64,000 nucleotides of DNA, taken from contig JBBTRR010000001.1 of NCBI GenBank assembly GCA_038065095.1, forward strand, positions 113,546-177,545, written 5' to 3'. Below, piece by piece: positions 1 to 64,000 of the stretch. Each line of letters starts with the position of its first letter. Position 1 is the first letter of the stretch. The position numbers and the translations under genes are program-made. This DNA is from Patescibacteria group bacterium (GTDB lineage Bacteria > Patescibacteriota > Minisyncoccia > JACQLN01). The notes beneath the pieces are model-generated. The model searched no databases, had not been told where the DNA came from, and saw only the letters and a program-made list of their open reading frames with translations.

Positions 1-224
1 TTGCCGTATACGGTAGTTGTTTGAAGGCTCTTTATGGTCGTCGTTGCTGTCGCCTTTTAGGCGATAGAATTTTTAGATTATCGGAAGACGAAAGCTATCT
101 TTTAGCAGTTCCTTCCAGAGGAGGAACTCCAACCGCTGACGATGCCTTCAGTGTATATCGTTATTTTACAGACTGGATACTTGTTAAAAGTAAAAGAATT
201 CCTGTTTTAATGTCACTGAACTAA
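1..224 (+). CDS. 3' end of a gene running off the window start (frame 3). Unidentified; possibly ftsA C-terminus, judged only from position upstream of ftsZ.
   Basis: Open frame from nt 3 to the TAA at 222-224. The C-terminal stretch ...FTDWILVKSKRIPVLMSLN could be an amphipathic tail. No diagnostic motif visible. Confidence 0.3.
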   Translation, partial: AVYGSCLKALYGRRCCRLLGDRIFRLSEDESYLLAVPSRGGTPTADDAFSVYRYFTDWILVKSKRIPVLMSLN

Positions 225-230
225 ATAAGC

Positions 231-265
231 AACACTCCGGAAACAAACCGGAGTGTTATTTTTTT
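231..265 (+). terminator. Rho-independent terminator
   Basis: Stem AACACTCCGG (231-240) pairs with CCGGAGTGTT (248-257), loop AAACAAA, followed by a T7 tract. Confidence 0.6.
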
Positions 266-367
266 GTGGTCGAACTTGTGTTTTTTCAATAGGGCGCTAT
301 AATCCTATCAATTAGATTTACAATTGTTTTTATAAATTAGATATTATAATTTAGAAATTTTCAAGAT

Positions 368-1546
368 ATGCCCCAAGTTAAACCCGATGTAGAAACTTTT
401 GCCCGAATAAGGGTTGTTGGTGTTGGTGGTTCTGGTGGCTCGGCTATTCACCGAATGATGGCGAGCAGAATTCAAGGCGTAGATTTTGTGGCGGTTAATA
501 CTGATGCGCAGGCACTTCATCATTGTTTAGCGCCTAGAAAAATTCATATTGGCAAAAACACAACTCGTGGCTTAGGTGCTGGCATGAATCCAGATATTGG
601 CCGGCAAGCGGCCGAAGAAAGCCGTGAAGAAATAGAAGAGGCAATTCGTGGTTCCGATATGGTTTTTATAACTTGTGGTATGGGCGGAGGAACGGGTACA
701 GGGGCGGCACCAATAGTGGCGGAAGCTGCCAAAGAATCTGGTGCTTTAACCGTGGCTGTTGTAACTCGACCGTTTTCTTTTGAAGGTTTACAAAGAAACA
801 GAATTGCCGAATCTGGTATAGAAGAATTAAAAGAAAGAGTAGATACTATAATCGTTATTCCTAACGATAGACTACTTACAATTATCGACCGTAAGACTTC
901 GCTTGTAAGTTCGTTTGAAATTGTGGACGATGTTTTGCGTCAAGCGGTTCAAGGTATTTCCGATCTTATAACTTTGCCCGGTATCGTTAACGTCGACTTT
1001 GCCGACGTTAAAGCTATTATGAAAGACGCTGGTTCGGCTTTAATGGGTATAGGGCGCGCTACCGGAGACGACAGAGCCCAAGAAGCGGCCAGAGCAGCTA
1101 TTAACTCACCATTGTTAGAAGTATCTATAAACGGGGCCAAAGGAGTTTTATTTAACATTTCTGGTGGCGCCGATTTAAGTATGAGTGAGGTAAACGAAGC
1201 GGCTCAAATTATTACTGAATCCATAGATCGCGATGCCAAAGTAATTTTTGGAGCAGTTATAGACGACAAACTCAAAAAAGGCGAAATAAAAGTTACGGTG
1301 GTGGCCACAGGTTTTAATTCGGAAGTTTCCGAAGGAAAATCTTTACTTAACGATACTTCATCTTTTCTTAAGCCTAGAGAATCTTACGCGCCAAGAAAAG
1401 ATGACAGTGTTGAAGAAAATATTTTTTTAAAAACAGTAAAACCACAAGGCAAAGCTTTTGAAGCACAAGTTTCTTCGGTTAATGAAGAAGATGAAAACGA
1501 CGATGAGTTTATTGTGCCAGCGTTTATTAGAAGAAAGATGAAGTAA
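368..1546 (+). CDS. ftsZ: Cell division GTPase FtsZ
   Basis: Tubulin signature [19 protein letters not shown]-terminal [11 protein letters not shown], and an acidic C-terminal tail ending ...PAFIRRKMK typical of FtsZ. Confidence 0.96.
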
Positions 1547-1617
1547 CTATAGAGGATTAAGCCTCTATAGTATTAACTAAACATTTTAGCACGAGAATAC
1601 GATCGTATTCTCGTGCT
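1547..1617. terminator. Two tandem hairpins after ftsZ. The second is a member of the TACGATCGTA-core palindrome family and is followed by a T-tract.
   Basis: CTATAGAGG (1547-1555) pairs with CCTCTATAG (1562-1570). A perfect 30-bp palindrome AGCACGAGAA-TACGATCGTA-TTCTCGTGCT lies at 1588-1617, then ATTTTTG. Confidence 0.6.
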
Positions 1618-1660
1618 ATTTTTGTTGAAACAAAAATGTATTCGTGGTAGATTATTAATT

Positions 1661-1879
1661 ATGAAAAAGCAGTTTACTGTGGTTTATAAAAAAAGAGGCA
1701 AGTGGTATGTGGGCTGGGTAGAAGAAGTTCCTGGCGCAAATTCACAGGCCAAAACCTTAAAAGGGCTTAAAGAAAATTTGAATGAAGCCTTAAGTTTGGT
1801 TTTGAAATCAAACAGAAGTATTTTAGAACAGGAACTAGGCGGAAAGTTAGTAAGGGAATCGTTAGTAGTTTCTTACTGA
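1661..1879 (+). CDS. hicB: HicB-family antitoxin (UPF0150-like)
   Basis: The 72-aa product MKKQFTVVYKKRGKWYVGWVEEVPGANSQAKTLKGLKENLNEALSLVL matches the HicB N-domain pattern. Its stop overlaps the hicA start (ATGA). The ORF-track start at 1613 lies inside the ftsZ terminator, so the internal ATG at 1661 is preferred. Confidence 0.6.
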   Translation: MKKQFTVVYKKRGKWYVGWVEEVPGANSQAKTLKGLKENLNEALSLVLKSNRSILEQELGGKLVRESLVVSY

Positions 1880-2070
1880 TGAAACGGATAGATTTAGTTA
1901 AACATATAATTATTCACGGATGTGTTTTTGTCCGAGAAGGCGCTAAACATAGCGTCTTTTTTAATCCTAAAACAAGACAAACTTCTACAGTACCTCGGCA
2001 CAGTGAGGTCGATAAGTTTCTAGCTCGAAAAATATGCCGAGATTTAGGCGTAGAGGAAATAAAGAAATAA
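1879..2070 (+). CDS. hicA: HicA-family mRNA interferase toxin
   Basis: The 63-aa product ...GCVFVREGAKHSVFFNPKTRQTSTVPRHSEVDKFLARKICRDLGV follows the HicA pattern GSHxxxxxPxxxxxxTVPxH. Confidence 0.65.
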   Translation: MKRIDLVKHIIIHGCVFVREGAKHSVFFNPKTRQTSTVPRHSEVDKFLARKICRDLGVEEIKK

Positions 2071-2074
2071 AATA

Positions 2075-2110
2075 CCCGCTCCGATATTGTCGGGGCGGGG
2101 TTTGTTTTTG
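2075..2110. terminator. Bidirectional hairpin terminator between hicA (+) and a small membrane protein gene (-)
   Basis: CCCGCTCCGA (2075-2084) pairs with TCGGGGCGGG (2090-2099), loop TATTG, then GTTTGTTTTTG. Confidence 0.5.
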
Positions 2111-2113
2111 GGT

Positions 2114-2320
2114 CTAGGTTTTTGTGACAGGACATGAATCTTTTTTGGCTTGATTCTGTGTTGGTTCGGTAAACAGCTCGATGATTCTAGCTATACACAT
2201 ACCAGAGAGAATAGCCAGTGATAATTTGGCATATTCTGGGCCTGCTAATACCAGTAAAGCTGGAGCGATAAAGAAGAAAGTCATCAGCATTAAAAAACCA
2301 TATAGCGCATCCTTGTTCAT
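2114..2320 (-). CDS. Small membrane protein (68 aa, 2 predicted TM helices)
   Basis: AAGGAG RBS lies 8 nt upstream of the ATG on the minus strand. The product has hydrophobic helices LMLMTFFFIAPALLVLAG and LSLAILSGMCIARIIELF. Confidence 0.45.
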   Translation of the reverse strand: MNKDALYGFLMLMTFFFIAPALLVLAGPEYAKLSLAILSGMCIARIIELFTEPTQNQAKKDSCPVTKT

Positions 2321-2440
2321 TATGCAGACTCCTTTTCTTAAGGTTTTTACTTACCTGATCAAGATGGAATTGTTAATTCTATCGAAGTGGGACTTCAATA
2401 GAAGTTATTTTTTCTTTCTAGGTATGTTGCCTCCCCTTTT

Positions 2441-2623
2441 TTAATATTCAGAATCAATTGGTAATGGTATGCCGTATGTTTCTATGGCCTCCCTAAGACG
2501 ATCAAATTCTTCTTGCGGTTTTTCTTGGAGTGCTTTTAGAGCTTTCTTCAAACTGATAGAGTGGTAAGGTGTTCTTGTTGTTCTGTTTCCACCTCGATCC
2601 TCTGAAATTTTTCTTTTAGCCAT
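2441..2623 (-). CDS. Hypothetical small basic protein (60 aa)
   Basis: Internal start MAKRKISEDRGG... is preceded by a GAGGAG RBS. This is preferred over the longer 87-aa ORF-track call. Confidence 0.35.
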   Translation of the reverse strand: MAKRKISEDRGGNRTTRTPYHSISLKKALKALQEKPQEEFDRLREAIETYGIPLPIDSEY

Positions 2624-2802
2624 GCACTGTTCTCCTCGAAGGAAGTGTTTGGAGTTCTTACAACTCCGTTTAGAAAAATCCAAGTAGTTAAAGATCCTGC
2701 CCATACATATACAGCTATGTTTTCGTTTATCAAATAAGCAAGAAAGGTAAAACCAAATATAGGTACTAAAGAGAGTCTTGTAGCCATATCTCCTTTTTGC
2801 AT
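2548..2802 (-). CDS. Hypothetical membrane protein. It overlaps 2441-2623 in another frame, so one of the two may be spurious or a frameshift may be present.
   Basis: The 84-aa ORF has an N-terminal TM segment MATRLSLVPIFGFTFLAYLI. Confidence 0.25.
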   Translation of the reverse strand: MQKGDMATRLSLVPIFGFTFLAYLINENIAVYVWAGSLTTWIFLNGVVRTPNTSFEENSAWLKEKFQRIEVETEQQEHLTTLSV

Positions 2803-3108
2803 AAGCCCTCCTTCTAATTTTGAGAATTTTTATTAAGGAACTTTATTAAATTAAAGCAGTCTAAATTTTTCTTGTCAAAGTTGTCAATTTTTATGCATTT
2901 ATCTGTGGATATCCGTTTTAAAAGTTAAGGGTGTAAAATGAATTTAAGTAGTTTAAATTTTATAAAAAAATGCGGTTCGGATTTTTTGCAATTAGCCCTT
3001 GAGTTTAGAAGTCTCTGGTAGTTTTGGTCGTCTGGAGACTTTTTGATTCAAGGTTTTCCCTTGAATAAGGTGGATTCTGGTTGCAAGCTAACGAATCTCA
3101 TAAAAAAT

Positions 3109-5946
3109 ATGGGAAATTCTTCTATTGCCGATCGCGTCAAACGCGACGAGTCGGGCAAACGCGATTCGTCAACGAATAAAATTTTTTTAGTTAAAAGATA
3201 TTTTACTAAGCCCAATGTTCACCCTTACGATGAATTTAAATGGGAAAAGCGAGATATAAAAATATCTGGCCCGCAAGGCACGTTGGTAGATGCTAAAAAT
3301 TTAGAATTTCCAAAATTTTGGTCTCATAACGCGGCTAGTATTACGGGTTCCAAATATTTTCGAGGTTCGGGCGATAAACGTGAAACTTCGGTTAAGCAGA
3401 TGATAAACCGTGTGGTAAAAAATATTACTGCATGGGGCGAATCGTCTGGTTATTTTAATACAAAAACCGAAGCCAAAGCGTTTGAAGACGAGCTAACTCA
3501 TTTGTTGGTTTACCAAAAATCGGCGTTTAATAGCCCTGTTTGGTTTAATGTGGGTATAAAAGAAAAGCCACAGTGTTCGGCTTGTTTTATTTTAAGCGTA
3601 GACGATAGTATGGAATCTATAATGGATTGGATTTCTACCGAAGCTAGAATTTTTAAAGGAGGTTCGGGGGCTGGTATAAATTTATCGGCATTACGTTCTT
3701 CAAAGGAACCATTGTCGCATGGTGGTTTTTCTTCTGGCCCAGTTTCTTTTATGCGTGGAGCGGATTCGGTAGCGGGCATGATAAAATCTGGTGGTGCTAC
3801 ACGCCGTGCCGCTAAAATGGTTTTGTTAAATATAGATCATCCCGATGTAATGGAATTTATTCGTTGCAAAGCCGAAGAAGAAAAAAAAGTTAGGGCTTTT
3901 ATATCCTCTGGTTACAATATGCAAAATTTGAACGAGCCAGCTTGGTCATCTATTCAATATCAAAATGCCAATAATTCTGTGCGCTTGTCGGACGAATTCC
4001 TAAAAGCTGTAGAGGAAGACAAAGAATGGAGTACTAAATTTATTACCACCGGAAAAATTGCCAACACTTATAAAGCTCGCGAACTTATGCATGAAATTTC
4101 TTTGGCGGCTTGGGAATGTGCTGATCCTGGGGTGCATTATAAAACCACAATAGATAAATGGCATACGTCTTCTAACACTGGGCCAATCAATGGCTGTAAC
4201 CCATGCAGTGAATATATGCACCTAGATAATTCGGCCTGCAATTTATCTTCTATAAATTTAATTCATTTCTTGGCCGAAGATGGAAGTTTTAAGGTTAAAG
4301 ATTTTGTTCAAGCGGTAGATGTTATGATTTTGGCACAAGAAATTATTGTAGGGCATTCTTCGTATCCAACTCCAAAAATAGAAGAAACCGCACACAATTT
4401 TAGAGAATTAGGTTTAGGTTTTACAAACTTGGGCGGATTATTAATGGCTAAAGCTTTGGCTTACGATTCTAACGAGGCTCGGGCTTGGGCGGGTGCTATA
4501 ACTGCGCTTATGACCGGCGAAGCTTATAGATTATCGGCAGTGATGGCTTCAAAAATTGGTGCACATAATGGCTACGCCATAAACAAAGAACCTCAATTAA
4601 AAGTTATCGGTATGCATCGCGATAAAGTAAAAGAAATAAATCCAAAGGCAATGGATGATAAAAAACTTTTAAAAACTGCGGGTGACACTTGGGTGGAAGC
4701 ATTTAATTTGGCTAAAAAACATGGGGTTAGAAATTCTCAAGTAACTGTTATTGCACCAACTGGCACGATTGCCTTAATGATGGATTGCGCTTGTACAGGT
4801 GTTGAACCTTTATTTGCCCCATTAATTTATAAACAACTTGTAGGTGGTGGTTATATGAAATTTGTGGCCGACACTATTCCTTTGGCTTTAAAAAAACTTG
4901 GATATTCTACAAGCCAGAACGAAGAAATAATGAAATATATAGAAGAAAAAGGTATTGTGGAAGGTGCGCCAAATTTAAAAGAGGAACACTTGGCAATTTT
5001 TGATTGCGCAGTTAAGCCGGCCGCTGGCACAAGATCGATTCATTGGCAGGGTCACGTTAAAATGGTGGCGGCGGTTCAACCGTTTATTTCGGGTGCGATT
5101 TCTAAAACATTTAATATGGACGAAGGAACCACTGTGGAAGAAATTCAAGAAGCTTACATAATGGGTTGGAAATTGGGCTTAAAAGCTTTTGCGGTTTACC
5201 GAGATGGTTGTAAAGCGGCTCAACCTTTATCTACTAAGAAAAAGGAAAAAGATTCTACATCGATTGAAGCCAAAGCAGAGGCCGAGGTTAAGACTGTTAA
5301 TGTTGTACCACAACAAAGAAAACTTCCAGCTACTCGTCTTTCCGAAACTCATAAGTTTACAATTGCGGGGCATCAAGGTTTCTTAACGCATAGTATATAC
5401 GATGACGGCACGCTTGCCGAAATATTTATTCGTATTGCTAAACAAGGTTCAACTTTAGCCGGATTGTTAGATACATTCGCTATTTCTGTTTCTATGGCGT
5501 TGCAACACGGCGTGCCTTTAAAAAAATTATGTCACCAATTTATACACGGGCGTTACGAGCCGATGGGTTTTACCGAAAACGCCAATATTCCAATGGTGAG
5601 TTCCATAACCGATTATATTTTTAAATATTTAGCTTTAAGATTTTTACAGGCCGATGATTTAGCTGAATTTGGTTTAGATTCTGCCAATAGAATAGAAACT
5701 CATATGCCTTCCATTAAAGATAATTCATCCGAAGCAAGTGGCTTGATTATGGAGAGTTTAGCGGCTAAAGAACCTGTGGTGGTTGCAACAGTTGCCCAAC
5801 CCGAGGTTGGTCAGCCTAGGGCTGAAAAAACAGTTGGTGTAATTTATGCGGGAACCGTCTGCAAACTTTGCGGTGGTATGATGATTCGCACTGGCACTTG
5901 CTTAACCTGCAGGCAGTGTGGAGAAGCGAATGGGGGGTGTTCCTAG
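3109..5946 (+). CDS. nrdJ: Class II (adenosylcobalamin-dependent) ribonucleoside-triphosphate/diphosphate reductase with a C-terminal Cys-rich zinc-ribbon tail
   Basis: RNR hallmarks read from the translation: SACFIL, the active-site loop NPCSEY, and GLGFTNLG. It is a single ~945-aa chain with no separate beta subunit nearby. The C-terminus is CKLCGGMMIRTGTCLTCRQCG. The ORF could start at 3043, but the ATG at 3109 is preferred. Confidence 0.9.
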   Translation: MGNSSIADRVKRDESGKRDSSTNKIFLVKRYFTKPNVHPYDEFKWEKRDIKISGPQGTLVDAKNLEFPKFWSHNAASITGSKYFRGSGDKRETSVKQMINRVVKNITAWGESSGYFNTKTEAKAFEDELTHLLVYQKSAFNSPVWFNVGIKEKPQCSACFILSVDDSMESIMDWISTEARIFKGGSGAGINLSALRSSKEPLSHGGFSSGPVSFMRGADSVAGMIKSGGATRRAAKMVLLNIDHPDVMEFIRCKAEEEKKVRAFISSGYNMQNLNEPAWSSIQYQNANNSVRLSDEFLKAVEEDKEWSTKFITTGKIANTYKARELMHEISLAAWECADPGVHYKTTIDKWHTSSNTGPINGCNPCSEYMHLDNSACNLSSINLIHFLAEDGSFKVKDFVQAVDVMILAQEIIVGHSSYPTPKIEETAHNFRELGLGFTNLGGLLMAKALAYDSNEARAWAGAITALMTGEAYRLSAVMASKIGAHNGYAINKEPQLKVIGMHRDKVKEINPKAMDDKKLLKTAGDTWVEAFNLAKKHGVRNSQVTVIAPTGTIALMMDCACTGVEPLFAPLIYKQLVGGGYMKFVADTIPLALKKLGYSTSQNEEIMKYIEEKGIVEGAPNLKEEHLAIFDCAVKPAAGTRSIHWQGHVKMVAAVQPFISGAISKTFNMDEGTTVEEIQEAYIMGWKLGLKAFAVYRDGCKAAQPLSTKKKEKDSTSIEAKAEAEVKTVNVVPQQRKLPATRLSETHKFTIAGHQGFLTHSIYDDGTLAEIFIRIAKQGSTLAGLLDTFAISVSMALQHGVPLKKLCHQFIHGRYEPMGFTENANIPMVSSITDYIFKYLALRFLQADDLAEFGLDSANRIETHMPSIKDNSSEASGLIMESLAAKEPVVVATVAQPEVGQPRAEKTVGVIYAGTVCKLCGGMMIRTGTCLTCRQCGEANGGCS

Positions 5947-5962
5947 CTAGCTTTTAGGATTT

Positions 5963-5996
5963 ACCCAGTAACGCATACGAATGTACGTTACTGGGT
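5963..5996. terminator. Hairpin terminator after nrdJ, shared with the convergent minus-strand ORF
   Basis: ACCCAGTAACG (5963-5973) pairs with CGTTACTGGGT (5986-5996). A T-rich run follows. Confidence 0.55.
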
Positions 5997-6070
5997 TAGC
6001 TTCGTTAGCTTTTTAGGAAAATAAAAAGACCGCCGCTTGGATTTTTCCAAACGGCGGAGTGAACCTATAA

Positions 6071-6379
6071 CTATCCGATTTCTATCCTGTTATTATTACC
6101 GATTATGGTAATGGTGCCTTTTTCTTTGTCGATCGCGAATCTGCTCAAGTTTTCTGAAAGTTTGTGTACTTTCTTTGGAAACATCTCGAACGCTTTCAGG
6201 ATGATATTCCACTTTACGAGGTCAAATTCTTCAGAAGATATTACTATGTTTTCATCCCGATCTTGGAACAGTTTGGGTAGTGATTCGTTTAATGTATCCA
6301 TATCTCCTTCGGTTTTTTCACTGATTTTCACCACCAATTTAGCGAGCATAAACAATGACAAGTATAATAGCCTGAACAT
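6071..6379 (-). CDS. Hypothetical small protein with an N-terminal hydrophobic segment
   Basis: The 102-aa ORF has a GAGGAG RBS 9 nt upstream. Its N-terminus is MFRLLYLSLFMLAKLVV. Confidence 0.4.
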   Translation of the reverse strand: MFRLLYLSLFMLAKLVVKISEKTEGDMDTLNESLPKLFQDRDENIVISSEEFDLVKWNIILKAFEMFPKKVHKLSENLSRFAIDKEKGTITIIGNNNRIEIG

Positions 6380-6450
6380 GACGGGTATCTCCTCGGTTTG
6401 AGTTAAGGAACGATGGCAAAAATATAGCAGTTATAAACAAATAAAGTCAA

Positions 6451-7023
6451 ATGCTAATTGTAGTCACTGGTAATGGTAAGGGAAAGACCACGAGCGCACT
6501 TGGGCAGGCTTTAAGAGTGGTTGGCGAGGGCGGAAAGGCTGTAATGTATCAGTTTATAAAAGGGCCGTGGGTTTCGGGCGAGGATGTCCTAATCTCAAAA
6601 ATCAAATCTCAAAAATCAAAAATAAAAGACAATAAATTATTAGAGGGTCTGGAGAATTGGTATGATTTTGACATTATTAAGGGTGGCAAAGGTTTTGTTG
6701 GAATATTGGGCGATTCGTATCCAAAATCAGTTCACATCAAGGCGGCCGAAGAAACTTGGGGTGTTGCCAAAAAAGCCATAGAATCTAAAAAATACCAGTT
6801 AGTTGTTTTAGACGAAATTAATGTAGCTATAAAATTAGGCTTGTTAAAAATAAGCCCAGTATTTTCTTTTTTGAAAAAATATCGTGGAATTGTTAATATT
6901 ATGGTTACAGGGCGAGACGCCCACAATAAGCTTATAGAACTTGCTGATTTGGTTTCGGAGGTTAAAGAAATAAAGCACCCTTTTAATAAAGGTGTTTCAG
7001 CCAGAAAGGGAGTGGAGTACTAA
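6451..7023 (+). CDS. cobO: Cob(I)yrinic acid a,c-diamide / corrinoid adenosyltransferase (CobA/CobO/BtuR family)
   Basis: P-loop VVTGNGKGKTTSALGQALR..QFIKG and the C-terminal VLDEIN...TGR pattern are characteristic of CobA. The gene contains a 14-mer x2 tandem repeat at 6591-6618. Confidence 0.85.
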   Translation: MLIVVTGNGKGKTTSALGQALRVVGEGGKAVMYQFIKGPWVSGEDVLISKIKSQKSKIKDNKLLEGLENWYDFDIIKGGKGFVGILGDSYPKSVHIKAAEETWGVAKKAIESKKYQLVVLDEINVAIKLGLLKISPVFSFLKKYRGIVNIMVTGRDAHNKLIELADLVSEVKEIKHPFNKGVSARKGVEY

Positions 7024-7028
7024 AAATT

Positions 7029-7148
7029 ATGTTTGCCCTAGGTTTAATAATTGGTTTTTTAGCAGGGTTTTTCTTAGGCGGAACTATCGCTGTTATTTCG
7101 TCTGCAAACTGGGAAGAAATTACAAACTTTTTTTCTGGTAAAAAATAA
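7029..7148 (+). CDS. Tiny hydrophobic peptide (39 aa)
   Basis: Product MFALGLIIGFLAGFFLGGTIAVISSANWEEITNFFSGKK is below the ORF-track length cutoff. It is a tandem paralog of the next peptide. Confidence 0.35.
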   Translation: MFALGLIIGFLAGFFLGGTIAVISSANWEEITNFFSGKK

Positions 7149-7149
7149 A

Positions 7150-7239
7150 ATGCTTATTGGTTTATTAATTGGTTTTATAGTTGGTTTAATACTTTCGCTT
7201 TTAATTGCTTTTGCCATGGCTTCAAAAAATGGATTTTAA
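7150..7239 (+). CDS. Tiny hydrophobic peptide (29 aa), paralog of 7029-7148
   Basis: Product MLIGLLIGFIVGLILSLLIAFAMASKNGF. The start lies 1 nt after the previous stop. Confidence 0.3.
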   Translation: MLIGLLIGFIVGLILSLLIAFAMASKNGF

Positions 7240-7262
7240 TTTAATTTTAATTAGTAAAAAAT

Positions 7263-7292
7263 ATACCGAATCTACGATCGTAGATTCGGTAT
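7263..7292. repeat. 30-bp perfect palindrome of the TACGATCGTA-core family; bidirectional terminator-like
   Basis: ATACCGAATC-TACGATCGTA-GATTCGGTAT, located between convergent genes. Confidence 0.6.
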
Positions 7293-7337
7293 ATTCTGTC
7301 TTTAAATATAAATCTACTATCCTTTAATCCTTTCCAT

Positions 7338-7901
7338 CTAATCAACTTGGGCTCGGCGGACGTAGGATCCTGTTCTAGTATCTACTTCTATTTTTTCACC
7401 GGCCTCAATAAATAATGGAACTTTTATTTCGGCACCGGTTTCTAAAATGGCGTCTTTTAATGCACCTTGCACAGTGTCGCCACGAGCGGCTGGCGGAGCA
7501 TCTTTTACTTCTAGAATAACTTTAATTGGTAATTCTAAAGATATTGGTTTTCCTTTAAATAAAAAAATATCTGCCGGCATATCCTTTTTAAGGAATTTAA
7601 CTTTATCTTCTAAGGTTTCTTCACTAAAACTCATTTTTTCTCCACCTTCAGCCTGAAAGAAAAACTCATTTTTGGTGCGATAGGTAAATTTAGATTTTAA
7701 TCGTTCTATATCGGCTTCCTTAATGCTGTCGGATTGTTGGAAAGTTTCCGAACGAACTTTGCCCGTAATTACATTGCGGATTTTAGTTTGCATAACTGGC
7801 CTTCTTTGAGCAACTTTATTAAAGTTGGATTCTAAAACTTGGTAGGGTTCGCCCTCTAAATCTATTAAAACGCCTGGTCTTAGATTGTTCATTGATAACA
7901 T
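7338..7901 (-). CDS. efp: Translation elongation factor P
   Basis: The 187-aa product has GEPYQVLESNF, ITGKVRSETF, GDTVQGALKDAILETGAEIKVPLFIEAGEKIEVDTRTGSYV and the KOW/OB pattern of EF-P. Start chosen at MLSMNNLRPG. Confidence 0.85.
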   Translation of the reverse strand: MLSMNNLRPGVLIDLEGEPYQVLESNFNKVAQRRPVMQTKIRNVITGKVRSETFQQSDSIKEADIERLKSKFTYRTKNEFFFQAEGGEKMSFSEETLEDKVKFLKKDMPADIFLFKGKPISLELPIKVILEVKDAPPAARGDTVQGALKDAILETGAEIKVPLFIEAGEKIEVDTRTGSYVRRAQVD

Positions 7902-8009
7902 AATAATAGCGACACTAATTACGAATACACACAAATTTACAAATGAATTTTATTCGTGTCATTCGGGTGAATTCGCGTATTGGTGTCGCGATGAGTATAC
8001 TAAAAGATA

Positions 8010-9161
8010 ATGAAATCATCAAGAGCTTTAGCGGGTGTTTCTTTTGGATTTTTAATAGGTGTATTGGCTCAATCTATTATCGGTTTTTATTTTTGGCTGG
8101 TTTTTATTTTTATTTTAATAGCTATAATTTGTGCTGTTTTAGAAATTTTTGGCGGTTCTGATAAATTATTTTTAGCTTTTATAATTTTATTTTCTGCAGC
8201 GCTGGGTTTTTTAAGAGCGGGAACTTACCACGAAGATTTTTCTCTAAACGAAAAAACTTTTTGGAATATTTCGCGCGAATATTTGGTTAATCGCACAAAA
8301 TCAATTTTACCGCAAAATGAAGGTGCTCTTTTTAATGCTATGGTTTTTGGTTATGAAAAAGATGTTTCTAGTAAAATCAAGAACGATTTTAATATAACTG
8401 GTACTCGGCATGTTTTGGCGATTTCTGGTATGAATATTTCTATAATCGCCTTAATGATTATGGATTTTGCGATTGGTATTGGCTTATGGCGGAAGCAAGC
8501 TTTTTATGTGGCAGTTCTGGCTGTAATCGCTTTTATATTTTTAGTGGGTTCGCCAGCTTCGGCGGTGCGCGCCGGCATAATGGGCATACTTTTACTTTGG
8601 GCCAAAAATAAAGGCAGGTTGGTGCAGGCTTGGCGGCCAATAATGTTGGCCGCGTTTTTTATGGTGGCGCTAAACCCACGGCTTTTGGTTTTTAGTATTG
8701 GTTTTCAACTTTCTTTTTTGGCGGTTATTGGCATTGTTTATTTTAAAAATTTTTGGGACAAAATTTTGTTTTGGATTCCCATAAAACCAATGCGCGAATT
8801 AGTGGTGCTTTCTATGGCGGCGCAAACCACCACTTGGCCAGTTATGGTTTATAATTTTGGCACGCTTTCGGCTATAAGCCCAGTAGCCAATATTTTTGTG
8901 GTGCCGATGCTTAACCCGATAATGTTTTTAGGTTTAGGGTTTGTGGCGGTTTCTTGGAATAGTTATTTAGCGCAAATATTTTTATGGCCAGCTTGGCTGA
9001 TTTTAAAAGCTAATATAAAAATTGTAGATTTTTTTGGTTCGTTTAGTTGGGCTAGCATTAACTTAGGTAAAACCGGTTTAATTATTTTTATTTTTTATCC
9101 TCTTATTTATCTATTTTGGTTATACTTAGAAAAACACGGTTACAATGATTCAATTAACTAA
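8010..9161 (+). CDS. comEC: ComEC/Rec2 competence channel, membrane (competence) domain portion
   Basis: Polytopic membrane protein with the ComEC core motif NITGTRHVLAISGMNISIIA. Confidence 0.8.
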   Translation: MKSSRALAGVSFGFLIGVLAQSIIGFYFWLVFIFILIAIICAVLEIFGGSDKLFLAFIILFSAALGFLRAGTYHEDFSLNEKTFWNISREYLVNRTKSILPQNEGALFNAMVFGYEKDVSSKIKNDFNITGTRHVLAISGMNISIIALMIMDFAIGIGLWRKQAFYVAVLAVIAFIFLVGSPASAVRAGIMGILLLWAKNKGRLVQAWRPIMLAAFFMVALNPRLLVFSIGFQLSFLAVIGIVYFKNFWDKILFWIPIKPMRELVVLSMAAQTTTWPVMVYNFGTLSAISPVANIFVVPMLNPIMFLGLGFVAVSWNSYLAQIFLWPAWLILKANIKIVDFFGSFSWASINLGKTGLIIFIFYPLIYLFWLYLEKHGYNDSIN

Positions 9162-9972
9162 AAGCTTTATTTTAGGTATTTTAACTTTTATTACAGTTTT
9201 AATTTTTTGGTTTGTTTTTGAAAAAGATAATCAAAAAGCAGAAGTTATTTTTTTAAATGTGGGCCAAGGCGATAGCCAGTTAATAGTTTTACCAAGCGAC
9301 ATACAAATTTTAATAGATGGCGGGCCTAACACCGATATTTCGGCAAAAATTTCTAAATATTTACCTTTTTACGACAAAGATATAGAGTTGATAATTTTAA
9401 CCCACCCGCACGCCGATCATTTGCGCGGGTTACTTTCTGTTTTAAAAGATTATAAAGTTCAAAACTTTATGTTTGCAGGTGCTAATTACGAAAGCAAAAT
9501 TTATGCCGAGTTTTTAGATGCGCTTAAAAAAGAGGGTAGTAATGTCTATGTAGCAGAAGCTGGAGATTTAATTAGTTATGAAAAAGATCCAATTTTAAAA
9601 ATATTAACCCCTTTAAAAAATACACTAAGCAAAAATTTTAAAGGCATACACGAAAGTATGGTGGTGAGCGAACTTAGTTTGGGCAATAAAAAGTTTTTGT
9701 TAACAGGCGATATGGAAGAAATATTAGAACGACAACTTATCGCATCAAAGACGGTTGAAGACGTAGATGTTTTAAAAATTGGGCATCATGGTTCTAAAAC
9801 TTCTACATCGGAAAATTTTTTAAAAATTGTTAAACCCGAAGAAGCTATCATTCAAGTCGGCCGTAATTCCTATGGCCACCCTACAAAGATTATTTTAGAT
9901 AGGCTAAATAAGTTTGGAGTTAAAATCTTCCGTAACGATCAGTTGGGCGATATAGTTTACCGAGCCAAATAA
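9145..9972 (+). CDS. comEC: ComEC C-terminal metallo-beta-lactamase domain protein; separate ORF overlapping the upstream part by 17 nt
   Basis: FLNVGQGDSQLIVLP, HPHADHLRGL and KIGHHGSKTSTS are the MBL-fold motifs of the ComEC C-domain. Confidence 0.8.
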   Translation: MIQLTKSFILGILTFITVLIFWFVFEKDNQKAEVIFLNVGQGDSQLIVLPSDIQILIDGGPNTDISAKISKYLPFYDKDIELIILTHPHADHLRGLLSVLKDYKVQNFMFAGANYESKIYAEFLDALKKEGSNVYVAEAGDLISYEKDPILKILTPLKNTLSKNFKGIHESMVVSELSLGNKKFLLTGDMEEILERQLIASKTVEDVDVLKIGHHGSKTSTSENFLKIVKPEEAIIQVGRNSYGHPTKIILDRLNKFGVKIFRNDQLGDIVYRAK

Positions 9973-9987
9973 CAAATCTAAATCAAA

Positions 9988-10027
9988 AACGTATCCCGAG
10001 CTTACGATCGTAAGCTCGGGATACGTT
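9988..10027. repeat. 40-bp perfect palindrome of the TACGATCGTA-core family after comEC
   Basis: AACGTATCCCGAGCT-TACGATCGTA-AGCTCGGGATACGTT. Confidence 0.65.
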
Positions 10028-10177
10028 ATGAGTTGAGATAAAAATAGCCCATAAATAGCTAGTAAATAAGCCAAGTTTTGAACTATAACAAGCTATTGAC
10101 TTTTATCTTTGTAATATGGTATTATTATGGTGTACTTTAATTTACCAAAAATAATCTAATCAACCAAAGGAGGAGAA

Positions 10178-10351
10178 AATGCTTGGAAGTATTAGTGGCA
10201 CGATCATAGTCGTTGGTGCAGTGGCTATATTTTTCGGAGCCTTCGATCTGTGGGTGGATAGTCCCAGTAACTGGAAAAAGATTGCCACAAAAATCGTGGG
10301 CGGTGTAGTGGTGGTCTGTATTGGCATGTTGATGAAAAAGTTCGGTTTGTA
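10178..10351 (+). CDS. Small membrane protein (57 aa)
   Basis: AGGAGG RBS lies 7 nt upstream. Product MLGSISGTIIVVGAVAIFFGAFDLW...VGGVVVVCIGMLMKKFGL. Confidence 0.45.
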
Positions 10352-10397
10352 ACAGTCTTATTTTTTTGAAGTAAACCTTTTTCCGTATCGGAGGCCT

Positions 10398-10517
10398 TAT
10401 GAAAAAGATGGCTATGCCGGTGTGGAGGTGGTGGGTCAAGGAATACTCTCAAGAAATGTTCATCGGTGCTGCTTTCTTGGCGCTGGCGATTCCGTTTATC
10501 AAATTCTTTTTTGGATA
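10398..10517 (+). CDS. Tiny membrane peptide (39 aa)
   Basis: GGAGG RBS. Product MKKMAMPVWRWWVKEYSQEMFIGAAFLALAIPFIKFFFG. Confidence 0.35.
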
Positions 10518-10526
10518 GGAGAAAAA

Positions 10527-10829
10527 ATGGCTACAAAACCTAGTATAGAAAAGCTCAGAGAATTGGCAAGCAGAAGGAACGTGGCTTACGAAATTAGCAG
10601 GTGGTATTATGAACCATGTTCTTTGTATCAAGAAGTTCAAGAAATCCAGAAAATAGGATTTAAGTCTCAGGCGGCTAGGTGGTTAGAATCTATGACCTCT
10701 GCTGGTATGCAGTTCGGTACTGCTTCAAAAGAAGAAAGATTGAAAGAAGCCCAAAGTATGGCTGATCTTGCCGGTATACCTCTTAAAGAGATTACTGACG
10801 AGATAGGTCTATCGGGCGTGCTTTTGTAG
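10527..10829 (+). CDS. Hypothetical soluble protein (100 aa)
   Basis: AGGAGA RBS. This is the internal start MATKPSIEKLRELASRR... of the 135-aa ORF-track entry. Confidence 0.45.
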   Translation: MATKPSIEKLRELASRRNVAYEISRWYYEPCSLYQEVQEIQKIGFKSQAARWLESMTSAGMQFGTASKEERLKEAQSMADLAGIPLKEITDEIGLSGVLL

Positions 10830-10878
10830 TATTTCCCTCGGACAAATCGTCCATCACTTTAATCAAAGGATAATTCTG

Positions 10879-11202
10879 ATGATAATCACGATAGGCGAAC
10901 TGGTTCGTGACATAAATGGCACAAACCTCGCATGCGTGCCTATGGGAGGGGAAAGTTTCGCATCTCTAACAAGTGAAGAGCGTCTGACGCTTTGGCGTTT
11001 CGATGGGGTAGCTCTGGAGGTTGATGCACAGGCGTTACCGCTTCATGTTTATCTGATGGGCGGTTCGATGAAACGACTGGCCATCTATCCTCGTAGTGGT
11101 TGCATCAAAATTCCTGGAACAAGGTGTATTTCACTCAGCGATGAAGAAAATGGTCACGAACTGGTAATACATCGTGCACCGAAGGATTATATTTACCCTT
11201 GA
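10879..11202 (+). CDS. Hypothetical protein, compositionally atypical (GC roughly 50% against a background near 35%)
   Basis: 107-aa ORF. The GC shift is judged by eye. It is followed by a GAAA-tetraloop terminator. Confidence 0.4.
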   Translation: MIITIGELVRDINGTNLACVPMGGESFASLTSEERLTLWRFDGVALEVDAQALPLHVYLMGGSMKRLAIYPRSGCIKIPGTRCISLSDEENGHELVIHRAPKDYIYP

Positions 11203-11218
11203 CCAAACTGTACACAGT

Positions 11219-11251
11219 CCTCGACGAAAGTCGGGGGCTTTTTTATTTTTT
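11219..11251 (+). terminator. Rho-independent terminator with a GAAA tetraloop
   Basis: CCTCGAC-GAAA-GTCGGGG followed by CTTTTTTATTTTTT. Confidence 0.55.
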
Positions 11252-11271
11252 CAAACCATGGTTTGAAAAAA
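11246..11271. repeat. 26-bp perfect palindrome TTTTTTCAAACCATGGTTTGAAAAAA
   Basis: All 13 base pairs are complementary. It is centred on CCATGG, between the terminator and the next operon. Confidence 0.6.
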
Positions 11272-11354
11272 TATCCTGAGCGAGTTTGCGAGTCGAAGGA
11301 TTACATAAATAGGTAGGACTTTTTTTATTCTAAAAATTTGCTATTATCATCTTT

Positions 11355-11603
11355 ATGGAGATATACTTTACGGATCATGCTAGGTATCAGTTTAAAGAAA
11401 GAAATATATCTCTGGCCGAAGTGGATAGAACCGTCAGGAGACCCGATAAAATATTAAAACAACTATCAGGCAGAATCCGTGCCGTGCGAAGGTTCAAGAA
11501 ACAAAGAAAAGTTTATGCGTTGGTGGCGGTATATGAAGTTAGAAAACACAGAATAGAGGTTGTAACGGTTTTCCTTACTAGCAAGATTAAAAAATATTTA
11601 TGA
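11355..11603 (+). CDS. DUF4258-family protein (putative toxin of the DUF4258/DUF2283 toxin-antitoxin pair)
   Basis: 82-aa product MEIYFTDHARYQFKERNISLAEVDRTV...; family assignment by recall of the DUF4258 pattern. Its stop overlaps the next start (ATGA). Confidence 0.5.
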   Translation: MEIYFTDHARYQFKERNISLAEVDRTVRRPDKILKQLSGRIRAVRRFKKQRKVYALVAVYEVRKHRIEVVTVFLTSKIKKYL

Positions 11604-11818
11604 AACTACATTACGATAAATCAGAAGATGCTTTTTATGTTCGGTTTGATGACAGCCCCTACGCTCAAAGCGATGAGATAGATGAAGGGGTTATTTTTGA
11701 CTACGACAAAAAAGGCAAAATAATTGGTATTGAAATTCTGGATGCCTCCAAAAAACTTTCGCCATCTTTTAGGGCGTCTTTGCGGCTTAAAGAGATTCCT
11801 GTTAGTGTGGGAGCGTAG
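11600..11818 (+). CDS. DUF2283-family protein (putative antitoxin partner)
   Basis: Product MKLHYDKSEDAFYVRFDDSPYAQSDEIDEGVIFDYDKKGKIIGIEILDASKKL matches the DUF2283 consensus (YDxExDxLYIxL...GxIxGIEIL). Confidence 0.55.
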   Translation: MKLHYDKSEDAFYVRFDDSPYAQSDEIDEGVIFDYDKKGKIIGIEILDASKKLSPSFRASLRLKEIPVSVGA

Positions 11819-11878
11819 TTTTTATTTTTAACAAAAGTATCCTCACATAAGAGGATTTTTTATTGTCCTAGTAAATTT

Positions 11879-12469
11879 ATGAATCATCCAAAAGAAGAAA
11901 CAACATTTTTAATGGTTAAGCCTGATGGTGTTAAGCGCGGCTTAACTGGAGAAATTATAAAACGTATAGAGCAGAGGAATTTAAAGTTGGTTGCGCTTGG
12001 CATGGAAAAACCAACTCGCGCCAAAATAGATGGGCATTACCCTAAAGATGCTAAATGGGTTCACCGCTTAGGCGAAAAAACTTTAGCTACATACGAAAAA
12101 TATGGTTACGATGCCAAAAAAGAATTAGGTACAACTGATCCAGATAAAATTGGTAAAATGGTTCGTAGTTGGCTTTTAGATTTTATGTGTTCTGGCCCGG
12201 TGGTAAAAATGGTTATAAAAGGTGTGCATGCGGTGGATATGGTTCGTAAATTAGCAGGAAGCACGATGCCTTCGGCGGCGGAGATGGGCACAATTCGCGG
12301 AGATTATTCGGTGGATTCCCCAGCTTCGGCTAACCGAGATAAGCGTTCGGTGCATAATATTGTGCATGCTTCGGAAACTCCAGAAGAAGCTAGACACGAA
12401 ATTGGATACTGGTTTAGAAAAGATGAGCTTTGCGATTATAAGCGAACGGATGAAGATTTAACTTTTTAA
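11879..12469 (+). CDS. ndk: Nucleoside diphosphate kinase, long form (196 aa)
   Basis: ETTFLMVKPDGVKRGLTGEIIKRIEQ and NIVHASETPEEARHEIGYWF are Ndk motifs. Confidence 0.8.
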   Translation: MNHPKEETTFLMVKPDGVKRGLTGEIIKRIEQRNLKLVALGMEKPTRAKIDGHYPKDAKWVHRLGEKTLATYEKYGYDAKKELGTTDPDKIGKMVRSWLLDFMCSGPVVKMVIKGVHAVDMVRKLAGSTMPSAAEMGTIRGDYSVDSPASANRDKRSVHNIVHASETPEEARHEIGYWFRKDELCDYKRTDEDLTF

Positions 12470-12477
12470 GGTTTTTT

Positions 12478-12559
12478 AAAAATCACTCCGAGCAGCGACA
12501 TGGAGTCCTCTCAATTGTATATTTGGTCATCTCCATGAATGCTACTCGGAGTGATTTTT
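12478..12559 (+). ncRNA. Candidate structured RNA element, copy 1: nested stems around a conserved 25-nt loop
   Basis: Outer stem AAAAATCACTCCGAG pairs with CTCGGAGTGATTTTT. Inner stem CATGGAG pairs with CTCCATG. The loop is TCCTCTCAATTGTATATTTGGTCAT. It lies in the ndk 3' region before the terminator at 12592. Confidence 0.35.
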
Positions 12560-12591
12560 GGGTAAGTGGTTTTAAAAATTAAATAAAAAAT

Positions 12592-12616
12592 CCGAGATCA
12601 AAAGTCTCGGGTTTTT
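12592..12616 (+). terminator. Rho-independent terminator
   Basis: CCGAGA-TCAAAA-GTCTCGG followed by GTTTTTT. Confidence 0.55.
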
Positions 12617-12633
12617 TATTGAACCCCGTAAGA

Positions 12634-12670
12634 GTTTTACACTTATAGTTTAGTGTAAAACATTTTTTTA
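12634..12670 (+). terminator. Second hairpin with a T-tract
   Basis: GTTTTACACT (12634-12643) pairs with AGTGTAAAAC (12652-12661), then ATTTTTTT. Confidence 0.45.
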
Positions 12671-12721
12671 GCGGTTTAGACTTTACTTTGAAAAATACTC
12701 TAACAGTAAAATTCTAACGGG

Positions 12722-12905
12722 GTGAACTTGGTCGGGATTTTAAAAGTATGTTCAGCCTAGTTAATAGGTGGGTTTCCGCAACGATCAACGCCCGAACGAA
12801 TCAGCACATAGTCGCAATTTAGGAATCCCTAGAACAATTATTTTGAGCTAAAACTTTTAAAATCCTTAATCCCGACTTTACGTCGAGACCAACCACCAAG
12901 TTCAC
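12722..12905. ncRNA. Candidate long-hairpin ncRNA (~184 nt) closed by an 11+7 bp terminal stem; 6S-like rod architecture, strand undetermined
   Basis: GTGAACTTGGT-CGGGATT (12722-12739) pairs with AATCCCG (12868-12874) and ACCAAGTTCAC (12895-12905). No credible ORF lies in the region. Confidence 0.25.
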
Positions 12906-12977
12906 TTTTATTATAGCTCCACAACGTATCAATTCAAGTATGTTTATCCACCTAGTTTTTGTAGGTTTTTTGTTTTT

Positions 12978-13060
12978 AAAACATAACCCTAAATAGACGA
13001 TGCGGAGGCCTCTCAATTGTAGAATTGGTCATCTCCGCGATGCTATTTGGGGTTATGTTT
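12978..13060 (+). ncRNA. Candidate structured RNA element, copy 2 (same family as 12478-12559)
   Basis: Outer stem AAACATAACCCTAAATAG pairs with CTATTTGGGGTTATGTTT. Inner stem GCGGAG pairs with CTCCGC. The loop GCCTCTCAATTGTAGAATTGGTCAT is 22/25 identical to copy 1. Confidence 0.35.
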
Positions 13061-13101
13061 AGGGAGTAAAAGATAGAATACAAAAATTATTTTTGTTATA
13101 G

Positions 13102-13773
13102 TTGTTTTGTATGTCTTTTATAGATTACGCACAGGATTTTACTAAAAAAGAATCGCTTTCAGAAAAAAAGAAGCGGATGCTTAAGGTTATTAAATTTTTA
13201 AAAGGCAAATTCCCCGAGGCTAAAATTGCCTTAAGTTTTGAAAACCCCGTTCAACTTTTGGTGGCGGTAATTCTTTCGGCGCAATGTACAGATAAAAAAG
13301 TTAACCAAGTAACAGAAAGTATATTTAAAAAATACAAAACCTCGGCAGATTTTGCCAAATTAACCCAAACTCAATTAGAAAAACTAATCCATTCGTGCGG
13401 ATTTTACAGGGCCAAGGCTAAAAATATAATTGGTGCTATAAAAATTATAGAAAATAAGTTTGGCGGCAAGGTGCCAAACACAATGGCAGAAATTTTGATC
13501 TTACCTGGTGTGGCTAGAAAAACTGCAAATGTTGTTTTGGGTAACGCTTACAATGTGGTTGACGGTATAGCTGTGGATACGCATATGATTAGAATAAATC
13601 AAAAATTAGGGTTTACTCGCCAAAAAGATCCAGTTAAAATTGAACGCGATTTAATGCAGATAATTCCTAAAAACGAATGGTTTAGTTATACTTATAGAAT
13701 AATAAACTATGGTCGCGCTGTTTGTACGGCGCGGCATAAAAAATGTGAGTGCAAACTTTATCAAATTAAATAA
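13102..13773 (+). CDS. nth: Endonuclease III (HhH-GPD DNA glycosylase with a 4Fe-4S loop)
   Basis: LPGVARKTANVVL is the helix-hairpin-helix motif. GIAVDTHMIR and the C-terminal CTARHKKCECKLYQ (C-x6-C-x2-C-x5-C) complete the pattern. Confidence 0.85.
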   Translation: MFCMSFIDYAQDFTKKESLSEKKKRMLKVIKFLKGKFPEAKIALSFENPVQLLVAVILSAQCTDKKVNQVTESIFKKYKTSADFAKLTQTQLEKLIHSCGFYRAKAKNIIGAIKIIENKFGGKVPNTMAEILILPGVARKTANVVLGNAYNVVDGIAVDTHMIRINQKLGFTRQKDPVKIERDLMQIIPKNEWFSYTYRIINYGRAVCTARHKKCECKLYQIK

Positions 13774-13798
13774 AAAGGGAATTAATGGAAGAAATGGG

Positions 13799-14923
13799 AT
13801 GAAAGGGGTTGTTTTTCTTTTTCTTTGTTTTCTGTTGCTTGATTTTAGTATTTCGGCTGAGGCGGGTAAGGTGGGCGATATTAAAAAAAGAATCAAGACA
13901 AAAGTTTCGGTTTTTTTACCTCAAAACAGGCAAGCTCAAATGCAATCGGTAAAAACGGGCATATTTTTTAGCCCAATGGAGACTGTTATTTTGGGCGGAC
14001 CAGAACAGAACAGTATTATACAAAATACCAAAGTTGAGTTTACTTTAGACGGTTGGCAAGTTTTGCCCTTCGAAAAAACAAATCGTTTTGATGTTTGGTT
14101 GATTGGCTACGATACTGGTTGGCGGGCGGTTAGTAGCAAAGTCACCTATAATCTTCCTGCGGGTAAAAAGACTTATACGTTATTGGCTCGTGCCAAAAAC
14201 GCTCAAGGTGAATACGACAATACGGCCGTAATCAGAAGTTTTTTGGTAAATGTTTCCGATAACTTTGGAAAAGTTAAAATTAGCAATGTTAATTACAGAG
14301 GATCTTCTAATAAACCTAACTACGAAAAAGTATCTATTGTTAATCGTTCTAGTGATTTAGGTGTAAACATTACTGGTTGGACGTTAAAAACAAAGCGTTT
14401 TAGTAATTCGTTTCAAATTCCTCAAGCATCCAGAGTGTATAATCCAAGGGATTTAAATGCTACAGATAATATTGTTTTAAATAAGGGCGGAGTTGCAGAT
14501 TTTTTTGTAGGCAAGAGAAGCCCATTGAGTGTGAATTTTCAAGAAAATGCTTGTGATGGTTATATATCTAGCGCTTTTGAAAGTTATGATTCTCTTTCCA
14601 GTACAGGCAGGTGTAATTTACCAAGTCGATCCGATTATAATAGTTACAGTATATCTTGCAGGGGGTATCTTAATGGTATAAGTTCATGCAAAGAGCCAAG
14701 GTTAGAATATTTTAGCTTTATTAACGAACCTTCTTGCCGAGAATTTATTACTAAAAATTATAATTACCAAGCTTGTGTGGAGCGTTCTAAAAATCAAGCT
14801 AGTTTTTATTTAGGCAAGTGGAAAATATATTTGGGACATAACGAAGAAATTTTAGATGATCTTGATGATACTTTATATTTATATGATTCTATGGGGTTGT
14901 TGGTAGATACCTATAGTTATTAA
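13799..14923 (+). CDS. Secreted lamin-tail-domain (LTD) protein with a Cys-rich C-terminal region
   Basis: Signal peptide MKGVVFLFLCFLLLDFSISAEA. LTD-like segment NVNYRGSSNKPNYEKVSIVNRSSDLGVNITGWTLKT. Ten or more Cys in the last 120 aa. Start set at the internal ATG 13799 to avoid overlap with nth. Confidence 0.6.
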   Translation: MKGVVFLFLCFLLLDFSISAEAGKVGDIKKRIKTKVSVFLPQNRQAQMQSVKTGIFFSPMETVILGGPEQNSIIQNTKVEFTLDGWQVLPFEKTNRFDVWLIGYDTGWRAVSSKVTYNLPAGKKTYTLLARAKNAQGEYDNTAVIRSFLVNVSDNFGKVKISNVNYRGSSNKPNYEKVSIVNRSSDLGVNITGWTLKTKRFSNSFQIPQASRVYNPRDLNATDNIVLNKGGVADFFVGKRSPLSVNFQENACDGYISSAFESYDSLSSTGRCNLPSRSDYNSYSISCRGYLNGISSCKEPRLEYFSFINEPSCREFITKNYNYQACVERSKNQASFYLGKWKIYLGHNEEILDDLDDTLYLYDSMGLLVDTYSY

Positions 14924-14950
14924 TGGTTGGGTAATTAATTAGAGATAAAA

Positions 14951-14982
14951 TAGCACGAGCTTACGATCGTAAGCTCGTGCTA
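14951..14982. repeat. 32-bp perfect palindrome of the TACGATCGTA-core family; bidirectional terminator-like
   Basis: TAGCACGAGCT-TACGATCGTA-AGCTCGTGCTA. Confidence 0.65.
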
Positions 14983-14990
14983 AGTGCTTT

Positions 14991-15209
14991 TTATCGGAGC
15001 ATTTCATCTGCCAGATTTCTGATTTCGGGTTTAACCCGAGGATCGTTTAGGATTTTTTCACGGCAGGCTTCCATCATGCCTATGGGGTGTATTCGGGATC
15101 CAGCCAAGCTTTCTATTGCCAGCTCGGCTAGTTGGGTTGGTGTGGTTCCATGTGGTAATGGTTCGAGATCGAAAGTAGCCAAAAAATAAGCCTGTTCTAA
15201 AATATCCAT
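14991..15209 (-). CDS. Hypothetical small acidic protein immediately downstream of murD
   Basis: 72-aa ORF MDILEQAYFLATFDLEPLPHGTTPTQLAELAIESLAG... It is co-directional with murD, 3 nt away. Confidence 0.4.
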   Translation of the reverse strand: MDILEQAYFLATFDLEPLPHGTTPTQLAELAIESLAGSRIHPIGMMEACREKILNDPRVKPEIRNLADEMLR

Positions 15210-15212
15210 TGA

Positions 15213-16574
15213 TTAACTCCTTTCTTTAAAGAACTGGTTAAACCGCTCGCCTCTATCAAATTCGTTTTTGAATTTTTCAAAACTGGCGGCGGCAGGCGAA
15301 AAAAGCAATATCTTTTTGCCTTTAATTAATTTGGCATGTTTTACGGCCGAGGTCAAAAGTGTGGAGAAGTCTATAAAAAGTTGAGGTCTAGTGTTTTTAA
15401 AATATTTTTCTCCCAGCGAATCTAACATTTTTTTGGTAGCCGAGCCGTCTAACAAGAAAAGATTGGCCGGTTTTATATATTTTTTAACAGATTTAGCCCA
15501 GTCATCAAACTCCAAATTTTTACTGGTGCCGCCGGTTATTAATATCAAGGTTAAACCTTGATGGGTGAATCGGTTTAAGGCGGCGATGGTGGCATCGGGT
15601 GAAGTAGCGGTGGTATCGTTTACTACTGTTAAATTTTTGTCTTTTAAAATTATTTCTTGTCTAAATTTTATTTGAGGCAGAGTTTTTATGGCTTTTTTAA
15701 TTGTCTTCCAATCTACGCCAGCTAAATTAGCGGCAAGAGAAGCTGTTATTAGGTTTTGGATATTATGATCGCCAAGATGCAAAAAAGAGAACGGGATTAA
15801 ATGAGAGGAAGGAGGAAAATGCGTAAAAAGAACTTGGCTGGCTGGTTTTTGTTTTAAATAAAAATTTGTCCAAGGGTTTTTCTTATTAAGAATCAAAAAA
15901 TCATTTTTGGTTTGGTGCTTAAAGATATTGGCTTTAGCTTCGGCGTATTCGGCTATATCTTTGTAGCGGTTTAAATGATCTGGATAAATATTTGTTATAA
16001 CCGCAATGTGGGGTGATTTTTCGGAAACGGGTAATAGCTCTAAATGCCAGCTTGAAAGCTCAACCACAACTGGGCTTTTTTCGTCTAAGCTATCTAAAAC
16101 GCCAAGCATGGGGCTATCGGAAGAATTTCCGGTTAAAACTGAATTAGGAAATTTTTGTTTTAAAAAGTGAAGAATCCAGTTTGCAGTGGTGGTTTTACCA
16201 CGCGTGCCAGTAACGCCAATAATTGGATTTTTACAAAAGCGGAAAAACAAACTAGCTTCGTTTTCTAAAATAGCGCCAGCTTCGCGCGCGATTTTTAAAT
16301 ATGGGCTTTCTTTGGGTACGGCCGGGTTTACTACAATAATTTGATTATTTTTAAAATCGGATTCGTTGTGTTTGCCTAAAACAAGTTTTATTTTCTTGGC
16401 GGCTGACCCAAGTGCTTTTATAGAGCTTGATAGATCGGCACGAGATTTTAAGTCGGTTACAGTAACCTTTGCGCCATGTTTAACTAGCCATTTGGTTGTG
16501 GCAATTCCACCACCCAAAAGGCCTAAACCCATTACCAACACCTTTTTGTTTTTGAGATATTCGGAAGGGGTCAT
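15213..16574 (-). CDS. murD: UDP-N-acetylmuramoyl-L-alanine--D-glutamate ligase
   Basis: N-terminal Rossmann KVLVMGLGLLGGGIATTKWLVKHGAKVTVTD, Mur-ligase P-loop GVTGTRGKTTTANW, and a C-terminal Mur ligase domain. Confidence 0.88.
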   Translation of the reverse strand: MTPSEYLKNKKVLVMGLGLLGGGIATTKWLVKHGAKVTVTDLKSRADLSSSIKALGSAAKKIKLVLGKHNESDFKNNQIIVVNPAVPKESPYLKIAREAGAILENEASLFFRFCKNPIIGVTGTRGKTTTANWILHFLKQKFPNSVLTGNSSDSPMLGVLDSLDEKSPVVVELSSWHLELLPVSEKSPHIAVITNIYPDHLNRYKDIAEYAEAKANIFKHQTKNDFLILNKKNPWTNFYLKQKPASQVLFTHFPPSSHLIPFSFLHLGDHNIQNLITASLAANLAGVDWKTIKKAIKTLPQIKFRQEIILKDKNLTVVNDTTATSPDATIAALNRFTHQGLTLILITGGTSKNLEFDDWAKSVKKYIKPANLFLLDGSATKKMLDSLGEKYFKNTRPQLFIDFSTLLTSAVKHAKLIKGKKILLFSPAAASFEKFKNEFDRGERFNQFFKERS

Positions 16575-16575
16575 T

Positions 16576-17055
16576 CTATTTTCCTAAATCCAGTTGCATT
16601 ACTAAATCGTAATTTTCAAAACCATTTTTTCTATAAAATTTAATAGCGCTTTCGTTTTGTGCCGATGGTATAACAGAAACATAGTTAACTTTATTTTCTC
16701 GGCACCAGTTTATAAAGTTATTTGTTAGTTGTGAACCTAATTTTTCGCCTTGATGTTCTGGCTTTATATAAATACTTTCTAATTCTGCGTATTTAACGTC
16801 AATTCTATATAGTGGACGTTTGAGTATGGTGCACATTATATAGCCTATAATATTTTTTTCTTCGTTTTCCACAATTTCTACAAAACTATCTTCGCCAGAG
16901 ATTCTTGCTTTAAAATATTCTTGGCCGTCGGCGCTAAAAGTCCAATCCAAATTAGCAGTAGGATCAAATTCGTGTTGAATATTAAAAAGTTCCAAATTTA
17001 GTTTGGAGACTTCTGATAAATCTTCGGGTTTGGCTTTGCGGATGGTTGTAGGCAT
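16576..17055 (-). CDS. GNAT-family N-acetyltransferase
   Basis: Motif IYIKPEHQGEKLGSQL...KFYRKNGFE is the acetyl-CoA binding motif A. Confidence 0.7.
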   Translation of the reverse strand: MPTTIRKAKPEDLSEVSKLNLELFNIQHEFDPTANLDWTFSADGQEYFKARISGEDSFVEIVENEEKNIIGYIMCTILKRPLYRIDVKYAELESIYIKPEHQGEKLGSQLTNNFINWCRENKVNYVSVIPSAQNESAIKFYRKNGFENYDLVMQLDLGK

Positions 17056-17056
17056 A

Positions 17057-17150
17057 AAGGGTCAAAAGGGGGTGAATGGGTCAAAAAAGGAAAATGGAAT
17101 TAAGGGGTTAAAAGGGGAAAGTAAGGGGTCAGGAAATAAAATGGGAGGCA
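17057..17150. repeat. ~94-bp polypurine (top strand) / polypyrimidine tract with repeated GGGTCA and GGGG units
   Basis: GGGTCAAAAGGGGGTGAATGGGTCAAAAAAGG...AAGGGGTCAGG. The top strand has only 3 C. On the minus strand this is a near G-free leader between tRNA-His and the GNAT-murD operon. Confidence 0.6.
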
Positions 17151-17215
17151 TATGGGACTCGAACCCATGACAACGGGTCCACAACCCGCCATGTTACCAC
17201 TACACCAATGCCTCC
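17144..17215 (-). tRNA. tRNA-His (anticodon GTG) with a genomically encoded G-1
   Basis: Folded by hand: G-1 pairs with C73. Acceptor GAGGCAT/ATGCCTC. D-stem GTGT/ACAT. Anticodon stem GCGGG/CCCGT with loop TTGTGGA. T-arm ATGGG-TTCGAGT-CCCAT. CCA is not encoded. Confidence 0.8.
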
Positions 17216-17301
17216 ATACAACTAATTTTCAATTATCAATTTACAATTTTCAATCAAAAACCAGCAACCCCAGTTTAGCTCTTTTGGCTGAAATTATCAA
17301 T

Positions 17302-17550
17302 TTATTCCTCCAGTTTCGATACCAAAGCTCCTTCGTGTATTTTCTGATCAACTTTAATACCAACAACATCCCCAGCTTTAGCCGAAGCTACACTTTTATG
17401 ATCAACCTGCATTTCTGTAACAGTTTGATTGAATTCTGTTTTTCCACTTTCTAACTTTATTTTATCGCCAGTTTTTAGAGAATCTGACAGTTTTATAATG
17501 GCTACACCTAGTTTGCCGTAGTAATGTGTTATTTTTCCGATAGGTTTCAT
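17302..17550 (-). CDS. Hypothetical small protein, beta-rich (possible EF-Tu domain-2-like barrel; low confidence)
   Basis: 82-aa ORF MKPIGKITHYYGKLGVAIIKLSDSLKTGDKIKLESGKTEF... Confidence 0.4.
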   Translation of the reverse strand: MKPIGKITHYYGKLGVAIIKLSDSLKTGDKIKLESGKTEFNQTVTEMQVDHKSVASAKAGDVVGIKVDQKIHEGALVSKLEE

Positions 17551-17605
17551 GTTTTAATTAAATAAGAAATTAAAAATGCTCGACCTTTGGAAATCGCAAG
17601 TGTAT

Positions 17606-17626
17606 TGGTGCCCCTGGAGGGAATCG
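17606..17626 (-). pseudogene. Orphan 3' fragment of a tRNA-Arg-like gene (T-loop 3' half + acceptor 3' strand + CCA). It forms a 19-bp direct repeat with the intact tRNA-Arg 3' end.
   Basis: Minus strand reads ...CGATTCCCTCCAGGGGCACCA. No 5' half can be found. GTGCCCCTGGAGGGAATCG at 17608-17626 is identical to 17785-17803. Confidence 0.5.
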
Positions 17627-17785
17627 GTCACAACTTTTATTTTCGCCGTCGCTCAAACAAAGTCGCGACCCCACCTCACTGTGTTGTCTGCTGACAACAC
17701 ATCGTTCCGGCTTTCGATTCCTCTCTAGAAACACTTACATTCAAATCCAAACATTCCATAAATGGAATATTCGGATTTGATTATG

Positions 17786-17857
17786 TGCCCCTGGAGGGAA
17801 TCGAACCCCCATCAAGACCTTAGAAGAGTCCTGTTCTATCCATTGAACTACAAGGGC
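17786..17857 (-). tRNA. tRNA-Arg (anticodon TCT)
   Basis: Folded by hand: acceptor GCCCTTG/CAGGGGC, D-arm GTTC-AATGGATA-GAAC, anticodon stem GGACT/GGTCT with loop CTTCTAA, T-arm GGGGG-TTCGATT-CCCTC, discriminator A. Confidence 0.8.
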
Positions 17858-17963
17858 GGACTTGGTTGTATTGACTACAATTTTTAGGGTTGGTATGCTA
17901 TTATCACTCTAAAGGTTACAGTGATAACAAGACCTAATTAATTAAGTCTATAAACATTCTACA

Positions 17964-20582
17964 ATGAATTTCGGTAATTTTACCACTAAAGCCCAAGAAG
18001 CCTTTCAAAAAGCGCATTTTTTAGCTCAAGAGAAAGGGGGAGAACAAATTAATTCTCTCCATTTGCTTTTGGCTTTATTAAGGCAAGAAGAAGGTTTGGT
18101 TTCTACAATATTAAGAAAGATAGAAGTAGATGTTTCGACCATAGAGAAGATTTTAGAACAAGAACTAAATAAACTGCCAAAAGTTATTGGTGGAGGTGTT
18201 TCCCAGCTTTTTTTGAGCCAAGACTTGGCTTTAATAATTGAACAAGCCCAAAAAGAAGCAGGCAAATTTAAAGATGAATATGTTTCCACAGAACATTTAT
18301 TATTGGCTCTACTTTTTGTGCCTTCACGTGGCAGACAAATTTTAGAAGACGGTGGTGTAAAAAGCGACCATATTTTGCGTGCTTTAAAGGAGATAAGAGG
18401 CGAGGAAAAAGTAACTTCACCTGAACCCGAACAAACTTACCAAGCTTTAGAAAAATATACGCGTAATTTAACCGATTTGGCGCGGCGCGAAAAACTTGAT
18501 CCTGTTATTGGTCGAGACGCTGAAATTAGACGTGTGATGCAGGTTTTATCGCGTAGAACTAAAAACAATCCTGTTTTAATTGGAGAGGCTGGTGTAGGTA
18601 AAACTGCAATTGTGGAAGGTTTGGCTCAAAGAATAGTTTCTGGTGATATTCCAGAAAGTTTGCGCGATCGTGAAGTTGTAGCTTTAGATATTGGTTCGCT
18701 GGTGGCTGGCACAAAATTTCGTGGGGAATTTGAAGAAAGATTAAAAGCTATTTTAAAAGAAGTTAATCGTGCCGAAGGAAAAATAATTTTATTTATAGAC
18801 GAACTTCATACTATGGTTGGCGCGGGTGGGGCAGAAGGCGCCATAGATGCTTCTAATTTGTTAAAACCACCTTTGGCACGTGGAGAACTTCATGCTATTG
18901 GCGCTACAACTTTAAAGGAATATCAAAAATATATAGAAAAAGATCCTGCTTTTGAACGCAGGTTTCAACCAATTTTGGTGGTAGAACCTTCCGAAGAAGA
19001 TGCTGTAGCAATTTTGCGTGGTATTAAAGAAAAATACGAAGTCCATCACGGTGTGCGTATAACCGATGCGGCTATTGTGGCTGCGGTAGAATTATCTCAA
19101 CGCTATATATCGGACCGATTTTTGCCAGATAAAGCTGTGGATTTAATAGACGAAGCTACTTCGGCTTTGCGTATGGAAATAGATTCTATGCCAGACGAAT
19201 TAGATATACTTTTTCGCGAACTGCGAAGGCTTGAAATCGAAAAAGAAGCTTTAAAAAGAGAAAAGGGTACAGGCGACAAACAAAAAAAGATAAAACAGGA
19301 ATTAGCTAATTTAAAAGAAAAATATCAGGTTTTAGAAGTACAGTGGTTGCGAGAAAAAGAACTTATTACCAAGATGCGACAATCTCAAAAAGAAATTGAG
19401 CGTTTAAAAGGGGAGGCTGAAATTGCTGAACGTGAGGGTAAATTAGAACGTGTAGCCGAAATTAGGTATTCGGAAATTCCAGCCCTAGAAAAAACAGTTA
19501 AAGATTCTTCTCAAAAATTTGGTGAGTTAGAAAAGACAAACAGATTATTAAAAGAAGAAGTTGGCGAAGACGATATTGCCGAAGTGGTGAGCCGTTGGAC
19601 AGGTATTCCAACCAACCGTCTTTTAGAGGAGGAATCCAGAAAACTTACTCGTATGGAAGAAGAGCTTGCCAAAAGGGTAGTTGGTCAAAGAAAGGCGGTA
19701 GAGGCTATATCTAATGCTATAAGAAGAGCTAGAACTGGTTTAAATGAAAGTTCAAAACCAATAGGCTCGTTTATTTTTTTGGGTCCCACGGGTGTAGGTA
19801 AAACAGAACTGGCTAAGGCTTTGGCAGAATTTATATTTAACGATTCTAATTCTTTAATTAGGGTGGATATGTCGGAATATATGGAACGCCACACCGTAAG
19901 TAAATTAGTGGGTTCACCTCCTGGTTATGTTGGTTATGAAGAAGGTGGACAATTAACCGAGAAAGTTCGCAGAAAGCCATATAGCGTTATTCTTTTTGAC
20001 GAAATAGAAAAAGCGCACCCAGAAGTATTTAATACCCTACTTCAAGTTTTAGATGATGGCCATTTAACGGATGCTAAGGGTAGAAAAGTTAACTTTAAAA
20101 ATACTATTATAATAATGACGTCTAATTTGGGTACAGAAATTGTTCAGGAATATCACGGGCTTGGTTTTTCTCATAACGATGATAAAGCCGAAGAAAACGA
20201 AACCAAAGAAGTTGAGGCCAAGATAATGGAAACCTTAAAAAAGCATTTTAGGCCAGAGTTTTTAAATAGGTTAGACGAGATAATAATATTTAATGCTTTA
20301 AAGAAGGATGAAATAGAAAAAATTGTTGAATTAAGGTTGGAAGAAGTTAAAAAGAGATTGGCGGATAGAGGAATTAAATTAAAAGTTTCTGTGGAGCTTA
20401 AAGATTATGTGGTTAAAAGGGGATTTGACCCTATATATGGAGCCAGGCCATTAAAGAGGTTGATACAAACTTTAATTCTTAATCCCCTAGCCCAAAAACT
20501 TTTAGAATTGAAGGATGTTTCCAAGATAGAAAAAAACTTTAAGGCAGATATAAATAACAAAGAAGAAGTTTTTATTAGATAA
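17964..20582 (+). CDS. clpB: ATP-dependent disaggregase chaperone ClpB
   Basis: 872 aa. Clp N-domain; NBD1 Walker [19 protein letters not shown]; a long coiled-coil M-domain; NBD2 [16 protein letters not shown]; sensor-2 GARPLKR. Confidence 0.95.
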
Positions 20583-20585
20583 ATA

Positions 20586-20611
20586 ATCCCCCCGACCTAG
20601 GTCGGGGGGAT
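20586..20611 (+). terminator. Rho-independent terminator after clpB
   Basis: ATCCCCCCGACC-TAGG-TCGGGGGGAT is a perfect palindromic hairpin, followed by TTTCC. Confidence 0.65.
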
Positions 20612-20897
20612 TTCCACAGCAAAGTTGTTTTAAGGTTTTAATTTTTATGTTAATATTATTTGAGCATAGTACCCTGAAATTATATAGGTTTTACGTCGTT
20701 GTTTAGTTTTTTCCACAGTTTATAAGTTTGTATAAACTAGACACGTTTTTCTTTGTGCTATAATGACATTAAACATAAGTGCAAGGGTTTCCTGTTTAAT
20801 AAGCTGTTCGGAAACTCGGTGTTGTTTTGCCTACCTGATTTGGAAAAGAACGCATTTTGACATAAAAATCAAACTGTTTCAAATTATAATAAATTAT

Positions 20898-20927
20898 TGA
20901 CACAGAAGGGGTTAGATGAGTAAAATA
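20898..20927 (+). promoter_or_regulatory. Sigma70-like promoter candidate in the long leader upstream of the giant surface-protein gene
   Basis: TTGACA (20898-20903), an 18-nt spacer, then TAAAAT (20922-20927). It sits about 480 nt upstream of the ATG at 21412. Confidence 0.35.
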
Positions 20928-21411
20928 CCACAAGGTAAGTTGAGTAAGTGAAACCTATGAATTTACCAAATAAACACTTCAGGGCCAGTAAAAGGGCTAT
21001 TTTGTTGTTTGTTTGGTGATAGTAGTTTTAAAAAAGAATCGTGATTCTTAATTCGTTACCAAAGAAATGAATGAAAAGAGATAAAATGGTTATGGATTAA
21101 GGATCGTGATGGGTAAAAAATGATGAAAGGCAAAGCCCTTTAACAATTGAATATTTATCTGAAATCTGGAAATTCTTAAAGATTTATTCTGTTGATTAGA
21201 AAGATATGCTCTATATCCAAATTTGGTTTTGGTTTTATGGAGTTAAGAAAGTCGGGTCGGTTCCCCTTTTGGGATAATAACTTGACTCCGATTATTTAGT
21301 TATTCGATTTATTAAGTTAGTTTTAGAAATTAATTAAGAGGTTTGAGTTTGTTTAGGGACTTCTTTACAGGGGTGTCTGGGCATATTTAAACCAAAAAAG
21401 GAGAAAAACAA

Positions 21412-24400
21412 ATGAGTTATTTTACTAGCAAGCGCCGTGAGCTCGCTAGCAAAGTTGTTTCTTTCGGTTTGATGGTAACAACTTTTGCTTGGCTCGTAGG
21501 CGTTCCTACTGCTGGTGCAGCTACAACCGCCGAGACGATCGCGCTTTTAATGGCACAGATCCAATCTTTGACGGCTCAGTTAAATGCACTAAGCGGTTCT
21601 AGTTCTACTGCAACTGCTTGCAACATTACTAGAGCATTAACAGTTGGCGCACGAGGCGACGACGTTACATGTTTACAAGGTTATTTAAAATCCACAGGTC
21701 ATTTTAGTGTTACACCTACTGGTTACTTCGGAAATGTAACCAAAGCTGCAGTTGCAGCTTGGCAAGCTGCCAATGGTGTTAGCCCAGCCGCTGGTTATTT
21801 TGGCGCTATTTCTAGGGCTAAATATACAGCTGTTGCTGGTTCTGTTGTGACTACGCCAACCACTCCAACCACACCAACGACTCCCGCGACACCAGCAGGA
21901 ACTGGTTTAACAGTTTCTGCGGCTTCAGATCAGCCGGCCGCTGGTTTGTTCGGTGAGAGCTTTGCTTCAAGGCCTTTCACAAAAGTTAATCTTACAGCTT
22001 CTGCCGATGGCGACATAACGGTTAAGGGTATGACAATAGAAAGAACTGGACAAGCTATGGATGCTGTATTTAGCGGTGTTATTCTTTTAGATGAAACCGG
22101 AACAAGAATCGGTACATCTAAAACCTTAAATTCCAACCACCAAGCTGTATTTAGCGATCAGATAGTTGTTAAAGCCGGAACAACCAAAGCAATTACAATT
22201 GCTGGTGATTCCGACAGCAACCAAGACGCTTATGCTGGCCAGGTGGCTAGTTTGACTTTGGTGGCGGTAAATGCTGGTTCGGCTACAGTAAATGGATCAT
22301 TGCCAATAGTCGGTAATGCTATGACAGTTAATTCCACATTATCTATTGGTACATTAACGATTGCTACTGGCGCACGCGAACCTGGTTCTAGCCCAACTAA
22401 AGAAGTTGGTTTAACCAATTACACTTTTGGTTCTATTAAGATGACAGCTGGTTCAGCTGAAGATGAAATTGTAAAATCAATTCGTTGGAATCAATCTGGT
22501 TCTGCAGCTTCCAGCGATTTAGCTAATGTTCAAACTTGTATTGATGGCGGAGAATGTTACGCAGTAACAGCTTCTACCGATGGTAAGTACTATACATCCG
22601 CACTTGGTGCTAGCGGTTTAAAACTTGCTAAAGGAGAATCCAAAGATATTTATGTTAAAGGCGATATAGTTTCTGGTTCGGGAAGAACAGTTAGCTTCGA
22701 CTTATACAGATATGGCGACATAAAAGTAACTGGTACAGTTTATGGTTACGATATATTGCCAAGTTCTGCTGAAGGCGGTGCTTCGGCTACAGACCACAAC
22801 GGTACTTTCCAAGCAGCCAATCCTAACTATGATGGTTGGCAGGTAACGATTTCTAACGGCACAATAAATGTTACAAAATCCAACACAGTTGCAGCTAGTA
22901 ACATTGCTGTTAATTTGTCTAGCCAAGTATTAGGCGGTTTTGATGTAGAAGTAAAAGGTGAAGCTATCAGTGTGGCTTCAATGAACTTTGATGTTTCTAC
23001 AGTGGAAGGCGCAGGCACAGGTGGTGCTATAGACAGCATTGATATTACTAGCATCAGCTTATACGATAAAGCTGGTAATGTAGTAGCTGGTCCAGTTGAT
23101 GGTGTAGCTGGCGGTAATAATGGTATTCAGTTTACTGATTCCGTTACTTTCCCAATTGGTACAAATACTTACACCATTAAAGGAAAAGTTGGTACAGACT
23201 TTTTAAGCAACGACCAAATTTTAGCTTCTACAACTCCAAGTTCCGATTGGTCAACAGTAAAAGGCAGTGTAACTGGTAATTCAATTACACCAAGTCCAGC
23301 TGCTGCTGTTACGTTTAATACGATGACGGTAAAAGCTGCCGCATTAGCTGTTTCTGTTTCTCCAACTCCTTCAGCTCAAAATATTGTAACTGGTTCCAAA
23401 TCTTTCACTTTTGCCAATTACATATTTGATGCTTCCGCTTCTGGTGAAGATATTCGCACTACGCTTATAAAGACCAAATTTACTGGTACGAGCAATACAG
23501 CTGATCAGTTACAGAGTTGTCAGTTGTTTGATGGTGCAAACGCTCTTACTACGGGAGGTAATACCAACAGTCCTGCTAACACTGTAGCTACTGCCGATGA
23601 TCTTACATTCAATTTGGATAGTGGTTTGATTACACCTAAAGGAACAGTTAAGACTATTAAGTTAATATGTGATATTAAAGGTAATACGGACACAGAAGCT
23701 ACGGCCGGCACGACAACCTTTAGTTTGGGCGTGACTAATGCTGTGGGTAGCATAACTTCTACAGGTATGACTTCGGGCCAAGCGGTTACCGAAACTATTA
23801 CTGCGGCTAATGGTCAAGCTATGACATTGCAGAGCGGTGGTTCGCTTACGGTGGTTCTAGATTCTTCTAGCCCAGCCTTAAAATGGATTCAAGCAGGTGC
23901 AACGGATCAAACCTTGGCTGTGTTTAGAGTGAATGCTACTTATGAAGATATAAAATTAGAAAGCATGGGTCTTCAGATTGCTACATCAACCAGTGCATCT
24001 GATTCAATGGCTTCCAATACTCCTTCCGATATTGCGAAGATAAGTTTGTGGAATGGTTCTAAGAAAATTGGTGAAGTATCGTCATTAAATAATGACTATG
24101 CTACAACTACATTTAGCACGGCATGGGGTGCCACAGAAGCTGATTATACAGTGTTGAAAGATACTCAATTATTGATTACGGCTAAAGGTGACATTGGGAC
24201 CATTGGCACAGTTACTAATGCGTATCCTGGTCACTTGATTGTTGTTAACCATGATGCCGGTACTTGCGCTACGCACGTTACTGGGAGCACAGATACAAAT
24301 TGCGGTGCAAAAGGTGTAGGTGCGTCTTCTGGTACGGCTCTATATTCTGCTGGTTCAGATACAGCTTCTAATGGAGCTAGAATTGCAAAAGCTGTTCCTA

Positions 24401-25203
24401 CTGTGGAAAGAGTTGCTTTGTCTAGTACAAAGTTCTCGAATAGCACAGGACAGAATTTATACAGATTTAAAGTTACTGCTCCTGCGGGCACTAATGGTAT
24501 AAGCTTGTATAAATTTGCATTCTCGGTAGCTACATCTGTAAGCGGTTATTTGCAAGAATTGCCAGGTGATGGTGATCAAGATCCAGAAGTTTCTGGTTTC
24601 AGGGTTACAGCCTTTGAAGTTTATTGTTACTCTGATAGTTCGTTTAGCTTAGCTGCTTGCGGAAACTCTTCTGGATTGTTAAACGATTCAGGTATTTCTG
24701 ATGAATCTACTCAAGTTGGTAGTTCTACAGCTTCAATAGCTGGTTCAGCAGCTTCTAACGTTCAGCACGTCAGTATATTGTTTAATCCAGCCAACCCAAC
24801 CAGTTCTACTGCAGAAGCTGTTCAAATTCCAGCTGGCGAGACTAGATACTTTGCTTTGAAGGCCTCGGTTATAGGTGCTAGCTCTACACCTGCTATACAG
24901 GTAGCTCAGTTAGGTGATGCTCAATTTGCTTCGCTTAATAATGCCCAGAGCACTTATTCTGAAGGTGATGGCGTTTTGAATGATTTAACTATCGGTGGTG
25001 ATAACTTCACTACTGGTCGTTATATCTTTGCTACCACAGCTGCTAATGTAGATGCTTGGGATGACGATGACTTTATTTGGTCTGGTAATTCAACCAATAC
25101 GTCTATGTCTATTAGCACTTACGATTGGTTTAACGGGTTCTTAGTACCAGGATTATCCAACAGCGATGGTGGTGTATCTGAAACTTTGACATTGACTAAC
25201 TAA
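21412..25203 (+). CDS. Giant secreted cell-surface protein (1263 aa) with an N-terminal peptidoglycan-binding domain, a Pro/Thr linker and a Thr/Ser/Gly/Ala-rich beta-rich body; putative S-layer or cell-envelope protein
   Basis: AGGAG RBS. Signal peptide VVSFGLMVTTFAWLVGVPTAGAA. Coiled segment TIALLMAQIQSLTAQLNAL. PG_binding_1-like LTVGARGDDVTCLQGYLKSTGHF...TGYFGNVTKAAVAAWQAANGVSPAAGYFG. TTPTTPTTPTTPATPA linker. The remainder is low-complexity S/T/G/A/V-rich. Confidence 0.75.
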   Translation: MSYFTSKRRELASKVVSFGLMVTTFAWLVGVPTAGAATTAETIALLMAQIQSLTAQLNALSGSSSTATACNITRALTVGARGDDVTCLQGYLKSTGHFSVTPTGYFGNVTKAAVAAWQAANGVSPAAGYFGAISRAKYTAVAGSVVTTPTTPTTPTTPATPAGTGLTVSAASDQPAAGLFGESFASRPFTKVNLTASADGDITVKGMTIERTGQAMDAVFSGVILLDETGTRIGTSKTLNSNHQAVFSDQIVVKAGTTKAITIAGDSDSNQDAYAGQVASLTLVAVNAGSATVNGSLPIVGNAMTVNSTLSIGTLTIATGAREPGSSPTKEVGLTNYTFGSIKMTAGSAEDEIVKSIRWNQSGSAASSDLANVQTCIDGGECYAVTASTDGKYYTSALGASGLKLAKGESKDIYVKGDIVSGSGRTVSFDLYRYGDIKVTGTVYGYDILPSSAEGGASATDHNGTFQAANPNYDGWQVTISNGTINVTKSNTVAASNIAVNLSSQVLGGFDVEVKGEAISVASMNFDVSTVEGAGTGGAIDSIDITSISLYDKAGNVVAGPVDGVAGGNNGIQFTDSVTFPIGTNTYTIKGKVGTDFLSNDQILASTTPSSDWSTVKGSVTGNSITPSPAAAVTFNTMTVKAAALAVSVSPTPSAQNIVTGSKSFTFANYIFDASASGEDIRTTLIKTKFTGTSNTADQLQSCQLFDGANALTTGGNTNSPANTVATADDLTFNLDSGLITPKGTVKTIKLICDIKGNTDTEATAGTTTFSLGVTNAVGSITSTGMTSGQAVTETITAANGQAMTLQSGGSLTVVLDSSSPALKWIQAGATDQTLAVFRVNATYEDIKLESMGLQIATSTSASDSMASNTPSDIAKISLWNGSKKIGEVSSLNNDYATTTFSTAWGATEADYTVLKDTQLLITAKGDIGTIGTVTNAYPGHLIVVNHDAGTCATHVTGSTDTNCGAKGVGASSGTALYSAGSDTASNGARIAKAVPTVERVALSSTKFSNSTGQNLYRFKVTAPAGTNGISLYKFAFSVATSVSGYLQELPGDGDQDPEVSGFRVTAFEVYCYSDSSFSLAACGNSSGLLNDSGISDESTQVGSSTASIAGSAASNVQHVSILFNPANPTSSTAEAVQIPAGETRYFALKASVIGASSTPAIQVAQLGDAQFASLNNAQSTYSEGDGVLNDLTIGGDNFTTGRYIFATTAANVDAWDDDDFIWSGNSTNTSMSISTYDWFNGFLVPGLSNSDGGVSETLTLTN

Positions 25204-25249
25204 TAACCTCTTGTGCTCCTTCGACCTTGCGTCGGAGGAGGGTTATGAA

Positions 25250-25286
25250 AACAACCCCCGCCTGATTAGGCGGGGGTTGTTTTTTA
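25250..25286 (+). terminator. Rho-independent terminator after the surface-protein gene
   Basis: AACAACCCCCGCC-TGATTA-GGCGGGGGTTGTT followed by TTTTT. Confidence 0.7.
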
Positions 25287-25308
25287 TTAGTATTTAGGTT
25301 ATTATTTT

Positions 25309-26094
25309 TTGGCTATGTTTATGCTTAATAAAAAAATATTGACGGTTTTAGTTATTGTGTTATTAGTGATTATAGTTATTGTGGCTCGTTATATATTTGA
25401 GAATAAAGAGACTGTGCCTCAGTCATATCAGAGTTCTGATAGTTTTGATACCACAAAAGAGAACTTAACTAATAATTCTAATCTATCTATAAACAAAATT
25501 CCTAAATATATTGGCCGACCTTTAGACGAGGTTATTTTTGGCAAAGGTTTTACTAATCCAGGAGATGATATTGTAGAAAAAAAACGAGGAGATTTAAAAG
25601 TTTTAGCTGCTGTTTTAAACGCAAGTCCGATGGGAAATGCCGGTGTGGATGATTGGATTGCAGTGGGAGTTATAAAAAAGTTTTTTAACGATTATGAGGG
25701 CGTGCGAGATGTTTGGGAATATGCTGGTGTGTTATACCCAGATAACGCCCTTTCTTTTGCTAATCTGGGAAATTTATATGCTTTTTATTTACATAATAAT
25801 GTTAAAGCAGAATTAAATTTTAAAAAAGCTATTAAAAATGATCCTTACCAGCCTAGTTACTATCTTGGTTTTGCTGATTTCTATAAGAATGTTTATACAG
25901 AGAAGAAAGCAGAAGCGCCGAAGATTTTATTAGATGGTATAAAAGTTATTAAAGATGTTAATTTAGTTTTAAGTTTAGCTACTTACTATAGAGATACAGG
26001 TGATAAGGCTAATGCTTTGAAATACTATGAAGAAATTTTAAAAATGGAGCCTAATGCTGCTGGTATTCAAGATGAAATAAACCGCTCAAGGTAG
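25309..26094 (+). CDS. Membrane-anchored TPR-like repeat protein
   Basis: N-terminal TM ILTVLVIVLLVIIVIVARYIF. The C-terminus has TPR-like helical repeats (...ANALKYYEEILKMEPNAAG). Confidence 0.5.
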   Translation: MAMFMLNKKILTVLVIVLLVIIVIVARYIFENKETVPQSYQSSDSFDTTKENLTNNSNLSINKIPKYIGRPLDEVIFGKGFTNPGDDIVEKKRGDLKVLAAVLNASPMGNAGVDDWIAVGVIKKFFNDYEGVRDVWEYAGVLYPDNALSFANLGNLYAFYLHNNVKAELNFKKAIKNDPYQPSYYLGFADFYKNVYTEKKAEAPKILLDGIKVIKDVNLVLSLATYYRDTGDKANALKYYEEILKMEPNAAGIQDEINRSR

Positions 26095-26148
26095 ACGTTA
26101 TTTCTACTCGTGGGTTATAGTTATATTCATACGGACGCATATAGCACA

Positions 26149-28545
26149 ATGAAAAAACCACGGGTTTTAATTTTTTCTTTGGCTTATTTCCCCTTAGTGG
26201 GAGGAGCCGAAATAGCCGTCAAAGAGATTACAGATCGCTTAGCTTCTCCGACGTCTGTCAGCCCCGACGTTACATCGGGGGAGCTCGGAGCCCCGACCCA
26301 TTCTGGCGTCGGGGTTGATTTTGATTTAGTAACTTTACGGTTTAATAAAAAACATTTACCAAAAGAAAAAATAGGTAATATAAATGTTTTTAGAGTTAAA
26401 GGAAGTAAATTATTTTTTCCTCTAAAATCATTATTTTTAGCTAGGAAATTACATAAACAAAATAATTATAAAGTAGTTTGGTCTATTATGACGGCTTACG
26501 CTGGTTTTGGTGTCTTATTTTTTAAGATATTAAATCCAAAAGTTAAGTTTTTATTGACACTTCAAGAAGGTGATTCAGAAAAACATATATTAAAACGTGT
26601 CGGAATATTTTATCCATTATGGAAGTATATATTTAAAAAAGCTGATTACATTCAAGTTATAAGTAATTATTTAGCCGATTTCGCCAAAAAATACGGAGCA
26701 AAATGCCCTATAGAAGTTGTGCCAAACGGGGTCAACTTAGACAAATTTAAAACCCCCTACTTCGCTAAAGCTACGCAGGGCAAGCAAAATTCAAATACCA
26801 AAACTATCATTACTACGTCTAGGTTGGTTTATAAGAATGGGGTGGATATTCTTATCAGATCAATGGCCATGCTAAAAGCTAAAAGTCCCGATAGCAAAGC
26901 TATCGAGGATCCTCGACAAGGTCGGGACTATAAACTAATTATTGTTGGTGATGGTCCAGATAGATCAAAATTAGAACAATTAACTAAGGATTTATCAGTT
27001 GATGATATAGTGCAATTTGTCGGACATGTTGATCCCAATGAAATTCCAAATTATTTATATAAAGCCGATGTTTTTGTACGGGCTTCTCGTTCAGAAGGTT
27101 TAGGTAATTCTTTTTTAGAAGCTATGGCGGCGGGTTTGCCGGTTATAGGAACTTCAGTAGGTGGAATAGTTGATTTTTTAAAAGACGGGGAAACAGGTTT
27201 TTTGGTTGAACCAGAAAATATAGAAAGTTTAACTAATAAAATAGATTGGGTTTTAAGTAATCAAGATATTTCAAAAGAAGTTGCTTTAAATGGTAAAAAT
27301 CTAATTTTTAAAAATTATTCTTGGGATGGTATATCCGAAAAAATTGGAAAAATTTTTAAAAAAAATATTGTAAATATAAGATTACTTTTAGCTACAGGTA
27401 TATATCCTCCAGATATTGGCGGGCCAGCAACATATGCCAAACTGTTAGTAGATGAATTACCTAAGAGGGGAGTTTCTATTGATGTTGTTTTTTACGGTGA
27501 TAAAGGTGTTTCAAGATCAATTCCAAAAGGAATTAGGCACATAGTTTTCTTTTTTAAATGCTTTTTTAAAGCAATTAAAAGTGATGTTGTTTTGGTTCAG
27601 GATACTATAAGCGCTGGTTTGCCGGCACTACTAGCCTCTAGATTGGCTCGTAGGAGGTTTTTAATACGCGTACCAGGGGATTACGTTTGGGAACAGTCCG
27701 TTCAACGTTTTGGGGTTAAGGACTCAATAGATGATTTTCAAAATAAAAAATATGGTTTTAAGGTGGAGTTCTTAAGAAGTATCCAAAAGTTTGTAGTTAG
27801 TAATGCTGATGTTGTTATAACACCAAGTAATTATTTTAAAGATCTAGTCAAAACTTGGGTCAAAGATAAGAATAAAGTTATTACTATATATAATGGAATA
27901 GATATAGCGACAAGCGACAAGCGACAAGCGACAAGAAATTCTAAAACAATTGTCTCGGTTGGTAGGCTAGTACCGTGGAAAGGTTTTGATATGGTTATAG
28001 AAATGATGATAGATTTACCCGATTGGAAACTTGTTATAATTGGAGATGGGCCAGAGTATAATAATCTCAAATCTCAAATTTCCCTACTTCGCCCACCCTC
28101 CGCTCAAGGCTACGACGTGGCACAGCAAGGCTCCGAAGGGCAAGCAAATTACCCCTCAATAAAACTCGGGGCAGGCAAATTACAAGATCGAGTTATACTC
28201 ACAGGTGCAATTTTGAGAGAAAAAGTTTTGGAATATCTGGCTAATTCAGAAGTATTTGTTTTAAATACTTCGTTTGAAAGTTTTTCATACCAAATAGTTG
28301 AGGCTATGGCTATGGGTATTCCCGTGGTTACTACAAACATAGGTAATATTTCGGAGATAGTTAGAGATGGAATTGATGGAGTTTTGGTTGAGCCTAACGA
28401 TAAAGATGGCTATATAAATGTTATTAAAAAAATTAATAATAATTTTGAGTTTAGAAATAGTTTAATAAAAAGTGCTATAGAAAGATCTAAGGATTTTTCT
28501 ATAGAAAGAACTTTAAATAGCTTAGTATTAGTTTTAAAAAGATGA
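26149..28545 (+). CDS. Tandem-fused double GT4 glycosyltransferase (two GT-B/GT4 modules in one ~800-aa chain)
   Basis: Module 1: VGRLVYKNGVD...IIVGDGPDRSKLEQL...EGLGNSFLEAMAAGLPVIGT. Module 2: VGRLVPWKGFD...VIIGDGPEYNNLKSQI...ESFSYQIVEAMAMGIPVVTT. It contains two GC-rich in-frame insertions and heptamer repeats at 27906 and 28064. Confidence 0.8.
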   Translation: MKKPRVLIFSLAYFPLVGGAEIAVKEITDRLASPTSVSPDVTSGELGAPTHSGVGVDFDLVTLRFNKKHLPKEKIGNINVFRVKGSKLFFPLKSLFLARKLHKQNNYKVVWSIMTAYAGFGVLFFKILNPKVKFLLTLQEGDSEKHILKRVGIFYPLWKYIFKKADYIQVISNYLADFAKKYGAKCPIEVVPNGVNLDKFKTPYFAKATQGKQNSNTKTIITTSRLVYKNGVDILIRSMAMLKAKSPDSKAIEDPRQGRDYKLIIVGDGPDRSKLEQLTKDLSVDDIVQFVGHVDPNEIPNYLYKADVFVRASRSEGLGNSFLEAMAAGLPVIGTSVGGIVDFLKDGETGFLVEPENIESLTNKIDWVLSNQDISKEVALNGKNLIFKNYSWDGISEKIGKIFKKNIVNIRLLLATGIYPPDIGGPATYAKLLVDELPKRGVSIDVVFYGDKGVSRSIPKGIRHIVFFFKCFFKAIKSDVVLVQDTISAGLPALLASRLARRRFLIRVPGDYVWEQSVQRFGVKDSIDDFQNKKYGFKVEFLRSIQKFVVSNADVVITPSNYFKDLVKTWVKDKNKVITIYNGIDIATSDKRQATRNSKTIVSVGRLVPWKGFDMVIEMMIDLPDWKLVIIGDGPEYNNLKSQISLLRPPSAQGYDVAQQGSEGQANYPSIKLGAGKLQDRVILTGAILREKVLEYLANSEVFVLNTSFESFSYQIVEAMAMGIPVVTTNIGNISEIVRDGIDGVLVEPNDKDGYINVIKKINNNFEFRNSLIKSAIERSKDFSIERTLNSLVLVLKR

Positions 28546-29183
28546 ATTTACAAGTAAAAAAAGAACATTATTTTAGGAAAAAATATAATAGTTTAAATAG
28601 GTTTATTTCTTATTTTTATCAAATAGATTTGGTTACTAGCTTGACTGCGTCCCAAGAATCAAAGATTTTAGAAGTTGGTATTGGCAATGCTTTTGTTTCC
28701 GACTATTTAAAAAAGATTGGCTACCACGTTACAACTTGTGATTTTGATGAAAGATTAAAACCAGACATTGTGGCAGATATTAGAGAGCTAGCCATAATGG
28801 ATAGGGATTTTGATATAGTTACTGCGTTTGAGGTTTTAGAGCATATTCCTTTTGAGGACTTTGATAAAACACTTAAAAAACTAAAAGAGGTTAGCTCTAA
28901 GTTTGTGGTTATTTCTTTGCCGTATCGATCAACTTCTATAGAATTTATATTAAAAATACCCTTTGGCCGCACTTTTTTTAATAGGGATTTTTTGGTGTTT
29001 TTCCTAAGATTTCCTTGGTTTTTTAAGGGTTTTTCAAGTTCGGGTCAACATTATTGGGAGATAGATGGTTATAAATATAGGTTGGGTAAGGTATTAAAAA
29101 TTTTAAAAAATAATTTTAAATCCGTTAAAAAAATCCGCCCAGTTTTGGATAGTTATCAGCTATTTTTTATTCTAGAAAGATGA
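28542..29183 (+). CDS. Class I SAM-dependent methyltransferase
   Basis: ILEVGIGNAFVSDYL (motif I) and DIVTAFEVLEHIPFEDF (motif II/post-II). Confidence 0.65.
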   Translation: MNLQVKKEHYFRKKYNSLNRFISYFYQIDLVTSLTASQESKILEVGIGNAFVSDYLKKIGYHVTTCDFDERLKPDIVADIRELAIMDRDFDIVTAFEVLEHIPFEDFDKTLKKLKEVSSKFVVISLPYRSTSIEFILKIPFGRTFFNRDFLVFFLRFPWFFKGFSSSGQHYWEIDGYKYRLGKVLKILKNNFKSVKKIRPVLDSYQLFFILER

Positions 29184-29332
29184 CCCCAGCCCAAAAATCC
29201 GTTCGAGTTATTACTATTAAATCGTATCACAGCGAGACGCCTACGGCTTTCTGTTTGTATCCAGAAATGCTTATTGCTAAATTTTATGCGGGGTCTATAT
29301 TTTTAGTCGCTCGCTAATGCTCACGAAAAAAT

Positions 29333-30427
29333 ATGAAAGTTTTAATGTTATCTACGGATGAGAATATTTTTAAAGAGGGTTCAGAAGTTTCCTCTCGGAT
29401 ATTAGACTACGGTAAGTTAGTAGAAGAATTACATGTAGTTGTAAAAAGTTCTCAAAAAATTAGCAAAATTGTGGGGAATGTTTTTTTATACTCCACGAAT
29501 AGTTTTGGTTTGTTTTATTTTAAAAAAGCTATAAATATTTCTAAAAAGATAGTAAGCCAAAGTGGTCGTTGGCTGATAACAGCTCAAGATCCTTTCGAAA
29601 CAGGTTTGGTTGGTTATTTAGTTAAAAGGAAATTTAATTTAACACTACAAATTCAAATTCATACAGATTTTTTAAGTTCATATTTTAAAAAAGAGTCTAT
29701 TAAAAATAAAATTAGAGTTTTTATCGCGAAAAAAATAATAAAAAAAGCTGATGGCATCAGGGTTGTTTCCGAACGAATAAAAATTTCCATAATTGTAAAT
29801 TGTAAATTAAAAATTGAAAATTCTGCGATAGCAGTGTTACCTATTTTTATAGATACCCAAAAAATAAAGAACAGTCCTATTAGTACGGATTTACACAAAA
29901 AATATCCAAATAAATTTATTATTCTTATGGCTTCTAGGCTAACCAAAGAAAAAAATATTGGGTTAGCAATAAAAGCTATGTTTGAAGTAGTCAAAACAAA
30001 TAGTCGGGCACTTCTTTTAATAGTTGGTCATGGTCCAGAATTCAATAATCTTAAGTTACAAGTTACAAGTTACAAGTTACAAGATTTTGTTGTTTTTGAA
30101 GATTGGTCTAATGATCTATCTTCATACTACAAAACTGCTGATTTATTTTTATTAACGTCCAATTATGAAGGTTATGGTATGACAATTATAGAGGCGTCTG
30201 CTGCTGGTCTGCCAGTTGTAATGACTGATGTTGGGGTTTCGGCTGGTATGGTGTCGGCTGTTGGTGATTATAAAGAAATTTCACGTAACATAGTTAATCT
30301 AATTGAAAATCCGAAAAATAAGGAGAGTGTATTAAAAAACCAAGAAAGTTTGCTTAATACATATAAAACGAAAGAAGATTACTTAGATCAATTAAAAGCT
30401 TTGTGGTCTTCTTGTTTATTTTCATAA
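29333..30427 (+). CDS. GT4 family glycosyltransferase
   Basis: SRLTKEKNIGLAI...LLIVGHGPEFNNLK...NYEGYGMTIIEASAAGLPVVMTDVG. Contains (GTTACAA)x4 at 30055-30082. Confidence 0.8.
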   Translation: MKVLMLSTDENIFKEGSEVSSRILDYGKLVEELHVVVKSSQKISKIVGNVFLYSTNSFGLFYFKKAINISKKIVSQSGRWLITAQDPFETGLVGYLVKRKFNLTLQIQIHTDFLSSYFKKESIKNKIRVFIAKKIIKKADGIRVVSERIKISIIVNCKLKIENSAIAVLPIFIDTQKIKNSPISTDLHKKYPNKFIILMASRLTKEKNIGLAIKAMFEVVKTNSRALLLIVGHGPEFNNLKLQVTSYKLQDFVVFEDWSNDLSSYYKTADLFLLTSNYEGYGMTIIEASAAGLPVVMTDVGVSAGMVSAVGDYKEISRNIVNLIENPKNKESVLKNQESLLNTYKTKEDYLDQLKALWSSCLFS

Positions 30428-30433
30428 AACTAA

Positions 30434-31483
30434 ATGAAAAATCTTTTATTCATAACTCAAAAAGTAGATAAAAATGATGATGTTTTAGGAGTGTATCATC
30501 GTTGGGCAGAAGAATTAGGAAAAAAGACAGATAAGCTCAATGTTATTTGTTTGTATAAAGGGCTGTGTGATTTAGATAAAAATATAGGCGTTTTTTCTTT
30601 GGGTAAAGAAGGTGGAATTAGCCGTATAAAATATATTTACAGATTTTATAAATATATTTTTTCAATAAGGAAAGAATATGATTCAGTTCTTGTCCATATG
30701 AATCCAGTATATATAATTCTAGGTGGAGTTTTTTGGAAAATTATGGGGAAGAAAATATTTTTATGGTACAACCATCCAATGGGTAATATGATGGCTAAAG
30801 TTGCAATATTATTTTCTAATAAGGTTTTTTGCACTTCGCCATACTCTTTTTCTGCAAAGTATAAAAAAACAGAACTTATGCCGGTGGGCATTGATACTTT
30901 TTTATTTAGATTTGACCCAAGTGTAGTTAAAAAAAACAACAGGATTTTATGTTTGGGGCGAATATCGCCCATAAAAAAAATAGAGGTTTTAATAGAGGCT
31001 GTTAAAATTTTAGATAATAAGAATATCGATTTTGAACTTTTAATTGTTGGTTCGCCAAGTTCAGATTTGGACAAGGCATATCTAGTTAGTTTAAAGGAAA
31101 TTTCTTCGGAACTGGTTTTAAAGAATAAAATAATTTTTAAACCATCAGTTCCAAATTATAAAGCTTTCGAAATATATAATTCAACTCGTATTTTTATTAA
31201 CCTAACTCCTACTGGCAGTTTTGATAAGGCCATTTTAGAAGCCATGGCTTGTGAAATTCCTGTACTTGTTTCAAATAAAACATTGCTATCTATTTTTCCT
31301 GAATCAATCAGAAATTTTTGTATTTTTAAAGAAAATGATTCACAAGAATTATCTAGAAAAATATTGGCTCTATTTTTATTAGATAACACAGGTGTTAGAG
31401 ATATTGGAAAGAAAAGTCGCGAGCTGGTTGTAGCAAATCACAGCCTAGATAGTTTAATGCAGAGTTTAATTAAGATTGTTTAA
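30434..31483 (+). CDS. GT4-like glycosyltransferase
   Basis: CLGRISPIKKIEVLIEAVK...LLIVGSPSS...GSFDKAILEAMACEIPVLVSN. Confidence 0.7.
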   Translation: MKNLLFITQKVDKNDDVLGVYHRWAEELGKKTDKLNVICLYKGLCDLDKNIGVFSLGKEGGISRIKYIYRFYKYIFSIRKEYDSVLVHMNPVYIILGGVFWKIMGKKIFLWYNHPMGNMMAKVAILFSNKVFCTSPYSFSAKYKKTELMPVGIDTFLFRFDPSVVKKNNRILCLGRISPIKKIEVLIEAVKILDNKNIDFELLIVGSPSSDLDKAYLVSLKEISSELVLKNKIIFKPSVPNYKAFEIYNSTRIFINLTPTGSFDKAILEAMACEIPVLVSNKTLLSIFPESIRNFCIFKENDSQELSRKILALFLLDNTGVRDIGKKSRELVVANHSLDSLMQSLIKIV

Positions 31484-31486
31484 AAA

Positions 31487-32887
31487 ATGCGCAATAAAAG
31501 TTTTGTAGGAAAACATGGCTCTTTGGGAGAGTTTCTTATAAAAGGTGAATCAGTTACACGTATGTGGGATTTAGTTGGTAGCGCTTTTAGTTTGATAAAC
31601 TCGTTTTTTATAATACAGGCTTTAAGCCTTTATCAATTCGGACTCTATCAGCTTGTTTTAGCTTTTATTGGACTCGTTAATAGTTTTAACCTTGATCTTT
31701 TTGATACGGTCGTTAATGTGGAAATACGCCGTTATTTTAATAGTGGAAAAATAGCTGTAGCTAAAAGAATTTTAAAAGAATATGCGGTTGTAAAAATCGT
31801 TGTAGCTATTCTTATGACCATTGGTGTTTTTTTGGGTGCAAATTTAGTTGCGCATTATTATGGATCAGATGTGGCTCAATTTATAAGAATTGCTAGTTTT
31901 ATTTTTTTAATTACTACTTTTCAGAATATAGAAATGATTGTTTTAAAAAATTCTTTTTCTATGATTTATTATAGTGCCGGAGGCATAAGGGAGGTGTTTA
32001 AGTTTTTTCTTTTATTTGGAGTTGTTTTTTATAGCTATCTAGATATATCTAAAATTTTAGTTATTCATATACTAGGTTTGCTTGGTTCTCTTGTTTTTAC
32101 CAGTTTTTTCTTTTGGCGTATTTATAGCAATCTTTGGTTAAAAGTTATTTCGGCTAAAGGTTTTTTCCTTAATGGTTTGGCTAAGGCCCATGGGAAATGG
32201 GTTTCGTTACGTTTCCTACTGGCTAAATTTTCTTCTGGCAACATAAATCCTTGGCTTATTAAATTTTTTATTAACACGGAAGCTGTAGCTATTTATTTTT
32301 TAGCCTATAACTTAGTAGCCTTTATTCAGGAATTTTTTCCAGTTAATGCTCTTTCATGGATATTTTTAATGAAGATAGATGATAAAAATGAGATGGGGTA
32401 TATTTTTAAACGCTCGGCTAAATATTTGTTTTGGTTTGGTGTTTTGGCAGGGTTATTTTCTTTAGCGGCTGTGCCATGGATTGTTAATATAATTTTCCCT
32501 AAATTCCATGACGCTTGGCCGATTTTTAAAGTTATGTTGGTGGTGTTTCCGATTTTTGGGGTCTACAAAATAATTAAAGAGGTTTTGAGTACTTTAAGAG
32601 AATATAAAACCCTGACATTGAGAATGCCAATAGAATCATTGGTAAACTTAATTTTCTTAGCGGTACTTTTGCCTTTATTTGGGCTTATGGGAGCGGCTAT
32701 AGCATATGTTGCCGTGTATGTAGCTAGAATTTTATTTTTTTATCCTGCCCTGATTCGTCTGCATCCAAATTTTAAAATAAAAACGAAAGATATTTTTAGT
32801 TTTAATGATGATGATATAATTTTTATCAAAAAAATATATCAAAAGTTTCTATCTACATTTCGCTCTTTTTTCTTAAGATATAGATAG
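31487..32887 (+). CDS. Polytopic membrane protein, polysaccharide-biosynthesis/flippase (Wzx/MOP-like) candidate
   Basis: 466 aa with about 12 hydrophobic helices. No catalytic motifs seen. The context is GT genes. Confidence 0.5.
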   Translation: MRNKSFVGKHGSLGEFLIKGESVTRMWDLVGSAFSLINSFFIIQALSLYQFGLYQLVLAFIGLVNSFNLDLFDTVVNVEIRRYFNSGKIAVAKRILKEYAVVKIVVAILMTIGVFLGANLVAHYYGSDVAQFIRIASFIFLITTFQNIEMIVLKNSFSMIYYSAGGIREVFKFFLLFGVVFYSYLDISKILVIHILGLLGSLVFTSFFFWRIYSNLWLKVISAKGFFLNGLAKAHGKWVSLRFLLAKFSSGNINPWLIKFFINTEAVAIYFLAYNLVAFIQEFFPVNALSWIFLMKIDDKNEMGYIFKRSAKYLFWFGVLAGLFSLAAVPWIVNIIFPKFHDAWPIFKVMLVVFPIFGVYKIIKEVLSTLREYKTLTLRMPIESLVNLIFLAVLLPLFGLMGAAIAYVAVYVARILFFYPALIRLHPNFKIKTKDIFSFNDDDIIFIKKIYQKFLSTFRSFFLRYR

Positions 32888-33608
32888 CATTGTAAGCCCA
32901 TCTTTTTTCTAGTTCTTTTTTTATTTTTATAGAAATTTTACCAGCAATGTCATATATTAATTTTCTTAGTTTGCCTTTTAAGTTATTACTAAAAACTTTA
33001 TCTCTGATATGATATTCTATGGCTATTACTTCAAAATATTTCAAAATAGCTTTTTTAATAATATTTTGAGTGAATATTACTAAATGGTTATTTGATTCTT
33101 TATAACTTCCAAAATCTCTCATATTAGTAAAATAGCTAATACTAGCCTTTGAAAGTATATTAGGAACAGAGAATATAAATAATCCATTTGGTTCCAATAC
33201 TCGATGTGTTTCTCGAACACAATGAAAGGGATTCTCTAAGTGAGGTAAAACACACCAAGCTGTTACCACTTTAAAAGAGTTATCTGGCCAAGGGGTTTTA
33301 TCAAAGCTTAAATCAGCGGTTTTAAATTCTTTTAAAAGAGGTTTGTTTTGAAGGGAAAGATAGTTATCTATATCAATACCGTAAACATTTTTATAGCCCT
33401 TTTTGTTGAGTTGTTGAGCAAAGTTGCCACTGGCTGGCCCAATATCGAGTATGTTACAATTTTTGTCCCAATTTGATTGTAATATATGGTTAGAGGTTAA
33501 GTTTAAAGCAAAGAAGTTGCGAAGATTTTTACCTATGTGATTCTGTAATTGTTTCTTTATTTCTTCTTTATTTTCAATTTTTATTTCGTGTGGATTAAAG
33601 TATTGCAT
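32853..33608 (-). CDS. Class I SAM-dependent methyltransferase; paralog of 34960-35718
   Basis: ILDIGPASGNFAQQL, DLSFDKTPWPDNSFKVVTAWCVLPHLENPFHCVRETHRVLEPNGLFIF. About 70% identical over the core to the downstream plus-strand copy. Confidence 0.7.
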   Translation of the reverse strand: MQYFNPHEIKIENKEEIKKQLQNHIGKNLRNFFALNLTSNHILQSNWDKNCNILDIGPASGNFAQQLNKKGYKNVYGIDIDNYLSLQNKPLLKEFKTADLSFDKTPWPDNSFKVVTAWCVLPHLENPFHCVRETHRVLEPNGLFIFSVPNILSKASISYFTNMRDFGSYKESNNHLVIFTQNIIKKAILKYFEVIAIEYHIRDKVFSNNLKGKLRKLIYDIAGKISIKIKKELEKRWAYNAIYILRKKSEM

Positions 33609-33634
33609 AAAATGTATTAATAATTGTTTTTGAT

Positions 33635-34987
33635 ATGACTATATTTATTTCTTGTTTTTTTAATTTAGTTGCGAGAAATGTTTTACATACAAAGTTTTTT
33701 GAATATTTAAAAAAAACGAAGGGTTACAGGATTATTTTACTTGTGCCTAAAATTAATGCTGATGCTTTTAAAAAAGAATTTTCTAATACTAACATAATTA
33801 TAGAATCAGTTCATTTTTTGCCTATGTCTAAAATTAATTTGTTATTTCACTGGTTGTCCTGGAACCTGCTCAATACTAAAAGTAAAAAAATTCATAAAAT
33901 AGTCCAGTTTGGAAAAGATTCTAATAGGCTTATGTATATGTTTACATCCTTTTTGGGTTGGTTGGGGGGATACAAAATAATCAGAAAAATCTTTAGAAAG
34001 CTAGATTATTGGTTGGTGCCCAGGGGTATGTTTGACTACTTATTTAACAAATATAAACCCGATATGGTTTTGGCCACAGATATACAGGATTTAAGGGTTC
34101 AAGAGCTATGTGATACATCGTTGGTCAGAGAGGCTAAAAGAAGGGGTATCTACAGTATGGGTATGGGTAGGTCTTGGGATAGTATGACCACCAAAGGCCT
34201 GTTAAGAACATTGCCAACTAAACTGGTTGTGCAGAGTGTTTCTATTAAGGATCAGGCTGTAAGGTATCACAGCGTTGACTCTGAACAGATTGTTGTAACT
34301 GGTACTTTGCATTACGATAAATATGTTTTAGATGAACGCACGTCTAGAGAAACTTTTTTTAGAGAACTAGGTTTTGACCCATCTAAAAAACTAATTCTTC
34401 TTACCATCCCTAGTGATATTTGGACAGGCAACGCTTCTCTTAGCCATTATTTGCTTAATATATTTTCTCAATTGAACGATCAAATAATTGTTCGTTTTCC
34501 ATTATTTGGTAAAGTTGATATTGGAGATTTTAAACCAGCTCAAACGATGGTTTTTGATAATCCATATAATTCTGATCGTTTGGAAGAATCTCGTTTAAGT
34601 ATAAGCGACGATGATCATTTGGCCGACTTAATATATCATAGTGATGTTGTTGTGACTGGCCCGTCGAGTATAATATTAGATGCGTCAATTTTTAATAAGC
34701 CGATAGTTTTGATAGGTTTTGATGGTGAAGAAGCTAGGCCATATGGGCAGAGTATGGCCAGATATTATGATTATGAACATCAACAATTAGCTATTTTATC
34801 GGGTGGAATGAAAGTAGCTAAAGATAGAGATCAATTAATAAATCTAGTTTTAGAATACCTAGCAAATCCAGATTTAGATAATAAAGGTCGTCGGCAAGTA
34901 GCAGAAAATATTTGTTTCAAACTAGATGGCCAATCGGGTTTGCGATTGGCTCAATTAATATGGAATACCTTAACCCCGAAGAAATAA
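33635..34987 (+). CDS. GT-B-fold transferase, paralog family member 1 of 4 (TagB/TagF-like CDP-polyol phosphotransferase motif resemblance)
   Basis: SWDSMTTKG mid-motif. C-terminal VVVTGPSSIILDASIFNKPIVLIGFDG resembles the TagF DYSSVxFDFxxLxKPxIFF pattern. VRFPLFG resembles the HP motif. Confidence 0.55.
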   Translation: MTIFISCFFNLVARNVLHTKFFEYLKKTKGYRIILLVPKINADAFKKEFSNTNIIIESVHFLPMSKINLLFHWLSWNLLNTKSKKIHKIVQFGKDSNRLMYMFTSFLGWLGGYKIIRKIFRKLDYWLVPRGMFDYLFNKYKPDMVLATDIQDLRVQELCDTSLVREAKRRGIYSMGMGRSWDSMTTKGLLRTLPTKLVVQSVSIKDQAVRYHSVDSEQIVVTGTLHYDKYVLDERTSRETFFRELGFDPSKKLILLTIPSDIWTGNASLSHYLLNIFSQLNDQIIVRFPLFGKVDIGDFKPAQTMVFDNPYNSDRLEESRLSISDDDHLADLIYHSDVVVTGPSSIILDASIFNKPIVLIGFDGEEARPYGQSMARYYDYEHQQLAILSGGMKVAKDRDQLINLVLEYLANPDLDNKGRRQVAENICFKLDGQSGLRLAQLIWNTLTPKK

Positions 34988-35718
34988 TAACCTCTAGAAA
35001 AAACATAAAAGAAAAACTAAGTAAATTTGTTGGTCCGACGATAAGACACAAATCTGGTATTAAGTTTTTTTCTAAATATGCAGATATTTTTTTAGTTCAG
35101 TACAATCATTTAAAAGAAGATATTAAGGTTCTTGATTGTGGAGTTGCTGGTGGAGGTTTCGCAAAAGATCTTTATGAGGCCGGCTATAAAAACATCTACG
35201 GTGTTGATATTGATGACTATTTATCTCCAGACAATAGACCTCTTATTAAAGAATTTAAAACTGCCGATTTAAGTTTCGATAAGATTCCTTGGCCAGATAG
35301 TTATTTTAAGGTTGTTACAGCTTGGTGTGTTTTACCGCATTTGGAGAATCCACATAACTTTATTAGAGAAACTTACAGAGTTCTTGAGCCGGGTGGTTTA
35401 TATATAATTTCTTTAGTCAATATAATTTCTTGGCCCAATAGAAAATATTTTATGATTCATAAAGAATTTCCTTCTTATCACGCTAGTAATAATCATATTA
35501 CACTTTTTACTCCGGCAATTTTTAAAAAGACCATTTTAAAATATTTTGATTTAGTAGGTACAGAGTATTTTATAACTCCAAGAATTTTTTATGGATTTAA
35601 AGGTAATATCAGAAAATATGTACTAAATTTTTTGTATTTTTTAAATAATTCACTCGGAGAATTACTATATGCACGTTGGGGCGCTAAGATAGTTTATATT
35701 TTAAAAAAGAAGAACTAG
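34960..35718 (+). CDS. Class I SAM-dependent methyltransferase; paralog of 32853-33608
   Basis: VLDCGVAGGGFAKDL, DLSFDKIPWPDSYFKVVTAWCVLPHLENPHNFIRETYRVLEPGGLYII. Start set at MEYLNPEE by alignment with the paralog's MQYFNPHE. Confidence 0.7.
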   Translation: MEYLNPEEIITSRKNIKEKLSKFVGPTIRHKSGIKFFSKYADIFLVQYNHLKEDIKVLDCGVAGGGFAKDLYEAGYKNIYGVDIDDYLSPDNRPLIKEFKTADLSFDKIPWPDSYFKVVTAWCVLPHLENPHNFIRETYRVLEPGGLYIISLVNIISWPNRKYFMIHKEFPSYHASNNHITLFTPAIFKKTILKYFDLVGTEYFITPRIFYGFKGNIRKYVLNFLYFLNNSLGELLYARWGAKIVYILKKKN

Positions 35719-35719
35719 C

Positions 35720-37174
35720 TTATTTTTTAATTATTTTATATATACTAACTTCTGGATTTTTATAAACTAATTCGAATTTATCTTTTTTATCAAAATTAGT
35801 TTTACTAAATTGTTTTTCCCATGGACCATAGTATATAAAATCGGCATCAATTTTTTCTAGATCAATAGGTATTTGGTCATAGTTTTTTATCAAATTAGTT
35901 ATATATTCTTTGGTTATATGTTTAGGATCGGCTAAATATTTGTTAATGGAACCTATTCGAAAATAATGGAAATAAAGATGCCAAAGATTTTTTCGTAGGT
36001 TTTGATCGGTATTAGGAGGACATAGTTCTTTGGAACAATCTATATTAAGAGTACCTGTTAATTGCTTTTCAATAGTCTCAGAATTAACATTAAAAATTTT
36101 GTTAGTTAATAAAAATCTTTTTTCTAATTCGTCGGTAGTTTTAGTGGTTAAATTGCCTAGTGGCAAAAAAGGCCGAGCCGATGTATAGGCGCCTAGGTAT
36201 AAAGAAGTCATAAACGAATTTGAGATTATTTTTGGTTCTGGTTTTAGATCTGCGTTAATCCATTCCCAAGATTCTTTTATGCTTTGTGAAAATTTATAAT
36301 TTTCCTGAATTCTAATTTCGGGATTATTTTTAATTACAAAGACATTAACTATTTTTTTTGATACAACCACTAAAGTTAGAATAACTAAGGTAATTGTTAC
36401 TATCTTTTTAACTTGTGAGCTTTTTATAGTAAATCTGGATGATAGTTCATAACAGATCATTCCAATTATTATAAATAAAAGAGGGCTGATGGTTCTTCTA
36501 AAATTATTAGGAGCAGGCACAAAACCTGTAATCAACTGGATATTCCAAATTAAGGTGGCAGATGTTAAAAAACTCCAAATGAGTATTGTTTTTAGACGGT
36601 CTTTATGCCAAAAAACTTTATAAGCTATTAATGCTAAGACTATATAAAAAATATAATCAAAGCCGAGTTCGGCAAGTCCTGGTTCTCTGCCTTCTGCTAT
36701 TCCGAGGCGATGCGTGTAGTCTGCTGATGCATTTGATTTAGAGAAGTTTAGGTAATTAATAAAATATGGAGTAGCAATTAATGTTAATGTTGCTATTAAT
36801 AAAATAAAATTTTTGAAACGAGCATTATTCCGGTGTTCGAAAATTAATGTATATAAAAAAAGTAGTGAAATTACTATTACCCAATAAACCCAATAATGAA
36901 AATAAAAATAAAATAATAATCCTGCTGGTATGGCGGCACCCAGGGCGTTTAGTTTGGTGGGTTTTTGCCAAAAATATATTAAGCCAGCGATAGCCAGAAT
37001 AAAAATAGGAAAGACAAATAATGGATAATCAAATCTGGCAAAGTAAAGTTTTTCTATTTGAGTATTTATTCCCGGAAAAAATTGTTTTACAAAATAGCCC
37101 AGAAACTCTCTAAAAGTTTCTTTTAGACCATCGGAACCTGTATCAGTAAAAATTTGTTGTAGTTTAAGCTCCAT
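35720..37174 (-). pseudogene. GT-C (ArnT/PMT-like) membrane glycosyltransferase, C-terminal ~485-aa part of a frameshift-split copy; paralog of 54110-55948
   Basis: YFARFDYPLFVFPIF...HYWVYWVIV and the C-terminal ADFIYYGPWEKQFSKTNFDKKDKFELVYKNPEVSIYKIIKK align to the intact paralog. It continues the 37164-37625 ORF in a different frame. Confidence 0.6.
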
Positions 37175-37625
37175 CAAAATTTAAAATTCTTAAAGCAATA
37201 GGCGTAAGAATTCCAATATATGCAAAAAGTAAAGACCAAATAAATGATCTATTAAACAAAATGCGACCCAGTAAGAAAAATAATAAAAATATTATTAAAG
37301 AAAATATAAATACCGCCGATAAATATGAAGTGACTACATTGCCATCAAACACAGTTAGAAAGGTAGTCATTATTAGCGAAGGGATAGCATTTAATACTGT
37401 TTTACCCTGATCATCAAAGTAAATATCTACGGGTGGCCAGTGTCCATCGTATATTTCTCTGGCTCGGTTCATATATATAAGTTCATCACGGTGTATTGCG
37501 TAATTAAGAACAAAGGGTTGTTCTTTTGCTTCAAATTGCTGTTTAATTACAAGAGGTGGCAGAATGTATAGAATTCCAACCAGAATAGATGATCCAGCAA
37601 TGACTAATATTTTTGCTAGTTTCAT
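37164..37625 (-). pseudogene. GT-C (ArnT/PMT-like) membrane glycosyltransferase, N-terminal 153-aa part of the split copy
   Basis: HRDELIYMNRAREIYDGHWPPVDIYF carries the DE loop-1 motif of GT-C enzymes. It overlaps the downstream part by 11 nt, out of frame. Confidence 0.6.
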
Positions 37626-37695
37626 TAGTTATAATATCTAAATTTACTTAGTATTTATAACAGAATTGCTAAAAATTGACAAGTAGTTTTCTATT

Positions 37696-38757
37696 ATGAA
37701 AATTTGCTATTTAAATAATGACCTAAATAATAAAACCGGTTCAGGTCGATTTTGTTTAGCTCTTGTACAATCATTGAATAAACTAATTCCTGCTTTTAAT
37801 TATAAGGTAGTAACCTTGGAGAGTATATCTTTAAAAAAGCCTTTTGGACTATTTTATTTTTTAATACGTTTAAGAAAAATACTAAAAGATTTTGATATTG
37901 TTCACGCTTTGGATGGCTGGCCCCATGGTTTTTTAGCTACATTGGCGACAATTGGATTAAAGAAAAAAGTGATTATAACTTTGATTGGAACTGGGTCAAT
38001 ACAACCAATGTATCATTTCCCTCATAAATTAATTATGAAGTGGGTTTATAAACGAGCCGATAGGTTGGTAGCTGTTAGTCAAAATACAAAAAAAGAAATC
38101 CTTAAAATTATTCCCAGTTTAAAAATTGAAGTTATAAATCATGGAGTAGACTTTGATAAATATCAAACATTAAATATTAAAAATAAAAATGATGCAGAAA
38201 TCCAGAGACTTAAACCTTATATTTTAAGCGTGGGAACATTAAAAAAAAGAAAGGGTTATGAATATTCCGTTCGGGCTTTTGCAGAAGTTGCAGAAAAATT
38301 TCCAGAATTAAAATATGTAATTGTAGGACAAGGCCATGAAGAAGAAAATCTCAAATCTCAAATCTCAAAACTAAAAATAGAAGATAAAATTATTTTTTTA
38401 AATTATTTGTCGGAGGAATTTTTGGTGGCTTTGTATCACAATGCTGAATTGTTTATTTTATTATCTCAAGATAATGGCAAAGACATAGAAGGTTTCGGTT
38501 TGGTTTTTTTGGAAGCTGCCTCTTGTGGTTTACCGATTGTAGCTACGTTAGAGACTGGAGCGGCAGATGCTGTTAGTGATGGTAAAAACGGTATATTGGT
38601 TCCAACAAGAGACAGTCATAAAGCTACTCAAGCTATAATTAAGATATTATTAAATTCCAATTTAAAAAATTCTTTTTCAGAATCGTCTTTAGAATTTGCT
38701 AAATCCATGAATTGGGAAAAGGTAGCTGATTCCTACTTTAAAATATATAAATTTTAA
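37696..38757 (+). CDS. GT4 family glycosyltransferase
   Basis: VGTLKKRKGYEY...VIVGQGHEEENLKSQISKLKI...EGFGLVFLEAASCGLPIVAT. Contains (AAATCTC)x3 at 38346-38366. Confidence 0.8.
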   Translation: MKICYLNNDLNNKTGSGRFCLALVQSLNKLIPAFNYKVVTLESISLKKPFGLFYFLIRLRKILKDFDIVHALDGWPHGFLATLATIGLKKKVIITLIGTGSIQPMYHFPHKLIMKWVYKRADRLVAVSQNTKKEILKIIPSLKIEVINHGVDFDKYQTLNIKNKNDAEIQRLKPYILSVGTLKKRKGYEYSVRAFAEVAEKFPELKYVIVGQGHEEENLKSQISKLKIEDKIIFLNYLSEEFLVALYHNAELFILLSQDNGKDIEGFGLVFLEAASCGLPIVATLETGAADAVSDGKNGILVPTRDSHKATQAIIKILLNSNLKNSFSESSLEFAKSMNWEKVADSYFKIYKF

Positions 38758-38879
38758 AGTAGGTTAAAGAAACTAAATTAGAGTTGTTTGTTGTTATAAT
38801 TATGTGCTAGTTTGTTATAGTTCTTTAACAATTAAGACTAATTGAATTTATCTTAACTATCCTAAAAAAGGAGAGAGTT

Positions 38880-40205
38880 ATGGCTATCAAGTTAGTTCAT
38901 AAACACAAGATCGCGGTAGTAGGCTTATGGCATTTAGGAGAAATTTATTCTGTTGGTTTGGCCGAGTTGGGTCACCATGTTGTGGGTATAAGTGATGATG
39001 ATATTGTAATTAGAAATTTATTAAATAATATACCACCACTAACAGAACCCGAATTAGTTGAGTTGCTGGAAAAAAACCAGTCTTCAAAAAGATTAACATA
39101 TACTACGGATTTTAGTTTGATAAAAAACTGTGAGATATTATGGCTTACGTTTGATACGCCAGTGGATGACCAAGATGAAGTAGATCTTTCTCTTATCCGC
39201 GACGCTTTGATAAAAGCTGTGCCTTTTTTACAAGACGGTGTGTTAGTGGTAATGACAAGTCAGACTCCCGTGGGCACTGCCATAGAATTCAAAGATATGA
39301 TTCGAAAAACACGACCCGATCTTATTTTTGATTATGCGTATGTACCGGAGAATTTAAGATTAGGTGAATCTCTGCATTGTTTTATGAATCCCGTAAGAAT
39401 AGTTGTTGGAGCGGAAAATGAAAAAACTTTTCAACTGATAAGAGAATTGTTTTCTTCACTAAAAGTTAATTTTATAGAGATGTCACCAGCTTCGGCTGAA
39501 ATGTCTAAACACGCTCTTAACTCTTTTTTAGCTACCTCGCTTACATTTGCATACGACATTGCTGATTTGTGTGAGAGAGTTGGAGCGGATGCTATTGATG
39601 TAATTCGAGCTTTAAAATCAGACGACCGTATTGGTCCAAAAGCATATTTGGATGCCAATGTCGGTTTTTCTGGGGGAACATTGGGGCGTGACGTGAAAGC
39701 GCTTTTAAGGGTTTCATTACAAATAGGAGTAGATATACCTGTTATTAGCAGTGTCTGGGAGAAGGGTAAAGATCGCCGTCTTATCGTGCTTGCAAGGCTT
39801 AGAGAACAACTTGGTTTGTTGGAAGGTAAAAGGGTAGCCTTGTTCGGCTTAACCTATAAGGCTGGTACGACTACTATGCGTCGTTCATTGTCTTTAGAGG
39901 TGGTTGGGGATTTGAGCTCTGCCGGAGTGGTTTTGAGGCTGCATGATCCTCATGCAGATATAGACGGACTTAAGTACCTTGATGGATTATGTTTTTTTTC
40001 AAGAGATCCATATGAGACTGCTTGTGGTGTACATGCAATAGTGATTATGACCCCTTGGCCTGAATTTAAGAATTTGGATTTTGCTAAGTTAAGAAAGGTT
40101 TTAGATTCTCCGGCTATTTTTTTAGATGGCCGAAACTTTTTTTTGGGTAAGGAACAAGAAATCACAGAAGCTGGCTTTATTTATCTTGGCATAGGGAGGA
40201 GTTAG
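38880..40205 (+). CDS. Nucleotide-sugar dehydrogenase family protein (UDP-glucose/GDP-mannose/UDP-ManNAc 6-dehydrogenase-like)
   Basis: N-terminal Rossmann KIAVVGLWHLGEIYSVGLAELGHHV, central domain, and a C-terminal UDPG_MGDP_dh_C-like region. The expected catalytic Cys position reads GFSGGTLGRD. Confidence 0.7.
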   Translation: MAIKLVHKHKIAVVGLWHLGEIYSVGLAELGHHVVGISDDDIVIRNLLNNIPPLTEPELVELLEKNQSSKRLTYTTDFSLIKNCEILWLTFDTPVDDQDEVDLSLIRDALIKAVPFLQDGVLVVMTSQTPVGTAIEFKDMIRKTRPDLIFDYAYVPENLRLGESLHCFMNPVRIVVGAENEKTFQLIRELFSSLKVNFIEMSPASAEMSKHALNSFLATSLTFAYDIADLCERVGADAIDVIRALKSDDRIGPKAYLDANVGFSGGTLGRDVKALLRVSLQIGVDIPVISSVWEKGKDRRLIVLARLREQLGLLEGKRVALFGLTYKAGTTTMRRSLSLEVVGDLSSAGVVLRLHDPHADIDGLKYLDGLCFFSRDPYETACGVHAIVIMTPWPEFKNLDFAKLRKVLDSPAIFLDGRNFFLGKEQEITEAGFIYLGIGRS

Positions 40206-40207
40206 AA

Positions 40208-41050
40208 ATGCTAAAAAACAAAAAGGCAGTAATTACTGGTGGTGGGAGGGGTATTGGTAAATCCATAGCTCAACATTTTTTGTTGGAGGAAGCAGAAGTT
40301 TTGTTAGTAGCTCGAACTCTAGCCGAGTTAGAAAAAACACGTGACGAATTAACTCCTTTGGGTCATGTAGAAATTTTATCAGCAGATGTATCTGTAGAGG
40401 ATGATGTTGAAAAGATATCTGCTAGGGTTTTGAATTTGTGGGGCGGTGTTGATATTTTAGTAAACGTCGCCGCTATTCAAGGGCCGATAGGGCACATAAC
40501 GGATGTAAATATAGTCGAATGGCGAAAGGTCATAGAGGTGAACCTCATTGGTACCTTTTTAATGATTCGGGCTTTGGTACCTTTTATGAAAGAGCTTGGC
40601 AAAGGTAAGATTGTCAACTTTGCTGGTGGTGGTGAGGGTCCTTATACTAACTTTTCGGCTTATGTAGCTTCTAAAGGCGGTATAGTGCGTTTAACGGAGA
40701 CTGTGGCAGCAGAGTTGAAAGACTTTAATATCGATATAAATGCTATAGCTCCTGGAGCTGTTAATACGCAAATGTTGAGAGAGGTTCTTGAAGCGGGTCC
40801 AGTTAATGTAGGTCGTGATACTTACGAAAAATGTTTGAAGCAAAAAGAGACAGGAGGAATATCGCCAGATAAAGCAGCCGAGTTAGTTGTGTTTTTGTCC
40901 AGTGAAGCTTCTAATGGCTTAACTGGAAAAGTTATATCTGCTATTTGGGATGATTACCATAATTTTCCTCAGCATCTTAAAGAAATTATGGGAACAGATA
41001 TATATTCTTGGCGGCGGATAAAACCAAATGATCGCGGTTACGAGTGGTAA
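40208..41050 (+). CDS. SDR-family oxidoreductase
   Basis: VITGGGRGIGKSIAQ (TGxxxGxG) and YVASKGGIVRL (YxxxK). Confidence 0.8.
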   Translation: MLKNKKAVITGGGRGIGKSIAQHFLLEEAEVLLVARTLAELEKTRDELTPLGHVEILSADVSVEDDVEKISARVLNLWGGVDILVNVAAIQGPIGHITDVNIVEWRKVIEVNLIGTFLMIRALVPFMKELGKGKIVNFAGGGEGPYTNFSAYVASKGGIVRLTETVAAELKDFNIDINAIAPGAVNTQMLREVLEAGPVNVGRDTYEKCLKQKETGGISPDKAAELVVFLSSEASNGLTGKVISAIWDDYHNFPQHLKEIMGTDIYSWRRIKPNDRGYEW

Positions 41051-41072
41051 AACAAATAAAGGAGGAGTAGCT

Positions 41073-41753
41073 ATGAAGCTATTCATTGATTCAGCAGATA
41101 TTGGTGAAATAGAGAAGTGGTTGTCTGCAGGTATTAGAGATGGAATTACTACGAACCCAACCTTGCTTAAGAAAGCTGGGGTGACGGATACTGTTTCGGC
41201 TTGGCGAGGGATTGTAGATCTTATTAAAAAATACTCGCTAACTCCCTTATCGTTAAGTGTGGAAGTTTTTAAGGATGATGCTGAAGGTATGGTTGAACAG
41301 GCTAAAGATTTTGTTAGTAAATTAAATTATCTCGGTACCACCATCAAAATTCCGATTTTAGGAACCGACGGCACAGATCGGCTTGAAGTAATAAGAATAT
41401 TGTCAGATTTGAAAATAGCTGTAAATTGTACAGCTTGTGTCCATTGGTTTCAGGCTTTTTCGGCGGCTAAGGCTGGTGCTAAATATGTTAGCTTACTTTA
41501 TTGTCGCAGTAACGATGCTGGCCTTGACGGTTTGGATATGATTACACGGACACGTCGATTGATAGACCAACATGGCTTAGTTTCCGAAATAATCATCGGT
41601 AGCATCAGACAGGCCAAGCAAGTTTTTCAAGTTTACGATGCGGGTGCGCATATTATAACTGTGCCACCCAAGTTCTTTCCAGAACTTTTGTTTCACCAAA
41701 AAAGTGTTGATACACAGAAACAGTTTTTGGCAGATGCGGGAGTGGAAGTTTAG
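41073..41753 (+). CDS. Transaldolase / fructose-6-phosphate aldolase family (short TalC/FSA-type)
   Basis: AGGAGG RBS. Product MKLFIDSADIGEIEKWLSAGIRDGITTNPTLLKKAG, about 226 aa. Confidence 0.75.
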   Translation: MKLFIDSADIGEIEKWLSAGIRDGITTNPTLLKKAGVTDTVSAWRGIVDLIKKYSLTPLSLSVEVFKDDAEGMVEQAKDFVSKLNYLGTTIKIPILGTDGTDRLEVIRILSDLKIAVNCTACVHWFQAFSAAKAGAKYVSLLYCRSNDAGLDGLDMITRTRRLIDQHGLVSEIIIGSIRQAKQVFQVYDAGAHIITVPPKFFPELLFHQKSVDTQKQFLADAGVEV

Positions 41754-41817
41754 TTCTTTATATTTAATACCCCTTGAGTTGCACTCAAGGGGTATTTGTT
41801 TTATTATCTAATCTATT

Positions 41818-42663
41818 ATGATTTCTATTGTTTTTCCTGTTTATAATGAAGAAGGGAATGTTGAAAAACTGCATTCAATTATCAAAAGAACTATGGATGA
41901 TTTTGGTGAATCTTACGAGATAATTGCAGTTGACGATGGTTCTAAAGATAAAACCCTAGAGGTAATGAAGAAATTGTCTCCGTTAAGGACCATAGTTTTT
42001 GCTAGAAATTATGGTCAAACTTCGGCTTTAGATGCTGGTTTAAAGGCAGCTAAGGGAGAAATTGTTATAACGTTAGATGCTGATTTACAAAATGACCCCA
42101 AAGATATTCCCCGTTTAATTAATAAATTGCGTGAAGGATACGATGTTGTTTCTGGTTGGCGTCGCGATAGGCACGATAATTTTGGAAGAAAAATCTTATC
42201 TCGCTTGGCTAATTGGTTGACGCGAAAAGTAACTGGTTTATTTTTGCATGATTATGCCTGTGCACTTAAGGCTTATAGAAAAACCGCTCTAATTGATCTT
42301 AATCTTTATGGTGAAATGCATGTTTTTTTGCCAGCGATTCTTTATATGCGAGGAGCCAAAATCGCAGAAATGCAAGTATCTCATCATGCTCGGACAGTTG
42401 GTTTTTCTAAGCATAACTTTTTAAAAGCAGTTAAAGATATTTCCGACCTCTTTGTTATTAAATTTATTTTTTCAGTTAAGCGTCCACTCATTGTTTTTGT
42501 TTTGGCGGGAATTGTTTTATTTTTTTTGTCTTTAGTTTCATTAGCTTTTACTGTTAGCTTAACCTTTTTTGCTATGGGTTTTATAGTAGAAATGTTAATG
42601 AGAGTATATTATGAATCTAAGGATAGTCGGCCGTATGTAATTAAGGAGGTGTTCGAAAATTAG
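41818..42663 (+). CDS. GT2 polyprenyl-phosphate sugar synthase (ArnC/DPM1/GtrB-like)
   Basis: ISIVFPVYNEEGNV, IIAVDDGSKD and ITLDADLQNDP carry the DxD motif. There is a C-terminal TM anchor. It is a paralog of 53193-54113. Confidence 0.8.
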   Translation: MISIVFPVYNEEGNVEKLHSIIKRTMDDFGESYEIIAVDDGSKDKTLEVMKKLSPLRTIVFARNYGQTSALDAGLKAAKGEIVITLDADLQNDPKDIPRLINKLREGYDVVSGWRRDRHDNFGRKILSRLANWLTRKVTGLFLHDYACALKAYRKTALIDLNLYGEMHVFLPAILYMRGAKIAEMQVSHHARTVGFSKHNFLKAVKDISDLFVIKFIFSVKRPLIVFVLAGIVLFFLSLVSLAFTVSLTFFAMGFIVEMLMRVYYESKDSRPYVIKEVFEN

Positions 42664-42670
42664 TTTGATT

Positions 42671-43606
42671 ATGATTAAAGAAATTGGTGATTATATAATA
42701 GTAAATTATCATTACGTTGAAGACACTAGGCTAGATTGGGGTGGTATTCACCCCTGTTCTGTAAAAGAATTTGAAAGGCAGGTTGATTTTTTATCTAAAA
42801 ATTTTGAAATTGTTTCTATGGGTCAGGTTTTTAATTCTGCAAAAAATGGATTAAGTGGAAAGTTTTGTGCCATTACTTTTGATGATGGGTTAAAAGGGCA
42901 ATATGAAAATGCTTTACCGATTTTACTTAACAATAAAGTTATCGGTACTTTTTTTCCAATAACCTCAACTTTTGAAGGTAGATTGCCGGCTACTCATAAA
43001 GTACATGCTTTGCTTTCGCATATATCTTCTTTAGAGCTTATTGATATTTTTCATAAATTTATTAAAGAATTTTATCCAGATATTGAGTCCACATATTTTA
43101 TCCCTAAAGATAAGCGTTTATTTGAACGAAGAAAACATGAAGATTTATTCACCGCTAATTTTAAAGAAACTATGATTAGCTTACCAGAAGATATAAAGGG
43201 CAGGTTTTTAAGATATTGTTTTAAAATGATGAAGCTTGATGAGAAAAAAATAAGCAAAGAAATTTTTATGAATAAAGACGATGTTGTAAATTTGTGTGGT
43301 CAAAAAATGGAAATAGGTAGCCATTCCCATGGGCATTATTCTATGTCGGCAGTTGGGGCAGAGTTTTTAAAAAAAGATATTCAACTCTCTAAAGATATTT
43401 TGTCTAACTTACTTAATAAAAATATTGATACTTTTTCTTATTCGCATGGTCATTACACGGATTTTGGTATAAAAGTATTAAAAGATATGGGGTTTAAGAA
43501 TGCTGTAACAATCGAACCTCGTTCTGTTACAAAAGAAGATAATGCTTTTTTGTTACCACGATATGATGCTAACGATATTAGGGATTTTATTAGTAATATT
43601 AACTAA
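42671..43606 (+). CDS. Polysaccharide deacetylase (NodB/CE4 family)
   Basis: CAITFDDGLKGQYENALPIL, HSHGHYSMS and YSHGHY. An alternative TTG start lies at 42665. Confidence 0.75.
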   Translation: MIKEIGDYIIVNYHYVEDTRLDWGGIHPCSVKEFERQVDFLSKNFEIVSMGQVFNSAKNGLSGKFCAITFDDGLKGQYENALPILLNNKVIGTFFPITSTFEGRLPATHKVHALLSHISSLELIDIFHKFIKEFYPDIESTYFIPKDKRLFERRKHEDLFTANFKETMISLPEDIKGRFLRYCFKMMKLDEKKISKEIFMNKDDVVNLCGQKMEIGSHSHGHYSMSAVGAEFLKKDIQLSKDILSNLLNKNIDTFSYSHGHYTDFGIKVLKDMGFKNAVTIEPRSVTKEDNAFLLPRYDANDIRDFISNIN

Positions 43607-43609
43607 ATA

Positions 43610-44506
43610 ATGTCCGATAATAAATTTGATTATAGTCAGGCTAAATACGAAAAAATAAACTGTAACTTATGCAGTCAAGACAATAATGAACCCATTAGTC
43701 GTAAGGATCGTTATGGCTTACGAGTTCAGACGGTGATTTGTATAAATTGTGGTCTAATTTTTATTAATCCTAGAATGAGTCGAATTGATTATGATCAATT
43801 TTATCAATCTACTTACAGGGCACAACTGGAGGAACGTAATGGGAAAAAAATTGATCTAGATAATCTTTTTATTAAGTCTACAAAATTGGGGCAAAAGTTA
43901 GTTGAACGAATTGGCGATTATATAAATTCCGGTTTAACTCTAGAAATTGGATCAAGTTGCGGTGGTATCTTAAACGGTCTTAAACTGGCTAGACCATATT
44001 TAGAAATTTTAGGGTTAGAACCTTCTTCCATAGAGGCCAAATATGCTAATGACAAAGGCATAAAGACTTTCGTTTCAATGTTTGAGGGTTTTCAGGAGTC
44101 TCTGCCTTCTTTGCAAAATATTTTTATAGTGCGCAGTTTTAATCATTTGCTCGGCCCGGCTGGTTTTATAAAGTGGTCGCACGACCAGCTTTCTTCGGGA
44201 GGTAAGTTAGTAATTATGGTTATTGATTTTATAGAAGCTTGTCGTAATCGTGGCGCACTAAAAACACAAATTGATCATCCTTATATGTTTACTCAAAAAA
44301 CCCTAGTTAGTTTTGTGCAAAGTGGTGGTTTTGATATAGAATACAATATTGTTGAAGGTGATTATATTTATCTGGTTGCAAGAAAAAATAACCATAAACC
44401 TTTTAACAAATTGGAAATAAACCCTCTGGCCTATAAAGATGCAAAGAAATATTTGAAGCCGTTCAAGCTGTGGTGGAATTATCAGGTTAATAAGTTATTT
44501 AATTAG
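43610..44506 (+). CDS. SAM-dependent methyltransferase with an N-terminal Cys4 zinc ribbon (sugar C-/O-methyltransferase-like)
   Basis: CNLCSQ...CINCGLIFINP zinc ribbon, then LEIGSSCGGILNGL. Paralog of 52210-53187. Confidence 0.65.
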   Translation: MSDNKFDYSQAKYEKINCNLCSQDNNEPISRKDRYGLRVQTVICINCGLIFINPRMSRIDYDQFYQSTYRAQLEERNGKKIDLDNLFIKSTKLGQKLVERIGDYINSGLTLEIGSSCGGILNGLKLARPYLEILGLEPSSIEAKYANDKGIKTFVSMFEGFQESLPSLQNIFIVRSFNHLLGPAGFIKWSHDQLSSGGKLVIMVIDFIEACRNRGALKTQIDHPYMFTQKTLVSFVQSGGFDIEYNIVEGDYIYLVARKNNHKPFNKLEINPLAYKDAKKYLKPFKLWWNYQVNKLFN

Positions 44507-44508
44507 AA

Positions 44509-45846
44509 ATGATGAATACTATTTTTATTACTTCGTTTCATCCATCAATAGGTCAAAATATTCTATCAGGAGATGTGGTAAAGAAACTACTGTTAAGAGA
44601 AGATGTAAGGATTGTTATTTTTTGTCCGGACTATAAAACAAGTTATTTTAAAAATGAATTTGATCATCCTCATATATTTATTGAAGGTATTAAAATCGAA
44701 AAACCGACATGGCATGATATTCTTTTTGGTTATATAAGTCGATCAGTCATTAGCAGTTCAACTTTACTTATACATCGAAAAGAACTTTTTTACAGGAAAA
44801 AAAAGATTTTACCTTTTGTGTTTTCTTATTTCTTAGTGATTTTAGGCCGAATGTTTTTTCTAAAAAAAGTTATTAGATGGTTAGATCAACTAACATCTCC
44901 CAAAAGTAAATTTGAAAACTATTTTAAAAAATACAATCCTAAACTAATTTTTGCCACAGATGTATTTAATCGAGATGATATTGATTTTTTGGCATGTGCT
45001 AAAAGAGCAGGTGTATTTAGGGTCGGTATGGTTCGTTCTTGGGATAACATAACGGGGAAAGGCTTGATTCGTATAAAGCCAGATATGTTGATCGTTCCAA
45101 ACGGAATAATAAAAGAAGAGGTTATAAAATATCAAAGCATACCACCCAAATATATATATGTGAGCGGGTTACCGCAAATGGATTTTTATGTTAAAAACAC
45201 AGACAGGATGAGTAGAGAAGTTTTTTTTTCAAAAATTGGTTTAAATCCTAACAAAGTTACTATTTTTGTAGCCCCCCATGGTAGACGCTTTTTTAATGAT
45301 GATGGTTTTTTATTAGAAAAACTTAAAGGATTACCTTATCAATATATAGTTCGTCTGCCCCCCAATGACACTATTAATTATCTCAATTTTATTCCTAGCT
45401 CCATTTTTTTTATTGAACATCCCGGTATATCATTTAAAGAGGGTGTATACAATAACAGGGAATTGTCCTTGAGCGATTCTTTTATGTTGGCTACTGAACT
45501 TTTTTATGCTGATGTTGTATTAAACTATGGTTCCACCATTTCTATTGAAGCTGCTTTTTACGATAAACCGATCATAAATTTTTTTGGTGATGCCCAAAAA
45601 AATTTACCATATATACAAAGCGAAAGAAGATTTTTTGACTTTAGTCATTTGAATAAGCTGTGGAATCTAAATTTTTGCAAGGTATCATATAATTTTGATG
45701 ATCTTAAAAAGCAAATTGATGAATACTTAAAAAACCCCTTACTAGATAAAAAGGGTCGATCAGATTTTTTGAGGCTGCAAGCAGGATATTTAGATGGGAA
45801 ATCGGGGGCTAGAATTGCGGATTTTTTATTAAATCACCTGAACTAG
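44509..45846 (+). CDS. GT-B-fold transferase, paralog family member 2 of 4
   Basis: VRSWDNITGKG, IVRLPPND, VVLNYGSTISIEAAFYDKPIINFFGD. Confidence 0.55.
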   Translation: MMNTIFITSFHPSIGQNILSGDVVKKLLLREDVRIVIFCPDYKTSYFKNEFDHPHIFIEGIKIEKPTWHDILFGYISRSVISSSTLLIHRKELFYRKKKILPFVFSYFLVILGRMFFLKKVIRWLDQLTSPKSKFENYFKKYNPKLIFATDVFNRDDIDFLACAKRAGVFRVGMVRSWDNITGKGLIRIKPDMLIVPNGIIKEEVIKYQSIPPKYIYVSGLPQMDFYVKNTDRMSREVFFSKIGLNPNKVTIFVAPHGRRFFNDDGFLLEKLKGLPYQYIVRLPPNDTINYLNFIPSSIFFIEHPGISFKEGVYNNRELSLSDSFMLATELFYADVVLNYGSTISIEAAFYDKPIINFFGDAQKNLPYIQSERRFFDFSHLNKLWNLNFCKVSYNFDDLKKQIDEYLKNPLLDKKGRSDFLRLQAGYLDGKSGARIADFLLNHLN

Positions 45847-45852
45847 GTTAGT

Positions 45853-46470
45853 ATGAATTTTTTCAATAAAAATATAATAGTTAATCATCATTACGTTGAA
45901 GACCCAAGCAAAAATTTAAAAGGGATACATCATTTTCCTATCGACGATTTCGATAAACATATAAGTTTTTTATCGAAAAATCTTAATGTTATTTCTATAC
46001 CAGAGGTTTACCAACCGGCCAATAAGGGAAGTTCCGAAAAGAGTTGTGTAATAACTTTTGATGATTGTTTAAAGGATTAGTGGGACAATGCTCTACCTAT
46101 TCTAGAAAAAAATAACGTCTTAGCTACTTTTATTTGTAAAAATTTGTTTATGTCTGAAAATCATGTTATTTCTTTATATAAAAGGGGTCATACTATAGGT
46201 GGTCATACCCATAAGCACGATGCTCTAGATTCTTTAGAGACTAGTGAGATTAAATCTGATGTTGTTTTAGGTAGAGATAAATTGTTAGAAATTCTAGGTT
46301 TTAAGCCCAACGTATTCTCTTATCCCCACGGCCGTTACAATAAGTCTATTTTAGAAGTTGTAGAAAAAGCAGGATTTACCTATGGTGTAACCACAGAAAG
46401 GAGGGGTTTAAACTCAAAAGAGAATCCAGTAGCTGTTCCAAGGTTTGATGCGACAGATTTGATTATATGA
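45853..46470 (+). pseudogene. Polysaccharide deacetylase paralog interrupted by a single in-frame TAG at 46078-46080
   Basis: VITFDDCLKD-TAG-WDNALPILEKNNVLATF aligns to AITFDDGLKGQYENALPILLNNKVIGTF of the intact paralog. The TAG replaces the Gln codon. The downstream half carries GGHTHKHD and YPHGRY. Confidence 0.6.
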
Positions 46471-46477
46471 GCGAATA

Positions 46478-47854
46478 ATGAAAACAATTTTTATAAGCAT
46501 TCTTCAAGGAGTCGAAGCAAAAAATATATTAAGAACTGATATATATAAAACTCTAATATCCCAACCAGATGTTAGGTTGGTTTTTTTTGTGGGCAGTAAA
46601 GATAAAATTGAATATTACAGTAAGGAATTTTATAATGACAGAATTATCTATGAAGTTGTTCCGAATTTTAGAGTTACAGTAGGAGAAATAATTTTAAGTT
46701 TTTTAAAGTTTAAACTTATCAATACCGAAACTATGGATTTAAGAAGACACATGGCAGCTCGCGATAGTAAATTCCATATAGTGTATTTTCCAATATCATA
46801 TATTTTTAATAGAATTTTTGCTAGATCCTTTGTTAGAAAAATTGTTAGATGGTGTGATATGAGATTTGTTCATAACAATATGTTTAAATTTGTTTTTGAT
46901 AAATATAAACCGGATGCTGTTTTCCTTGCTCATTTATTCGATGATATAGAGGTTGCAATGCTAAAGGAAGCCAAAAGACGCAAAGTTTTTAGCTTTGGGT
47001 TTATAAATTCTTGGGATAAATTAACTACTCGATGCATGATGAGAGCATTACCCAATAAATTATTTGTTTACAATAATATTGTTAAAGAAGAAGCTCATAA
47101 ATTAGGCGATATGAAATTATTGGATATTATTGCTGTGGGTATACCACATTACGATTTTTATTTTAAGGAAAAAGCTAACCCTAAAGAATTTCTTTCGAAA
47201 CATTATGGAATAGACATTTCAAAAGAAATATTATTATATTCGCCTTTAGGTAAATATTTTAGCAATTCAGATTGGGAAGTTATCGATTTAATTCAAGATT
47301 ATATTGTTAAGGGCTCGCTAATTAAGAGTGTGGAGTTACTTGTAAGATTTCAGCCTAATGATTTTCTTGATGAAAAAGAAATTGAAAAGCGACCATGGTT
47401 AAAATATTGTTGGCCTGGTGTAAGGTTTTCTAATAAAAGAGGCGTAGATTGGGATATGAGTAATAATGATCTAAGACATTTACACGATACTTTAGAAAAT
47501 ATATCTATACTTATTTGTTATGCTTCTAGTATAAGTATAGATGCGATTGTTTTTGATAAACCCGTTATAAATATTAATTTTGAAGTTAAAGAAAAACAGA
47601 AACTTTCTAAAACACCTACTTATTTTTACAAGACGAATCATTACCAAAAGGCTTTAAAAACTGGAGGCATAAAGCTTGTAGAAAATAAGGATCAGTTATT
47701 ATTTTGGATAAATAAATACTTATCGGATCCATCCATAGATAAAGACAACAGAAAGAAACTTGTAGAACAGCAATGTTATTTTTTAGATGGACATGCCGGA
47801 GAAAGAATTGGTTTAAATATGCTTTCTTTAATTAATTATGAAATTAGGAATTGA
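46478..47854 (+). CDS. GT-B-fold transferase, paralog family member 3 of 4
   Basis: INSWDKLTTR, VRFQPND, ICYASSISIDAIVFDKPVININFE. Confidence 0.55.
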   Translation: MKTIFISILQGVEAKNILRTDIYKTLISQPDVRLVFFVGSKDKIEYYSKEFYNDRIIYEVVPNFRVTVGEIILSFLKFKLINTETMDLRRHMAARDSKFHIVYFPISYIFNRIFARSFVRKIVRWCDMRFVHNNMFKFVFDKYKPDAVFLAHLFDDIEVAMLKEAKRRKVFSFGFINSWDKLTTRCMMRALPNKLFVYNNIVKEEAHKLGDMKLLDIIAVGIPHYDFYFKEKANPKEFLSKHYGIDISKEILLYSPLGKYFSNSDWEVIDLIQDYIVKGSLIKSVELLVRFQPNDFLDEKEIEKRPWLKYCWPGVRFSNKRGVDWDMSNNDLRHLHDTLENISILICYASSISIDAIVFDKPVININFEVKEKQKLSKTPTYFYKTNHYQKALKTGGIKLVENKDQLLFWINKYLSDPSIDKDNRKKLVEQQCYFLDGHAGERIGLNMLSLINYEIRN

Positions 47855-48158
47855 TATTGTAAAAATAAATAAATTTAAAAAGATTAAAAAAACCGATTTT
47901 TATTTATGGCAGAAAGTTTTTACTAAAAATGAATGGGAATATTCTTTTAAGGATAAACTTTATGCTTGTCATCTAGCTGGTATCTTTGCAGCAAAAGAGG
48001 CAGCTTTTAAGGCTATGGGTTGGACTAATTTTTCTGATTTGGGCAAAATTGAAGTAAGTCATGTAAAGGGTGGTTTGCCTATGTTAAATTTTAAAAAATT
48101 GCATGTCAGTATAAGCCATAGCGATGATACCGCTATAGCCGTAGTAATAGGACAATGA
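47838..48158 (+). CDS. acpS: Holo-[acyl-carrier-protein] synthase (4'-phosphopantetheinyl transferase, AcpS type)
   Basis: MKLGIDIVKINKF, FAAKEAAFKAMG, HVSISHSDDTAIAVV. Confidence 0.75.
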   Translation: MKLGIDIVKINKFKKIKKTDFYLWQKVFTKNEWEYSFKDKLYACHLAGIFAAKEAAFKAMGWTNFSDLGKIEVSHVKGGLPMLNFKKLHVSISHSDDTAIAVVIGQ

Positions 48159-49810
48159 ATTTTATAGATATACAAAAAAAGGTTGGTTTACTATTTGATA
48201 ATTCTGAAACATCTGTTTCGGAATATTTGGCCGTTAATTCAAAAGTTAATGAATTAAATAAAAAAGATATTCCTAGCTATTTTAGAAAGATTAAAAGTGC
48301 TTTTTTGGGTAGTTTTACGCTGCAGGGTTTGCCAGAAATTTTTAGAGTTGAGGGAGTGTTTCATAATTTACTTAGTGATAATTATCTTGCCCCCTACAAT
48401 CAGTTCTCACAACAAATTTTAGATAATACAAGCGATTTATATAAGTTCAATCCCAGTTTAGTTTATTTAATTTTGGATAAAAAAGATATTGTAGATTTGG
48501 GTCATATAAATGATTTAATAAGTAAATTAAAATCTCGTAGCAGTATAAAGAAGGTTATACTTTTTAATTTTGTTGAAGAAGTTTCCAATTGGAACAATAG
48601 TTTATCTAATATGTTTGAAAGTGATAATTTTGTGTCTATATTTGATTTCAATAATTTCTTAAAAGAAATAGGTCATAAAGAATATTGGAATACTAAATAT
48701 GCAGAGTTGGGTGATTTAAGGTTGAGTCCTCAAGCTTTTCCTAAATTGGCTGAAAAAATTTTAAGTTATGCGGTGGCTGAAAGTGGTGGTACTAAAAAAT
48801 GCTTAATGACAGATTTAGATGGTACTTTATGGAATGGTGTTGTTGGCGAAGATGGAGTAGATAATATATCTTTAGATTTAGATTTACAAGATATAATTTT
48901 GCAGTTATATAAAAATGGAATTGTTTTAACTATAAATAGTAAAAATAATTTTCAAGACGCCATGGATGTTTTTGAAAAACATCCTAAGACAGTTTTAAAT
49001 AAAAACCATTTTGCTACTTGGCGTATAAATTGGCAAGATAAATATGTAAATGCTCAAGAAATGGCAAAAGAATTAAATTTGGGTGTTGATAGCTTTGCTT
49101 TTATAGATGACGATCCTTTTCAAAGAAATATGATTAGAGAATTTTTGCCCGAAGTAGCTGTTTTTCATCCGAACAGATTAAAGGATTATATAGGCTTTTC
49201 TTCTTTAGTTATTACAGAGGAAGATAAAAAACGTAGTGAGATGTATGTGCAGGAAAGACAGAGGAATGAACTCAAGACAACCTTAAAGGGCCTGGATGAT
49301 TTTTTGAAAGGGTTGTCGCTTGAGGTTATTGTAAGTGACATGAATAACGCTAATATTTCTAGGATTTCTCAGTTAACGCAAAAAACAAACCAATTTAATT
49401 TAACAACACGTAGATATTCCGAAGAAGAATTAAGGCGTTTTCTAGATAATGGTAAAATACTAGCTATATCAGTAAAAGACAGGTTTGGTGATTATGGTCT
49501 TACAGGTATATGCATGGTTAAGTTTAAAGAGAGCGAGTGGTTTGTAGATAACTTTTTATTAAGTTGTCGCATACTGGGTAGGGGCGTAGAGAATACTTTT
49601 TTGTCTTATATTTGTAACTTGGCTAAAACTGAAGGAGCTAGTAAGGTTATAGGAGAGTTTATTCCAACTGCAAAAAATAAACCATCGGAAAATTTCTTAA
49701 AAGATTTTGAGTTTAATTGTGTTTCAAGTGATGTTGCGAGGATTATTTATGAGGAAAAATTAGATAAAGAATATAGTTATTCTCCGTTTATAAAAATCAA
49801 ACATGAATAA
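48155..49810 (+). CDS. FkbH-like HAD-IIIC phosphatase/acyltransferase-domain protein (glyceryl-ACP forming family)
   Basis: HAD motif I CLMTDLDGTLWNGVVGEDGVDNI, IDDDPFQR, and a C-terminal GNAT-like region (...RILGRGVENTFLSYI...). Confidence 0.6.
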   Translation: MNFIDIQKKVGLLFDNSETSVSEYLAVNSKVNELNKKDIPSYFRKIKSAFLGSFTLQGLPEIFRVEGVFHNLLSDNYLAPYNQFSQQILDNTSDLYKFNPSLVYLILDKKDIVDLGHINDLISKLKSRSSIKKVILFNFVEEVSNWNNSLSNMFESDNFVSIFDFNNFLKEIGHKEYWNTKYAELGDLRLSPQAFPKLAEKILSYAVAESGGTKKCLMTDLDGTLWNGVVGEDGVDNISLDLDLQDIILQLYKNGIVLTINSKNNFQDAMDVFEKHPKTVLNKNHFATWRINWQDKYVNAQEMAKELNLGVDSFAFIDDDPFQRNMIREFLPEVAVFHPNRLKDYIGFSSLVITEEDKKRSEMYVQERQRNELKTTLKGLDDFLKGLSLEVIVSDMNNANISRISQLTQKTNQFNLTTRRYSEEELRRFLDNGKILAISVKDRFGDYGLTGICMVKFKESEWFVDNFLLSCRILGRGVENTFLSYICNLAKTEGASKVIGEFIPTAKNKPSENFLKDFEFNCVSSDVARIIYEEKLDKEYSYSPFIKIKHE

Positions 49811-50033
49811 GCTTTTAAATATTTTAAGCAGAGTACTAGATATTAAAATAGAAGATATAAATGATAATATTGGTCCCGACAACACAGAAGGTTGGGATTC
49901 TTTTAATGGTTTGTTATTAGCCACCGAACTAGAAAAAGAATTTAAAGTTAAATTTACCATGGAAGATATTGTTTCGATTAAAAATGTTGGGGATATAAAA
50001 ACTATTTTAAAAAAACGTGGTTTAAAAATTTAA
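49803..50033 (+). CDS. Acyl carrier protein
   Basis: 76 aa with GWDSFNGLLLATELEKEF; the DS(L/F) phosphopantetheine-attachment serine is in a helix II context. Confidence 0.7.
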   Translation: MNKLLNILSRVLDIKIEDINDNIGPDNTEGWDSFNGLLLATELEKEFKVKFTMEDIVSIKNVGDIKTILKKRGLKI

Positions 50034-50037
50034 TCCT

Positions 50038-50463
50038 ATGAGCTTGAAACCTAACAGTTTGTTATATGAAGAGATAAAAATAGGCGATATTTTTTCTTTC
50101 GAGTATTTTGTAGATGAGTCTACTGTTTTTAAATTTGCTGAACTTACTGGTGATTTCAATCCTCTTCACATGGACGAGTCTTATGCCAAAGAAACTCTAT
50201 TTGGGGGCAGAATTGTTCATGGAATGTTATTAGCCGGATTATTTTCTACGTTGGTAGGAATGCTTTGCCCTGGTGAGCGGGCTTTGTATTTATCACAAGA
50301 TATTAGTTTTAGAAACCCGCTTTTTTTGGGTAAAAAAATAAAAGTAGAAGGGAAAGTTCTTAGTAAGTTCGATGGAATAAATGTTTTAGAAATTAAGACA
50401 TTAATAAAAGATTTAGAAGGGAATATTTTTGTAGATGGATTAGCAAAGATAAAAGTTAGATAA
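50038..50463 (+). CDS. MaoC-like (hot-dog fold) dehydratase
   Basis: FAELTGDFNPLHMDESYAKETLFGGRIVHGML. Confidence 0.75.
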   Translation: MSLKPNSLLYEEIKIGDIFSFEYFVDESTVFKFAELTGDFNPLHMDESYAKETLFGGRIVHGMLLAGLFSTLVGMLCPGERALYLSQDISFRNPLFLGKKIKVEGKVLSKFDGINVLEIKTLIKDLEGNIFVDGLAKIKVR

Positions 50464-50467
50464 TAAA

Positions 50468-51160
50468 ATGTTTAAAGATAAAATAATATTAATATTAGGC
50501 GGTACAGGCAGTATCGGTTCGTCTATAGCTGAAGCTTTCAATGACGAAGGAGCTATCGTTTGCTGTCATGGGCAAACTGGAGGCTATTCGGCTGATTTAA
50601 GAAATAGTACCGAGACGACTCAGCTAATAGAAAAAATTATTGGTAAATACGGGTTTATAGATGTAATCGTTAACTCTGTTAGTAATCTAGCTAATATTGC
50701 TAGTTTCGAAAAGAAAGATTGGGCTGATTTTATTGGCCATTTAGAAATACAGCTTAAATCCTGTGTTGAAACTACAAAATTAGTTTTGCCCTATATGAAA
50801 AAACGGGGTAATGGCAAGATAATAAATATTTTAAGCAGCTATACGATTGGTAGCCCTCCTTCAAGTTTATCTGATTATGTTACAGCTAAGTATGCTTTAT
50901 TAGGATTGACTAAAGCTTTAGCTAAAGAGTTGGGACGGTTTAATATAAATGTAAACGCAGTTTCTCCTAGCTTTATTAAAAATTCTTTTACGAAAAATAT
51001 ACCAGAAAAACTAGATGAGATATTGATTTCACAAACGCCTATGGGGCGACTGACTACAGAAAAAGATGTTGCTAACACTGTTTTATTTTTAGCTTCAGAA
51101 AAGGCCAATTTTATTAGTGGAGAAAACATAGTAGTTTCTGGAGGTAGTGTTATGAACTAA
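50468..51160 (+). CDS. SDR-family 3-oxoacyl-ACP reductase-like (FabG-like)
   Basis: ILILGGTGSIGSSIA, YVTAKYALLGLTKALAKEL (YxxxK), and IVVSGG at the C-terminus. Confidence 0.75.
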   Translation: MFKDKIILILGGTGSIGSSIAEAFNDEGAIVCCHGQTGGYSADLRNSTETTQLIEKIIGKYGFIDVIVNSVSNLANIASFEKKDWADFIGHLEIQLKSCVETTKLVLPYMKKRGNGKIINILSSYTIGSPPSSLSDYVTAKYALLGLTKALAKELGRFNINVNAVSPSFIKNSFTKNIPEKLDEILISQTPMGRLTTEKDVANTVLFLASEKANFISGENIVVSGGSVMN

Positions 51161-51168
51161 ATACTAGG

Positions 51169-52182
51169 ATGAATATATCTCTATACGAAGATAGTGACTT
51201 CAAAATATTTTCTGAATATATAAACAAGTTTTTTAAACCTAACTATATACTTGGTTACAAGGAATATATAAATTGGCAATATGAAAACTCTCTTTACATA
51301 TTAAAGATAGAGAACAGAGTGGCTGGCCATTTTGGTTTTAGAGATATACCTTACAAAATCGGACATAATGTTGAAAATGTTAGAGTTTTGATGAATTTAT
51401 TTGTTGTACCAGGACTTAGAACAATGGGTGCAGGCGCATTTTTGGCTAAAAAAGTTTTTGATACTCCAACCCCCATACTTGTTTCTGGTTATACACCAAT
51501 ATCTCAAAAGCTTTTTTCTTATTTAAGTAAAAGTTGGAAAGAAGCTGGGAATTTTTGTCGTTTTATTAAAATTTTAAATCCCGGAAATAACTTTTTAAAA
51601 AAATATAATATTCCTCATGTTGTTCCCGAGTATAGTAGGGGAAAAAAATATTTAAAAATAAAAAAACAAAAAAATGTTATTATGTTGGAAAGAGCTTGGT
51701 TAGAGGCTAAGGAGAGATATACTGTCACAGTAGAACGAAATCAGGATTATTTAAAATGGCGTTTTTTAGAAAATCCATCTATAGACTATTCGGTATTTAC
51801 TTGTTTTAAAGACGATTCTCCCTGCGGTTTTATTATTGGTAGGATAGAGTCGGATCAGGGTTTTACTATGGCTAGGATCATAGATTTTATAACTGTAGAA
51901 GAAGCAGAAATTCCACTAATAGAAAATTTTGTAAGATGGGCTTATGAGAGTGATTGTGATGCTGTTGATTTTTTATTTTCCGGTAAATTTTATGAAAAAA
52001 GTTTAAAAGAAAGTGGTTTTTTTGATGTTACTGATACAGATTTTGTTAACTTTCCTGTACTTTTTAGTCCGATATCAAATAAAAAAACTTTTATAAATAT
52101 AGCCCACAATTTGGATTTCCCTTTAGATCAGTGTTATTTTAATAAAGCTGATGGGGATCAAGATAGACCTAATCCACATTAA
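51169..52182 (+). CDS. Hypothetical protein (possible acyltransferase, GNAT/FemAB-like fold; weak)
   Basis: 337 aa with no clear motif. It is translationally adjacent to the ACP cassette. Confidence 0.35.
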   Translation: MNISLYEDSDFKIFSEYINKFFKPNYILGYKEYINWQYENSLYILKIENRVAGHFGFRDIPYKIGHNVENVRVLMNLFVVPGLRTMGAGAFLAKKVFDTPTPILVSGYTPISQKLFSYLSKSWKEAGNFCRFIKILNPGNNFLKKYNIPHVVPEYSRGKKYLKIKKQKNVIMLERAWLEAKERYTVTVERNQDYLKWRFLENPSIDYSVFTCFKDDSPCGFIIGRIESDQGFTMARIIDFITVEEAEIPLIENFVRWAYESDCDAVDFLFSGKFYEKSLKESGFFDVTDTDFVNFPVLFSPISNKKTFINIAHNLDFPLDQCYFNKADGDQDRPNPH

Positions 52183-52209
52183 TTGATATATCAGATATTT
52201 ATAAAAGTT

Positions 52210-53187
52210 ATGAAGAAAAAAGCATTAGATGAGTTTCCTTATGGCGAGGCCGAGTTAGAAAATATCCCCTGTAATTTATGTGGGTCGCTAGATCATAAAA
52301 TACTGGCTAAGCGTGACCGCAACAATATCGAGATTAGCACGGTTATATGTAAGAGATGTGGTCTGATCTTTTTAAATCCAAGGATGACACGTACTTGGTA
52401 TCAAAAATATTATCAATTTGAATACCGCAGACAAGTTGAATCTTACGGCTCTAAGGAATCGGCTAGTTTGGACGATCTTTTTGATTGGTCTAAAAAACAC
52501 GGCCGATTTTTGAGCACTCTACTGGGTCAATATTTAGTTTCCGGCGGTCTTACAATTGAAGCTGGTTCTAGTGTTGGAGGAATTTTGAAGGGTTTAAACC
52601 CTTTTTTAAAGGGAGAGGTTATTGGTATAGAGCCTTCTAAATTGGAAGCAGAGTATGCTATAAGAAATGGAATCCCAACTTTGCCTGTTTTTTTTGAAGA
52701 TATTGGAACTAATGATATAGGTAAATTAAAAGGAGCAACTAATATTTTTTGTGTTCAGACCTTAAATCATCTTCAAGACCCTAAAGGTTTTTTTGACTGG
52801 GCTTACAATTCTTTAGTCGACAATGGGCGATTAGTTTTGGAGGTGAAGAATTTTAGACACCATGCTAAAAAAGTAGGTAATCTTCGCCAAGCTATTCAAA
52901 TAGACCATACTTACATGTTTTTACCGGAGACTTTAGAAAATTTTATAAAGGCTTGTGGATTTGAAATTATATTTAAGGATATAGATGAATATAAAAGCAA
53001 GAAAGAACTAGAGAATCAGGGGAAGCCCGATAGTCATATGCGTTTTGTGGCTGTTAAATCCGAGCGAGGTAAATACAAAATTTCTTATGATTATAAAAAA
53101 ATTAAAAAAACAATCAATTTTTTAAAGATTTATCTTAATTGTTTTTTTAATTATCGCTTACCTAGAAAAGTTAAATCGTTACTATAA
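52210..53187 (+). CDS. SAM-dependent methyltransferase with an N-terminal Cys4 zinc ribbon; paralog of 43610-44506
   Basis: CNLCGS...CKRCGLIFLNP and IEAGSSVGGILKGL. The ORF could start at 52183. Confidence 0.65.
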   Translation: MKKKALDEFPYGEAELENIPCNLCGSLDHKILAKRDRNNIEISTVICKRCGLIFLNPRMTRTWYQKYYQFEYRRQVESYGSKESASLDDLFDWSKKHGRFLSTLLGQYLVSGGLTIEAGSSVGGILKGLNPFLKGEVIGIEPSKLEAEYAIRNGIPTLPVFFEDIGTNDIGKLKGATNIFCVQTLNHLQDPKGFFDWAYNSLVDNGRLVLEVKNFRHHAKKVGNLRQAIQIDHTYMFLPETLENFIKACGFEIIFKDIDEYKSKKELENQGKPDSHMRFVAVKSERGKYKISYDYKKIKKTINFLKIYLNCFFNYRLPRKVKSLL

Positions 53188-53192
53188 AAAAT

Positions 53193-54113
53193 ATGGAAAA
53201 AAATTCAACTAAGCTTATGATATCTGTTATATTTCCAACCTATAACGAAGAGGGTAATGTAGGAGAACTTCATAAATTAAATAAAGAAACTTTAGATAAA
53301 ATTGGTTTACCTTATGAAATAATAATCGTAGATAATGGATCTAAAGATAATACTCTCGCTATTTTAAAGGGGCTTTCTCCTATTAAAATTATATCTTTGA
53401 CCAAAAACTTTGGACAAACAGCTGCATTGGAAATTGGGATTAATTCTGCTAAGGGAGACATGATTGTAATTATGGATGGTGATATGCAAAATGATCCGCG
53501 CGATATTCCCAAGTTACTATCAAAATTAGAAGAAGGCTATGATGTTGTTTCGGGTTGGAGAAAAGATAGGCACGATAATTTTATTAGAAAGGCTCATTCA
53601 TATTTAGCTAACTGGCTTACCAGAAAAATTTCTGGCCTCAACCTTCGTGATCATGCTTGTGCTTTAAAAATTTATCGAAAAGAGTTTTTAAAACAAATAA
53701 GATTATACGGTGTTCAGCATGTTTTTCTAGCGGCTCAAGTTTATGGATTTGGTGCTCGCATTGCAGAAGTAGAAGTTGTACATCATGCTAGAAAACACGG
53801 TTTATCCAAGCATCATTTTTTTGCTGGTATTAAGGCCATAGCAGATTTAATAATGGTCAGATTTTTGTCTCCCGATACTAGACCTTTTGTTTTTTTTGCT
53901 GGTTGCGGTTTTTGGATATGGTTTTTAGGTATCGTAAATGCAGTATTGGGTGCTATCTATGGAAGCCGTGGTTTTATTATAGTCGCTCTGATTTTAACTG
54001 GTTTAGGCTTTCTTTTATTTGTTTTGGGGTTTATGTCGGAGCTTTTAAGAAGAATTTATCTTGAATTAAGATCAGAAAGGCCAATCTTGGTAAAAGAAAT
54101 AATTGAACAATGA
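53193..54113 (+). CDS. GT2 polyprenyl-phosphate sugar synthase (ArnC/DPM1/GtrB-like), paralog 2
   Basis: ISVIFPTYNEEGNV, IIIVDNGSKD, IVIMDGDMQNDP, and C-terminal TM helices. It overlaps the downstream GT-C by 4 nt. Confidence 0.8.
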   Translation: MEKNSTKLMISVIFPTYNEEGNVGELHKLNKETLDKIGLPYEIIIVDNGSKDNTLAILKGLSPIKIISLTKNFGQTAALEIGINSAKGDMIVIMDGDMQNDPRDIPKLLSKLEEGYDVVSGWRKDRHDNFIRKAHSYLANWLTRKISGLNLRDHACALKIYRKEFLKQIRLYGVQHVFLAAQVYGFGARIAEVEVVHHARKHGLSKHHFFAGIKAIADLIMVRFLSPDTRPFVFFAGCGFWIWFLGIVNAVLGAIYGSRGFIIVALILTGLGFLLFVLGFMSELLRRIYLELRSERPILVKEIIEQ

Positions 54114-55948
54114 ATTTAATTAAAAAGTACTGGCTCATTGTTATGTTGTTGGCTCTTTTAGTTGGTGTTTTATATATCGCACCCCAAATCATAATTAAAA
54201 TGAGAGTAGAGGGTTTGGGACATAAATTTATTTTATTTCAATTCATTGAGTTGGCTGACGGTGGCGATGCTTATTTTCAATTTGCTAGAGAGATTTATGA
54301 AGGTCATTTTCCTCCTGGAGATTTATTCTCTGACAAAAATTTACCGAATATTTATCCTTGGTTACCCCCGCTTTTTTTTGGTTTTTTAATTAAAATTCTT
54401 AAAGATATAAATTTAGCCTATATAGCTGCTAATTTTATTTTTCCAGCACTTTTTTTTACATTATTCTATTTTTTAGGGCAGGTTATTTTTAAAAAAAATA
54501 AATTATGGTCTTTATTTCTTGCTTTGGTGGCTGTCTTAACCCCGATGCCGCTTTTGGCAGACAGAATGTTTTTTAGTTTTAAATTATTTGGTGATATTTT
54601 TTTAAAAAATTTTTATCCTGAAGTTAAGACTATCTTGCCTACTCTTTACTTTTCTAGAGCTGATTATCCTCTTCTTACTCACATTTTTTATTTGCCAGCT
54701 ATAATCACTCTCTTTATTTTTTGGCGTAGACCTGGGTTTAAAACGGCGATGTTGGCTGGTTTTACAGGAGGATTATTAGCTTACGTTTATTTTCATAAGT
54801 GGGTATATTGGATGGTTGTGTTAGGTTTCCTTTTTTTATTATCTATATTTTTTCTAAAAAAAGAAACCAAAAGATTACAACTTTTTTTAGTTTTAGGTTT
54901 TACCACCATCTTAACTAGTATTCCTTATTTTATAAATTATTTTAGATTAGCCAGCTTCAATGGTTCTAAGGATTTAATACAAAGATTATCTCTTGAAGTG
55001 GGGAGGTCGGTAAATTTATCTGTTTGGCCTCAATATATAATTTATTTTTCTTTGGCGGTATTAGTTTATTTGATTTATTTTAAAAAAGATTTACCATTAA
55101 CCATTTTGTATTGGTCGTTTTTATTAGCAGCTTTTTTTGTTTGGAATATTCAGGTTATAATCGGTTTTGTTCCGCACTCCGATCACTGGCCAAGGGCAAT
55201 AAATCCCTTGATTTTTTTAGTTATTTTTGATTTGGCTTATAATTTAGTCCAAAGAATAATAAAGCGAGTGCCCACATTAAACAGGGTCTTTATTTTTAGC
55301 ATGGTTTTATTGATGGTTTTATTGGTCTTTAAAAAAACGATAAACGCAGTTAAATTTTTAGAAGTCCCAAATGATCAAATAATTTCTAACTATACACTAC
55401 CAGAGAGTGTTTTAGATTCTTATTCTTGGATTGAAAAAAACTATAGCGAACCTATTGTGATTTCGCCTTCTTTTATATCATCTATTTATCTTTCTGCTTT
55501 TACTTCTAGTCGTCCTTTTTTGCCATGGGGTGGCGTTAGTCCTATGTCTAATTACTCTTTAGAAGAGTTATTTTTGAAATCTAATAAGAATTTTTATATA
55601 CCAAAAAACATTTTTACAGAAAGGCTCGAGAAAAATGGTTTGCCGTGTACTAAAAAATGTAATTTGCTCTATGTTAATGCAAATTTTAAAGACACTAGAC
55701 TTTATTTATATCAACTTTATTTTATGGATAAAAATAATACGCAAAATAGAGATATTCCTGCATATAAAATCGAAGAATTATCTCAACGTTATGATAAACT
55801 AGAAACCAGTTGGAAAAAAACAGGGGCTGATTTGGTATATCTTGGTCCATGGGAGAATATTTTTAATGGTTCTATTTTAAAAAATGATAAAGATCTATCT
55901 CTTGTTTATTCTAATAAAGAAGTGGAGATTTATAAAATTATAAAATGA
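54110..55948 (+). CDS. GT-C fold membrane glycosyltransferase (ArnT/PMT-like; polyprenyl-P-sugar dependent), intact 612-aa copy
   Basis: About 12-13 TM helices. Loop-1 motif ADGGDAYFQFAREIYEGHFPPGD. C-terminal periplasmic domain. Translationally coupled to the upstream GT2. Confidence 0.65.
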   Translation: MNLIKKYWLIVMLLALLVGVLYIAPQIIIKMRVEGLGHKFILFQFIELADGGDAYFQFAREIYEGHFPPGDLFSDKNLPNIYPWLPPLFFGFLIKILKDINLAYIAANFIFPALFFTLFYFLGQVIFKKNKLWSLFLALVAVLTPMPLLADRMFFSFKLFGDIFLKNFYPEVKTILPTLYFSRADYPLLTHIFYLPAIITLFIFWRRPGFKTAMLAGFTGGLLAYVYFHKWVYWMVVLGFLFLLSIFFLKKETKRLQLFLVLGFTTILTSIPYFINYFRLASFNGSKDLIQRLSLEVGRSVNLSVWPQYIIYFSLAVLVYLIYFKKDLPLTILYWSFLLAAFFVWNIQVIIGFVPHSDHWPRAINPLIFLVIFDLAYNLVQRIIKRVPTLNRVFIFSMVLLMVLLVFKKTINAVKFLEVPNDQIISNYTLPESVLDSYSWIEKNYSEPIVISPSFISSIYLSAFTSSRPFLPWGGVSPMSNYSLEELFLKSNKNFYIPKNIFTERLEKNGLPCTKKCNLLYVNANFKDTRLYLYQLYFMDKNNTQNRDIPAYKIEELSQRYDKLETSWKKTGADLVYLGPWENIFNGSILKNDKDLSLVYSNKEVEIYKIIK

Positions 55949-56745
55949 GTAAAAATATTTTGTTAAAATTTAAAAAGATTCCATTAAAAATTGTTGATGA
56001 AAAACCTTTATTTATTCCAGAAGAAGATTTTAAAAATATTGAAGAGGGTCTACATTCTGGTTTTTTAAATAGATTTAAGACTTTTCTCAAGAGATTTCCA
56101 CAAATTTATTCTTTTATTTTTTATTTTATAGCCCCAGCAATTTTTCTTGGCCGAGAACCAAAATCAATATTTAGCGTTCTTAATAAAGATAGTTTGATTA
56201 TAGATTTGGGCTCTGGTAATCGCAGACTTAGCAAGAATATTGTAAATGTAGATATCCATCCATGGTCAGAAGTAGATATTTTGGCCGATGCCCACGATTT
56301 GCCTTTTGAAGATAACTCTGTTGATGGAGTTGTTCTTTCTTGGGTGATAGAGCATATGGCTGACCCTTTAAAAGTAGTATCGGAAATACATAGGGTCCTT
56401 AAAAAGGGTGGCTATTTTTATCTCTCAACCAATTTTATAACTCCCTACCATCCATCTCCAAAGGATTATTATCGCTGGACCGCTGAAGGTTTAGGGGTAT
56501 TGTTAAAAGATTTTAATGTTTTAGAACTAAAACCTCACGTTGGTCCAACCTGTGCTCTCTTATCTGTTTTGCAAGAATGGTTGTCTTTGGTTTTATCTTT
56601 TAATATAAAAATATTAAAAGATTTTTTATGGATATTTTTTGTGGTAGTAACCTCACCATTAAAATTTTTGGATCTAATCTTTATTCATTATAAATCAGCG
56701 GATATTATAACCGCAGGCTTTTATGTTATTGCCAAAAAAGGATAA
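55945..56745 (+). CDS. SAM-dependent methyltransferase (Methyltransf_11-like) with hydrophobic segments
   Basis: IIDLGSGNRRL and DGVVLSWVIEHMADPLKVVSEIHRVLKKGGYFY. Confidence 0.65.
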   Translation: MSKNILLKFKKIPLKIVDEKPLFIPEEDFKNIEEGLHSGFLNRFKTFLKRFPQIYSFIFYFIAPAIFLGREPKSIFSVLNKDSLIIDLGSGNRRLSKNIVNVDIHPWSEVDILADAHDLPFEDNSVDGVVLSWVIEHMADPLKVVSEIHRVLKKGGYFYLSTNFITPYHPSPKDYYRWTAEGLGVLLKDFNVLELKPHVGPTCALLSVLQEWLSLVLSFNIKILKDFLWIFFVVVTSPLKFLDLIFIHYKSADIITAGFYVIAKKG

Positions 56746-56799
56746 ATAAATTAACCTCATACTAGATAAGTCCTTTAAAATTTAATCAAGGAGGTTGGT

Positions 56800-57822
56800 A
56801 TGCAGTTTATTCTAGGGTCCTCAGTAGCTCCAGTAGCTCCAGTGGTTACAGAAACACCGTTTCGTTTGCCGCTTGGAGGTGGTTCCACAGATTTGCCTTC
56901 ATACTACGAAAAGTACGGTGGTTTTATTTTTGGAGTTGCTATCGATTTTTATATTCATGTTTTTTTGAAGCGTTTAAGAATAGACCGACGTATTCAGTTT
57001 CATTACACTGCTTGTGAGACGGTAAACTGTTTACACGAAGTGCATCATGGTATAGGTCGCGAGGCATTAAGAATGGTTGGTATTGATAATTCCATTAGTG
57101 TGACATTTAATGCTGATTCTCCATCTGGTACTGGGCTCGGTTCTTCGGGGAGTTACGCTGTCGGCCTTTTAAATGGTCTTTATGCTTTGGAAGGAAAGAC
57201 TAAGGATCCAAGGTTTTTGGCAGAGAAAGCTTTTGAAATAACCACCAACTTGGGTTGGTGTGATGGTAAGCAAGATCCATATCTTGCGGCGTATGGTGGC
57301 TTTACGGTGCTTAATATTGACCAAAACGGTCATGTTGCGGTCTCTAAGCCAGATATAAGGGAATACACCATAGATCGCTTTTTAAGCCAGACCCTATTAT
57401 TTTATACCGGTACCAAAAGAGATGGACAAAGTGGTGATATTCTTAAAGAACAGGATGAACAACGTGTTTTAGAACTAAAGCATGGAACTAAAGAAATAGG
57501 ATTAAAAATTTTGGTAGCTTTTGAAAATGGCGATTTAGATGAGTTTGGCCGGTTGATGGATAAGCATTGGCATATTAAAAGACAGATGTCTGGCAAAATC
57601 AGTTCTGACAAGTTTGATGCCATTTACGAAATGGCAAAACAGGCTGGGGCTTTGGGTGGAAAATTGGTAGGCGCTGGCGGCGGTGGCTATTTTATTTTTT
57701 ACTGCCCCACGTCGCTTTCCAAGAGTCGTGTTTCTATTGCTTTAACAGAAGCTGGTTTGCAAAGAGCCGATTTCGGTATTGATTATAAGGGGTCTACGAC
57801 TGTAACCATACCAAGGATGTAG
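56800..57822 (+). CDS. GHMP-family sugar kinase (HddA / galactokinase / fucokinase-like)
   Basis: PSGTGLGSSGSYAVG (GHMP motif II) and KLVGAGGGGYFIFY (motif III). Confidence 0.75.
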   Translation: MQFILGSSVAPVAPVVTETPFRLPLGGGSTDLPSYYEKYGGFIFGVAIDFYIHVFLKRLRIDRRIQFHYTACETVNCLHEVHHGIGREALRMVGIDNSISVTFNADSPSGTGLGSSGSYAVGLLNGLYALEGKTKDPRFLAEKAFEITTNLGWCDGKQDPYLAAYGGFTVLNIDQNGHVAVSKPDIREYTIDRFLSQTLLFYTGTKRDGQSGDILKEQDEQRVLELKHGTKEIGLKILVAFENGDLDEFGRLMDKHWHIKRQMSGKISSDKFDAIYEMAKQAGALGGKLVGAGGGGYFIFYCPTSLSKSRVSIALTEAGLQRADFGIDYKGSTTVTIPRM

Positions 57823-57850
57823 ATATTCACTAAGTCTAGTTTAATAAAAA

Positions 57851-57882
57851 GACGAGCCAAAAACGGCCCGTCTTTTTTAGTG
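57851..57882 (+). terminator. Rho-independent terminator
   Basis: AAGACGAGCC-AAAAAC-GGCCCGTCTT followed by TTTT. Confidence 0.5.
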
Positions 57883-58007
57883 TACCAAAATTATCTTTTG
57901 ACAAACATAGTTAGTTAATTTATGGTTATACAATTGTGTTATGCACAATGTGTTTTGTACCTTAAAAATATGCATACTAACTCATTCCTAAATATAAGGA
58001 GTTTTTT

Positions 58008-59546
58008 ATGTCAAGAAAAGTTCTTATTATATATCCACCAAACCAGTTAAACCCCACTGAAGCTCCTCGTCCAGAAGGGTCATTGGGCCCTCTTTACTTA
58101 GCTTCGGCTTTGGAAAATGCAGGTATAGAAACTGATCTGGTGGATGCTTCTGTAGGAACGGAAGACGATAAGCTGGAAGACACTTTTAACAACCCAGTGA
58201 TGCAACTAAACGGTCTTATAAGGATTGGTATGTCTTTTGATCGTATCCGTGAGTTTATCGCTTTAGGCGGTTACGATGTGGTAGCGATTCATTCAAATTT
58301 TACTCCCCAGACCCGTATGGTTTTGGAAACAGCCAAAATAATAAAGGAGATCAATCCAGAAATTTTGGTTATCAGTGGAGGGGTAAATGCTCGGCATATT
58401 CTGGAACGTCTTTTGGGTATAGGTTTTGTTGATTTAATCTGCATCACCGAAGGAGAAAGGATTATTGTTAAAATAGTTAAACAGTGGAGGCTTAATCGAT
58501 CATTTGACGGTGTAGATGGTGTTGTCTTTATGGAATCGGGCCGGTTGGTTTATCGGCCAGTAAATTCCGATAGTGTGGTCCAAAATTTAGACGAGTTGCC
58601 TGTGCCGGCGTGGCATAAATTGCCTTTGGCTAAATATGCCGAGATTACTTCTCCGCATGGCGATGTGGTTTTGAGTGAGAAATATATTTATGCTCCCATG
58701 ATGACTTCTCGCGGTTGCCCATTTAAATGTGCTTATTGCCATATATCGTTAGAAAAAGAAAAACATGACGATATTGGTAATCTAAGACTCAAGTCTGTGG
58801 ATCGCGTTATGCGTGAAATAGAAATTTTAAAATCTTTAGGTGTTACCAAGGTTTACATCGAAGATGATAGCTTGCTTGCCAAGAAAGCTCGCGTTAAAGA
58901 AATTTTTACACGCCTTTTGGGTGCTGGCTTAAAAATCGCCGATGTAAATGGTGTCAACCTTGTTCATCTTTTTGTAAGAGACAGAGCTACAGGAAAATTA
59001 AGGGTGGATAGAGATTATTTAGAGTTGCTCTGTGCATCTGGTTTTGATCAAATTAGTTTTCCTGTTGAATCCGGTGTTCAAAGGGTTTTGGATAAATATG
59101 CTACCGGTAAACTCGTTTTAGAAACAATGGACATAGCTGGGTTGGTAAGGGTCGCTTCCGATGTAGGTATTTCTTGTCCTGTCGGTATCATGATGGGTTT
59201 TCCAGATGAAACAGAGGCAGAGATTCTCCAAAGTGTGGAATTAGCAAAAAAGTTAGTTGATGCTGGAGCCAAGTATTGTTCTTTTTATATTCCCATTCCT
59301 TTTCCGGGTAGTCAGCTTTATCATATGGCTATTGCCGGTGGACATCTGGATGCAAATTTTGATCCAGACATTATGAACTGGCATCGGCCGGTTATGAAAA
59401 ACACTACCGTGCCGCCGGAAAGAGTTTTGGAACTTCGTGAATGGGCTTGGCGTTCGGTTAATCGAGATGACTATGTAGCTGAACGGTTGAGTAAAAACAT
59501 AGGTACAAGGTGGAGTTCTTTTAAGCCAGTTAGCGATGAAAATTAA
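58008..59546 (+). CDS. B12-binding radical SAM domain protein (class B radical SAM enzyme)
   Basis: N-terminal cobalamin-binding-like Rossmann domain, then TSRGCPFKCAYCH (C-x3-C-x2-C radical SAM cluster motif). 512 aa. It has its own promoter-like TTGACA/TATGGT upstream. Confidence 0.8.
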   Translation: MSRKVLIIYPPNQLNPTEAPRPEGSLGPLYLASALENAGIETDLVDASVGTEDDKLEDTFNNPVMQLNGLIRIGMSFDRIREFIALGGYDVVAIHSNFTPQTRMVLETAKIIKEINPEILVISGGVNARHILERLLGIGFVDLICITEGERIIVKIVKQWRLNRSFDGVDGVVFMESGRLVYRPVNSDSVVQNLDELPVPAWHKLPLAKYAEITSPHGDVVLSEKYIYAPMMTSRGCPFKCAYCHISLEKEKHDDIGNLRLKSVDRVMREIEILKSLGVTKVYIEDDSLLAKKARVKEIFTRLLGAGLKIADVNGVNLVHLFVRDRATGKLRVDRDYLELLCASGFDQISFPVESGVQRVLDKYATGKLVLETMDIAGLVRVASDVGISCPVGIMMGFPDETEAEILQSVELAKKLVDAGAKYCSFYIPIPFPGSQLYHMAIAGGHLDANFDPDIMNWHRPVMKNTTVPPERVLELREWAWRSVNRDDYVAERLSKNIGTRWSSFKPVSDEN

Positions 59547-59631
59547 TGTGTGGTAACCTCTGTTGTCTGTGGACAATAGGGGTTTTTTATTTTAATCTAA
59601 GTAAGTTAAAGACTGATTATAAATAAATATT

Positions 59632-60540
59632 ATGCGATTTGCTATTACAGGTGGGTGTGGTTTTATCGGCTCACAACTTTCTATACATCTTTTGGAGCTA
59701 GGCTATGATGTTAGAGTTATAGATAAAATTGCTATTGGATCTAGTCCTTACTGGAGTGGTTTTGATTACAGTAAAATAGATTATTGCGAAGTTGATATTT
59801 GTTCTCCAGGAGATATGGATGAATGTTTTAAAGATGTTGATTACGTTTTTCATTTAGCTAGCTATGCGCGAATTAAAGATTGTTTAGCTAATCCAAATTT
59901 AGCCCGAAAAATTAATGTTGGTGGTACGCTTAATGTTTTATTAGCAGCAGAAAAAAATAAGGTTAAACGTTTAGTGTATACCAGTTCATCTTCTGCTTAT
60001 GGAGATCAAGATAATTTGCCATGGAAAGAAGATATGCCAATTAAGCTTCTTAATCCGTATGCTTCTACTAAATATGCAGGCGAAATATTGTGCCAATTAT
60101 TTGGCGAAGCTAATCGCTTAGAAACTGTAAGCCTAAGATTATTTAATGTTTATGGTTCGGTGTCGGCGATTGAAGGAAAAGTTGATTGCCCGAGCGTGGT
60201 GGAAATTCTTTTGAAACAAAAAAGAAATGATCAAGCACTTACTATTATTGGAGATGGTAAACAAAAAAGAGATTTGGTTAATGTTAAAGATGTAGCCAAA
60301 GCTTTTGTTGCGGCTTCAACCAGTAAGCTAGTCGGGAAAGGAGAAGTTATTAATATTGGTTCTGGAAGTAATTATTCGGTATCAGAAATTGCTAACTGGA
60401 TAGGTGGAGAGACTACCAAATTAGATAATCGCTATGCTGAAGCTTATGAAACGCTGGCCGATATTTCTAAAGCCAAAGAGTTACTTAATTGGCAGCCCGA
60501 GCATAATCTTAAAGATTGGATTGAATCCAATAAAAAATAA
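59632..60540 (+). CDS. NAD-dependent sugar epimerase/dehydratase (extended SDR; GalE / UDP-sugar 4-epimerase-like)
   Basis: ITGGCGFIGSQL and YASTKYAGE (YxxxK). 302 aa. Confidence 0.8.
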   Translation: MRFAITGGCGFIGSQLSIHLLELGYDVRVIDKIAIGSSPYWSGFDYSKIDYCEVDICSPGDMDECFKDVDYVFHLASYARIKDCLANPNLARKINVGGTLNVLLAAEKNKVKRLVYTSSSSAYGDQDNLPWKEDMPIKLLNPYASTKYAGEILCQLFGEANRLETVSLRLFNVYGSVSAIEGKVDCPSVVEILLKQKRNDQALTIIGDGKQKRDLVNVKDVAKAFVAASTSKLVGKGEVINIGSGSNYSVSEIANWIGGETTKLDNRYAEAYETLADISKAKELLNWQPEHNLKDWIESNKK

Positions 60541-60552
60541 TAGTAATAATAT

Positions 60553-61560
60553 ATGTCTAATAAAGTTTTTTCCTTGGCGCTCGTGGGTGCGGGTGGTATT
60601 GCTTATAAATGGGTCAAAGCTATCAGTAAAGTTAAAAATTGTTCTTTAAGGTTGGTAGTAGATGTGGATATAAATAAAGCAGAATTACTTTCTAAAAATT
60701 ATAAAAATTGTGAACATACAGATAAGTTAAATGATGTTTTATCAAGATTGGATATAGATGCTGTCATAGTAGCAGTGCCCAATAGTATATCTGCCAAGAT
60801 CTCTAGAGAAATTATTAAGTCGGGTAAACATGTTTTATGTGAAAAACCAGGCGCTGTTAATTCCAAAGAATTAAAATCCATTATTTTAGAGGCTAAAAAA
60901 TATAAGAAAAATTTTATGGTCGGGTTTAATCATAGATTCCATCCAGCCTTTTTACAGGCAAAAGAAATTTTTGATAAAGGTGAAATAGGTGAAGCTATGT
61001 TTATAAATTCTAGATATGGTTTTGGTGGTCGGGAAAACTATAATAAAGAATGGCGTTTTAATAAAAAAATAAGCGGGGGCGGAGAAATAATTGACCAAGG
61101 TGTTCATATGATTGATATGGCCCGTTTATTTTTAGGAGAATTTAATGAAGTTAAGGCTTATACGCCTAATCTTTTTTGGGGTGGAAATGTGGAAGATAAT
61201 GGTTTTATACTTTTAAAAACCATAAAAAAACAAATAGCTGCAATTCATGTTAGCTGGACTAATTGGAAATGGATTCATTCTTTTGAAATTATGGGTACAT
61301 TAGGCTATTTACGTATAGATGGTTTGGATCAGCGTTATAACGGGCCGGAGAAATTAACTATAGGATATCGTGATCTTTTATTTAAAAAATCTCCACAAGA
61401 AAAAGTTATAATATTTAAAAACGAAAAACCCGAAGATTCTTTCACTAGACAGTTAAAAGAATTTTTATCTGCTATAAGTGAAGATAGAAATTCTGTTCCA
61501 GATAGTCGTGATGCTTACGAAGTTTTAAAAATAGTTGATAAAATTTATGAAAAAAAATAA
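60553..61560 (+). CDS. Gfo/Idh/MocA-family NAD(P)-dependent sugar oxidoreductase
   Basis: LALVGAGGIAYKWV Rossmann, and the family's HVLCEKP motif. Confidence 0.8.
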   Translation: MSNKVFSLALVGAGGIAYKWVKAISKVKNCSLRLVVDVDINKAELLSKNYKNCEHTDKLNDVLSRLDIDAVIVAVPNSISAKISREIIKSGKHVLCEKPGAVNSKELKSIILEAKKYKKNFMVGFNHRFHPAFLQAKEIFDKGEIGEAMFINSRYGFGGRENYNKEWRFNKKISGGGEIIDQGVHMIDMARLFLGEFNEVKAYTPNLFWGGNVEDNGFILLKTIKKQIAAIHVSWTNWKWIHSFEIMGTLGYLRIDGLDQRYNGPEKLTIGYRDLLFKKSPQEKVIIFKNEKPEDSFTRQLKEFLSAISEDRNSVPDSRDAYEVLKIVDKIYEKK

Positions 61561-61987
61561 AGGATTGGTTTTGGTTCTTGGTGGAGCTGGCTTTATAGGA
61601 TCTCATTTAGTAGACGCATTACTTAAAGATAATTATAGAGTTAGAGTATTAGACAACCTAGCCCCACCTACCCATAACGGCAAATTGCCCTCTTGGTTTA
61701 ACAAAAAAGCAGAATTTGTTAAAGGGGATGTTCGTAAGAGACAAGACTTGATTCGTGCTATGGTTGGGGTTGATTTTATTTTTCACTTGGCAGCCTATCG
61801 GATTAATATACCTAGACATCAAAGTATGGACATTTCAAAATTGAAATCATTAGGTTGGGCGCCCAATCATTTTATCGAAGAAAATGTTTCGGAGTATGTT
61901 GACTGGGTAAGGTCATTTCCTGAAGCAAAAGCTTTTTTTAAAAAAAGCCAAGTATCGATGGGGAAAAAGGGTATAATTAAGGTATAA
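61547..61987 (+). pseudogene. Internally deleted NAD-dependent epimerase/dehydratase remnant
   Basis: Has the N-terminal LVLGGAGFIGSHLV and a C-terminal tail (LKSLGWAP...), but lacks the catalytic S...YxxxK core. It is about 147 aa against an expected ~310. Confidence 0.5.
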
Positions 61988-62054
61988 AGGCTGATATATT
62001 GTAGCTTAAAACCCAGCAGGGTATTTCCTTATTACACTTGAAAACTATAGAACC

Positions 62055-62213
62055 ATGAAAGCTGATTGGTCACAAACTAATTCTAGCTTTGTTTATTATG
62101 GTCCTTGGGAGAAACAGTTTAGCCAAGTAAATTTTTCTAAAGATTCTAGATTAGAATTAATTTATAAAAATTCTTTAGTCGAAATTTTTAAGATTAAAAG
62201 TGACACTTTGTAA
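62055..62213 (+). pseudogene. C-terminal remnant (52 aa) of a third GT-C paralog
   Basis: SFVYYGPWEKQFSQVNFSKDSRLELIYKNSLVEIFKIK matches the C-termini of 35720-37174 (ADFIYYGPWEKQFSKTNFDKKDKFELVYKNPEVSIYKI) and 54110-55948. Stops lie in frame upstream. Confidence 0.6.
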
Positions 62214-62254
62214 CAATTGTGTGCTAATTATGGTTATAGATATACAGTATCAAT

Positions 62255-63601
62255 ATGAGCAAAAAAACCGTATTTTTAGCCATACCTAATCATATTTCTG
62301 CGTCAGATTTATTACGTACTCATTACTTGGAGTATTTGGCTTCGAAATATAAAGTTATTGTGATAACACCTTTTTTAAATTCCAATGATGCAGTTAAACA
62401 AAAGCATTTTTTATCACCAGATGTGGAGTATAAAAAAAGAGATTTAGAAAACCCAAGATTTTGGATGTTTTTTAAATTTTTACGTATTTGTTGGGTTAAC
62501 GAATTTGATTATATTACTTCTATAAAATATTGGTATAAAAGGCCTAATTATAAAAATAGTTTGGCCAGGCGGATAGTTAGAACTATAGGCAGGCCTTTTT
62601 CTAAATTTTTAACAGCGAATTTTTTTACTAAAGTTGAGTATAGATTATTGCCCAAGTCAAAAGATTTTACCGAACTAGTTAAACAACATAATCCAGTATT
62701 GGTTATTACAGCCACCCCAGGTTTTGATCCGTGGGAAGCCGAAATAATTTTTTTAGCAAAACGTGAAAAAACTCCTACAGTAGCGGTTAATTTTAGTTGG
62801 GATAATTTAACTACTAATTCTAAACACATTCGCAAAACTGATTTTTTGATTGCTTGGAATAATATTATGAAAAAAGAGGCTTTAGAGATTCATAACTATA
62901 CTACCGCTAAGGTTTTTGTATCTGGTACGCCAAGGTTTGACCCTTATTTCGATGTTGCTCAATCAGAGCCAACCAAAGAAAAATTTTTGGTAAGCAAAGG
63001 CTTAAATCCAAGTTATAAAACTATTTTTCATACTACGGTGACCAAAGCGTATCCTTTCCAGAAAAAATATATCTATGATCTAATAAAACTTAGAAAAGAA
63101 GGAAAGATACCCTATGTGAATTTATTTATACGAATTCATCCCTTAGATATTTATGATAATTATAGAGAGTTTTTTAATATGCCCGATTTATATATAGAAC
63201 CCGCCGGCCGATCAGGCAGTAAAGCAGTGGAGATGAATTATCAAGACTTGCTTAATCTTAAATATTCTCTAAAATATACCGATTTAAATATAAATTATGC
63301 CTCCACCATTTCTATAGAAGCCTGTATTTTTGATAAGCCTATTATAAATATTGGTTATTTAGATCGTTTTAAATTGGCTTACGAATTTAATCATTACATT
63401 CCTATATATAAGAGTGGTGCTGTAAGGCTGGCCAAAACAGACGAAGCTTTAAAAGATTTAATAAACTTGTATTTAGCAGACCCATCTTTAGATGGAGCTA
63501 ATAGAAAAAAAATTGTGTTAGATTACGTTATTTTTTTAGATGGCTTATCTTATAAGAGAAGTGTAGATGCTTTAGAACAAATAATAAAATCTGTTATATG
63601 A
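62255..63601 (+). CDS. GT-B-fold transferase, paralog family member 4 of 4
   Basis: NFSWDNLTTNS, IRIHPLD, INYASTISIEACIFDKPIINIGY. Confidence 0.55.
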   Translation: MSKKTVFLAIPNHISASDLLRTHYLEYLASKYKVIVITPFLNSNDAVKQKHFLSPDVEYKKRDLENPRFWMFFKFLRICWVNEFDYITSIKYWYKRPNYKNSLARRIVRTIGRPFSKFLTANFFTKVEYRLLPKSKDFTELVKQHNPVLVITATPGFDPWEAEIIFLAKREKTPTVAVNFSWDNLTTNSKHIRKTDFLIAWNNIMKKEALEIHNYTTAKVFVSGTPRFDPYFDVAQSEPTKEKFLVSKGLNPSYKTIFHTTVTKAYPFQKKYIYDLIKLRKEGKIPYVNLFIRIHPLDIYDNYREFFNMPDLYIEPAGRSGSKAVEMNYQDLLNLKYSLKYTDLNINYASTISIEACIFDKPIINIGYLDRFKLAYEFNHYIPIYKSGAVRLAKTDEALKDLINLYLADPSLDGANRKKIVLDYVIFLDGLSYKRSVDALEQIIKSVI

Positions 63602-63663
63602 AACTAAATATACAAATATTAAAGAATTAAACCCCACAAGCCTTGAAAGATATAAATTTTTTA

Positions 63664-64000
63664 ATGCGTCAGATTAGTTTAACTCCTGTTCCACCAAAAC
63701 CATTGTCACAAGCTTTGTTTAAAGATATTATCAATCAGAAAAATGTTAGTTTTATTATTGCTTCAAAACCGGATGGAGAAATAATTGCCATTTTAATTTT
63801 ATATTTTGTTAGAATTCCTAGTGGGCTCACAGCTATTTTAGAGGATTTAATAGTAGATGAAAAATATCACAAATGGGGGGTGGGTAGGTTGTTAGTTGAA
63901 AAATCTATAGAAATTGCCAAAAAAAAGAAAGCCCGCCATTTAAGTTTACGCACTAATCCTATTAGGGCAGAAGCTAATAAGCTTTATCAGGCTATGGATT
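63664..64000 (+). CDS. GNAT-family acetyltransferase, 5' partial (runs off the window end)
   Basis: LEDLIVDEKYHKWGVGRLLVEKSIEIAKKKKARHLSL matches GNAT motif A. No stop before nt 64000. Confidence 0.6.
   Translation, partial: MRQISLTPVPPKPLSQALFKDIINQKNVSFIIASKPDGEIIAILILYFVRIPSGLTAILEDLIVDEKYHKWGVGRLLVEKSIEIAKKKKARHLSLRTNPIRAEANKLYQAMD

Follow-up and report, generated by a model that had tools for sequence, protein, structure and literature searches.

The closest described system is that of PaaX in E. coli and Pseudomonas. PaaX autorepresses at Px, the PaaX box is TGATTC-N27-GAATCA, and the Cas2-like domain of PaaX proteins is a dimerisation module (PMC9493321). REP and REPIN sequences are short extragenic palindromic repeats at gene ends, with a GTAG or GTGG head and typically tens to hundreds of copies per genome. 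Their cognate RAYT gene, which encodes a Y1/HUH transposase, is single-copy and chromosomal, is flanked by its own repeat, and may have several paralogues with their own repeat families. Three RAYT/REPIN families in P. fluorescens were reportedly described by Bertels and Rainey in 2011. Terminator hairpin families with conserved sequence include paired DUS in Neisseria, USS in Haemophilus terminators and the TRIT hairpins of mycobacteria. These are located 3' of genes and often serve both strands. Lastly, the cyanobacterial HIP1 element (GCGATCGC) is palindromic with a CGATCG centre.

The palindromes described here were found in a 64,000-nt stretch (the window) of a Hainich groundwater Patescibacteria genome, and their family is widespread in that groundwater. 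As in the PaaX system, a PaaX-family protein is encoded in the same genome, has a PaaX_M (Cas2-like) domain, has PaaX (8A39) as its best structural match, is presumed to be a dimer and is paired with a palindromic target. A site also overlaps the promoter of its gene, which implies autorepression as at Px. However, this "mini-PaaX" is without the C-terminal phenylacetyl-CoA-binding domain, and no paa genes are nearby. Its site is an uninterrupted perfect palindrome of 28-42 bp, centred on CGATCG, and not TGATTC-N27-GAATCA, a second site is located at the stop codon of the gene, the paralogues have distinct core types, and dispersed copies occur at gene 3' ends.

The form of the family also fits the earlier suggestion of a REP-like element, as the palindromes are dispersed and extragenic, the single-copy chromosomal cognate gene is flanked by them, the paralogues have specific families, and turnover between relatives is rapid. 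Membership in the REP/RAYT class was not supported, however. In contrast to the imperfect REP palindromes, these are perfect, symmetric, orientation-free and without a GTAG/GTGG head, their centre is the most conserved part, there are only a few to about a dozen per genome, and the flanked gene encodes a PaaX_M/Cas2-like protein and not a Y1 transposase. Unlike the conserved terminator hairpins, this family has no lone half-sites, a low density, mostly no U-tract and a tie to the gene of a DNA-binding protein. The GG, AG and TG core types (see below) contain the HIP1 octamer, but these sites are from another phylum, are not hyper-abundant and are found only within long intergenic palindromes, and the octamer does not occur in the window.

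The four palindromes of the window

The core TACGATCGTA occurs exactly four times in the window, at 1598, 7273, 10003 and 14962, against a shuffle mean of 0.02; at least four cores were reached in 0 of 100 shuffles. The four perfect, core-sharing palindromes described in an earlier note on this DNA are therefore real. The limits of each palindrome were set by outward extension from the core while symmetry was perfect, which left the noted positions in place and made copies 1 and 2 slightly longer than first given. The features are:

1587..1618, no strand: copy 1, a 32-bp perfect palindrome, TAGCACGAGAA-TACGATCGTA-TTCTCGTGCTA
1625..1653, + strand: promoter-like element, TTGAAA-17-TAGATT with TG extension (consensus match only)
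7260..7295, no strand: copy 2, a 36-bp perfect palindrome, AATATACCGAATC-TACGATCGTA-GATTCGGTATATT
9988..10027, no strand: copy 3, a 40-bp perfect palindrome, AACGTATCCCGAGCT-TACGATCGTA-AGCTCGGGATACGTT
14951..14982, no strand: copy 4, a 32-bp perfect palindrome, TAGCACGAGCT-TACGATCGTA-AGCTCGTGCTA

All four copies are intergenic and near stop codons, and two are between convergent genes, which bears out the gene-end placement noted earlier. Copy 1 is 41 nt past the ftsZ stop codon, ends 42 nt 5' of a hicB-like ORF and is followed by a T5 run on the + strand; its RNA hairpin fold is -24.3 kcal/mol (z = -7.7). The promoter-like element lies directly 3' of this copy and 5' of the hicB-like ORF at 1661, a geometry comparable to that of the -10 boxes abutting palindromes 5' of PaaX-like genes (L199 and L201). 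Copy 2 is between the convergent genes cobO (+) and efp (-), 43 nt from the efp stop codon, with a T-run serving the - strand (efp). Copy 3 begins 16 nt past the stop codon of a ComEC Lactamase_B ORF, has a T-run solely on the - strand side and folds with -33.6 kcal/mol. Copy 4 is between an LTD-domain gene (+), 28 nt from its stop codon, and the convergent murD (-); it has T-runs on both sides and folds with -25.9 kcal/mol.

The stems are very stable and a T-run of at least 4 is present on the relevant side of three of the four copies, for which the proposed terminator role is plausible. The role is not general in the family, however, where a T-run or U-tract is downstream of only 6 of 30 tandem sites (20%). 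The window also holds perfect palindromic terminators that do not have the core, at 11244-11273 and 20585-20612.

The arms are perfectly self-complementary in all four copies, as reported. Their differences are not arbitrary, since the arms are homologous between copies (..C[AC]CGA[GA]NN-core). No degenerate copies or lone half-sites were found in the window, and TACGATC is confined to the four palindromes.

PaaX-like genes and the wider family

The family is linked to genes for PaaX-like proteins of about 190 aa, which consist of an N-terminal domain and a Cas2-like domain (PaaX_M) and in which PaaX_C is absent. All PaaX_M-type genes examined have two CGATCG-centred palindromes, one per side, with a single gene at the edge of its locus showing only the 3' one. 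At the 5' end a palindrome abuts the -10 box, and at the 3' end a palindrome overlaps the stop codon or lies shortly after it. The genes came from two sources. A palindrome scan gave about 9 distinct genes, plus L104 and a Verrucomicrobial PaaX homologue (L061), whose identical arrangement indicates conservation across phyla. Protein sequence alone was used to pick eight genes, namely P0055, P0063, P0079, P0047 and a second paralogue with it (the gene at the locus edge), P0022, P0118 and P0097. The upstream sites end 0-8 nt 5' of TGnTATAAT in L199, L201, L204 and L143, these promoters being consensus matches. In L199, for example, 7 nt separate the palindrome (5951-5978) from TGGTATAAT, after which comes the ATG. 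In L201 the upstream site is within a divergent promoter region.

The core types separate the paralogues. In the species of the window, the cores of the three paralogues are TA-, GG- and AG-CGATCG, with a single type at the two sites of each gene. All four window copies are of the TA type, which is that of P0063, a 195-aa protein whose gene lies about 57 kb past the window end on the 384-kb contig that also carries the window. In addition, the inner 18 bp of copy 2 are identical to the operator-like site upstream of P0063. Judged from sequence, the palindromes are most likely the predicted cognate sites of paralogous PaaX-like proteins, with types paired one-to-one. This favours the alternative raised in the earlier note, a protein-binding site within terminator-type hairpins.

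With 758 homologues at E < 1e-5, the protein family is highly conserved. Its genes often occur as 2-3 paralogues per genome and are currently annotated as "hypothetical", "PaaX" or "Cas2". The synteny MnmA-X-AlaRS, where X is the PaaX-like gene, is conserved across lineages. A profile search against PDB sequences gave no match. The N-terminal, candidate DNA-binding domain is modelled with pLDDT 60-90, and the alignment of the protein to PaaX spans 111 residues with high rmsd. The Asp of an FDIPE motif is invariant and at the Cas2 catalytic position, which hints at catalysis rather than mere dimerisation. In the literature, the palindrome motif appears solely as primer or shRNA sequence, and PaaX was not found paired with Cas2 or with Patescibacteria.

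Ninety unique copies were collected, with the consensus cGTATnCnCGAG-NN-TACGATCGTA-NN-CTCGnGnATACg. The conserved part is the centre, which has no orientation; CGATCG is invariant in nearly all copies, and the AT-rich core is kept across genomes with 35-49% GC. Genuine sites are mostly intergenic (48 of about 55), typically 8-60 nt 3' of a stop codon, and are also found in divergent promoter regions. Enrichment between convergent genes across the family is only mild and not significant. Copy number is low, with four in the 64 kb of the window and about 9-12 detected in the MFD03232 MAG; other loci of the window's species, about 45 kb in all, had no palindromes of the family beyond those bracketing PaaX-like genes. 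Other metagenomes contain a relative, type B, that is high-copy tandem or MITE-like. The arm symmetry is at the DNA level, with Watson-Crick pairs making up 88-91% at variable positions; G.T accounts for 14 of the 71 remaining pairs, which is the random share. A single genome can contain sites that differ in NN and outer arms. In eight related loci the hairpin is the apex of a larger foldable element of about 115 nt; this element was rejected as an RNA on the grounds that its outer stem covaries too little.

Close relatives differ by gain and loss of sites and by mirror-symmetric switches of core type, and sites and ordinary hairpin terminators can replace each other. For example, the copy 1 32-mer recurs identically at non-orthologous places in L035, L049 and L207, and the orthologous site in a relative with 96% FtsZ identity has unchanged arms around the core CTGCGATCGCAG. 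Relatives whose FtsZ is 96, 88 and 84% identical do not have copy 2 in the corresponding slot; in the 96% relative this slot holds an ordinary GC-rich hairpin terminator, and the interval in a 78% relative holds a PaaX_M gene cassette. The site orthologous to copy 3 in L072 (ComEC 63% identical) has two arm differences, both mirrored. After comEC, L207 has a family member and L209 has a CGTACG-centred variant.

Interpretation and alternatives

The reading that we prefer, with a probability of about 0.5, is that the four palindromes are dispersed cognate sites of the mini-PaaX P0063 which double as gene-boundary or terminator hairpins. P0063 would bind DNA through a PaaX-type N-terminal domain and dimerise through a Cas2-like one, with no effector domain, and its symmetric dimer would bind double-stranded DNA at the central ~22 bp (CGAG-NN-TA-CGATCG-TA-NN-CTCG). 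At its own gene, a site in place of the -35 region beside an extended -10 box would give autorepression, as for PaaX at Px, and a second site is at the stop codon. The dispersed copies would take the usual place of hairpin terminators at gene boundaries, and read-through in both directions could be reduced there by the hairpin once transcribed, by bound protein serving as a roadblock or insulator, or by the two together. The perfect symmetry at bases that the protein need not read would be most simply explained by templated arm-to-arm correction, through quasipalindrome template switching or conversion between copies, which could also produce the mirror-symmetric core-type switches.

Several observations stand against this reading. 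Perfect symmetry over 30-42 bp is more than a dimeric operator requires, as is covariation at positions that go unread, and for this reason an extra process must be assumed. Two of the four window copies are flanked by convergent genes, a setting in which a classical operator would serve no purpose, and the differing NN and outer arms side by side in one genome leave it doubtful whether one protein binds them all. The scarcity of downstream T-runs at tandem sites and the FDIPE Asp also count against it. In addition, high-information sites whose presence varies between close relatives are closer in appearance to copied elements than to evolved operators. An alternative is a system like REP/RAYT with another enzyme. 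Here the Cas2-like domain would be an active nuclease that recognises extruded hairpins or cruciforms, cleaves them in or close to CGATCG, and duplicates or relocates the palindromes. The gene between two palindromes would encode a domesticated mobilising enzyme, with the dispersed copies as non-autonomous mobile elements. This explanation, which we regard as possible but rather unlikely, would account for a gene flanked by its own palindromes, for several paralogues per genome with their own families, for dispersed extragenic copies with identical 32-mers at non-orthologous places in different genomes, for presence/absence polymorphism at 96% FtsZ identity, and for the type B relative. The invariant Asp, and the difficulty of evolving high-information perfect palindromes de novo, also agree with it. 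However, the gene is in conserved synteny across lineages, copy number is low, no target-site duplications were seen, the arms vary too widely in one genome for recent copies of one master, some sites (ComEC) are kept at orthologous positions across deep divergence, and the Cas2-like domain is a dimerisation module in PaaX proteins. The more specific proposal of a Cas2-fold analogue of REP/RAYT, in which wHTH-Cas2-like proteins act catalytically on CGATCG-centred hairpins or cruciforms and generate, copy and type-switch the palindromes, is less likely again. If the domain were catalytic, interest would be sharply higher. A Cas2 homologue would then be coupled to its own palindromic repeats outside CRISPR, which could bear on the origin of the association between the CRISPR adaptation module and palindromic repeats.

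An effect on RNA is also unlikely. In this case a PaaX-like protein would use its Cas2-like (RRM-like) domain to bind or cleave transcribed hairpins (apical UACGAUCGUA) and so control the stability or processing of mRNA 3' ends. Most sites are indeed found 8-60 nt 3' of a stop codon, the stability of the hairpins is high, RNases occur among Cas2 and VapD relatives, and the ~115-nt element carries the hairpin at its apex. However, G.U is not tolerated, the loop is self-complementary, which is superfluous for RNA function, the outer stem of the larger element has little covariation, and the gene-upstream copies are 5' of the -10 box (in L201 in a divergent promoter region) and thus outside the transcript of their own gene. 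Plain bidirectional intrinsic terminators, alike by descent or conversion, with no dedicated protein and only an incidental PaaX-like link, would agree with the terminator-like positions, the T-runs at three window copies, the interchange with ordinary terminators and the core-less palindromic terminators of this genome. We consider this quite improbable. Paralogue-specific core types flank every PaaX_M gene in two phyla, which cannot be incidental, the AT-rich core is conserved irrespective of genome GC, the U-tract is mostly missing, and sites also occur in divergent promoter regions. It is very improbable that the palindromes are targets of CGATCG-specific restriction-modification or methylation (a PvuI-type site or HIP1-like biology), although their centre is nearly invariant and some core types contain GCGATCGC. 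CGATCG occurs 8 times in the window against about 6 expected, four of these being the palindromes, and is neither avoided nor enriched; GCGATCGC occurs 0 times, which rejects HIP1 itself. The check proposed earlier, for a cognate Y1_Tnp/RAYT, a CGATCG methyltransferase or a restriction gene, found none within the window, which has no DNA methyltransferase gene of any kind. One orthologous site is centred on CGTACG, and a restriction-modification system would leave the conserved flanks and the gene bracketing unexplained.

The binding of P0063-type proteins to these sites would be of interest for several reasons. Patescibacteria have tiny genomes and very few regulators, and their transcription control is almost wholly uncharted. 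A previously uncharacterised small PaaX-like protein of ultra-small groundwater bacteria, each paralogue of which has a readable cognate palindrome type, offers a directly testable protein-DNA recognition code in the bases flanking CGATCG. In an uncultivated phylum it is also a candidate system for autoregulation or gene boundaries, and the palindromes are a natural case of mirror-symmetric palindrome evolution.

Other identities considered and the glycan cluster

Several other identities were rejected. Among known RNA families (Rfam), only tRNAs passed the gathering threshold and nothing was credible at E <= 5. Phage origin was rejected after one chance-like match among 2.9 M viral contigs, and a DNA uptake sequence (DUS/USS) after no lone half-sites were found in the window. 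A MITE made of two terminal inverted repeats does not agree with the conservation of the centre rather than the ends, and the flanks read had no target duplications. Copies 1 and 4 resemble CIRCE/HrcA (TTAGCAC...GTGCTAA), with the wrong spacing and context, and the likeness is missing in the other copies. The parS, Noc, Ter, tyrosine-recombinase and protelomerase sites are argued against by four copies among essential genes and by dispersal over many contigs.

All four copies are in the first 15 kb and none is in 15-64 kb, as the earlier note observed. Its further suggestion, that absence from the 26-64 kb glycan cluster reflects a different history of that cluster, was not supported. The cluster is nearly all co-directional, and its intergenic gaps of at least 40 nt total 1.8 kb, against 4.3 kb in 1-26 kb. 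With so few gaps about 1.7 sites are expected and P(0) is about 0.18, so the absence is uninformative. As a separate fact, the GC content of the cluster is lower (32.4 vs 37.8%).

Palindromes of the window and their gene neighbours

The window contains the decamer TACGATCGTA, which is centred on CGATCG, four times (at 1598, 7273, 10003 and 14962). In dinucleotide-preserving shuffles the mean number of decamers was 0.02, and none of 100 shuffles reached four. Each decamer is the core of a perfect palindrome, the extent of which was obtained by outward extension from the core centre.

Palindromes sharing the decamer core
Copy 1, 1587-1618: 32-bp perfect palindrome, starting 41 nt past the ftsZ stop
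Copy 2, 7260-7295: 36-bp perfect palindrome, between convergent cobO and efp
Copy 3, 9988-10027: 40-bp perfect palindrome, starting 16 nt past the stop codon of the Lactamase_B ORF of comEC
Copy 4, 14951-14982: 32-bp perfect palindrome, between a convergent LTD-domain gene and murD

The earlier note had described four palindromes with a shared core, placed at gene ends or convergent junctions, and both the number and the placement are confirmed. The arms of the copies are mutually related (..C[AC]CGA[GA]-NN-core). The window contains no degenerate copies or lone half-sites, and TACGATC is confined to the four palindromes. The neighbouring genes are housekeeping genes (ftsZ, class II RNR, cobO, efp, the two-ORF comEC, ndk, nth, the gene of the LTD-domain protein and murD). 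The GC content of the window is 34.6%, homologues of its FtsZ belong to Patescibacteria, and this FtsZ is encoded in Hainich groundwater assemblies from 0.1-um filters, including a 384-kb contig.

As RNA, the four hairpins fold at -24 to -34 kcal/mol (z-scores -6.6 to -11), and a simple terminator scan called all of them terminator-like. A T-run of at least four stands on a relevant side of copies 1, 2 and 4, and copy 3 has a weaker run on the minus strand only. Across the family, the classifiable sites comprise 31 tandem, 11 convergent and 6 divergent sites against a background of 185, 39 and 53, so that the excess at convergent junctions is mild and non-significant. Sites typically lie 8-60 nt past a stop codon. 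The T content of tandem sites is somewhat higher on the transcription-downstream side (4.8 vs 3.4 per 10 nt), and a T-run of at least four is found on that side in only 6 of 30 tandem sites. The family as a whole is therefore not made up of canonical intrinsic terminators, though the AT-rich window copies resemble them.

Two further perfect palindromes in the window lack CGATCG. One of 30 bp lies at a gene end (11244-11273, CCATGG centre, TATTTTTTCAAACCATGGTTTGAAAAAATA) and one of 28 bp directly follows clpB (20585-20612, CCTAGG centre, AATCCCCCCGACCTAGGTCGGGGGGATT). A similar core-less palindrome with a CTTAAG centre is found elsewhere in the same species (L194, 11256-11283). Terminator-like hairpins of this genome seem to be perfect palindromes as a rule, including a self-complementary loop. 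ComEC is encoded by two overlapping ORFs (8010-9161 and 9145-9972, with the Competence and Lactamase_B domains), and it is split in all four relatives examined. Toxin-antitoxin-like small genes lie near palindromes (1661-2070 and 11355-11603); a UPF0150/HicB-like ORF and a HicA toxin are just past copy 1, and a DUF4258/PBECR2 nuclease-like ORF is further along.

The earlier note also reported no copy between 26 and 64 kb and read this absence as consistent with a different history of the region. No copy is present there. Its genes form a glycan/teichoic-acid-type cluster that encodes GT4 and GT2 glycosyltransferases, glycerophosphotransferases, sugar dehydrogenases, epimerases and small-molecule methyltransferases. 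It is almost wholly co-directional (34 of 37 ORFs at 26001-64000 on the + strand), and its intergenic gaps of at least 40 nt amount to 1.8 kb, compared with 4.3 kb in the first 26 kb. With so few gaps only about 1.7 sites would be expected, and therefore finding none is unremarkable and the reading is unsupported. The GC content of the cluster is 5 points lower than in the rest (32.4 vs 37.8%), a difference that could, but need not, stem from a different history. The 64-kb window has no gene for a RAYT, a DNA methyltransferase or a restriction enzyme.

Distribution, arm symmetry and turnover

The pattern CGA-N3-core-N3-TCG was found in only 69 stretches across 185,579 species genomes. These are clustered in a few genomes, namely a Minisyncoccia MAG (nine stretches), a groundwater Parcubacteria MAG (three) and some Verrucomicrobiota. 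The Patescibacteria matches extend to perfect palindromes of 24-40 bp with homologous arms. Copy 1 recurs base-for-base, twice, in a genome of 47-49% GC, and copy 3 recurs near-exactly in another genome. A metagenome scan added at least 117 stretches, many of them from other Hainich wells.

The compilation of window-type sites contains 90 unique copies, which were used to analyze covariation; positions 3-6 from the core are dictated by the pattern searched for. At each of the free positions (1, 2 and 7-12), three or four alternative Watson-Crick pairs occur, with a complementarity of 88-91%, which drops to background past position 12-13. G.T makes up 14 of the 71 non-Watson-Crick pairs, its random share. 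Because alternative Watson-Crick pairs occur with no excess of G.T, the symmetry of the arms is imposed on the DNA itself or on both strands, and not by folding of RNA from one strand. Some members look like hybrids of two sites (L025 365, L046 7473, L071 1079, L126 938, L176 433 and L203 4356): their asymmetry is limited to the two core-adjacent bases, or they combine arms of two subtypes, such as a left arm of TAGCACGAGAA with the complement of TAGCATGAGCT as the right arm.

Four relatives with FtsZ identities of 96, 88, 84 and 78% retain the synteny ftsA-ftsZ-RNR-cobO-efp-comEC. After ftsZ, the 96% relative has identical arms around the core CTGCGATCGCAG instead of TACGATCGTA, a mirror-symmetric multi-base change, and the exact 32-mer of copy 1 lies 4.6 kb away within an insertion that is not in the window genome. 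Copy 2 is missing from the 96, 88 and 84% relatives; its slot in the first of these holds an ordinary GC-rich hairpin terminator, and in the 78% relative a whole PaaX_M gene with degenerate bracketing sites lies between cobO and efp. The position after comEC usually carries a family member; in a genome with a 63%-identical ComEC, two arm positions of this site are changed and both changes are mirrored. In the relative L209 the orthologue of copy 3 (13785-13820) is a 36-bp perfect palindrome with the same architecture and a CGTACG centre (GCATGAGCT-GG-CGTACG-CC-AGCTCATGC), and therefore the central hexamer itself can change. These comparisons show that sites are gained, lost, switched in type and exchanged with ordinary terminators on short timescales, and that some positions are long-lived. 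The ftsZ-RNR interval also varies among close relatives. L209 carries a reverse transcriptase (RVT_1) gene between ftsA and ftsZ (3092-4024), and the class II RNR of the relative L210 (9985-13986) has a LAGLIDADG insertion (1333 aa vs 945-967 aa).

A PaaX-like gene bracketed by palindromes

In many loci two palindromes lie 620-660 bp apart, and the intervening ORF always encodes the same ~190-aa protein, with 69-78% identity between loci. The protein matches Pfam PaaX_M ('PaaX central Cas2-like domain') and, weakly, Cas2. A profile search of all fetched loci gave 18 ORF matches, some of them duplicates of one locus, and all 18 have CGATCG-centred palindromes at their ends, including the 39%-identical homologue L104 and a Verrucomicrobial protein with PaaX_M plus PaaX_C (L061). 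To counter retrieval bias, members were also picked by protein sequence only (P0055, P0063, P0079, P0047 and a second paralogue on its contig, P0022, P0118 and P0097). All were bracketed; the second paralogue on the P0047 contig lies at the locus edge, so that only its 3' end could be seen. Between the end of the upstream palindrome and an extended -10 box (TGGTATAAT, TGCTATAAT) lie 0-8 nt, and the start codon comes soon after. The left arm of the downstream palindrome usually holds the stop codon, or the palindrome follows within a few nt; in some genes (L199, L205) it lies tens of nt beyond.

At E < 1e-5 the family comprises 758 homologues, almost all of them from Patescibacteria and named 'hypothetical', 'PaaX' or 'Cas2', and the motif WDxKWR..FDIPE is invariant. 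In the AlphaFold model of P0063 (pLDDT 80), a helical domain with a beta wing at the N-terminus is followed by a beta-alpha-beta-beta-alpha-beta domain at the C-terminus, and the model's best Foldseek matches are Cas2 proteins, VapD and PaaX. A PaaX repressor is built from a winged helix, a dimerisation motif and an effector domain; it represses its own promoter by steric hindrance and binds TGATTC-N27-GAATCA (PMC9493321). The CPR protein thus corresponds to a PaaX that lacks the effector domain.

The gene for P0063 lies on the window's own 384-kb contig, ~57 kb past the window end by coordinate arithmetic, in the synteny MnmA-X-AlaRS that is common to L022, L203, L204 and L206. P0055 and P0079 belong to the same species.

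Palindromes bracketing three paralogues
P0063: upstream TACTGAATC-TACGATCGTA-GATTCAGTA; downstream imperfect, of the same type
P0055: upstream ..CCCCGAGAT-GGCGATCGCC-ATCTCGGGG..; downstream of matching type
P0079: upstream TATATACTGAGTC-AGCGATCGCT-GACTCAGTATATA; downstream of matching type

Types are named by the two bases before CGATCG. Other lineages add the types TG and AA. The window sites are of the TA type only, GCGATCGC is absent throughout the window, and the inner 18 bp of copy 2 recur in the upstream site of P0063. Since each paralogue has a distinct core type, the basic architecture is CGAG-N2-xy-CGATCG-y'x'-N2-CTCG, and the decamer of the earlier note represents one paralogue's type.

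Palindrome type and paralogue are matched on either side of each gene and in two phyla, which demonstrates a specific link between gene and site. The simplest reading is that the encoded PaaX-like protein would bind the palindromes directly. The placement of the upstream palindrome next to the -10 box fits autorepression, and the dispersed copies in terminator slots, including the four of the window, are probably hairpin and/or protein-roadblock boundaries. The main rival is a system like REP/RAYT, with a Cas2-like domain that would be catalytic. Bracketing of the gene, paralogue-specific palindrome families, site turnover and the invariant Asp all favour such a system, whereas the conserved synteny of the gene, the low copy number and the heterogeneous arms argue against it. 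The earlier note had offered a REP-like family or a protein-binding site within hairpins; the pairing favours binding, and the REP-like likeness is kept for the organisation. The gene and its palindromes are described as a putative repressor-operator pair, organised like REP/RAYT. The literature searched contained no account of the motif, of sites for this protein family or of PaaX-like proteins in Patescibacteria, which is not proof of absence. The interest lies mainly in a concrete, testable regulatory or boundary system, with its recognition code, from a phylum that has not been cultivated.

Templated correction of one arm by the other, or conversion, is indicated by the perfect symmetry at bases that a dimer need not read, by the absence of any preference for G.T and by the mirror-symmetric switch of type. 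Template switching at quasipalindromes is an established source of mutation, and it would also fit the core-less palindromes at 11244-11273 and 20585-20612.

Related elements in other genomes

Several other elements carry the same core. AT-rich palindromes of 28-46 bp, for example GATATACCATTTCGATGA-TACGATCGTA-TCATCGAAATGGTATATC, are scattered through genomes of 66-70% GC (L009, L019, L021 and L066 from one Verrucomicrobiota MAG; L036; L052 and L061), and those of L061 flank its PaaX_M plus PaaX_C gene. A ~115-nt conserved element with a TA-type palindrome as its apex occurs in eight related groundwater contigs (L078, L087, L122 at 2820-2985, L137, L138, L169, L151 and L193). It has an outer stem of 14-19 bp (CCCCGCCCTTGAGAAAGAT...ATCTTTCTCAAGGGCGGGG) and folds at -60 kcal/mol (z = -8); it has no Rfam match, and the outer-stem covariation is too small to separate a structured RNA from a DNA inverted repeat.

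A high-copy relative of the motif is found in L077, L079, L092, L102, L108, L110, L111, L113, L131, L167, L187 and ~30 other Ga0056115/6 and Ga0209568 contigs, many of them short. Its tandem units have a 39-bp period in which the core alternates with a second palindrome, AATTCGTCGTAACT-N-AGTTACGACGAATT, and the arrays have TCGAAAAATCTTATGACGAATT as a cap, followed by AAAATCGGGCCCC, in a nested, MITE- or REPIN-like organisation. In L083 and L190 (62% GC) a short form, (C)GAGTC-TACGATCGTA-GACTCG, is followed by CATCCCACGAAAGGAG and a start codon ~40 nt downstream, repeated gene after gene. L083, which carries TACGATCGTA nine times within 13.9 kb, has genes for an ATP-dependent DNA ligase and an anti-restriction protein of the ArdC type, and it is therefore probably a region of a plasmid or ICE.

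Follow-up and report, generated by a model that had tools for sequence, protein, structure and literature searches.

The two nested hairpins located at 12478–12559 and 12979–13060 on the forward strand of the window (i.e. the whole 64-kb stretch of DNA that was analysed) were confirmed to be members of an undescribed, low-copy family of 80–105-nt imperfect palindromes in groundwater Parcubacteria. Database scans, two covariance models and synteny look-ups together revealed 16 distinct related hairpins, all of them on Parcubacteria/Patescibacteria groundwater contigs and so far stemming from few lineages. Bacteria of the Candidate Phyla Radiation (CPR) have tiny, tightly packed genomes in which, to our knowledge, almost no regulatory RNAs or repeat elements have been described, and a search of the literature on Parcubacteria and the CPR revealed no relevant description of such an element. 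The hairpin family provides a defined and testable element in the CPR: covariation is strong, non-canonical positions are conserved, and co-existing strains exchange a modular apical loop. The features of the window to which the analysis refers are the following:

12478–12559, + strand: hairpin copy 1, with a type-A apical module (95.1 bits with covariance model R1, 43.8 bits with covariance model R2)
12478–12492/12545–12559, + strand: outer stem of copy 1 (folding)
12494–12497/12540–12543, + strand: middle stem of copy 1 (folding)
12499–12505/12531–12537, + strand: inner stem of copy 1, CATGGAG/CTCCATG (folding)
12506–12530, + strand: apical loop of copy 1, TCCTCTCAATTGTATATTTGGTCAT
12585–12620, both strands: ordinary bidirectional intrinsic terminator, AAAAAATCCGAGA-loop-TCTCGGGTTTTTT, serving ndk and copy 1 (+) and the 6S candidate (–)
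12722–12905, – strand: 6S RNA candidate, a 184-nt rod-shaped RNA between the hairpins
12910–12937, – strand: sigma-70-type promoter of the 6S candidate, TTGAAT-16-TATAAT (promoter scan)
12979–13060, + strand: hairpin copy 2, with a type-A apical module (98.6 bits with R1; orthologues in contigs L019, L023 and L029)
12979–12996/13043–13060, + strand: outer stem of copy 2 (folding)
13001–13008/13032–13039, + strand: inner stem of copy 2 (folding)
about 13009–13032, + strand: apical loop of copy 2, CCTCTCAATTGTAGAATTGGTCAT

An earlier note on this DNA had described two such elements with loops identical at 22 of 25 positions; both elements are present and the count is correct, while the repeat finder showed the common block to be longer, namely 33 nt at 91% identity (GGAG-N-CCTCTCAATTGTA-NNN-TTGGTCAT-CTCC), and also reported each hairpin as a long inverted repeat. 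The 28-nt shared loop sequence CCTCTCAATTGTANANTTGGTCATCTCC has exactly two matches in the window, both on the + strand (12507–12534 and 13009–13036), against a chance expectation of zero (100 shuffles). The copy 2 loop departs from that of copy 1 only in the base following GGAG and in two bases of the variable triplet (TAT versus GAA), and the copy 1 loop with its GGAG/CTCC closing pairs recurs identically in contigs L012, L021 and L026. The nested hairpins fold at –41.1 kcal/mol (z –7.8) for copy 1 and –42.0 kcal/mol (z –7.7) for copy 2, with none of 200 shuffles being as stable in either case. Their stems are nevertheless not perfectly paired, as had been claimed for both copies, since copy 1 carries a C·A mismatch, a G·U pair and an A/AA internal loop, and copy 2 four G·U pairs. 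The further claim that the stems are completely different holds for the outer arms of copies 1 and 2, whose similarity does not rise above that of shuffles (z –0.4), but not for the inner stems, which share GGAG/CTCC. Finally, the small ORFs on both strands, read by eye across the copies, revealed no conserved peptide or frame: the reading in copy 2 meets an immediate stop, and the three variable loop positions are spread over codon positions in all frames read. A coding role of the hairpins was thus rejected, in agreement with the earlier note.

The family emerged from successive layers of searching. A loop-pattern scan over one genome per species yielded 18 matches, three of which were true hairpins with other arms (L012 and L015, both Parcubacteria, and L019, a Candidatus Yanofskybacteria), the other 15 being chance matches without such a hairpin; each matched species-representative genome held a single exact type-A loop match. 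Scanning of metagenomes added L021, L026 and L023 (the latter a sister strain of the window organism), all from Hainich groundwater, where these contigs derive from wells H41, H43 and H51. Covariance model R1, built from eight copies, revealed a second type-A copy in L015 (74.6 bits) together with weaker relatives carrying other loops, and synteny look-ups via Ndk homologues located hairpins at the same two sites in L040, L043, L045 and L049. Because model R2, built from the hairpins of these four contigs plus that of L026, recovered the type-A copies on the same strand at 34–55 bits, the different types form one superfamily. Over the 64-kb window, R1 and R2 indicated no further convincing copy beyond the two, and copy number is low in general (two in 64 kb, one to three per locus).

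Rfam 15, run on the whole window at gathering threshold, only reported two tRNAs and nothing at the hairpins; at E ≤ 10, the region 12300–13250 gave sub-threshold matches only, attributable to the terminator and to hairpin shape in general, and the loci with type-C copies likewise gave nothing at the hairpins. The earlier note had proposed both a covariance-model search and an Rfam scan, and had named a lack of further copies and covariation, or a match to a known Rfam family, as counting against it. Neither came about, as the former search recovered further copies with covariation support and the latter found no family matching the hairpins. A viral origin was rejected because a pattern scan of viral contigs gave chance matches in coding sequence only, and a plasmid or phage origin because blastn of 12470–13070 against plasmids and phages gave no match. 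Similarly, none of a dif/Xer site, an IHF site, an NrdR box, a sigma-54 promoter or rolling-circle nick sites fitted across the copies when their consensus sequences were compared.

Members of the family share four parts: a fast-evolving outer stem of 12–18 bp that starts with an A-run and ends with a T-run, a middle section in which non-Watson-Crick positions are conserved, an inner stem of conserved sequence, GGAG(G)/(C)CTCC, and an apical module of type A, B or C. The composite stems comprise 28–34 pairs with conserved internal loops, and the apical modules measure 24–37 nt. The anti-SD-like stretch that had been pointed out at the 3′ side is indeed present, but its partner in the stem is the SD-like GGAG(G) on the 5′ side, and nothing was found to suggest an action on ribosomes. 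The three loop types are:

type A: CCTCTCAATTGTA-NNN-TTGGTCAT
type B: 3′ end as in type A, plus a 27-nt mini-hairpin
type C: AG...CCTCYC..TATAAT-like..., closing pairs GGAGG/CCTCC; both arms contain TCGCTC

Pairing within the family was shown to be maintained by compensatory change. Specifically, 93.3% of the cells in the model-fitted type-A alignment were paired versus 79.5% in shuffles, both sides had changed in 16 of its 28 pairs, and none of 500 shuffles reached the observed percentage paired, compensatory pair count or covariation score; when the partner was slid by 1–3 columns as a control, pairing fell to about 40%. RNAalifold on plain MAFFT alignments found compensatory changes in 16 of 29 pairs for type A and in 15 of 26 for type C plus L026, and copy 2 of the window is separated from its orthologue in L019 by four or more double substitutions that preserve pairing. 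Moreover, outer arms are similar between genomes (z 8.7 for L015A and L021hp2, 5.9 for L012 and L015A, and 4.6 for copy 1 of the window and L015A), and across the wider family they are diverged yet homologous rather than unrelated. Because the arms are homologous between genomes and pairing is conserved by compensatory change, the whole hairpin is the evolving unit, and insertion of the loop into unrelated host terminators was rejected on the same homology.

This selection on structure speaks for the reading that we tentatively prefer and regard as a good possibility, short of probable, namely that the hairpins act in cis to mark where transcription units end, and that a conserved factor recognises their apical module. 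Very stable hairpins would then act in cis on transcripts where intergenic space is almost absent, serving as a terminator or insulator and/or as a 3′-end protector or RNase III-type cleavage site between cistrons, while the conserved apical module and the conserved mismatches would form the docking site of the factor. On this reading, the element would be transcribed, would terminate transcription or be processed, and would be bound by a factor, all of which we infer. A less likely but still sizeable alternative is that the family constitutes a DNA-level palindromic repeat, selfish or neutral and without RNA function. Hairpin- or cruciform-templated correction, together with gene conversion between copies, would then maintain the complementarity of its arms, and its main effect would be to promote recombination. 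The same apical 33-mer is retained despite strongly diverged arms (L012, L021, L026 and copy 1 of the window), which supports the cis-acting hairpin; such identity across genomes needs purifying selection and in turn argues against a DNA-level repeat.

The earlier note had taken the covariation as an argument for an RNA structure. The covariation is indeed strong, but that the folded molecule is RNA, and that of the + strand, is not established by it, as G·U pairs are as rare as A·C. In the 223 cells of the type-A alignment, 3 G·U were counted versus 4 A·C, and the arms of all 16 copies hold 7 wobble-type mismatches on the sense strand versus 13 on the reverse strand. The reverse strand is also more stable on average (mean 4.5 kcal/mol, Wilcoxon p 0.017), with the largest gap for type C (e.g. 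–20.5 versus –38.1 for the reverse strand in L040), although composition accounts for part of this advantage, the loops of that strand being rich in G and U. The G-U versus A-C counts and the folding energy do not identify the folded strand. This lack of a strand signature and the better average folding of the reverse strand count against a cis-acting transcript hairpin, and pairing that is almost purely Watson-Crick and free of strand bias suits a DNA-level repeat. The mismatches point the other way. The TC/TC internal loops of type C and L026, as read on the sense strand, become on the reverse strand two tandem G·A pairs that enclose a GC step, and they recur in copies of six different genomes, and type A carries a conserved purine-purine mismatch on the sense strand, adjoining the inner stem. 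Such conserved mismatches point to specific recognition and not to stem stability alone, in support of the cis-acting hairpin with its docked factor, whereas palindrome correction, as proposed for the DNA-level repeat, would erase them.

The sites of the hairpins, which occupy short gaps between genes, speak for the cis-acting reading as well. The ndk gene ends at 12469 and copy 1 starts 8 nt later, ending 25 nt before the bidirectional terminator, while copy 2 lies between the 6S promoter (about 40 nt away and divergent) and the nth start codon at 13113 (52 nt downstream). Hairpins start 8–34 nt after the stop codons of ndk (window and L043), of pgk and recJ (L015) and of an nrdJ-like gene (L026), and the copies of L040, L045 and L049 begin just past the 6S terminator. 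L015 has three copies, with the layout tpiA–pgk–hairpin–recJ–hairpin–rnhA, and in L015 and L026 the next gene follows 9–15 nt beyond the hairpin; the copies of these two contigs are intercistronic. The direction of the loop is that of the flanking genes at about eight of nine independent sites, which favors the cis-acting hairpin over a DNA-level repeat, although this bias could equally reflect the direction of replication since nearly all genes of the window are on one strand. Only the L021 copy at 7981–8062 is antisense to both neighboring genes, contrary to what a transcript-end mark would predict. In most copies the 3′ base is rich in T, as expected for transcript ends, with 131 T downstream versus 96 mirrored A upstream over the 16 copies, and seven copies have 10–11 T within 16 nt. 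The hairpin upstream of nth is present across lineages with 84–100% Ndk identity, a persistence that fits vertical inheritance and further supports the cis-acting reading.

Some of these sites are nevertheless awkward for a hairpin that marks transcript ends. Our terminator scan does not call the hairpins, whose stem base is A-T rich and whose loop is too long for it. At copy 1 and at the L012 copy, termination does not require the hairpin, since an ordinary terminator follows about 25 nt further on in each case. In L015 and L026, a strong terminator would silence the next gene, as its start 9–15 nt beyond the hairpin leaves no room for a promoter. Moreover, the hairpin is dispensable, as some related lineages lack it at one or both sites: at the ndk–nth locus L039 has none, L040, L043, L045 and L049 have one, and the window lineage has two. 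This variable presence between related lineages would also be in line with a DNA-level repeat.

Two observations were made on the genes flanking the hairpins. First, nth appears to carry an extended –10 (TGTTATAGT) 8 nt before its ATG at 13113 (13095–13115), with the same arrangement in L019 and L045, and to be leaderless or nearly so. Second, the region upstream of ndk (11355–11818) holds two small overlapping ORFs with a weak match to Pfam DUF4258 and a match to DUF2283, a combination commonly annotated as a toxin-antitoxin module.

The earlier note had also placed the elements in a candidate small RNA or cis-regulatory family. The family itself stands, with copies in other genomes, but a trans-acting small RNA, in which the conserved loop would be a seed pairing with a conserved target, is the least likely version of it and in our estimate highly improbable. 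In its favor, conservation is highest in the loop, which would be exposed, and a discrete RNA could be delimited by the terminators that follow copy 1 and the L012 copy. Against this, no promoter was found upstream of copy 1, which lies 8 nt past the ndk stop codon, the L015 and L026 copies are wedged between genes without a terminator of their own, and several paralogous loop types coexist. Moreover, scans of genomes and metagenomes on both strands only returned the hairpin copies and chance matches in coding sequence, and no complementary target.

The RNA encoded between the two hairpins at 12722–12905 is probably a 6S RNA gene. Its orthologue in L040 (2732–2890) matches the Rfam 6S family RF00013 over the full model at 33.3 bits (E 0.0012), which is below the gathering score of 46.4, and the window candidate itself has no Rfam match. 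The 6S gene, together with its promoter and terminator, is on the ndk/nth strand in L039, L040, L043, L045 and L049, but inverted in the window, L019 and L023, with end points no more than about 25 nt away from copies 1 and 2. A functional link between the hairpins and the 6S RNA was rejected, as no 6S homologue is found near the copies in L012, L015, L021 and L026.

Several other small elements were noted in this region. Positions 12624–12722, between the 6S 3′ end and the terminator, hold a MITE-like insertion of 99 nt whose terminal inverted repeats are CCCCGTAAGAGTTTTAC and GTAAAATTCTAACGGGG; it is flanked by a TGAA duplication (12620–12623 and 12723–12726), and its site is empty in L019. 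A relative of this element sits inside the 6S promoter of L047, between two TATAAT copies (about 2735–2838). A second family of palindromes, perfect or nearly so and centred on TACGATCGTA (e.g. TAGCACGAGCTTACGA/TCGTAAGCTCGTGCTA), occurs at 1587–1618, 7260–7295, 9976–10039 and 14951–14982, always in intergenic gaps and in three of the four cases starting 4–41 nt past a gene end; similar palindromes, centred on CGATCG, follow ndk in L039 and L047. A DnaA-box-like TTATCCAC (12944–12951) adjoins the 6S promoter on its upstream side, and L040 and L045 conserve this motif, which reads GTGGATAAA on the 6S strand, at the corresponding position.

Family copies were shown to recombine with each other. 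Among 11 contigs with identical Ndk (the window and ten others), the copy 1 loop is of type A in six and of type B in five, while the copy 1 arms are identical and all differences fall inside 12499–12523; the surrounding region is a mosaic of identical and diverged stretches. L019, a different species, has type B at the copy 1 site, with a compensatory change in its mini-hairpin, so that type A in copy 1 of the window is probably a recent replacement. The 3′ arm of copy 1 in L019 has copy-2-like patches, and L040 (about 3058–3085) and L049 (about 1853–1880) each carry an orphan second 3′ arm (GAAGTCGCTTGAACCAAT... and GAAGTTGTTCGGACTGATT..., respectively) about 25 nt downstream of the hairpin. 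Within each of these two lineages, the sequence of the orphan arm tracks that of the first 3′ arm. Over a longer distance, window positions 10001–15439 compared with L029, which has an identical Ndk, show identical stretches mixed with about 15% diverged ones (e.g. 11372–11495 and 14288–15417), a mosaic that indicates frequent homologous recombination in this groundwater population. A programmed invertible promoter was rejected, since the orientation of the loop is the same in all 11 sister-strain contigs; in L021, the asymmetric middle section is flipped along with the loop.

The swap of loops on identical arms, the patched 3′ arm of L019, the orphan 3′ arms and the inverted 6S segment with its end points near both hairpins all favor a DNA-level repeat, as does the occurrence of other small palindromic elements in the same genomes. 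If the element acted at the DNA level only, it would be a recombination hotspot that inverted the 6S RNA locus. For a repeat of this kind, however, copy number is very low, and conservation is lowest at the ends, on which a transposase would depend, with no target-site duplication seen.

The apical module also resembles a promoter, and it is conceivable, if improbable, that the family constitutes a compact terminator-promoter cassette with a sigma-70-type promoter in the loop of a terminator hairpin. The arms would then stop transcription from the upstream gene, and the transcript started in the loop would have the 3′ arm only and could not re-form the hairpin. The more specific claim that such a cassette would be self-contained, insulating neighboring genes within about 85 bp, seems a shade more improbable still. 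The promoter scan flagged GCGACA-17-TATATT in copy 1 with a score of 9/12, the variable positions of the type-A loop are positions 3–5 of TAnnnT (TATATT, TAGAAT, TAGTCT, TATAAT), and type-C loops have TATAAT, TATATT or TATCTT after their CCTCYC tract, so that TAnnnT is kept in nearly all loops. However, AT-rich loops often contain TAnnnT by chance, and the three variable positions also just make up the tip of the hairpin. Canonical TTGnnn-17-TAnAAT promoters are in use in these organisms, as seen for 6S, but the "–35" of the hairpin loop lacks TTG, is weak in type A and is absent or displaced in types B and C, and a promoter explains neither the invariant 17-nt "spacer" nor the downstream TTGGTCAT. 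The downstream genes in L015 and L026 start 9–77 nt past the hairpin with no room for another promoter, which would suit a cassette. On the other hand, nth appears to be served by an extended –10 of its own, transcripts from copy 1 and from the L012 copy would meet a terminator after only about 90 nt, and the L021 copy points away from any gene. If the cassette were true, the loop replacement between strains would amount to a swap of promoter modules on a fixed terminator. More generally, whether the hairpins mark transcript ends, as we prefer, or carry promoters, they would show how the expression of adjacent genes can be separated with almost no spacer.

The known kinds closest to the family are small intergenic palindromic repeats, bidirectional intrinsic terminators, T7-type RNase III sites and integron attC sites. 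The small intergenic palindromic repeats SPRITE, ERIC and Correia have been reviewed (PMC3184786), and like these the hairpins are imperfect palindromes of about 100 nt in intergenic or 3′-UTR positions, the known repeats being co-transcribed with genes, and are associated with rearrangements (PMC3184786). They share a terminator-like shape with SPRITE and size variants through internal insertions with ERIC, and Correia elements can carry promoters or protein-binding sites, as considered here for the hairpins (PMC3184786). In contrast to these repeats, the hairpin family conserves its centre most and its termini least, shows compensatory substitutions between orthologues, and numbers one to three copies per locus (two in 64 kb) rather than tens to hundreds. 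Two MITE traits of Correia and ERIC are lacking, as the outer arms are the least conserved part instead of forming conserved terminal inverted repeats and copies are few; no target-site duplication is seen either, the hairpin flanks being too diverged to define a duplication or an empty site. REP/BIME elements are 20–40 nt, G+C-rich, numerous, marked by a conserved 5′ GTAG and associated with a RAYT transposase, whereas the hairpins are 80–105 nt with A+T-rich ends and no GTAG. Integron attC sites are likewise imperfect palindromes that fold as single strands, keep structure above sequence and flank gene-sized segments, but in attC it is the R″/R′ base that is conserved and the apical part that varies. 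The hairpin family shows the reverse, with variable stem bases that lack the RYYYAAC/GTTRRRY core, and neither an integrase nor a cassette array is present. The family fails the testable defining features of MITEs, REPs and attC, and is absent from Rfam.

Like bidirectional intrinsic terminators, the hairpins combine an A-run, a stable stem and a T-run right after stop codons and are Watson-Crick paired on both strands, but intrinsic terminators have a stem of 5–14 bp and a loop of 3–8 nt, as opposed to a composite stem of about 30 bp and a conserved apical module of 24–37 nt, and some copies adjoin a normal terminator or directly precede a start codon. When RNase III cleaves intercistronic hairpins of the phage T7 type, the downstream leader is released and a hairpin stays behind to protect the 3′ end. 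The hairpin family differs from such sites in that its apical module is large and sequence-conserved, and RNase III cleavage of it is hypothetical. It shares with them a stem of more than 20 bp, co-directional genes, conserved internal loops and variable helices, and the duplex of at least 20 bp with internal loops between cistrons that characterises RNase III processing hairpins is indeed present in the family (28–34 pairs, with L015 and L026 as the intercistronic cases).

What the first reader, a model, noticed from the sequence alone, without database searches (positions are those of the whole stretch)
17606..17857. 19-bp direct repeat of the tRNA-Arg 3' end about 160 bp away, with an orphan tRNA 3' fragment carrying CCA: possible relic integration site
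GTGCCCCTGGAGGGAATCG occurs at 17608-17626 and at 17785-17803. The second copy is the 3' end of an intact tRNA-Arg(TCT). The first is a stand-alone fragment reading ...CGATTCCCTCCAGGGGCACCA on the minus strand.

The ~158 bp between them contains strong palindromes (GTGTTGTCTGCTGACAACAC and GTCGCGAC...GCGAC).

Established knowledge: site-specific integrases duplicate tRNA 3' ends as attL/attR.

Inference: this is the scar of an excised or decayed integrative element, or a tiny MITE-like insert. The nearby GC-atypical gene at 10879-11202 and the TA modules hint at mobile DNA traffic in this region.
Basis: partly seen in the sequence, partly recalled or inferred. Interest (0 to 1): 0.5.

Follow-up and report, generated by a model that had tools for sequence, protein, structure and literature searches.

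The report
Structured RtT-like insert in tRNA-Arg
The 19-bp repeat is real and marks a 177-bp insert in the end of a tRNA-Arg gene; the insert is not a decayed integration scar but one copy of a conserved, folded 90-nt RNA-like element that sits behind tRNA genes in groundwater Patescibacteria and is built like the poorly understood rtT repeats behind E. coli tRNA-Tyr.

Summary
Observation confirmed. GTGCCCCTGGAGGGAATCG occurs exactly twice: at 17785-17803, the 3' end of an intact tRNA-Arg(TCT) with no encoded CCA, and at 17608-17626, an orphan that reads ...GGGGCACCA.

A 98.8%-identical relative has the empty site. Its tRNA carries CCA and runs straight into the same flank, 178 bp shorter. 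So this is an insertion/deletion polymorphism at the tRNA T-loop.

The insert is not junk. It holds a hairpin, a 22-nt antisense copy (T') of the tRNA 3' end, and a 90-nt two-hairpin core.

Three more copies of the core exist, each exactly 90 nt:
- one in the tRNA-Arg of a 79% relative, again with a 19-bp repeat, but of that genome's own tRNA sequence;
- two at a tRNA-Trp in a high-GC organism and its relative.

Covariation supports the fold: 17 of 32 pairs have double changes. It fits the tRNA-sense strand better.

No integrase, reverse transcriptase or transposase was found. Rfam has no match.

The architecture (tRNA, trailer, T', hairpins, 19-nt tRNA end with CCA, about 178 bp) mirrors the E. 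coli tyrT rtT repeat. The Rfam RtT model does not match, so this is an analogue, not a member.

How it inserts is unresolved.

The parts
17785..17857 (-). tRNA-Arg(TCT), complete cloverleaf, no encoded CCA (ends ..GGGGCAC then ATAATC)
   Evidence: ARAGORN; Rfam RF00005 66.4 bits; sequence
17785..17803 (-). T1: proximal copy of the 19-nt direct repeat (CGATTCCCTCCAGGGGCAC). It runs from T-loop C56 through T-stem 3', acceptor 3' and the discriminator to C74.
17741..17780 (-). x hairpin: 19-bp arms, 2-nt loop, AT-rich, immediately 3' of the tRNA. One compensatory change against the L027 copy (AAAUCC/GGAUUU versus AAACCC/GGGUUU).
   Evidence: (I1)
17713..17734 (-). T': GTGTTTCTAGAGAGGAATCGAA, an antisense copy of the tRNA 3' end (positions 54-74). 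It can pair with T1 or with T2. Three of the mismatches at DNA level are G-U pairs on the tRNA-sense strand.
17626..17715 (-). 90-nt conserved core. P1 is 17709-11/17673-75. P2 is 17703-05/17678-80. P3 is 17693-17700/17681-88 with an AGCA loop at 17689-92. P4 is a long hairpin, 17655-70/17626-42, with the apex GA-GC-GACG-GC-GA at 17643-54.
17606..17626 (-). T2 plus CA: the distal 19-nt repeat copy followed by CA, reading CGATTCCCTCCAGGGGCACCA. This is the original tRNA 3' end with encoded CCA, joined to the native flank.
   Evidence: empty-site comparison
17627..17803 (-). The 177-bp unit that is absent from the empty site (equivalently 17608-17784)
   Evidence: The clpB-to-82-aa-gene intergenic region is 413 bp here and 235 bp in L009. 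The alignment blocks end at 17785 and restart at 17626.
17900..17927 (-). Promoter-like site (TTATCA-16-GATAAT) about 40 nt upstream of tRNA-Arg, from which tRNA plus element could be read through. It overlaps the CIRCE-like palindrome.
   Evidence: consensus match only

Best explanation
Four copies are compared throughout. W is the window copy. S is in L027, a 79% relative, also at tRNA-Arg. H is in L018 and K in L033, both at tRNA-Trp.

What it is (shown). The repeat delimits a 177-bp noncoding unit lodged in the T-loop and 3' end of tRNA-Arg(TCT). The order on the tRNA strand is: tRNA with T1, x hairpin, T' (antisense to the tRNA 3' end), a 90-nt two-domain core, then T2-CCA and the native flank. 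T2-CCA is the gene's original 3' end. T1 restores a complete but CCA-less tRNA. The unit belongs to a family not in Rfam, whose 90-nt core is conserved in length and in a covariation-supported fold at tRNA-Arg and tRNA-Trp loci of Patescibacteria-type genomes. It is present or absent among near-identical strains.

How it works (inferred).
1. It is transcribed by read-through from the tRNA promoter.
2. T' pairs with a T copy. With T2 this makes a 19-22-bp helix that ends at CCA and closes the core.
3. That helix imitates the stacked acceptor and T-arm of a tRNA. The tRNA end-processing enzymes could therefore release the tRNA and a stable RNA of about 180 nt. This is the design of the E. coli tyrT-operon rtT RNA.
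4. The unit is probably a selfish or accessory passenger of tRNA genes.
5. It spreads within populations by homologous recombination of its flanks. It is lost by slippage between T1 and T2. Occasionally it colonises new tRNA genes by an unidentified step in which T' matches the new tRNA.
For: Repeat and tRNA.

Empty sites:
- L009 is 98.8% identical over clpB..T1. Its tRNA ends ..GGGCACCA and runs straight into the homologous flank. The alignment breaks exactly at T1 and T2.
- L041 is the empty site for the other tRNA allele.

The other three copies:
- S (L027): a homologous element with the same boundaries. Its 19-bp repeat is its own tRNA sequence, 4 differences from W, and both copies are identical within that genome.
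- H (L018): tRNA-Trp with a 47-bp repeat, a T' that matches tRNA-Trp, and the identical 29-nt core segment.
- K (L033/L032): the core lies downstream of the same tRNA-Trp in a relative of H.

The core is a real structured family:
- All four cores are 90 nt with the same MFE fold.
- 90.6% of cells are paired and 17/32 pairs have changes on both sides. 0/500 shuffles reached this, and slid controls gave 30-45%.
- P3 has three different stem sequences with an invariant AGCA loop.
- A model built from W and S alone finds K at 82.2 bits (E 1e-15) and H at 56.9 bits (E 3.5e-10). Chance palindromes score 18 bits or less.

Strand: the RNAalifold consensus is -48.6 kcal/mol (covariation term -4.5) on the sense strand and -38.6 (-1.1) on the antisense strand. 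The core is 90.6% paired on the sense strand and 84.3% on the antisense strand. T'.T duplexes are more stable on the sense strand.

Conservation: W versus S, the interior is 83% identical (about 90% outside the swapped hairpin). The tRNA 5' part is 77%, the neighbouring gene 78%, the flanks 35-63%.

E. coli analogue: the 19-nt tRNA-Tyr end occurs 6 times at 178-bp spacing. The Rfam RtT consensus has the same outer T'.T helix enclosing hairpins and ending in CCACCA.

Transcription: there is a promoter-like site upstream of the tRNA and no promoter- or terminator-like site inside the unit.
Against: - There are only four copies at two loci, and no expression or processing data.
- The Rfam RtT model does not hit any copy at E<=10. 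My core model hits E. coli only locally and not significantly (8.7 bits, E 0.27). The rtT link is therefore architecture, not demonstrated homology, and the function of rtT itself is poorly known.
- K lacks T2 and most of T', so the T'.T2 closing helix is not universal.
- T' in W pairs through the discriminator and C74. Only CA is left single-stranded, which is not a textbook minihelix.
- MFE predictions disagree on which T copy pairs with T'. W and S use T1; H uses T2.
- The identity of T1 and T2 within each genome, despite 4 differences between genomes, is not explained by passive passenger status alone.
- The searches of public collections needed exact patterns, so the size of the family is unknown.
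Confidence: 0.5

Rival explanations
1. Guide-directed nonautonomous mobile element. The unit, as RNA or single-stranded DNA, uses T' as an antisense guide that spans the insertion point in the tRNA T-loop. An enzyme encoded elsewhere inserts it, with one precise cut in the T-loop and a second, variable cut downstream. This gives long target duplications (19 bp in W and S, 47 bp in H). Changing T' retargets it from tRNA-Arg to tRNA-Trp.
For: - The repeat is each host's own tRNA sequence and is perfect within W and within S, although the two differ at 4 of 19 positions. A true target duplication would give exactly this.
- The T-loop boundary is the same within 1 nt in W, S and H, while the other boundary varies.
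- T' is complementary to the local tRNA, and the match runs 2-3 nt across the insertion point. It is Arg-type in W and S and Trp-type in H.
- H and K carry different core lineages at an identical tRNA-Trp. K's P4 resembles W's more than H's.
- Filled and empty pairs exist for both tRNA-Arg alleles.
- A folded T-x-T' hairpin recombining with the duplex target would give exactly the product T-x-T'-core-T. This is inference, by analogy with CTXphi and integron attC.
Against: - There is one copy per locus and no second copy in 64 kb or in 29 held loci.
- There are no terminal inverted repeats.
- No candidate enzyme lies nearby in any of the four contexts.
- T' in S has not adapted to S's tRNA beyond the 11 nt next to the T-loop, so the W and S copies may simply be inherited.
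- W-to-S divergence of the element (about 10-17%) is close to that of clpB (14%). That fits vertical descent.
- No bacterial mechanism is known that gives 19-47-bp duplications.
Confidence: 0.22
2. One reading: attL/attR scar of a tyrosine-integrase element (phage or island) that integrated in the T-loop. It later lost nearly all its interior, or it was a minimal attP-only integrant.
For: - The repeat starts in the T-loop and runs to the tRNA 3' end, the classic identity block of T-loop-type tRNA integration sites (own knowledge).
- The displaced original end carries CCA and the restored gene does not.
- The size, about 177 bp, is attP-like.
- The tRNA-Arg locus is a rearrangement hot spot in relatives, with inversions, tRNA fragments and inserted ORFs.
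Against: - Independent decay could not leave the same 90-nt fold at two different tRNAs.
- The compensatory changes and the G-U strand bias point to a single-stranded fold, not duplex arm sites.
- No integrase was found in the window or in any related locus, and no occupied site with a large element.
- There is no match in viral contigs, phages or plasmids.
- The interior is conserved, not decaying.
Confidence: 0.1
3. T-loop intervening sequence. The functional tRNA-Arg is assembled from the 5' part plus T2-CCA. T1, the x hairpin, T' and the core are an intron-like insert, held as a separate domain by T1.T' pairing and removed, or tolerated, at the RNA level.
For: - The MFE folds of W (z = -7.6) and S (z = -8.7) pair the 5' acceptor strand with T2 and pair T1 with T'.
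- Only T2 has an encoded CCA, as does the neighbouring tRNA-His.
- T2 has kept perfect complementarity to each genome's own tRNA 5' half.
Against: - A complete tRNA with T1 exists upstream and scores normally.
- H folds as an ordinary tRNA plus a separate element.
- K has no T2.
- A relative (L012) uses a CCA-less tRNA-Arg with no element, so CCA addition must be available in the clade.
- There is no group I or other intron signal. Known Patescibacteria tRNA introns are group I introns in the anticodon loop (PMC13011429).
- An intron needs no duplicated exon.
Confidence: 0.07
4. Remnant of a tandem tRNA-Arg duplication whose downstream copy lost its 5' two-thirds (an ancestral pseudogene).
For: An orphan 3' end with CCA downstream of an intact gene is what a decayed tandem copy would leave.
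Against: - The sequence between the copies is not tRNA-like. It is the conserved core, which is also found at tRNA-Trp.
- The empty site in a 98.8% relative shows that the orphan is the original end, not a second gene.
Confidence: 0.03

Closest known systems
E. coli tyrT-operon rtT repeats / RttR RNA (Rfam RF00391 RtT; Egan & Landy 1978 and Bosl & Kersten 1991, cited from my own knowledge; Bosl & Kersten is also cited in PMC3318445)
   Same: - The unit lies directly downstream of a tRNA gene on the same strand.
- The unit is 177 bp here and 178 bp in E. coli.
- It ends with an exact copy of the last 19 nt of the tRNA, including CCA.
- An internal antisense segment pairs with that copy to close a domain of hairpins (Rfam consensus; here).
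- Both share a local hairpin apex, GA-GC-N4-GC-GA.
   Different: - There is no significant covariance-model match in either direction.
- The internal topology and the order of the hairpins differ.
- This is a single unit, not a tandem array.
- The repeat starts at T-loop position 56 here and at 58 in E. coli.
- The upstream tRNA here loses its encoded CCA.
- The unit is polymorphic between strains and is found at two different tRNAs.
- The host is Patescibacteria, not Enterobacteria.
attL/attR of tyrosine-integrase elements that target the tRNA T-loop
   Same: The direct repeat runs from the T-loop to the tRNA 3' end. The tRNA is restored by incoming sequence and the original end is displaced. 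Filled and empty sites are seen among relatives.
   Different: There is no integrase and no cargo. The interior is a conserved single-strand fold with an antisense copy of the site. Repeat copies match each host's own tRNA.
Folded single-strand recombination sites (CTXphi attP(+), integron attC)
   Same: An inverted pair (T and T') can fold into a duplex mimic of the target. The order expected after integration, T-x-T'-core-T, is the one seen (inference).
   Different: No XerCD/dif or integron context, and no evidence of a single-stranded DNA stage. The G-U bias fits RNA as well.
Group I introns in Patescibacteria tRNA genes (PMC13011429)
   Same: A noncoding structured insert within a tRNA gene of the same phylum.
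   Different: Those lie in the anticodon loop, are over 200 nt long, match Rfam intron models and have no exon duplication. None of this holds here.

Membership tests
RtT RNA (Rfam RF00391) | Scores at or above the family's gathering threshold (45 bits) with the RF00391 covariance model | tested here: not met
   There is no RtT hit at E<=10 in window 16800-18200 or in L027, L018 or L033. The same scan gives 133-137 bits on the E. coli units.
RtT RNA (Rfam RF00391) | The unit lies immediately 3' of a tRNA gene on the same strand and ends in a copy of the tRNA's 3'-terminal ~19 nt with CCA | tested here: met
   for the window; for E. coli
RtT RNA (Rfam RF00391) | An antisense segment pairs with the tRNA-end copy to form the closing helix of the RNA | tested here: met
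   Rfam consensus structure. Here: the RNAalifold outer helix, duplex energies and the H MFE fold.
RtT RNA (Rfam RF00391) | Tandem repetition of the unit, and release of a processed RNA of about 171 nt | tested here: not met
   Tandem repetition is not met: all four copies are single units. RNA release cannot be tested with these tools.
Integrase-mediated tRNA integration scar (attL/attR) | Direct repeat covering the tRNA 3' part from a loop to the 3' end, with an empty site in relatives | tested here: met
Integrase-mediated tRNA integration scar (attL/attR) | An integrase gene, or element cargo, between or next to the repeats in this or a related genome | tested here: not met
   The interior is 158 bp with no credible ORF. 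There is no recombinase Pfam hit in 40 window ORFs or in the neighbours of the relatives.
MITE (nonautonomous DDE transposon) | Terminal inverted repeats, a short fixed target duplication, and multiple dispersed copies | tested here: not met
   The unit ends share no inverted repeat (sequence). The duplications are 19 and 47 bp. No other copy was found in the window or in held loci.
Bacterial tRNA group I intron | Group I catalytic core, anticodon-loop position, no exon duplication | tested here: not met
   There is no intron model hit at E<=10. The insert lies in the T-loop and has a 19-bp duplication.
New family proposed here (tRNA-end element, 90-nt core) | A 90-nt core: P1-P2-P3 with an AGCA loop, plus a long P4 with a GA-GC-N4-GC-GA apex, on the tRNA-sense strand 3' of a tRNA and preceded by an antisense segment to the tRNA 3' end | tested here: met
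   The independent model from W and S finds K and H.

The most novel reading that the evidence does not exclude
The unit is a retargetable, guide-bearing nonautonomous mobile element. Its T' segment base-pairs with the 3' part of a tRNA gene and directs insertion into the T-loop by an unknown trans-acting enzyme. This produces long, variable target duplications that rebuild the tRNA. It would be a new class of bacterial mobile element specific for tRNA genes.
Probability: 0.2. Interest if true: 0.85.

Novelty: new variant of a known kind. Interest (0 to 1): 0.55.

Why it matters
- It turns an apparent integration scar into a candidate structured RNA family that Rfam lacks. The family has clear covariation and sits on tRNA genes of Patescibacteria.
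- It supplies the first counterpart outside the enterobacteria, in architecture, of the E. coli rtT repeats. Their origin and function have stayed obscure since 1978.
- Because filled and empty sites coexist in one groundwater population, gain and loss can be studied directly.
- If T' proves to be a targeting guide, this would be a new way for small elements to colonise tRNA genes.
- Practically, such units create CCA-less tRNA genes followed by orphan 3' ends. Annotation pipelines and prophage finders will misread these as att sites.

Tried and rejected
- Known RNA families: an Rfam scan at E<=10 over the locus and over the three other copies gave only tRNAs and meaningless miRNA-type hairpin hits.
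- Group I or other introns: no signal. The literature describes only anticodon-loop introns in this phylum.
- Phage attP: a viral-contig scan with the tRNA 3' end found only a phage tRNA array (L022). Three degenerate core patterns gave nothing or one chance hit without the fold (L039).
- BLAST of the inserts against phages and plasmids: no match.
- The 20-nt palindrome alone is not diagnostic. Four of the five metagenome hits share only the palindrome. Streptomyces genomes carry a multi-copy GTGTTGTCCGCGGACAACAC repeat unrelated to tRNAs. All of these score 18 bits or less with the core model.
- Coding potential: the 54-aa ORF across the insert is not credible, because the swapped P3 hairpin would rewrite it.
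- Neighbouring genes in K, L014 and L029: no Pfam domain suggests a recombinase.
- The L014 spacer with a CCA-bearing fragment is not a family member. It reflects a separate replacement of the resident tRNA.
- Homology to RtT by covariance model: rejected in both directions.
- Literature searches for a described tRNA T-loop element found nothing relevant.

Full report
NAMES. W is the window copy. S is the copy in L027. H is the copy in L018. K is the copy in L033 (L032 carries the same sequence). T1 and T2 are the proximal and distal copies of the direct repeat. T' is the antisense copy of the tRNA 3' end.

1. OBSERVATION.
- The 19-mer GTGCCCCTGGAGGGAATCG occurs at 17608-17626 and 17785-17803 and nowhere else in the window, even with 3 mismatches. 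The chance expectation is 0.01.
- The second copy is the 3' end of tRNA-Arg(TCT), 17785-17857 on the minus strand (ARAGORN; Rfam 66.4 bits). This gene has no encoded CCA (..GGGGCAC|ATAATC).
- The first copy is an orphan reading CGATTCCCTCCAGGGGCACCA.
- The neighbouring tRNA-His does encode CCA if its G-1 is counted.

2. ANATOMY OF THE 158 BP BETWEEN THE COPIES (tRNA-sense strand, minus strand of the window). After T1 (17803-17785) come four parts.
- A 19-bp-arm hairpin at 17780-17741.
- T', a 22-nt segment at 17734-17713: GTGTTTCTAGAGAGGAATCGAA. It is the degenerate reverse complement of the tRNA from T54 to C74. The tRNA end, the hairpin and T' therefore form one long imperfect palindrome, 79% matched over 68 nt.
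- A 90-nt core at 17715-17626. It contains the GTGTTGTC-AGCA-GACAACAC hairpin and a long hairpin whose apex is GA-GC-GACG-GC-GA.
- T2-CCA at 17626-17606.
- The window has no second copy of any of this.

3. ORGANISM AND THE EMPTY SITE.
- The 82-aa gene just downstream is found on Hainich groundwater contigs and on MAGs labelled Patescibacteria.
- Near-identical strains (L002-L007) carry the intergenic region unchanged.
- L009 comes from another well. It is 98.8% identical over clpB to T1 and 98.3% in murD, but only 94.1% from T2 through the 82-aa gene and the acetyltransferase. The alignment breaks exactly at T1 and at T2.
- In L009 the tRNA reads ..CCATGGGCACCA and continues directly into the flank that follows T2 in the window. 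Its intergenic region is 235 bp, against 413 bp in the window.
- So T2-CCA is the original 3' end, the 177-bp unit is an indel polymorphism within one population, and a recombination breakpoint coincides with it.

4. THE INSERT IS A MEMBER OF A FAMILY.
- S (L027). The 82-aa protein is 79% identical. Its own tRNA-Arg(TCT) carries a homologous unit with the same boundaries. The repeat is again 19 bp but has S's tRNA sequence (CGATTCCTCGCGGGGGCAC, 4 differences from W). Both copies are identical within S, and the distal copy again carries CCA.
- W versus S identities: interior 83%, or about 90% outside one hairpin that is replaced by a different stem (ATTCCGT/GCGGAAT) with the AGCA loop retained. 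The tRNA 5' part is 77%, the 82-aa gene 78% and the flanks 35-63%.
- L041 (80%) shows the empty site for S's tRNA type, with CCA.
- H (L018) came from a metagenome scan with the 20-nt palindrome. It is a high-GC contig (clpB 55% identical to the window's). A tRNA-Trp is followed by the same layout:
  - a 47-bp direct repeat, made of the tRNA from the T-loop plus its terminator hairpin;
  - a T' complementary to tRNA-Trp, split by a small hairpin;
  - a core that shares an identical 29-nt segment with W.
- K (L033, same sequence in L032) was reached through a protein neighbour of H, not through a DNA pattern. It has the identical tRNA-Trp, followed by a terminator hairpin, a short T' (CUUUGCGGG against CCCGCAAAG) and a core with a third P3 stem sequence (GUUUUGCG/CGCAAAAC, loop AGCA). 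It has no distal repeat.

5. THE CORE IS A STRUCTURED UNIT.
- All four cores are exactly 90 nt and give the same MFE fold on their own: P1 (3 bp), a GGA/GA internal loop, P2 (3 bp), P3 (8 bp, AGCA loop), then the long P4 with a GA-GC-N4-GC-GA apex.
- On the four-sequence alignment 90.6% of cells pair, and 17 of 32 pairs show changes on both sides. 0 of 500 shuffles reach the observed values, and sliding the partners drops pairing to 30-45%.
- A model built only from W and S finds K at 82.2 bits (E 1e-15) and H at 56.9 bits (E 3.5e-10). The chance palindromes and the Streptomyces repeats score 18 bits or less.
- The fold fits the tRNA-sense strand better. RNAalifold gives -48.6 (covariation -4.5) against -38.6 (-1.1). 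There are 11 G-U cells, so 90.6% pair on the sense strand against 84.3% on the antisense strand.
- T'.T duplexes are -29.5 against -26.8 kcal/mol in W and -23.0 against -18.8 in S.
- This points to an RNA made with the tRNA, or less likely a single DNA strand. It does not point to duplex protein-binding arms.
- A promoter-like site lies upstream of the tRNA. No promoter- or terminator-like site lies inside the unit.

6. WHAT T' DOES IN THE FOLDS.
- T' can pair with T1 or with T2.
- For W and S the MFE structure pairs T1 with T' and completes the cloverleaf with T2 (z = -7.6 and -8.7).
- For H the tRNA folds normally, and T' pairs with T2 to close the core.
- With only predictions I cannot say which form exists in vivo.
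- Co-transcriptional order would favour the normal tRNA first and T'.T2 afterwards (inference).

7. CLOSEST KNOWN SYSTEM.
- The layout recalled the E. coli tyrT operon (own knowledge: Egan & Landy 1978; Bosl & Kersten 1991), so I fetched it.
- The 19-nt tRNA-Tyr 3' end occurs six times, twice in tRNAs and four times as an orphan, with 178-bp spacing.
- The Rfam RtT consensus has an outer helix GgGaaGG/CCuuCcC. That is an antisense segment pairing with the tRNA-end copy. It encloses hairpins and ends in CCACCA.
- This is the same design as here, with nearly the same unit length.
- RF00391 does not hit W, S, H or K at E<=10.
- My model matches E. coli only at the GA-GC-N4-GC-GA apex (8.7 bits, E 0.27).
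- I therefore call it an analogue in architecture, possibly a very distant relative, and not a member.
- rtT RNA is reported to be released by processing of the tyrT transcript. Its role is still unclear (bioRxiv 10.1101/2024.07.17.603846; PMC3318445).

8. WHAT IT IS NOT.
- No integrase, reverse transcriptase or transposase domain appears in 40 ORFs of the window or among the neighbours of the related copies (and the gene tables).
- There is no match in viral contigs, phages or plasmids.
- There is no intron signal. Known Patescibacteria tRNA introns are group I introns in the anticodon loop (PMC13011429).
- The unit has no terminal inverted repeats, and the duplications are 19 and 47 bp, so it is not a classical MITE.
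- A decayed scar cannot explain a conserved 90-nt fold at two different tRNAs.

9. HOW IT GOT THERE (unresolved).
- Facts that any model must meet:
  a. The T-loop boundary is constant within 1 nt, while the other boundary varies.
  b. T1 and T2 are identical within each genome but differ between W and S, in step with each tRNA's 5' half.
  c. T' matches the local tRNA type (Arg or Trp) and its match runs 2-3 nt across the insertion point.
  d. H and K carry different core lineages at an identical tRNA-Trp.
  e. Filled and empty sites exist for both tRNA-Arg alleles.
- These facts favour some form of mobility with target-derived repeats.
- Vertical descent cannot be excluded. It would require selection or conversion to keep T1 equal to T2, losses by slippage between the repeats, and spread by flanking homologous recombination.
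- W-to-S element divergence is similar to that of clpB (86% nt identity). This is compatible with either view.

10. VERDICT.
- Best explanation: an rtT-like, tRNA-riding structured element of a family not yet described.
- Only four copies support this, there are no expression data, and the insertion mechanism is unknown.

Noticed in passing
window 17901-17927: CIRCE-like inverted repeat TTATCACT-N11-AGTGATAA between the divergent clpB and tRNA-Arg. It is conserved in every relative examined (L009, L012, L014, L027, L029, L037). It is probably an HrcA-type heat-shock operator for clpB, and it overlaps the promoter-like site for the tRNA.
   Followed up: partly
L013, L014, L015, L028, L029, L037, L038 (orthologous loci): The tRNA-Arg(TCT) gene is inverted relative to the 82-aa gene in about half of the relatives. 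It exists as two alleles: type 1 as in the window, type 2 as in L027. The alleles do not follow the protein phylogeny. In L014 a type-2 tRNA (2782-2854) is flanked by a type-1 5' fragment (2872-2889) and a type-1 3' fragment with CCA (2669-2692). L029 has a ~700-bp insert with a GC-rich 139-aa ORF, flanked by repeats that include a tRNA 5' fragment. The locus is a recombination hot spot.
   Followed up: partly
L012 2884-2925: A 79% relative has a CCA-less tRNA-Arg followed by ATATCAATTTT, which resembles the start of the insert (ATAATCAAATCC). There is no element and no orphan. This may be a relic of an element that was later deleted, or it may be chance in AT-rich DNA.
   Followed up: no
window 17580-17590: The motif CCAAAGGTCGA (minus strand) lies about 30-60 nt upstream of the 82-aa EF-Tu-domain-2-like gene. 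It is conserved in all relatives whatever the tRNA orientation. It may be a promoter or regulatory element of that gene.
   Followed up: no
L033 3915-3995 (minus strand): Directly after the K core lies a 26-codon ORF for a hydrophobic peptide (MRTTAYRAFLKPAIALIIGSIAHFLI), followed by a hairpin. It looks like a type I toxin. It is not present in W, S or H.
   Followed up: no
L023, L025, L026 (Streptomyces genomes): Multi-copy intergenic palindrome GTGTTGTCCGCGGACAACAC, up to 3 or more copies per kb. Its stem is identical to the P3 stem of W and H but the loop differs. It is not near tRNAs and scores 18 bits or less with the core model.
   Followed up: partly
L022 (IMGVR_UViG_3300037069_004856): Viral contig with an array of 19 tRNA genes. 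Its tRNA-Arg(TCT) shares the last 27 nt with the window's tRNA.
   Followed up: no
window 10137-11202: Three small ORFs with GC 0.42-0.47, against 0.346 for the window, and no Pfam hit at E<=1e-4. Nothing identifies it as mobile DNA or as a toxin-antitoxin module.
   Followed up: partly
window 16592-17626 versus L009: Mosaic divergence between two strains: 98.8% and 98.3% identity on either side, but 94.1% across the 82-aa gene, tRNA-His and the acetyltransferase. This indicates a recombination import that ends at the tRNA-Arg and the element. L009 also has extra small ORFs, including a DUF5680 protein, before murD.
   Followed up: partly
L040 (E. coli MG1655 1287066-1287622): The rtT units contain an antisense copy (GGGGAAGGAT) of the tRNA-Tyr 3' end and a degenerate direct copy of the T-arm (CTTCGACCAAGGTTCGA). 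The hairpin apex GA-GC-N4-GC-GA is shared with the Patescibacteria core.
   Followed up: partly
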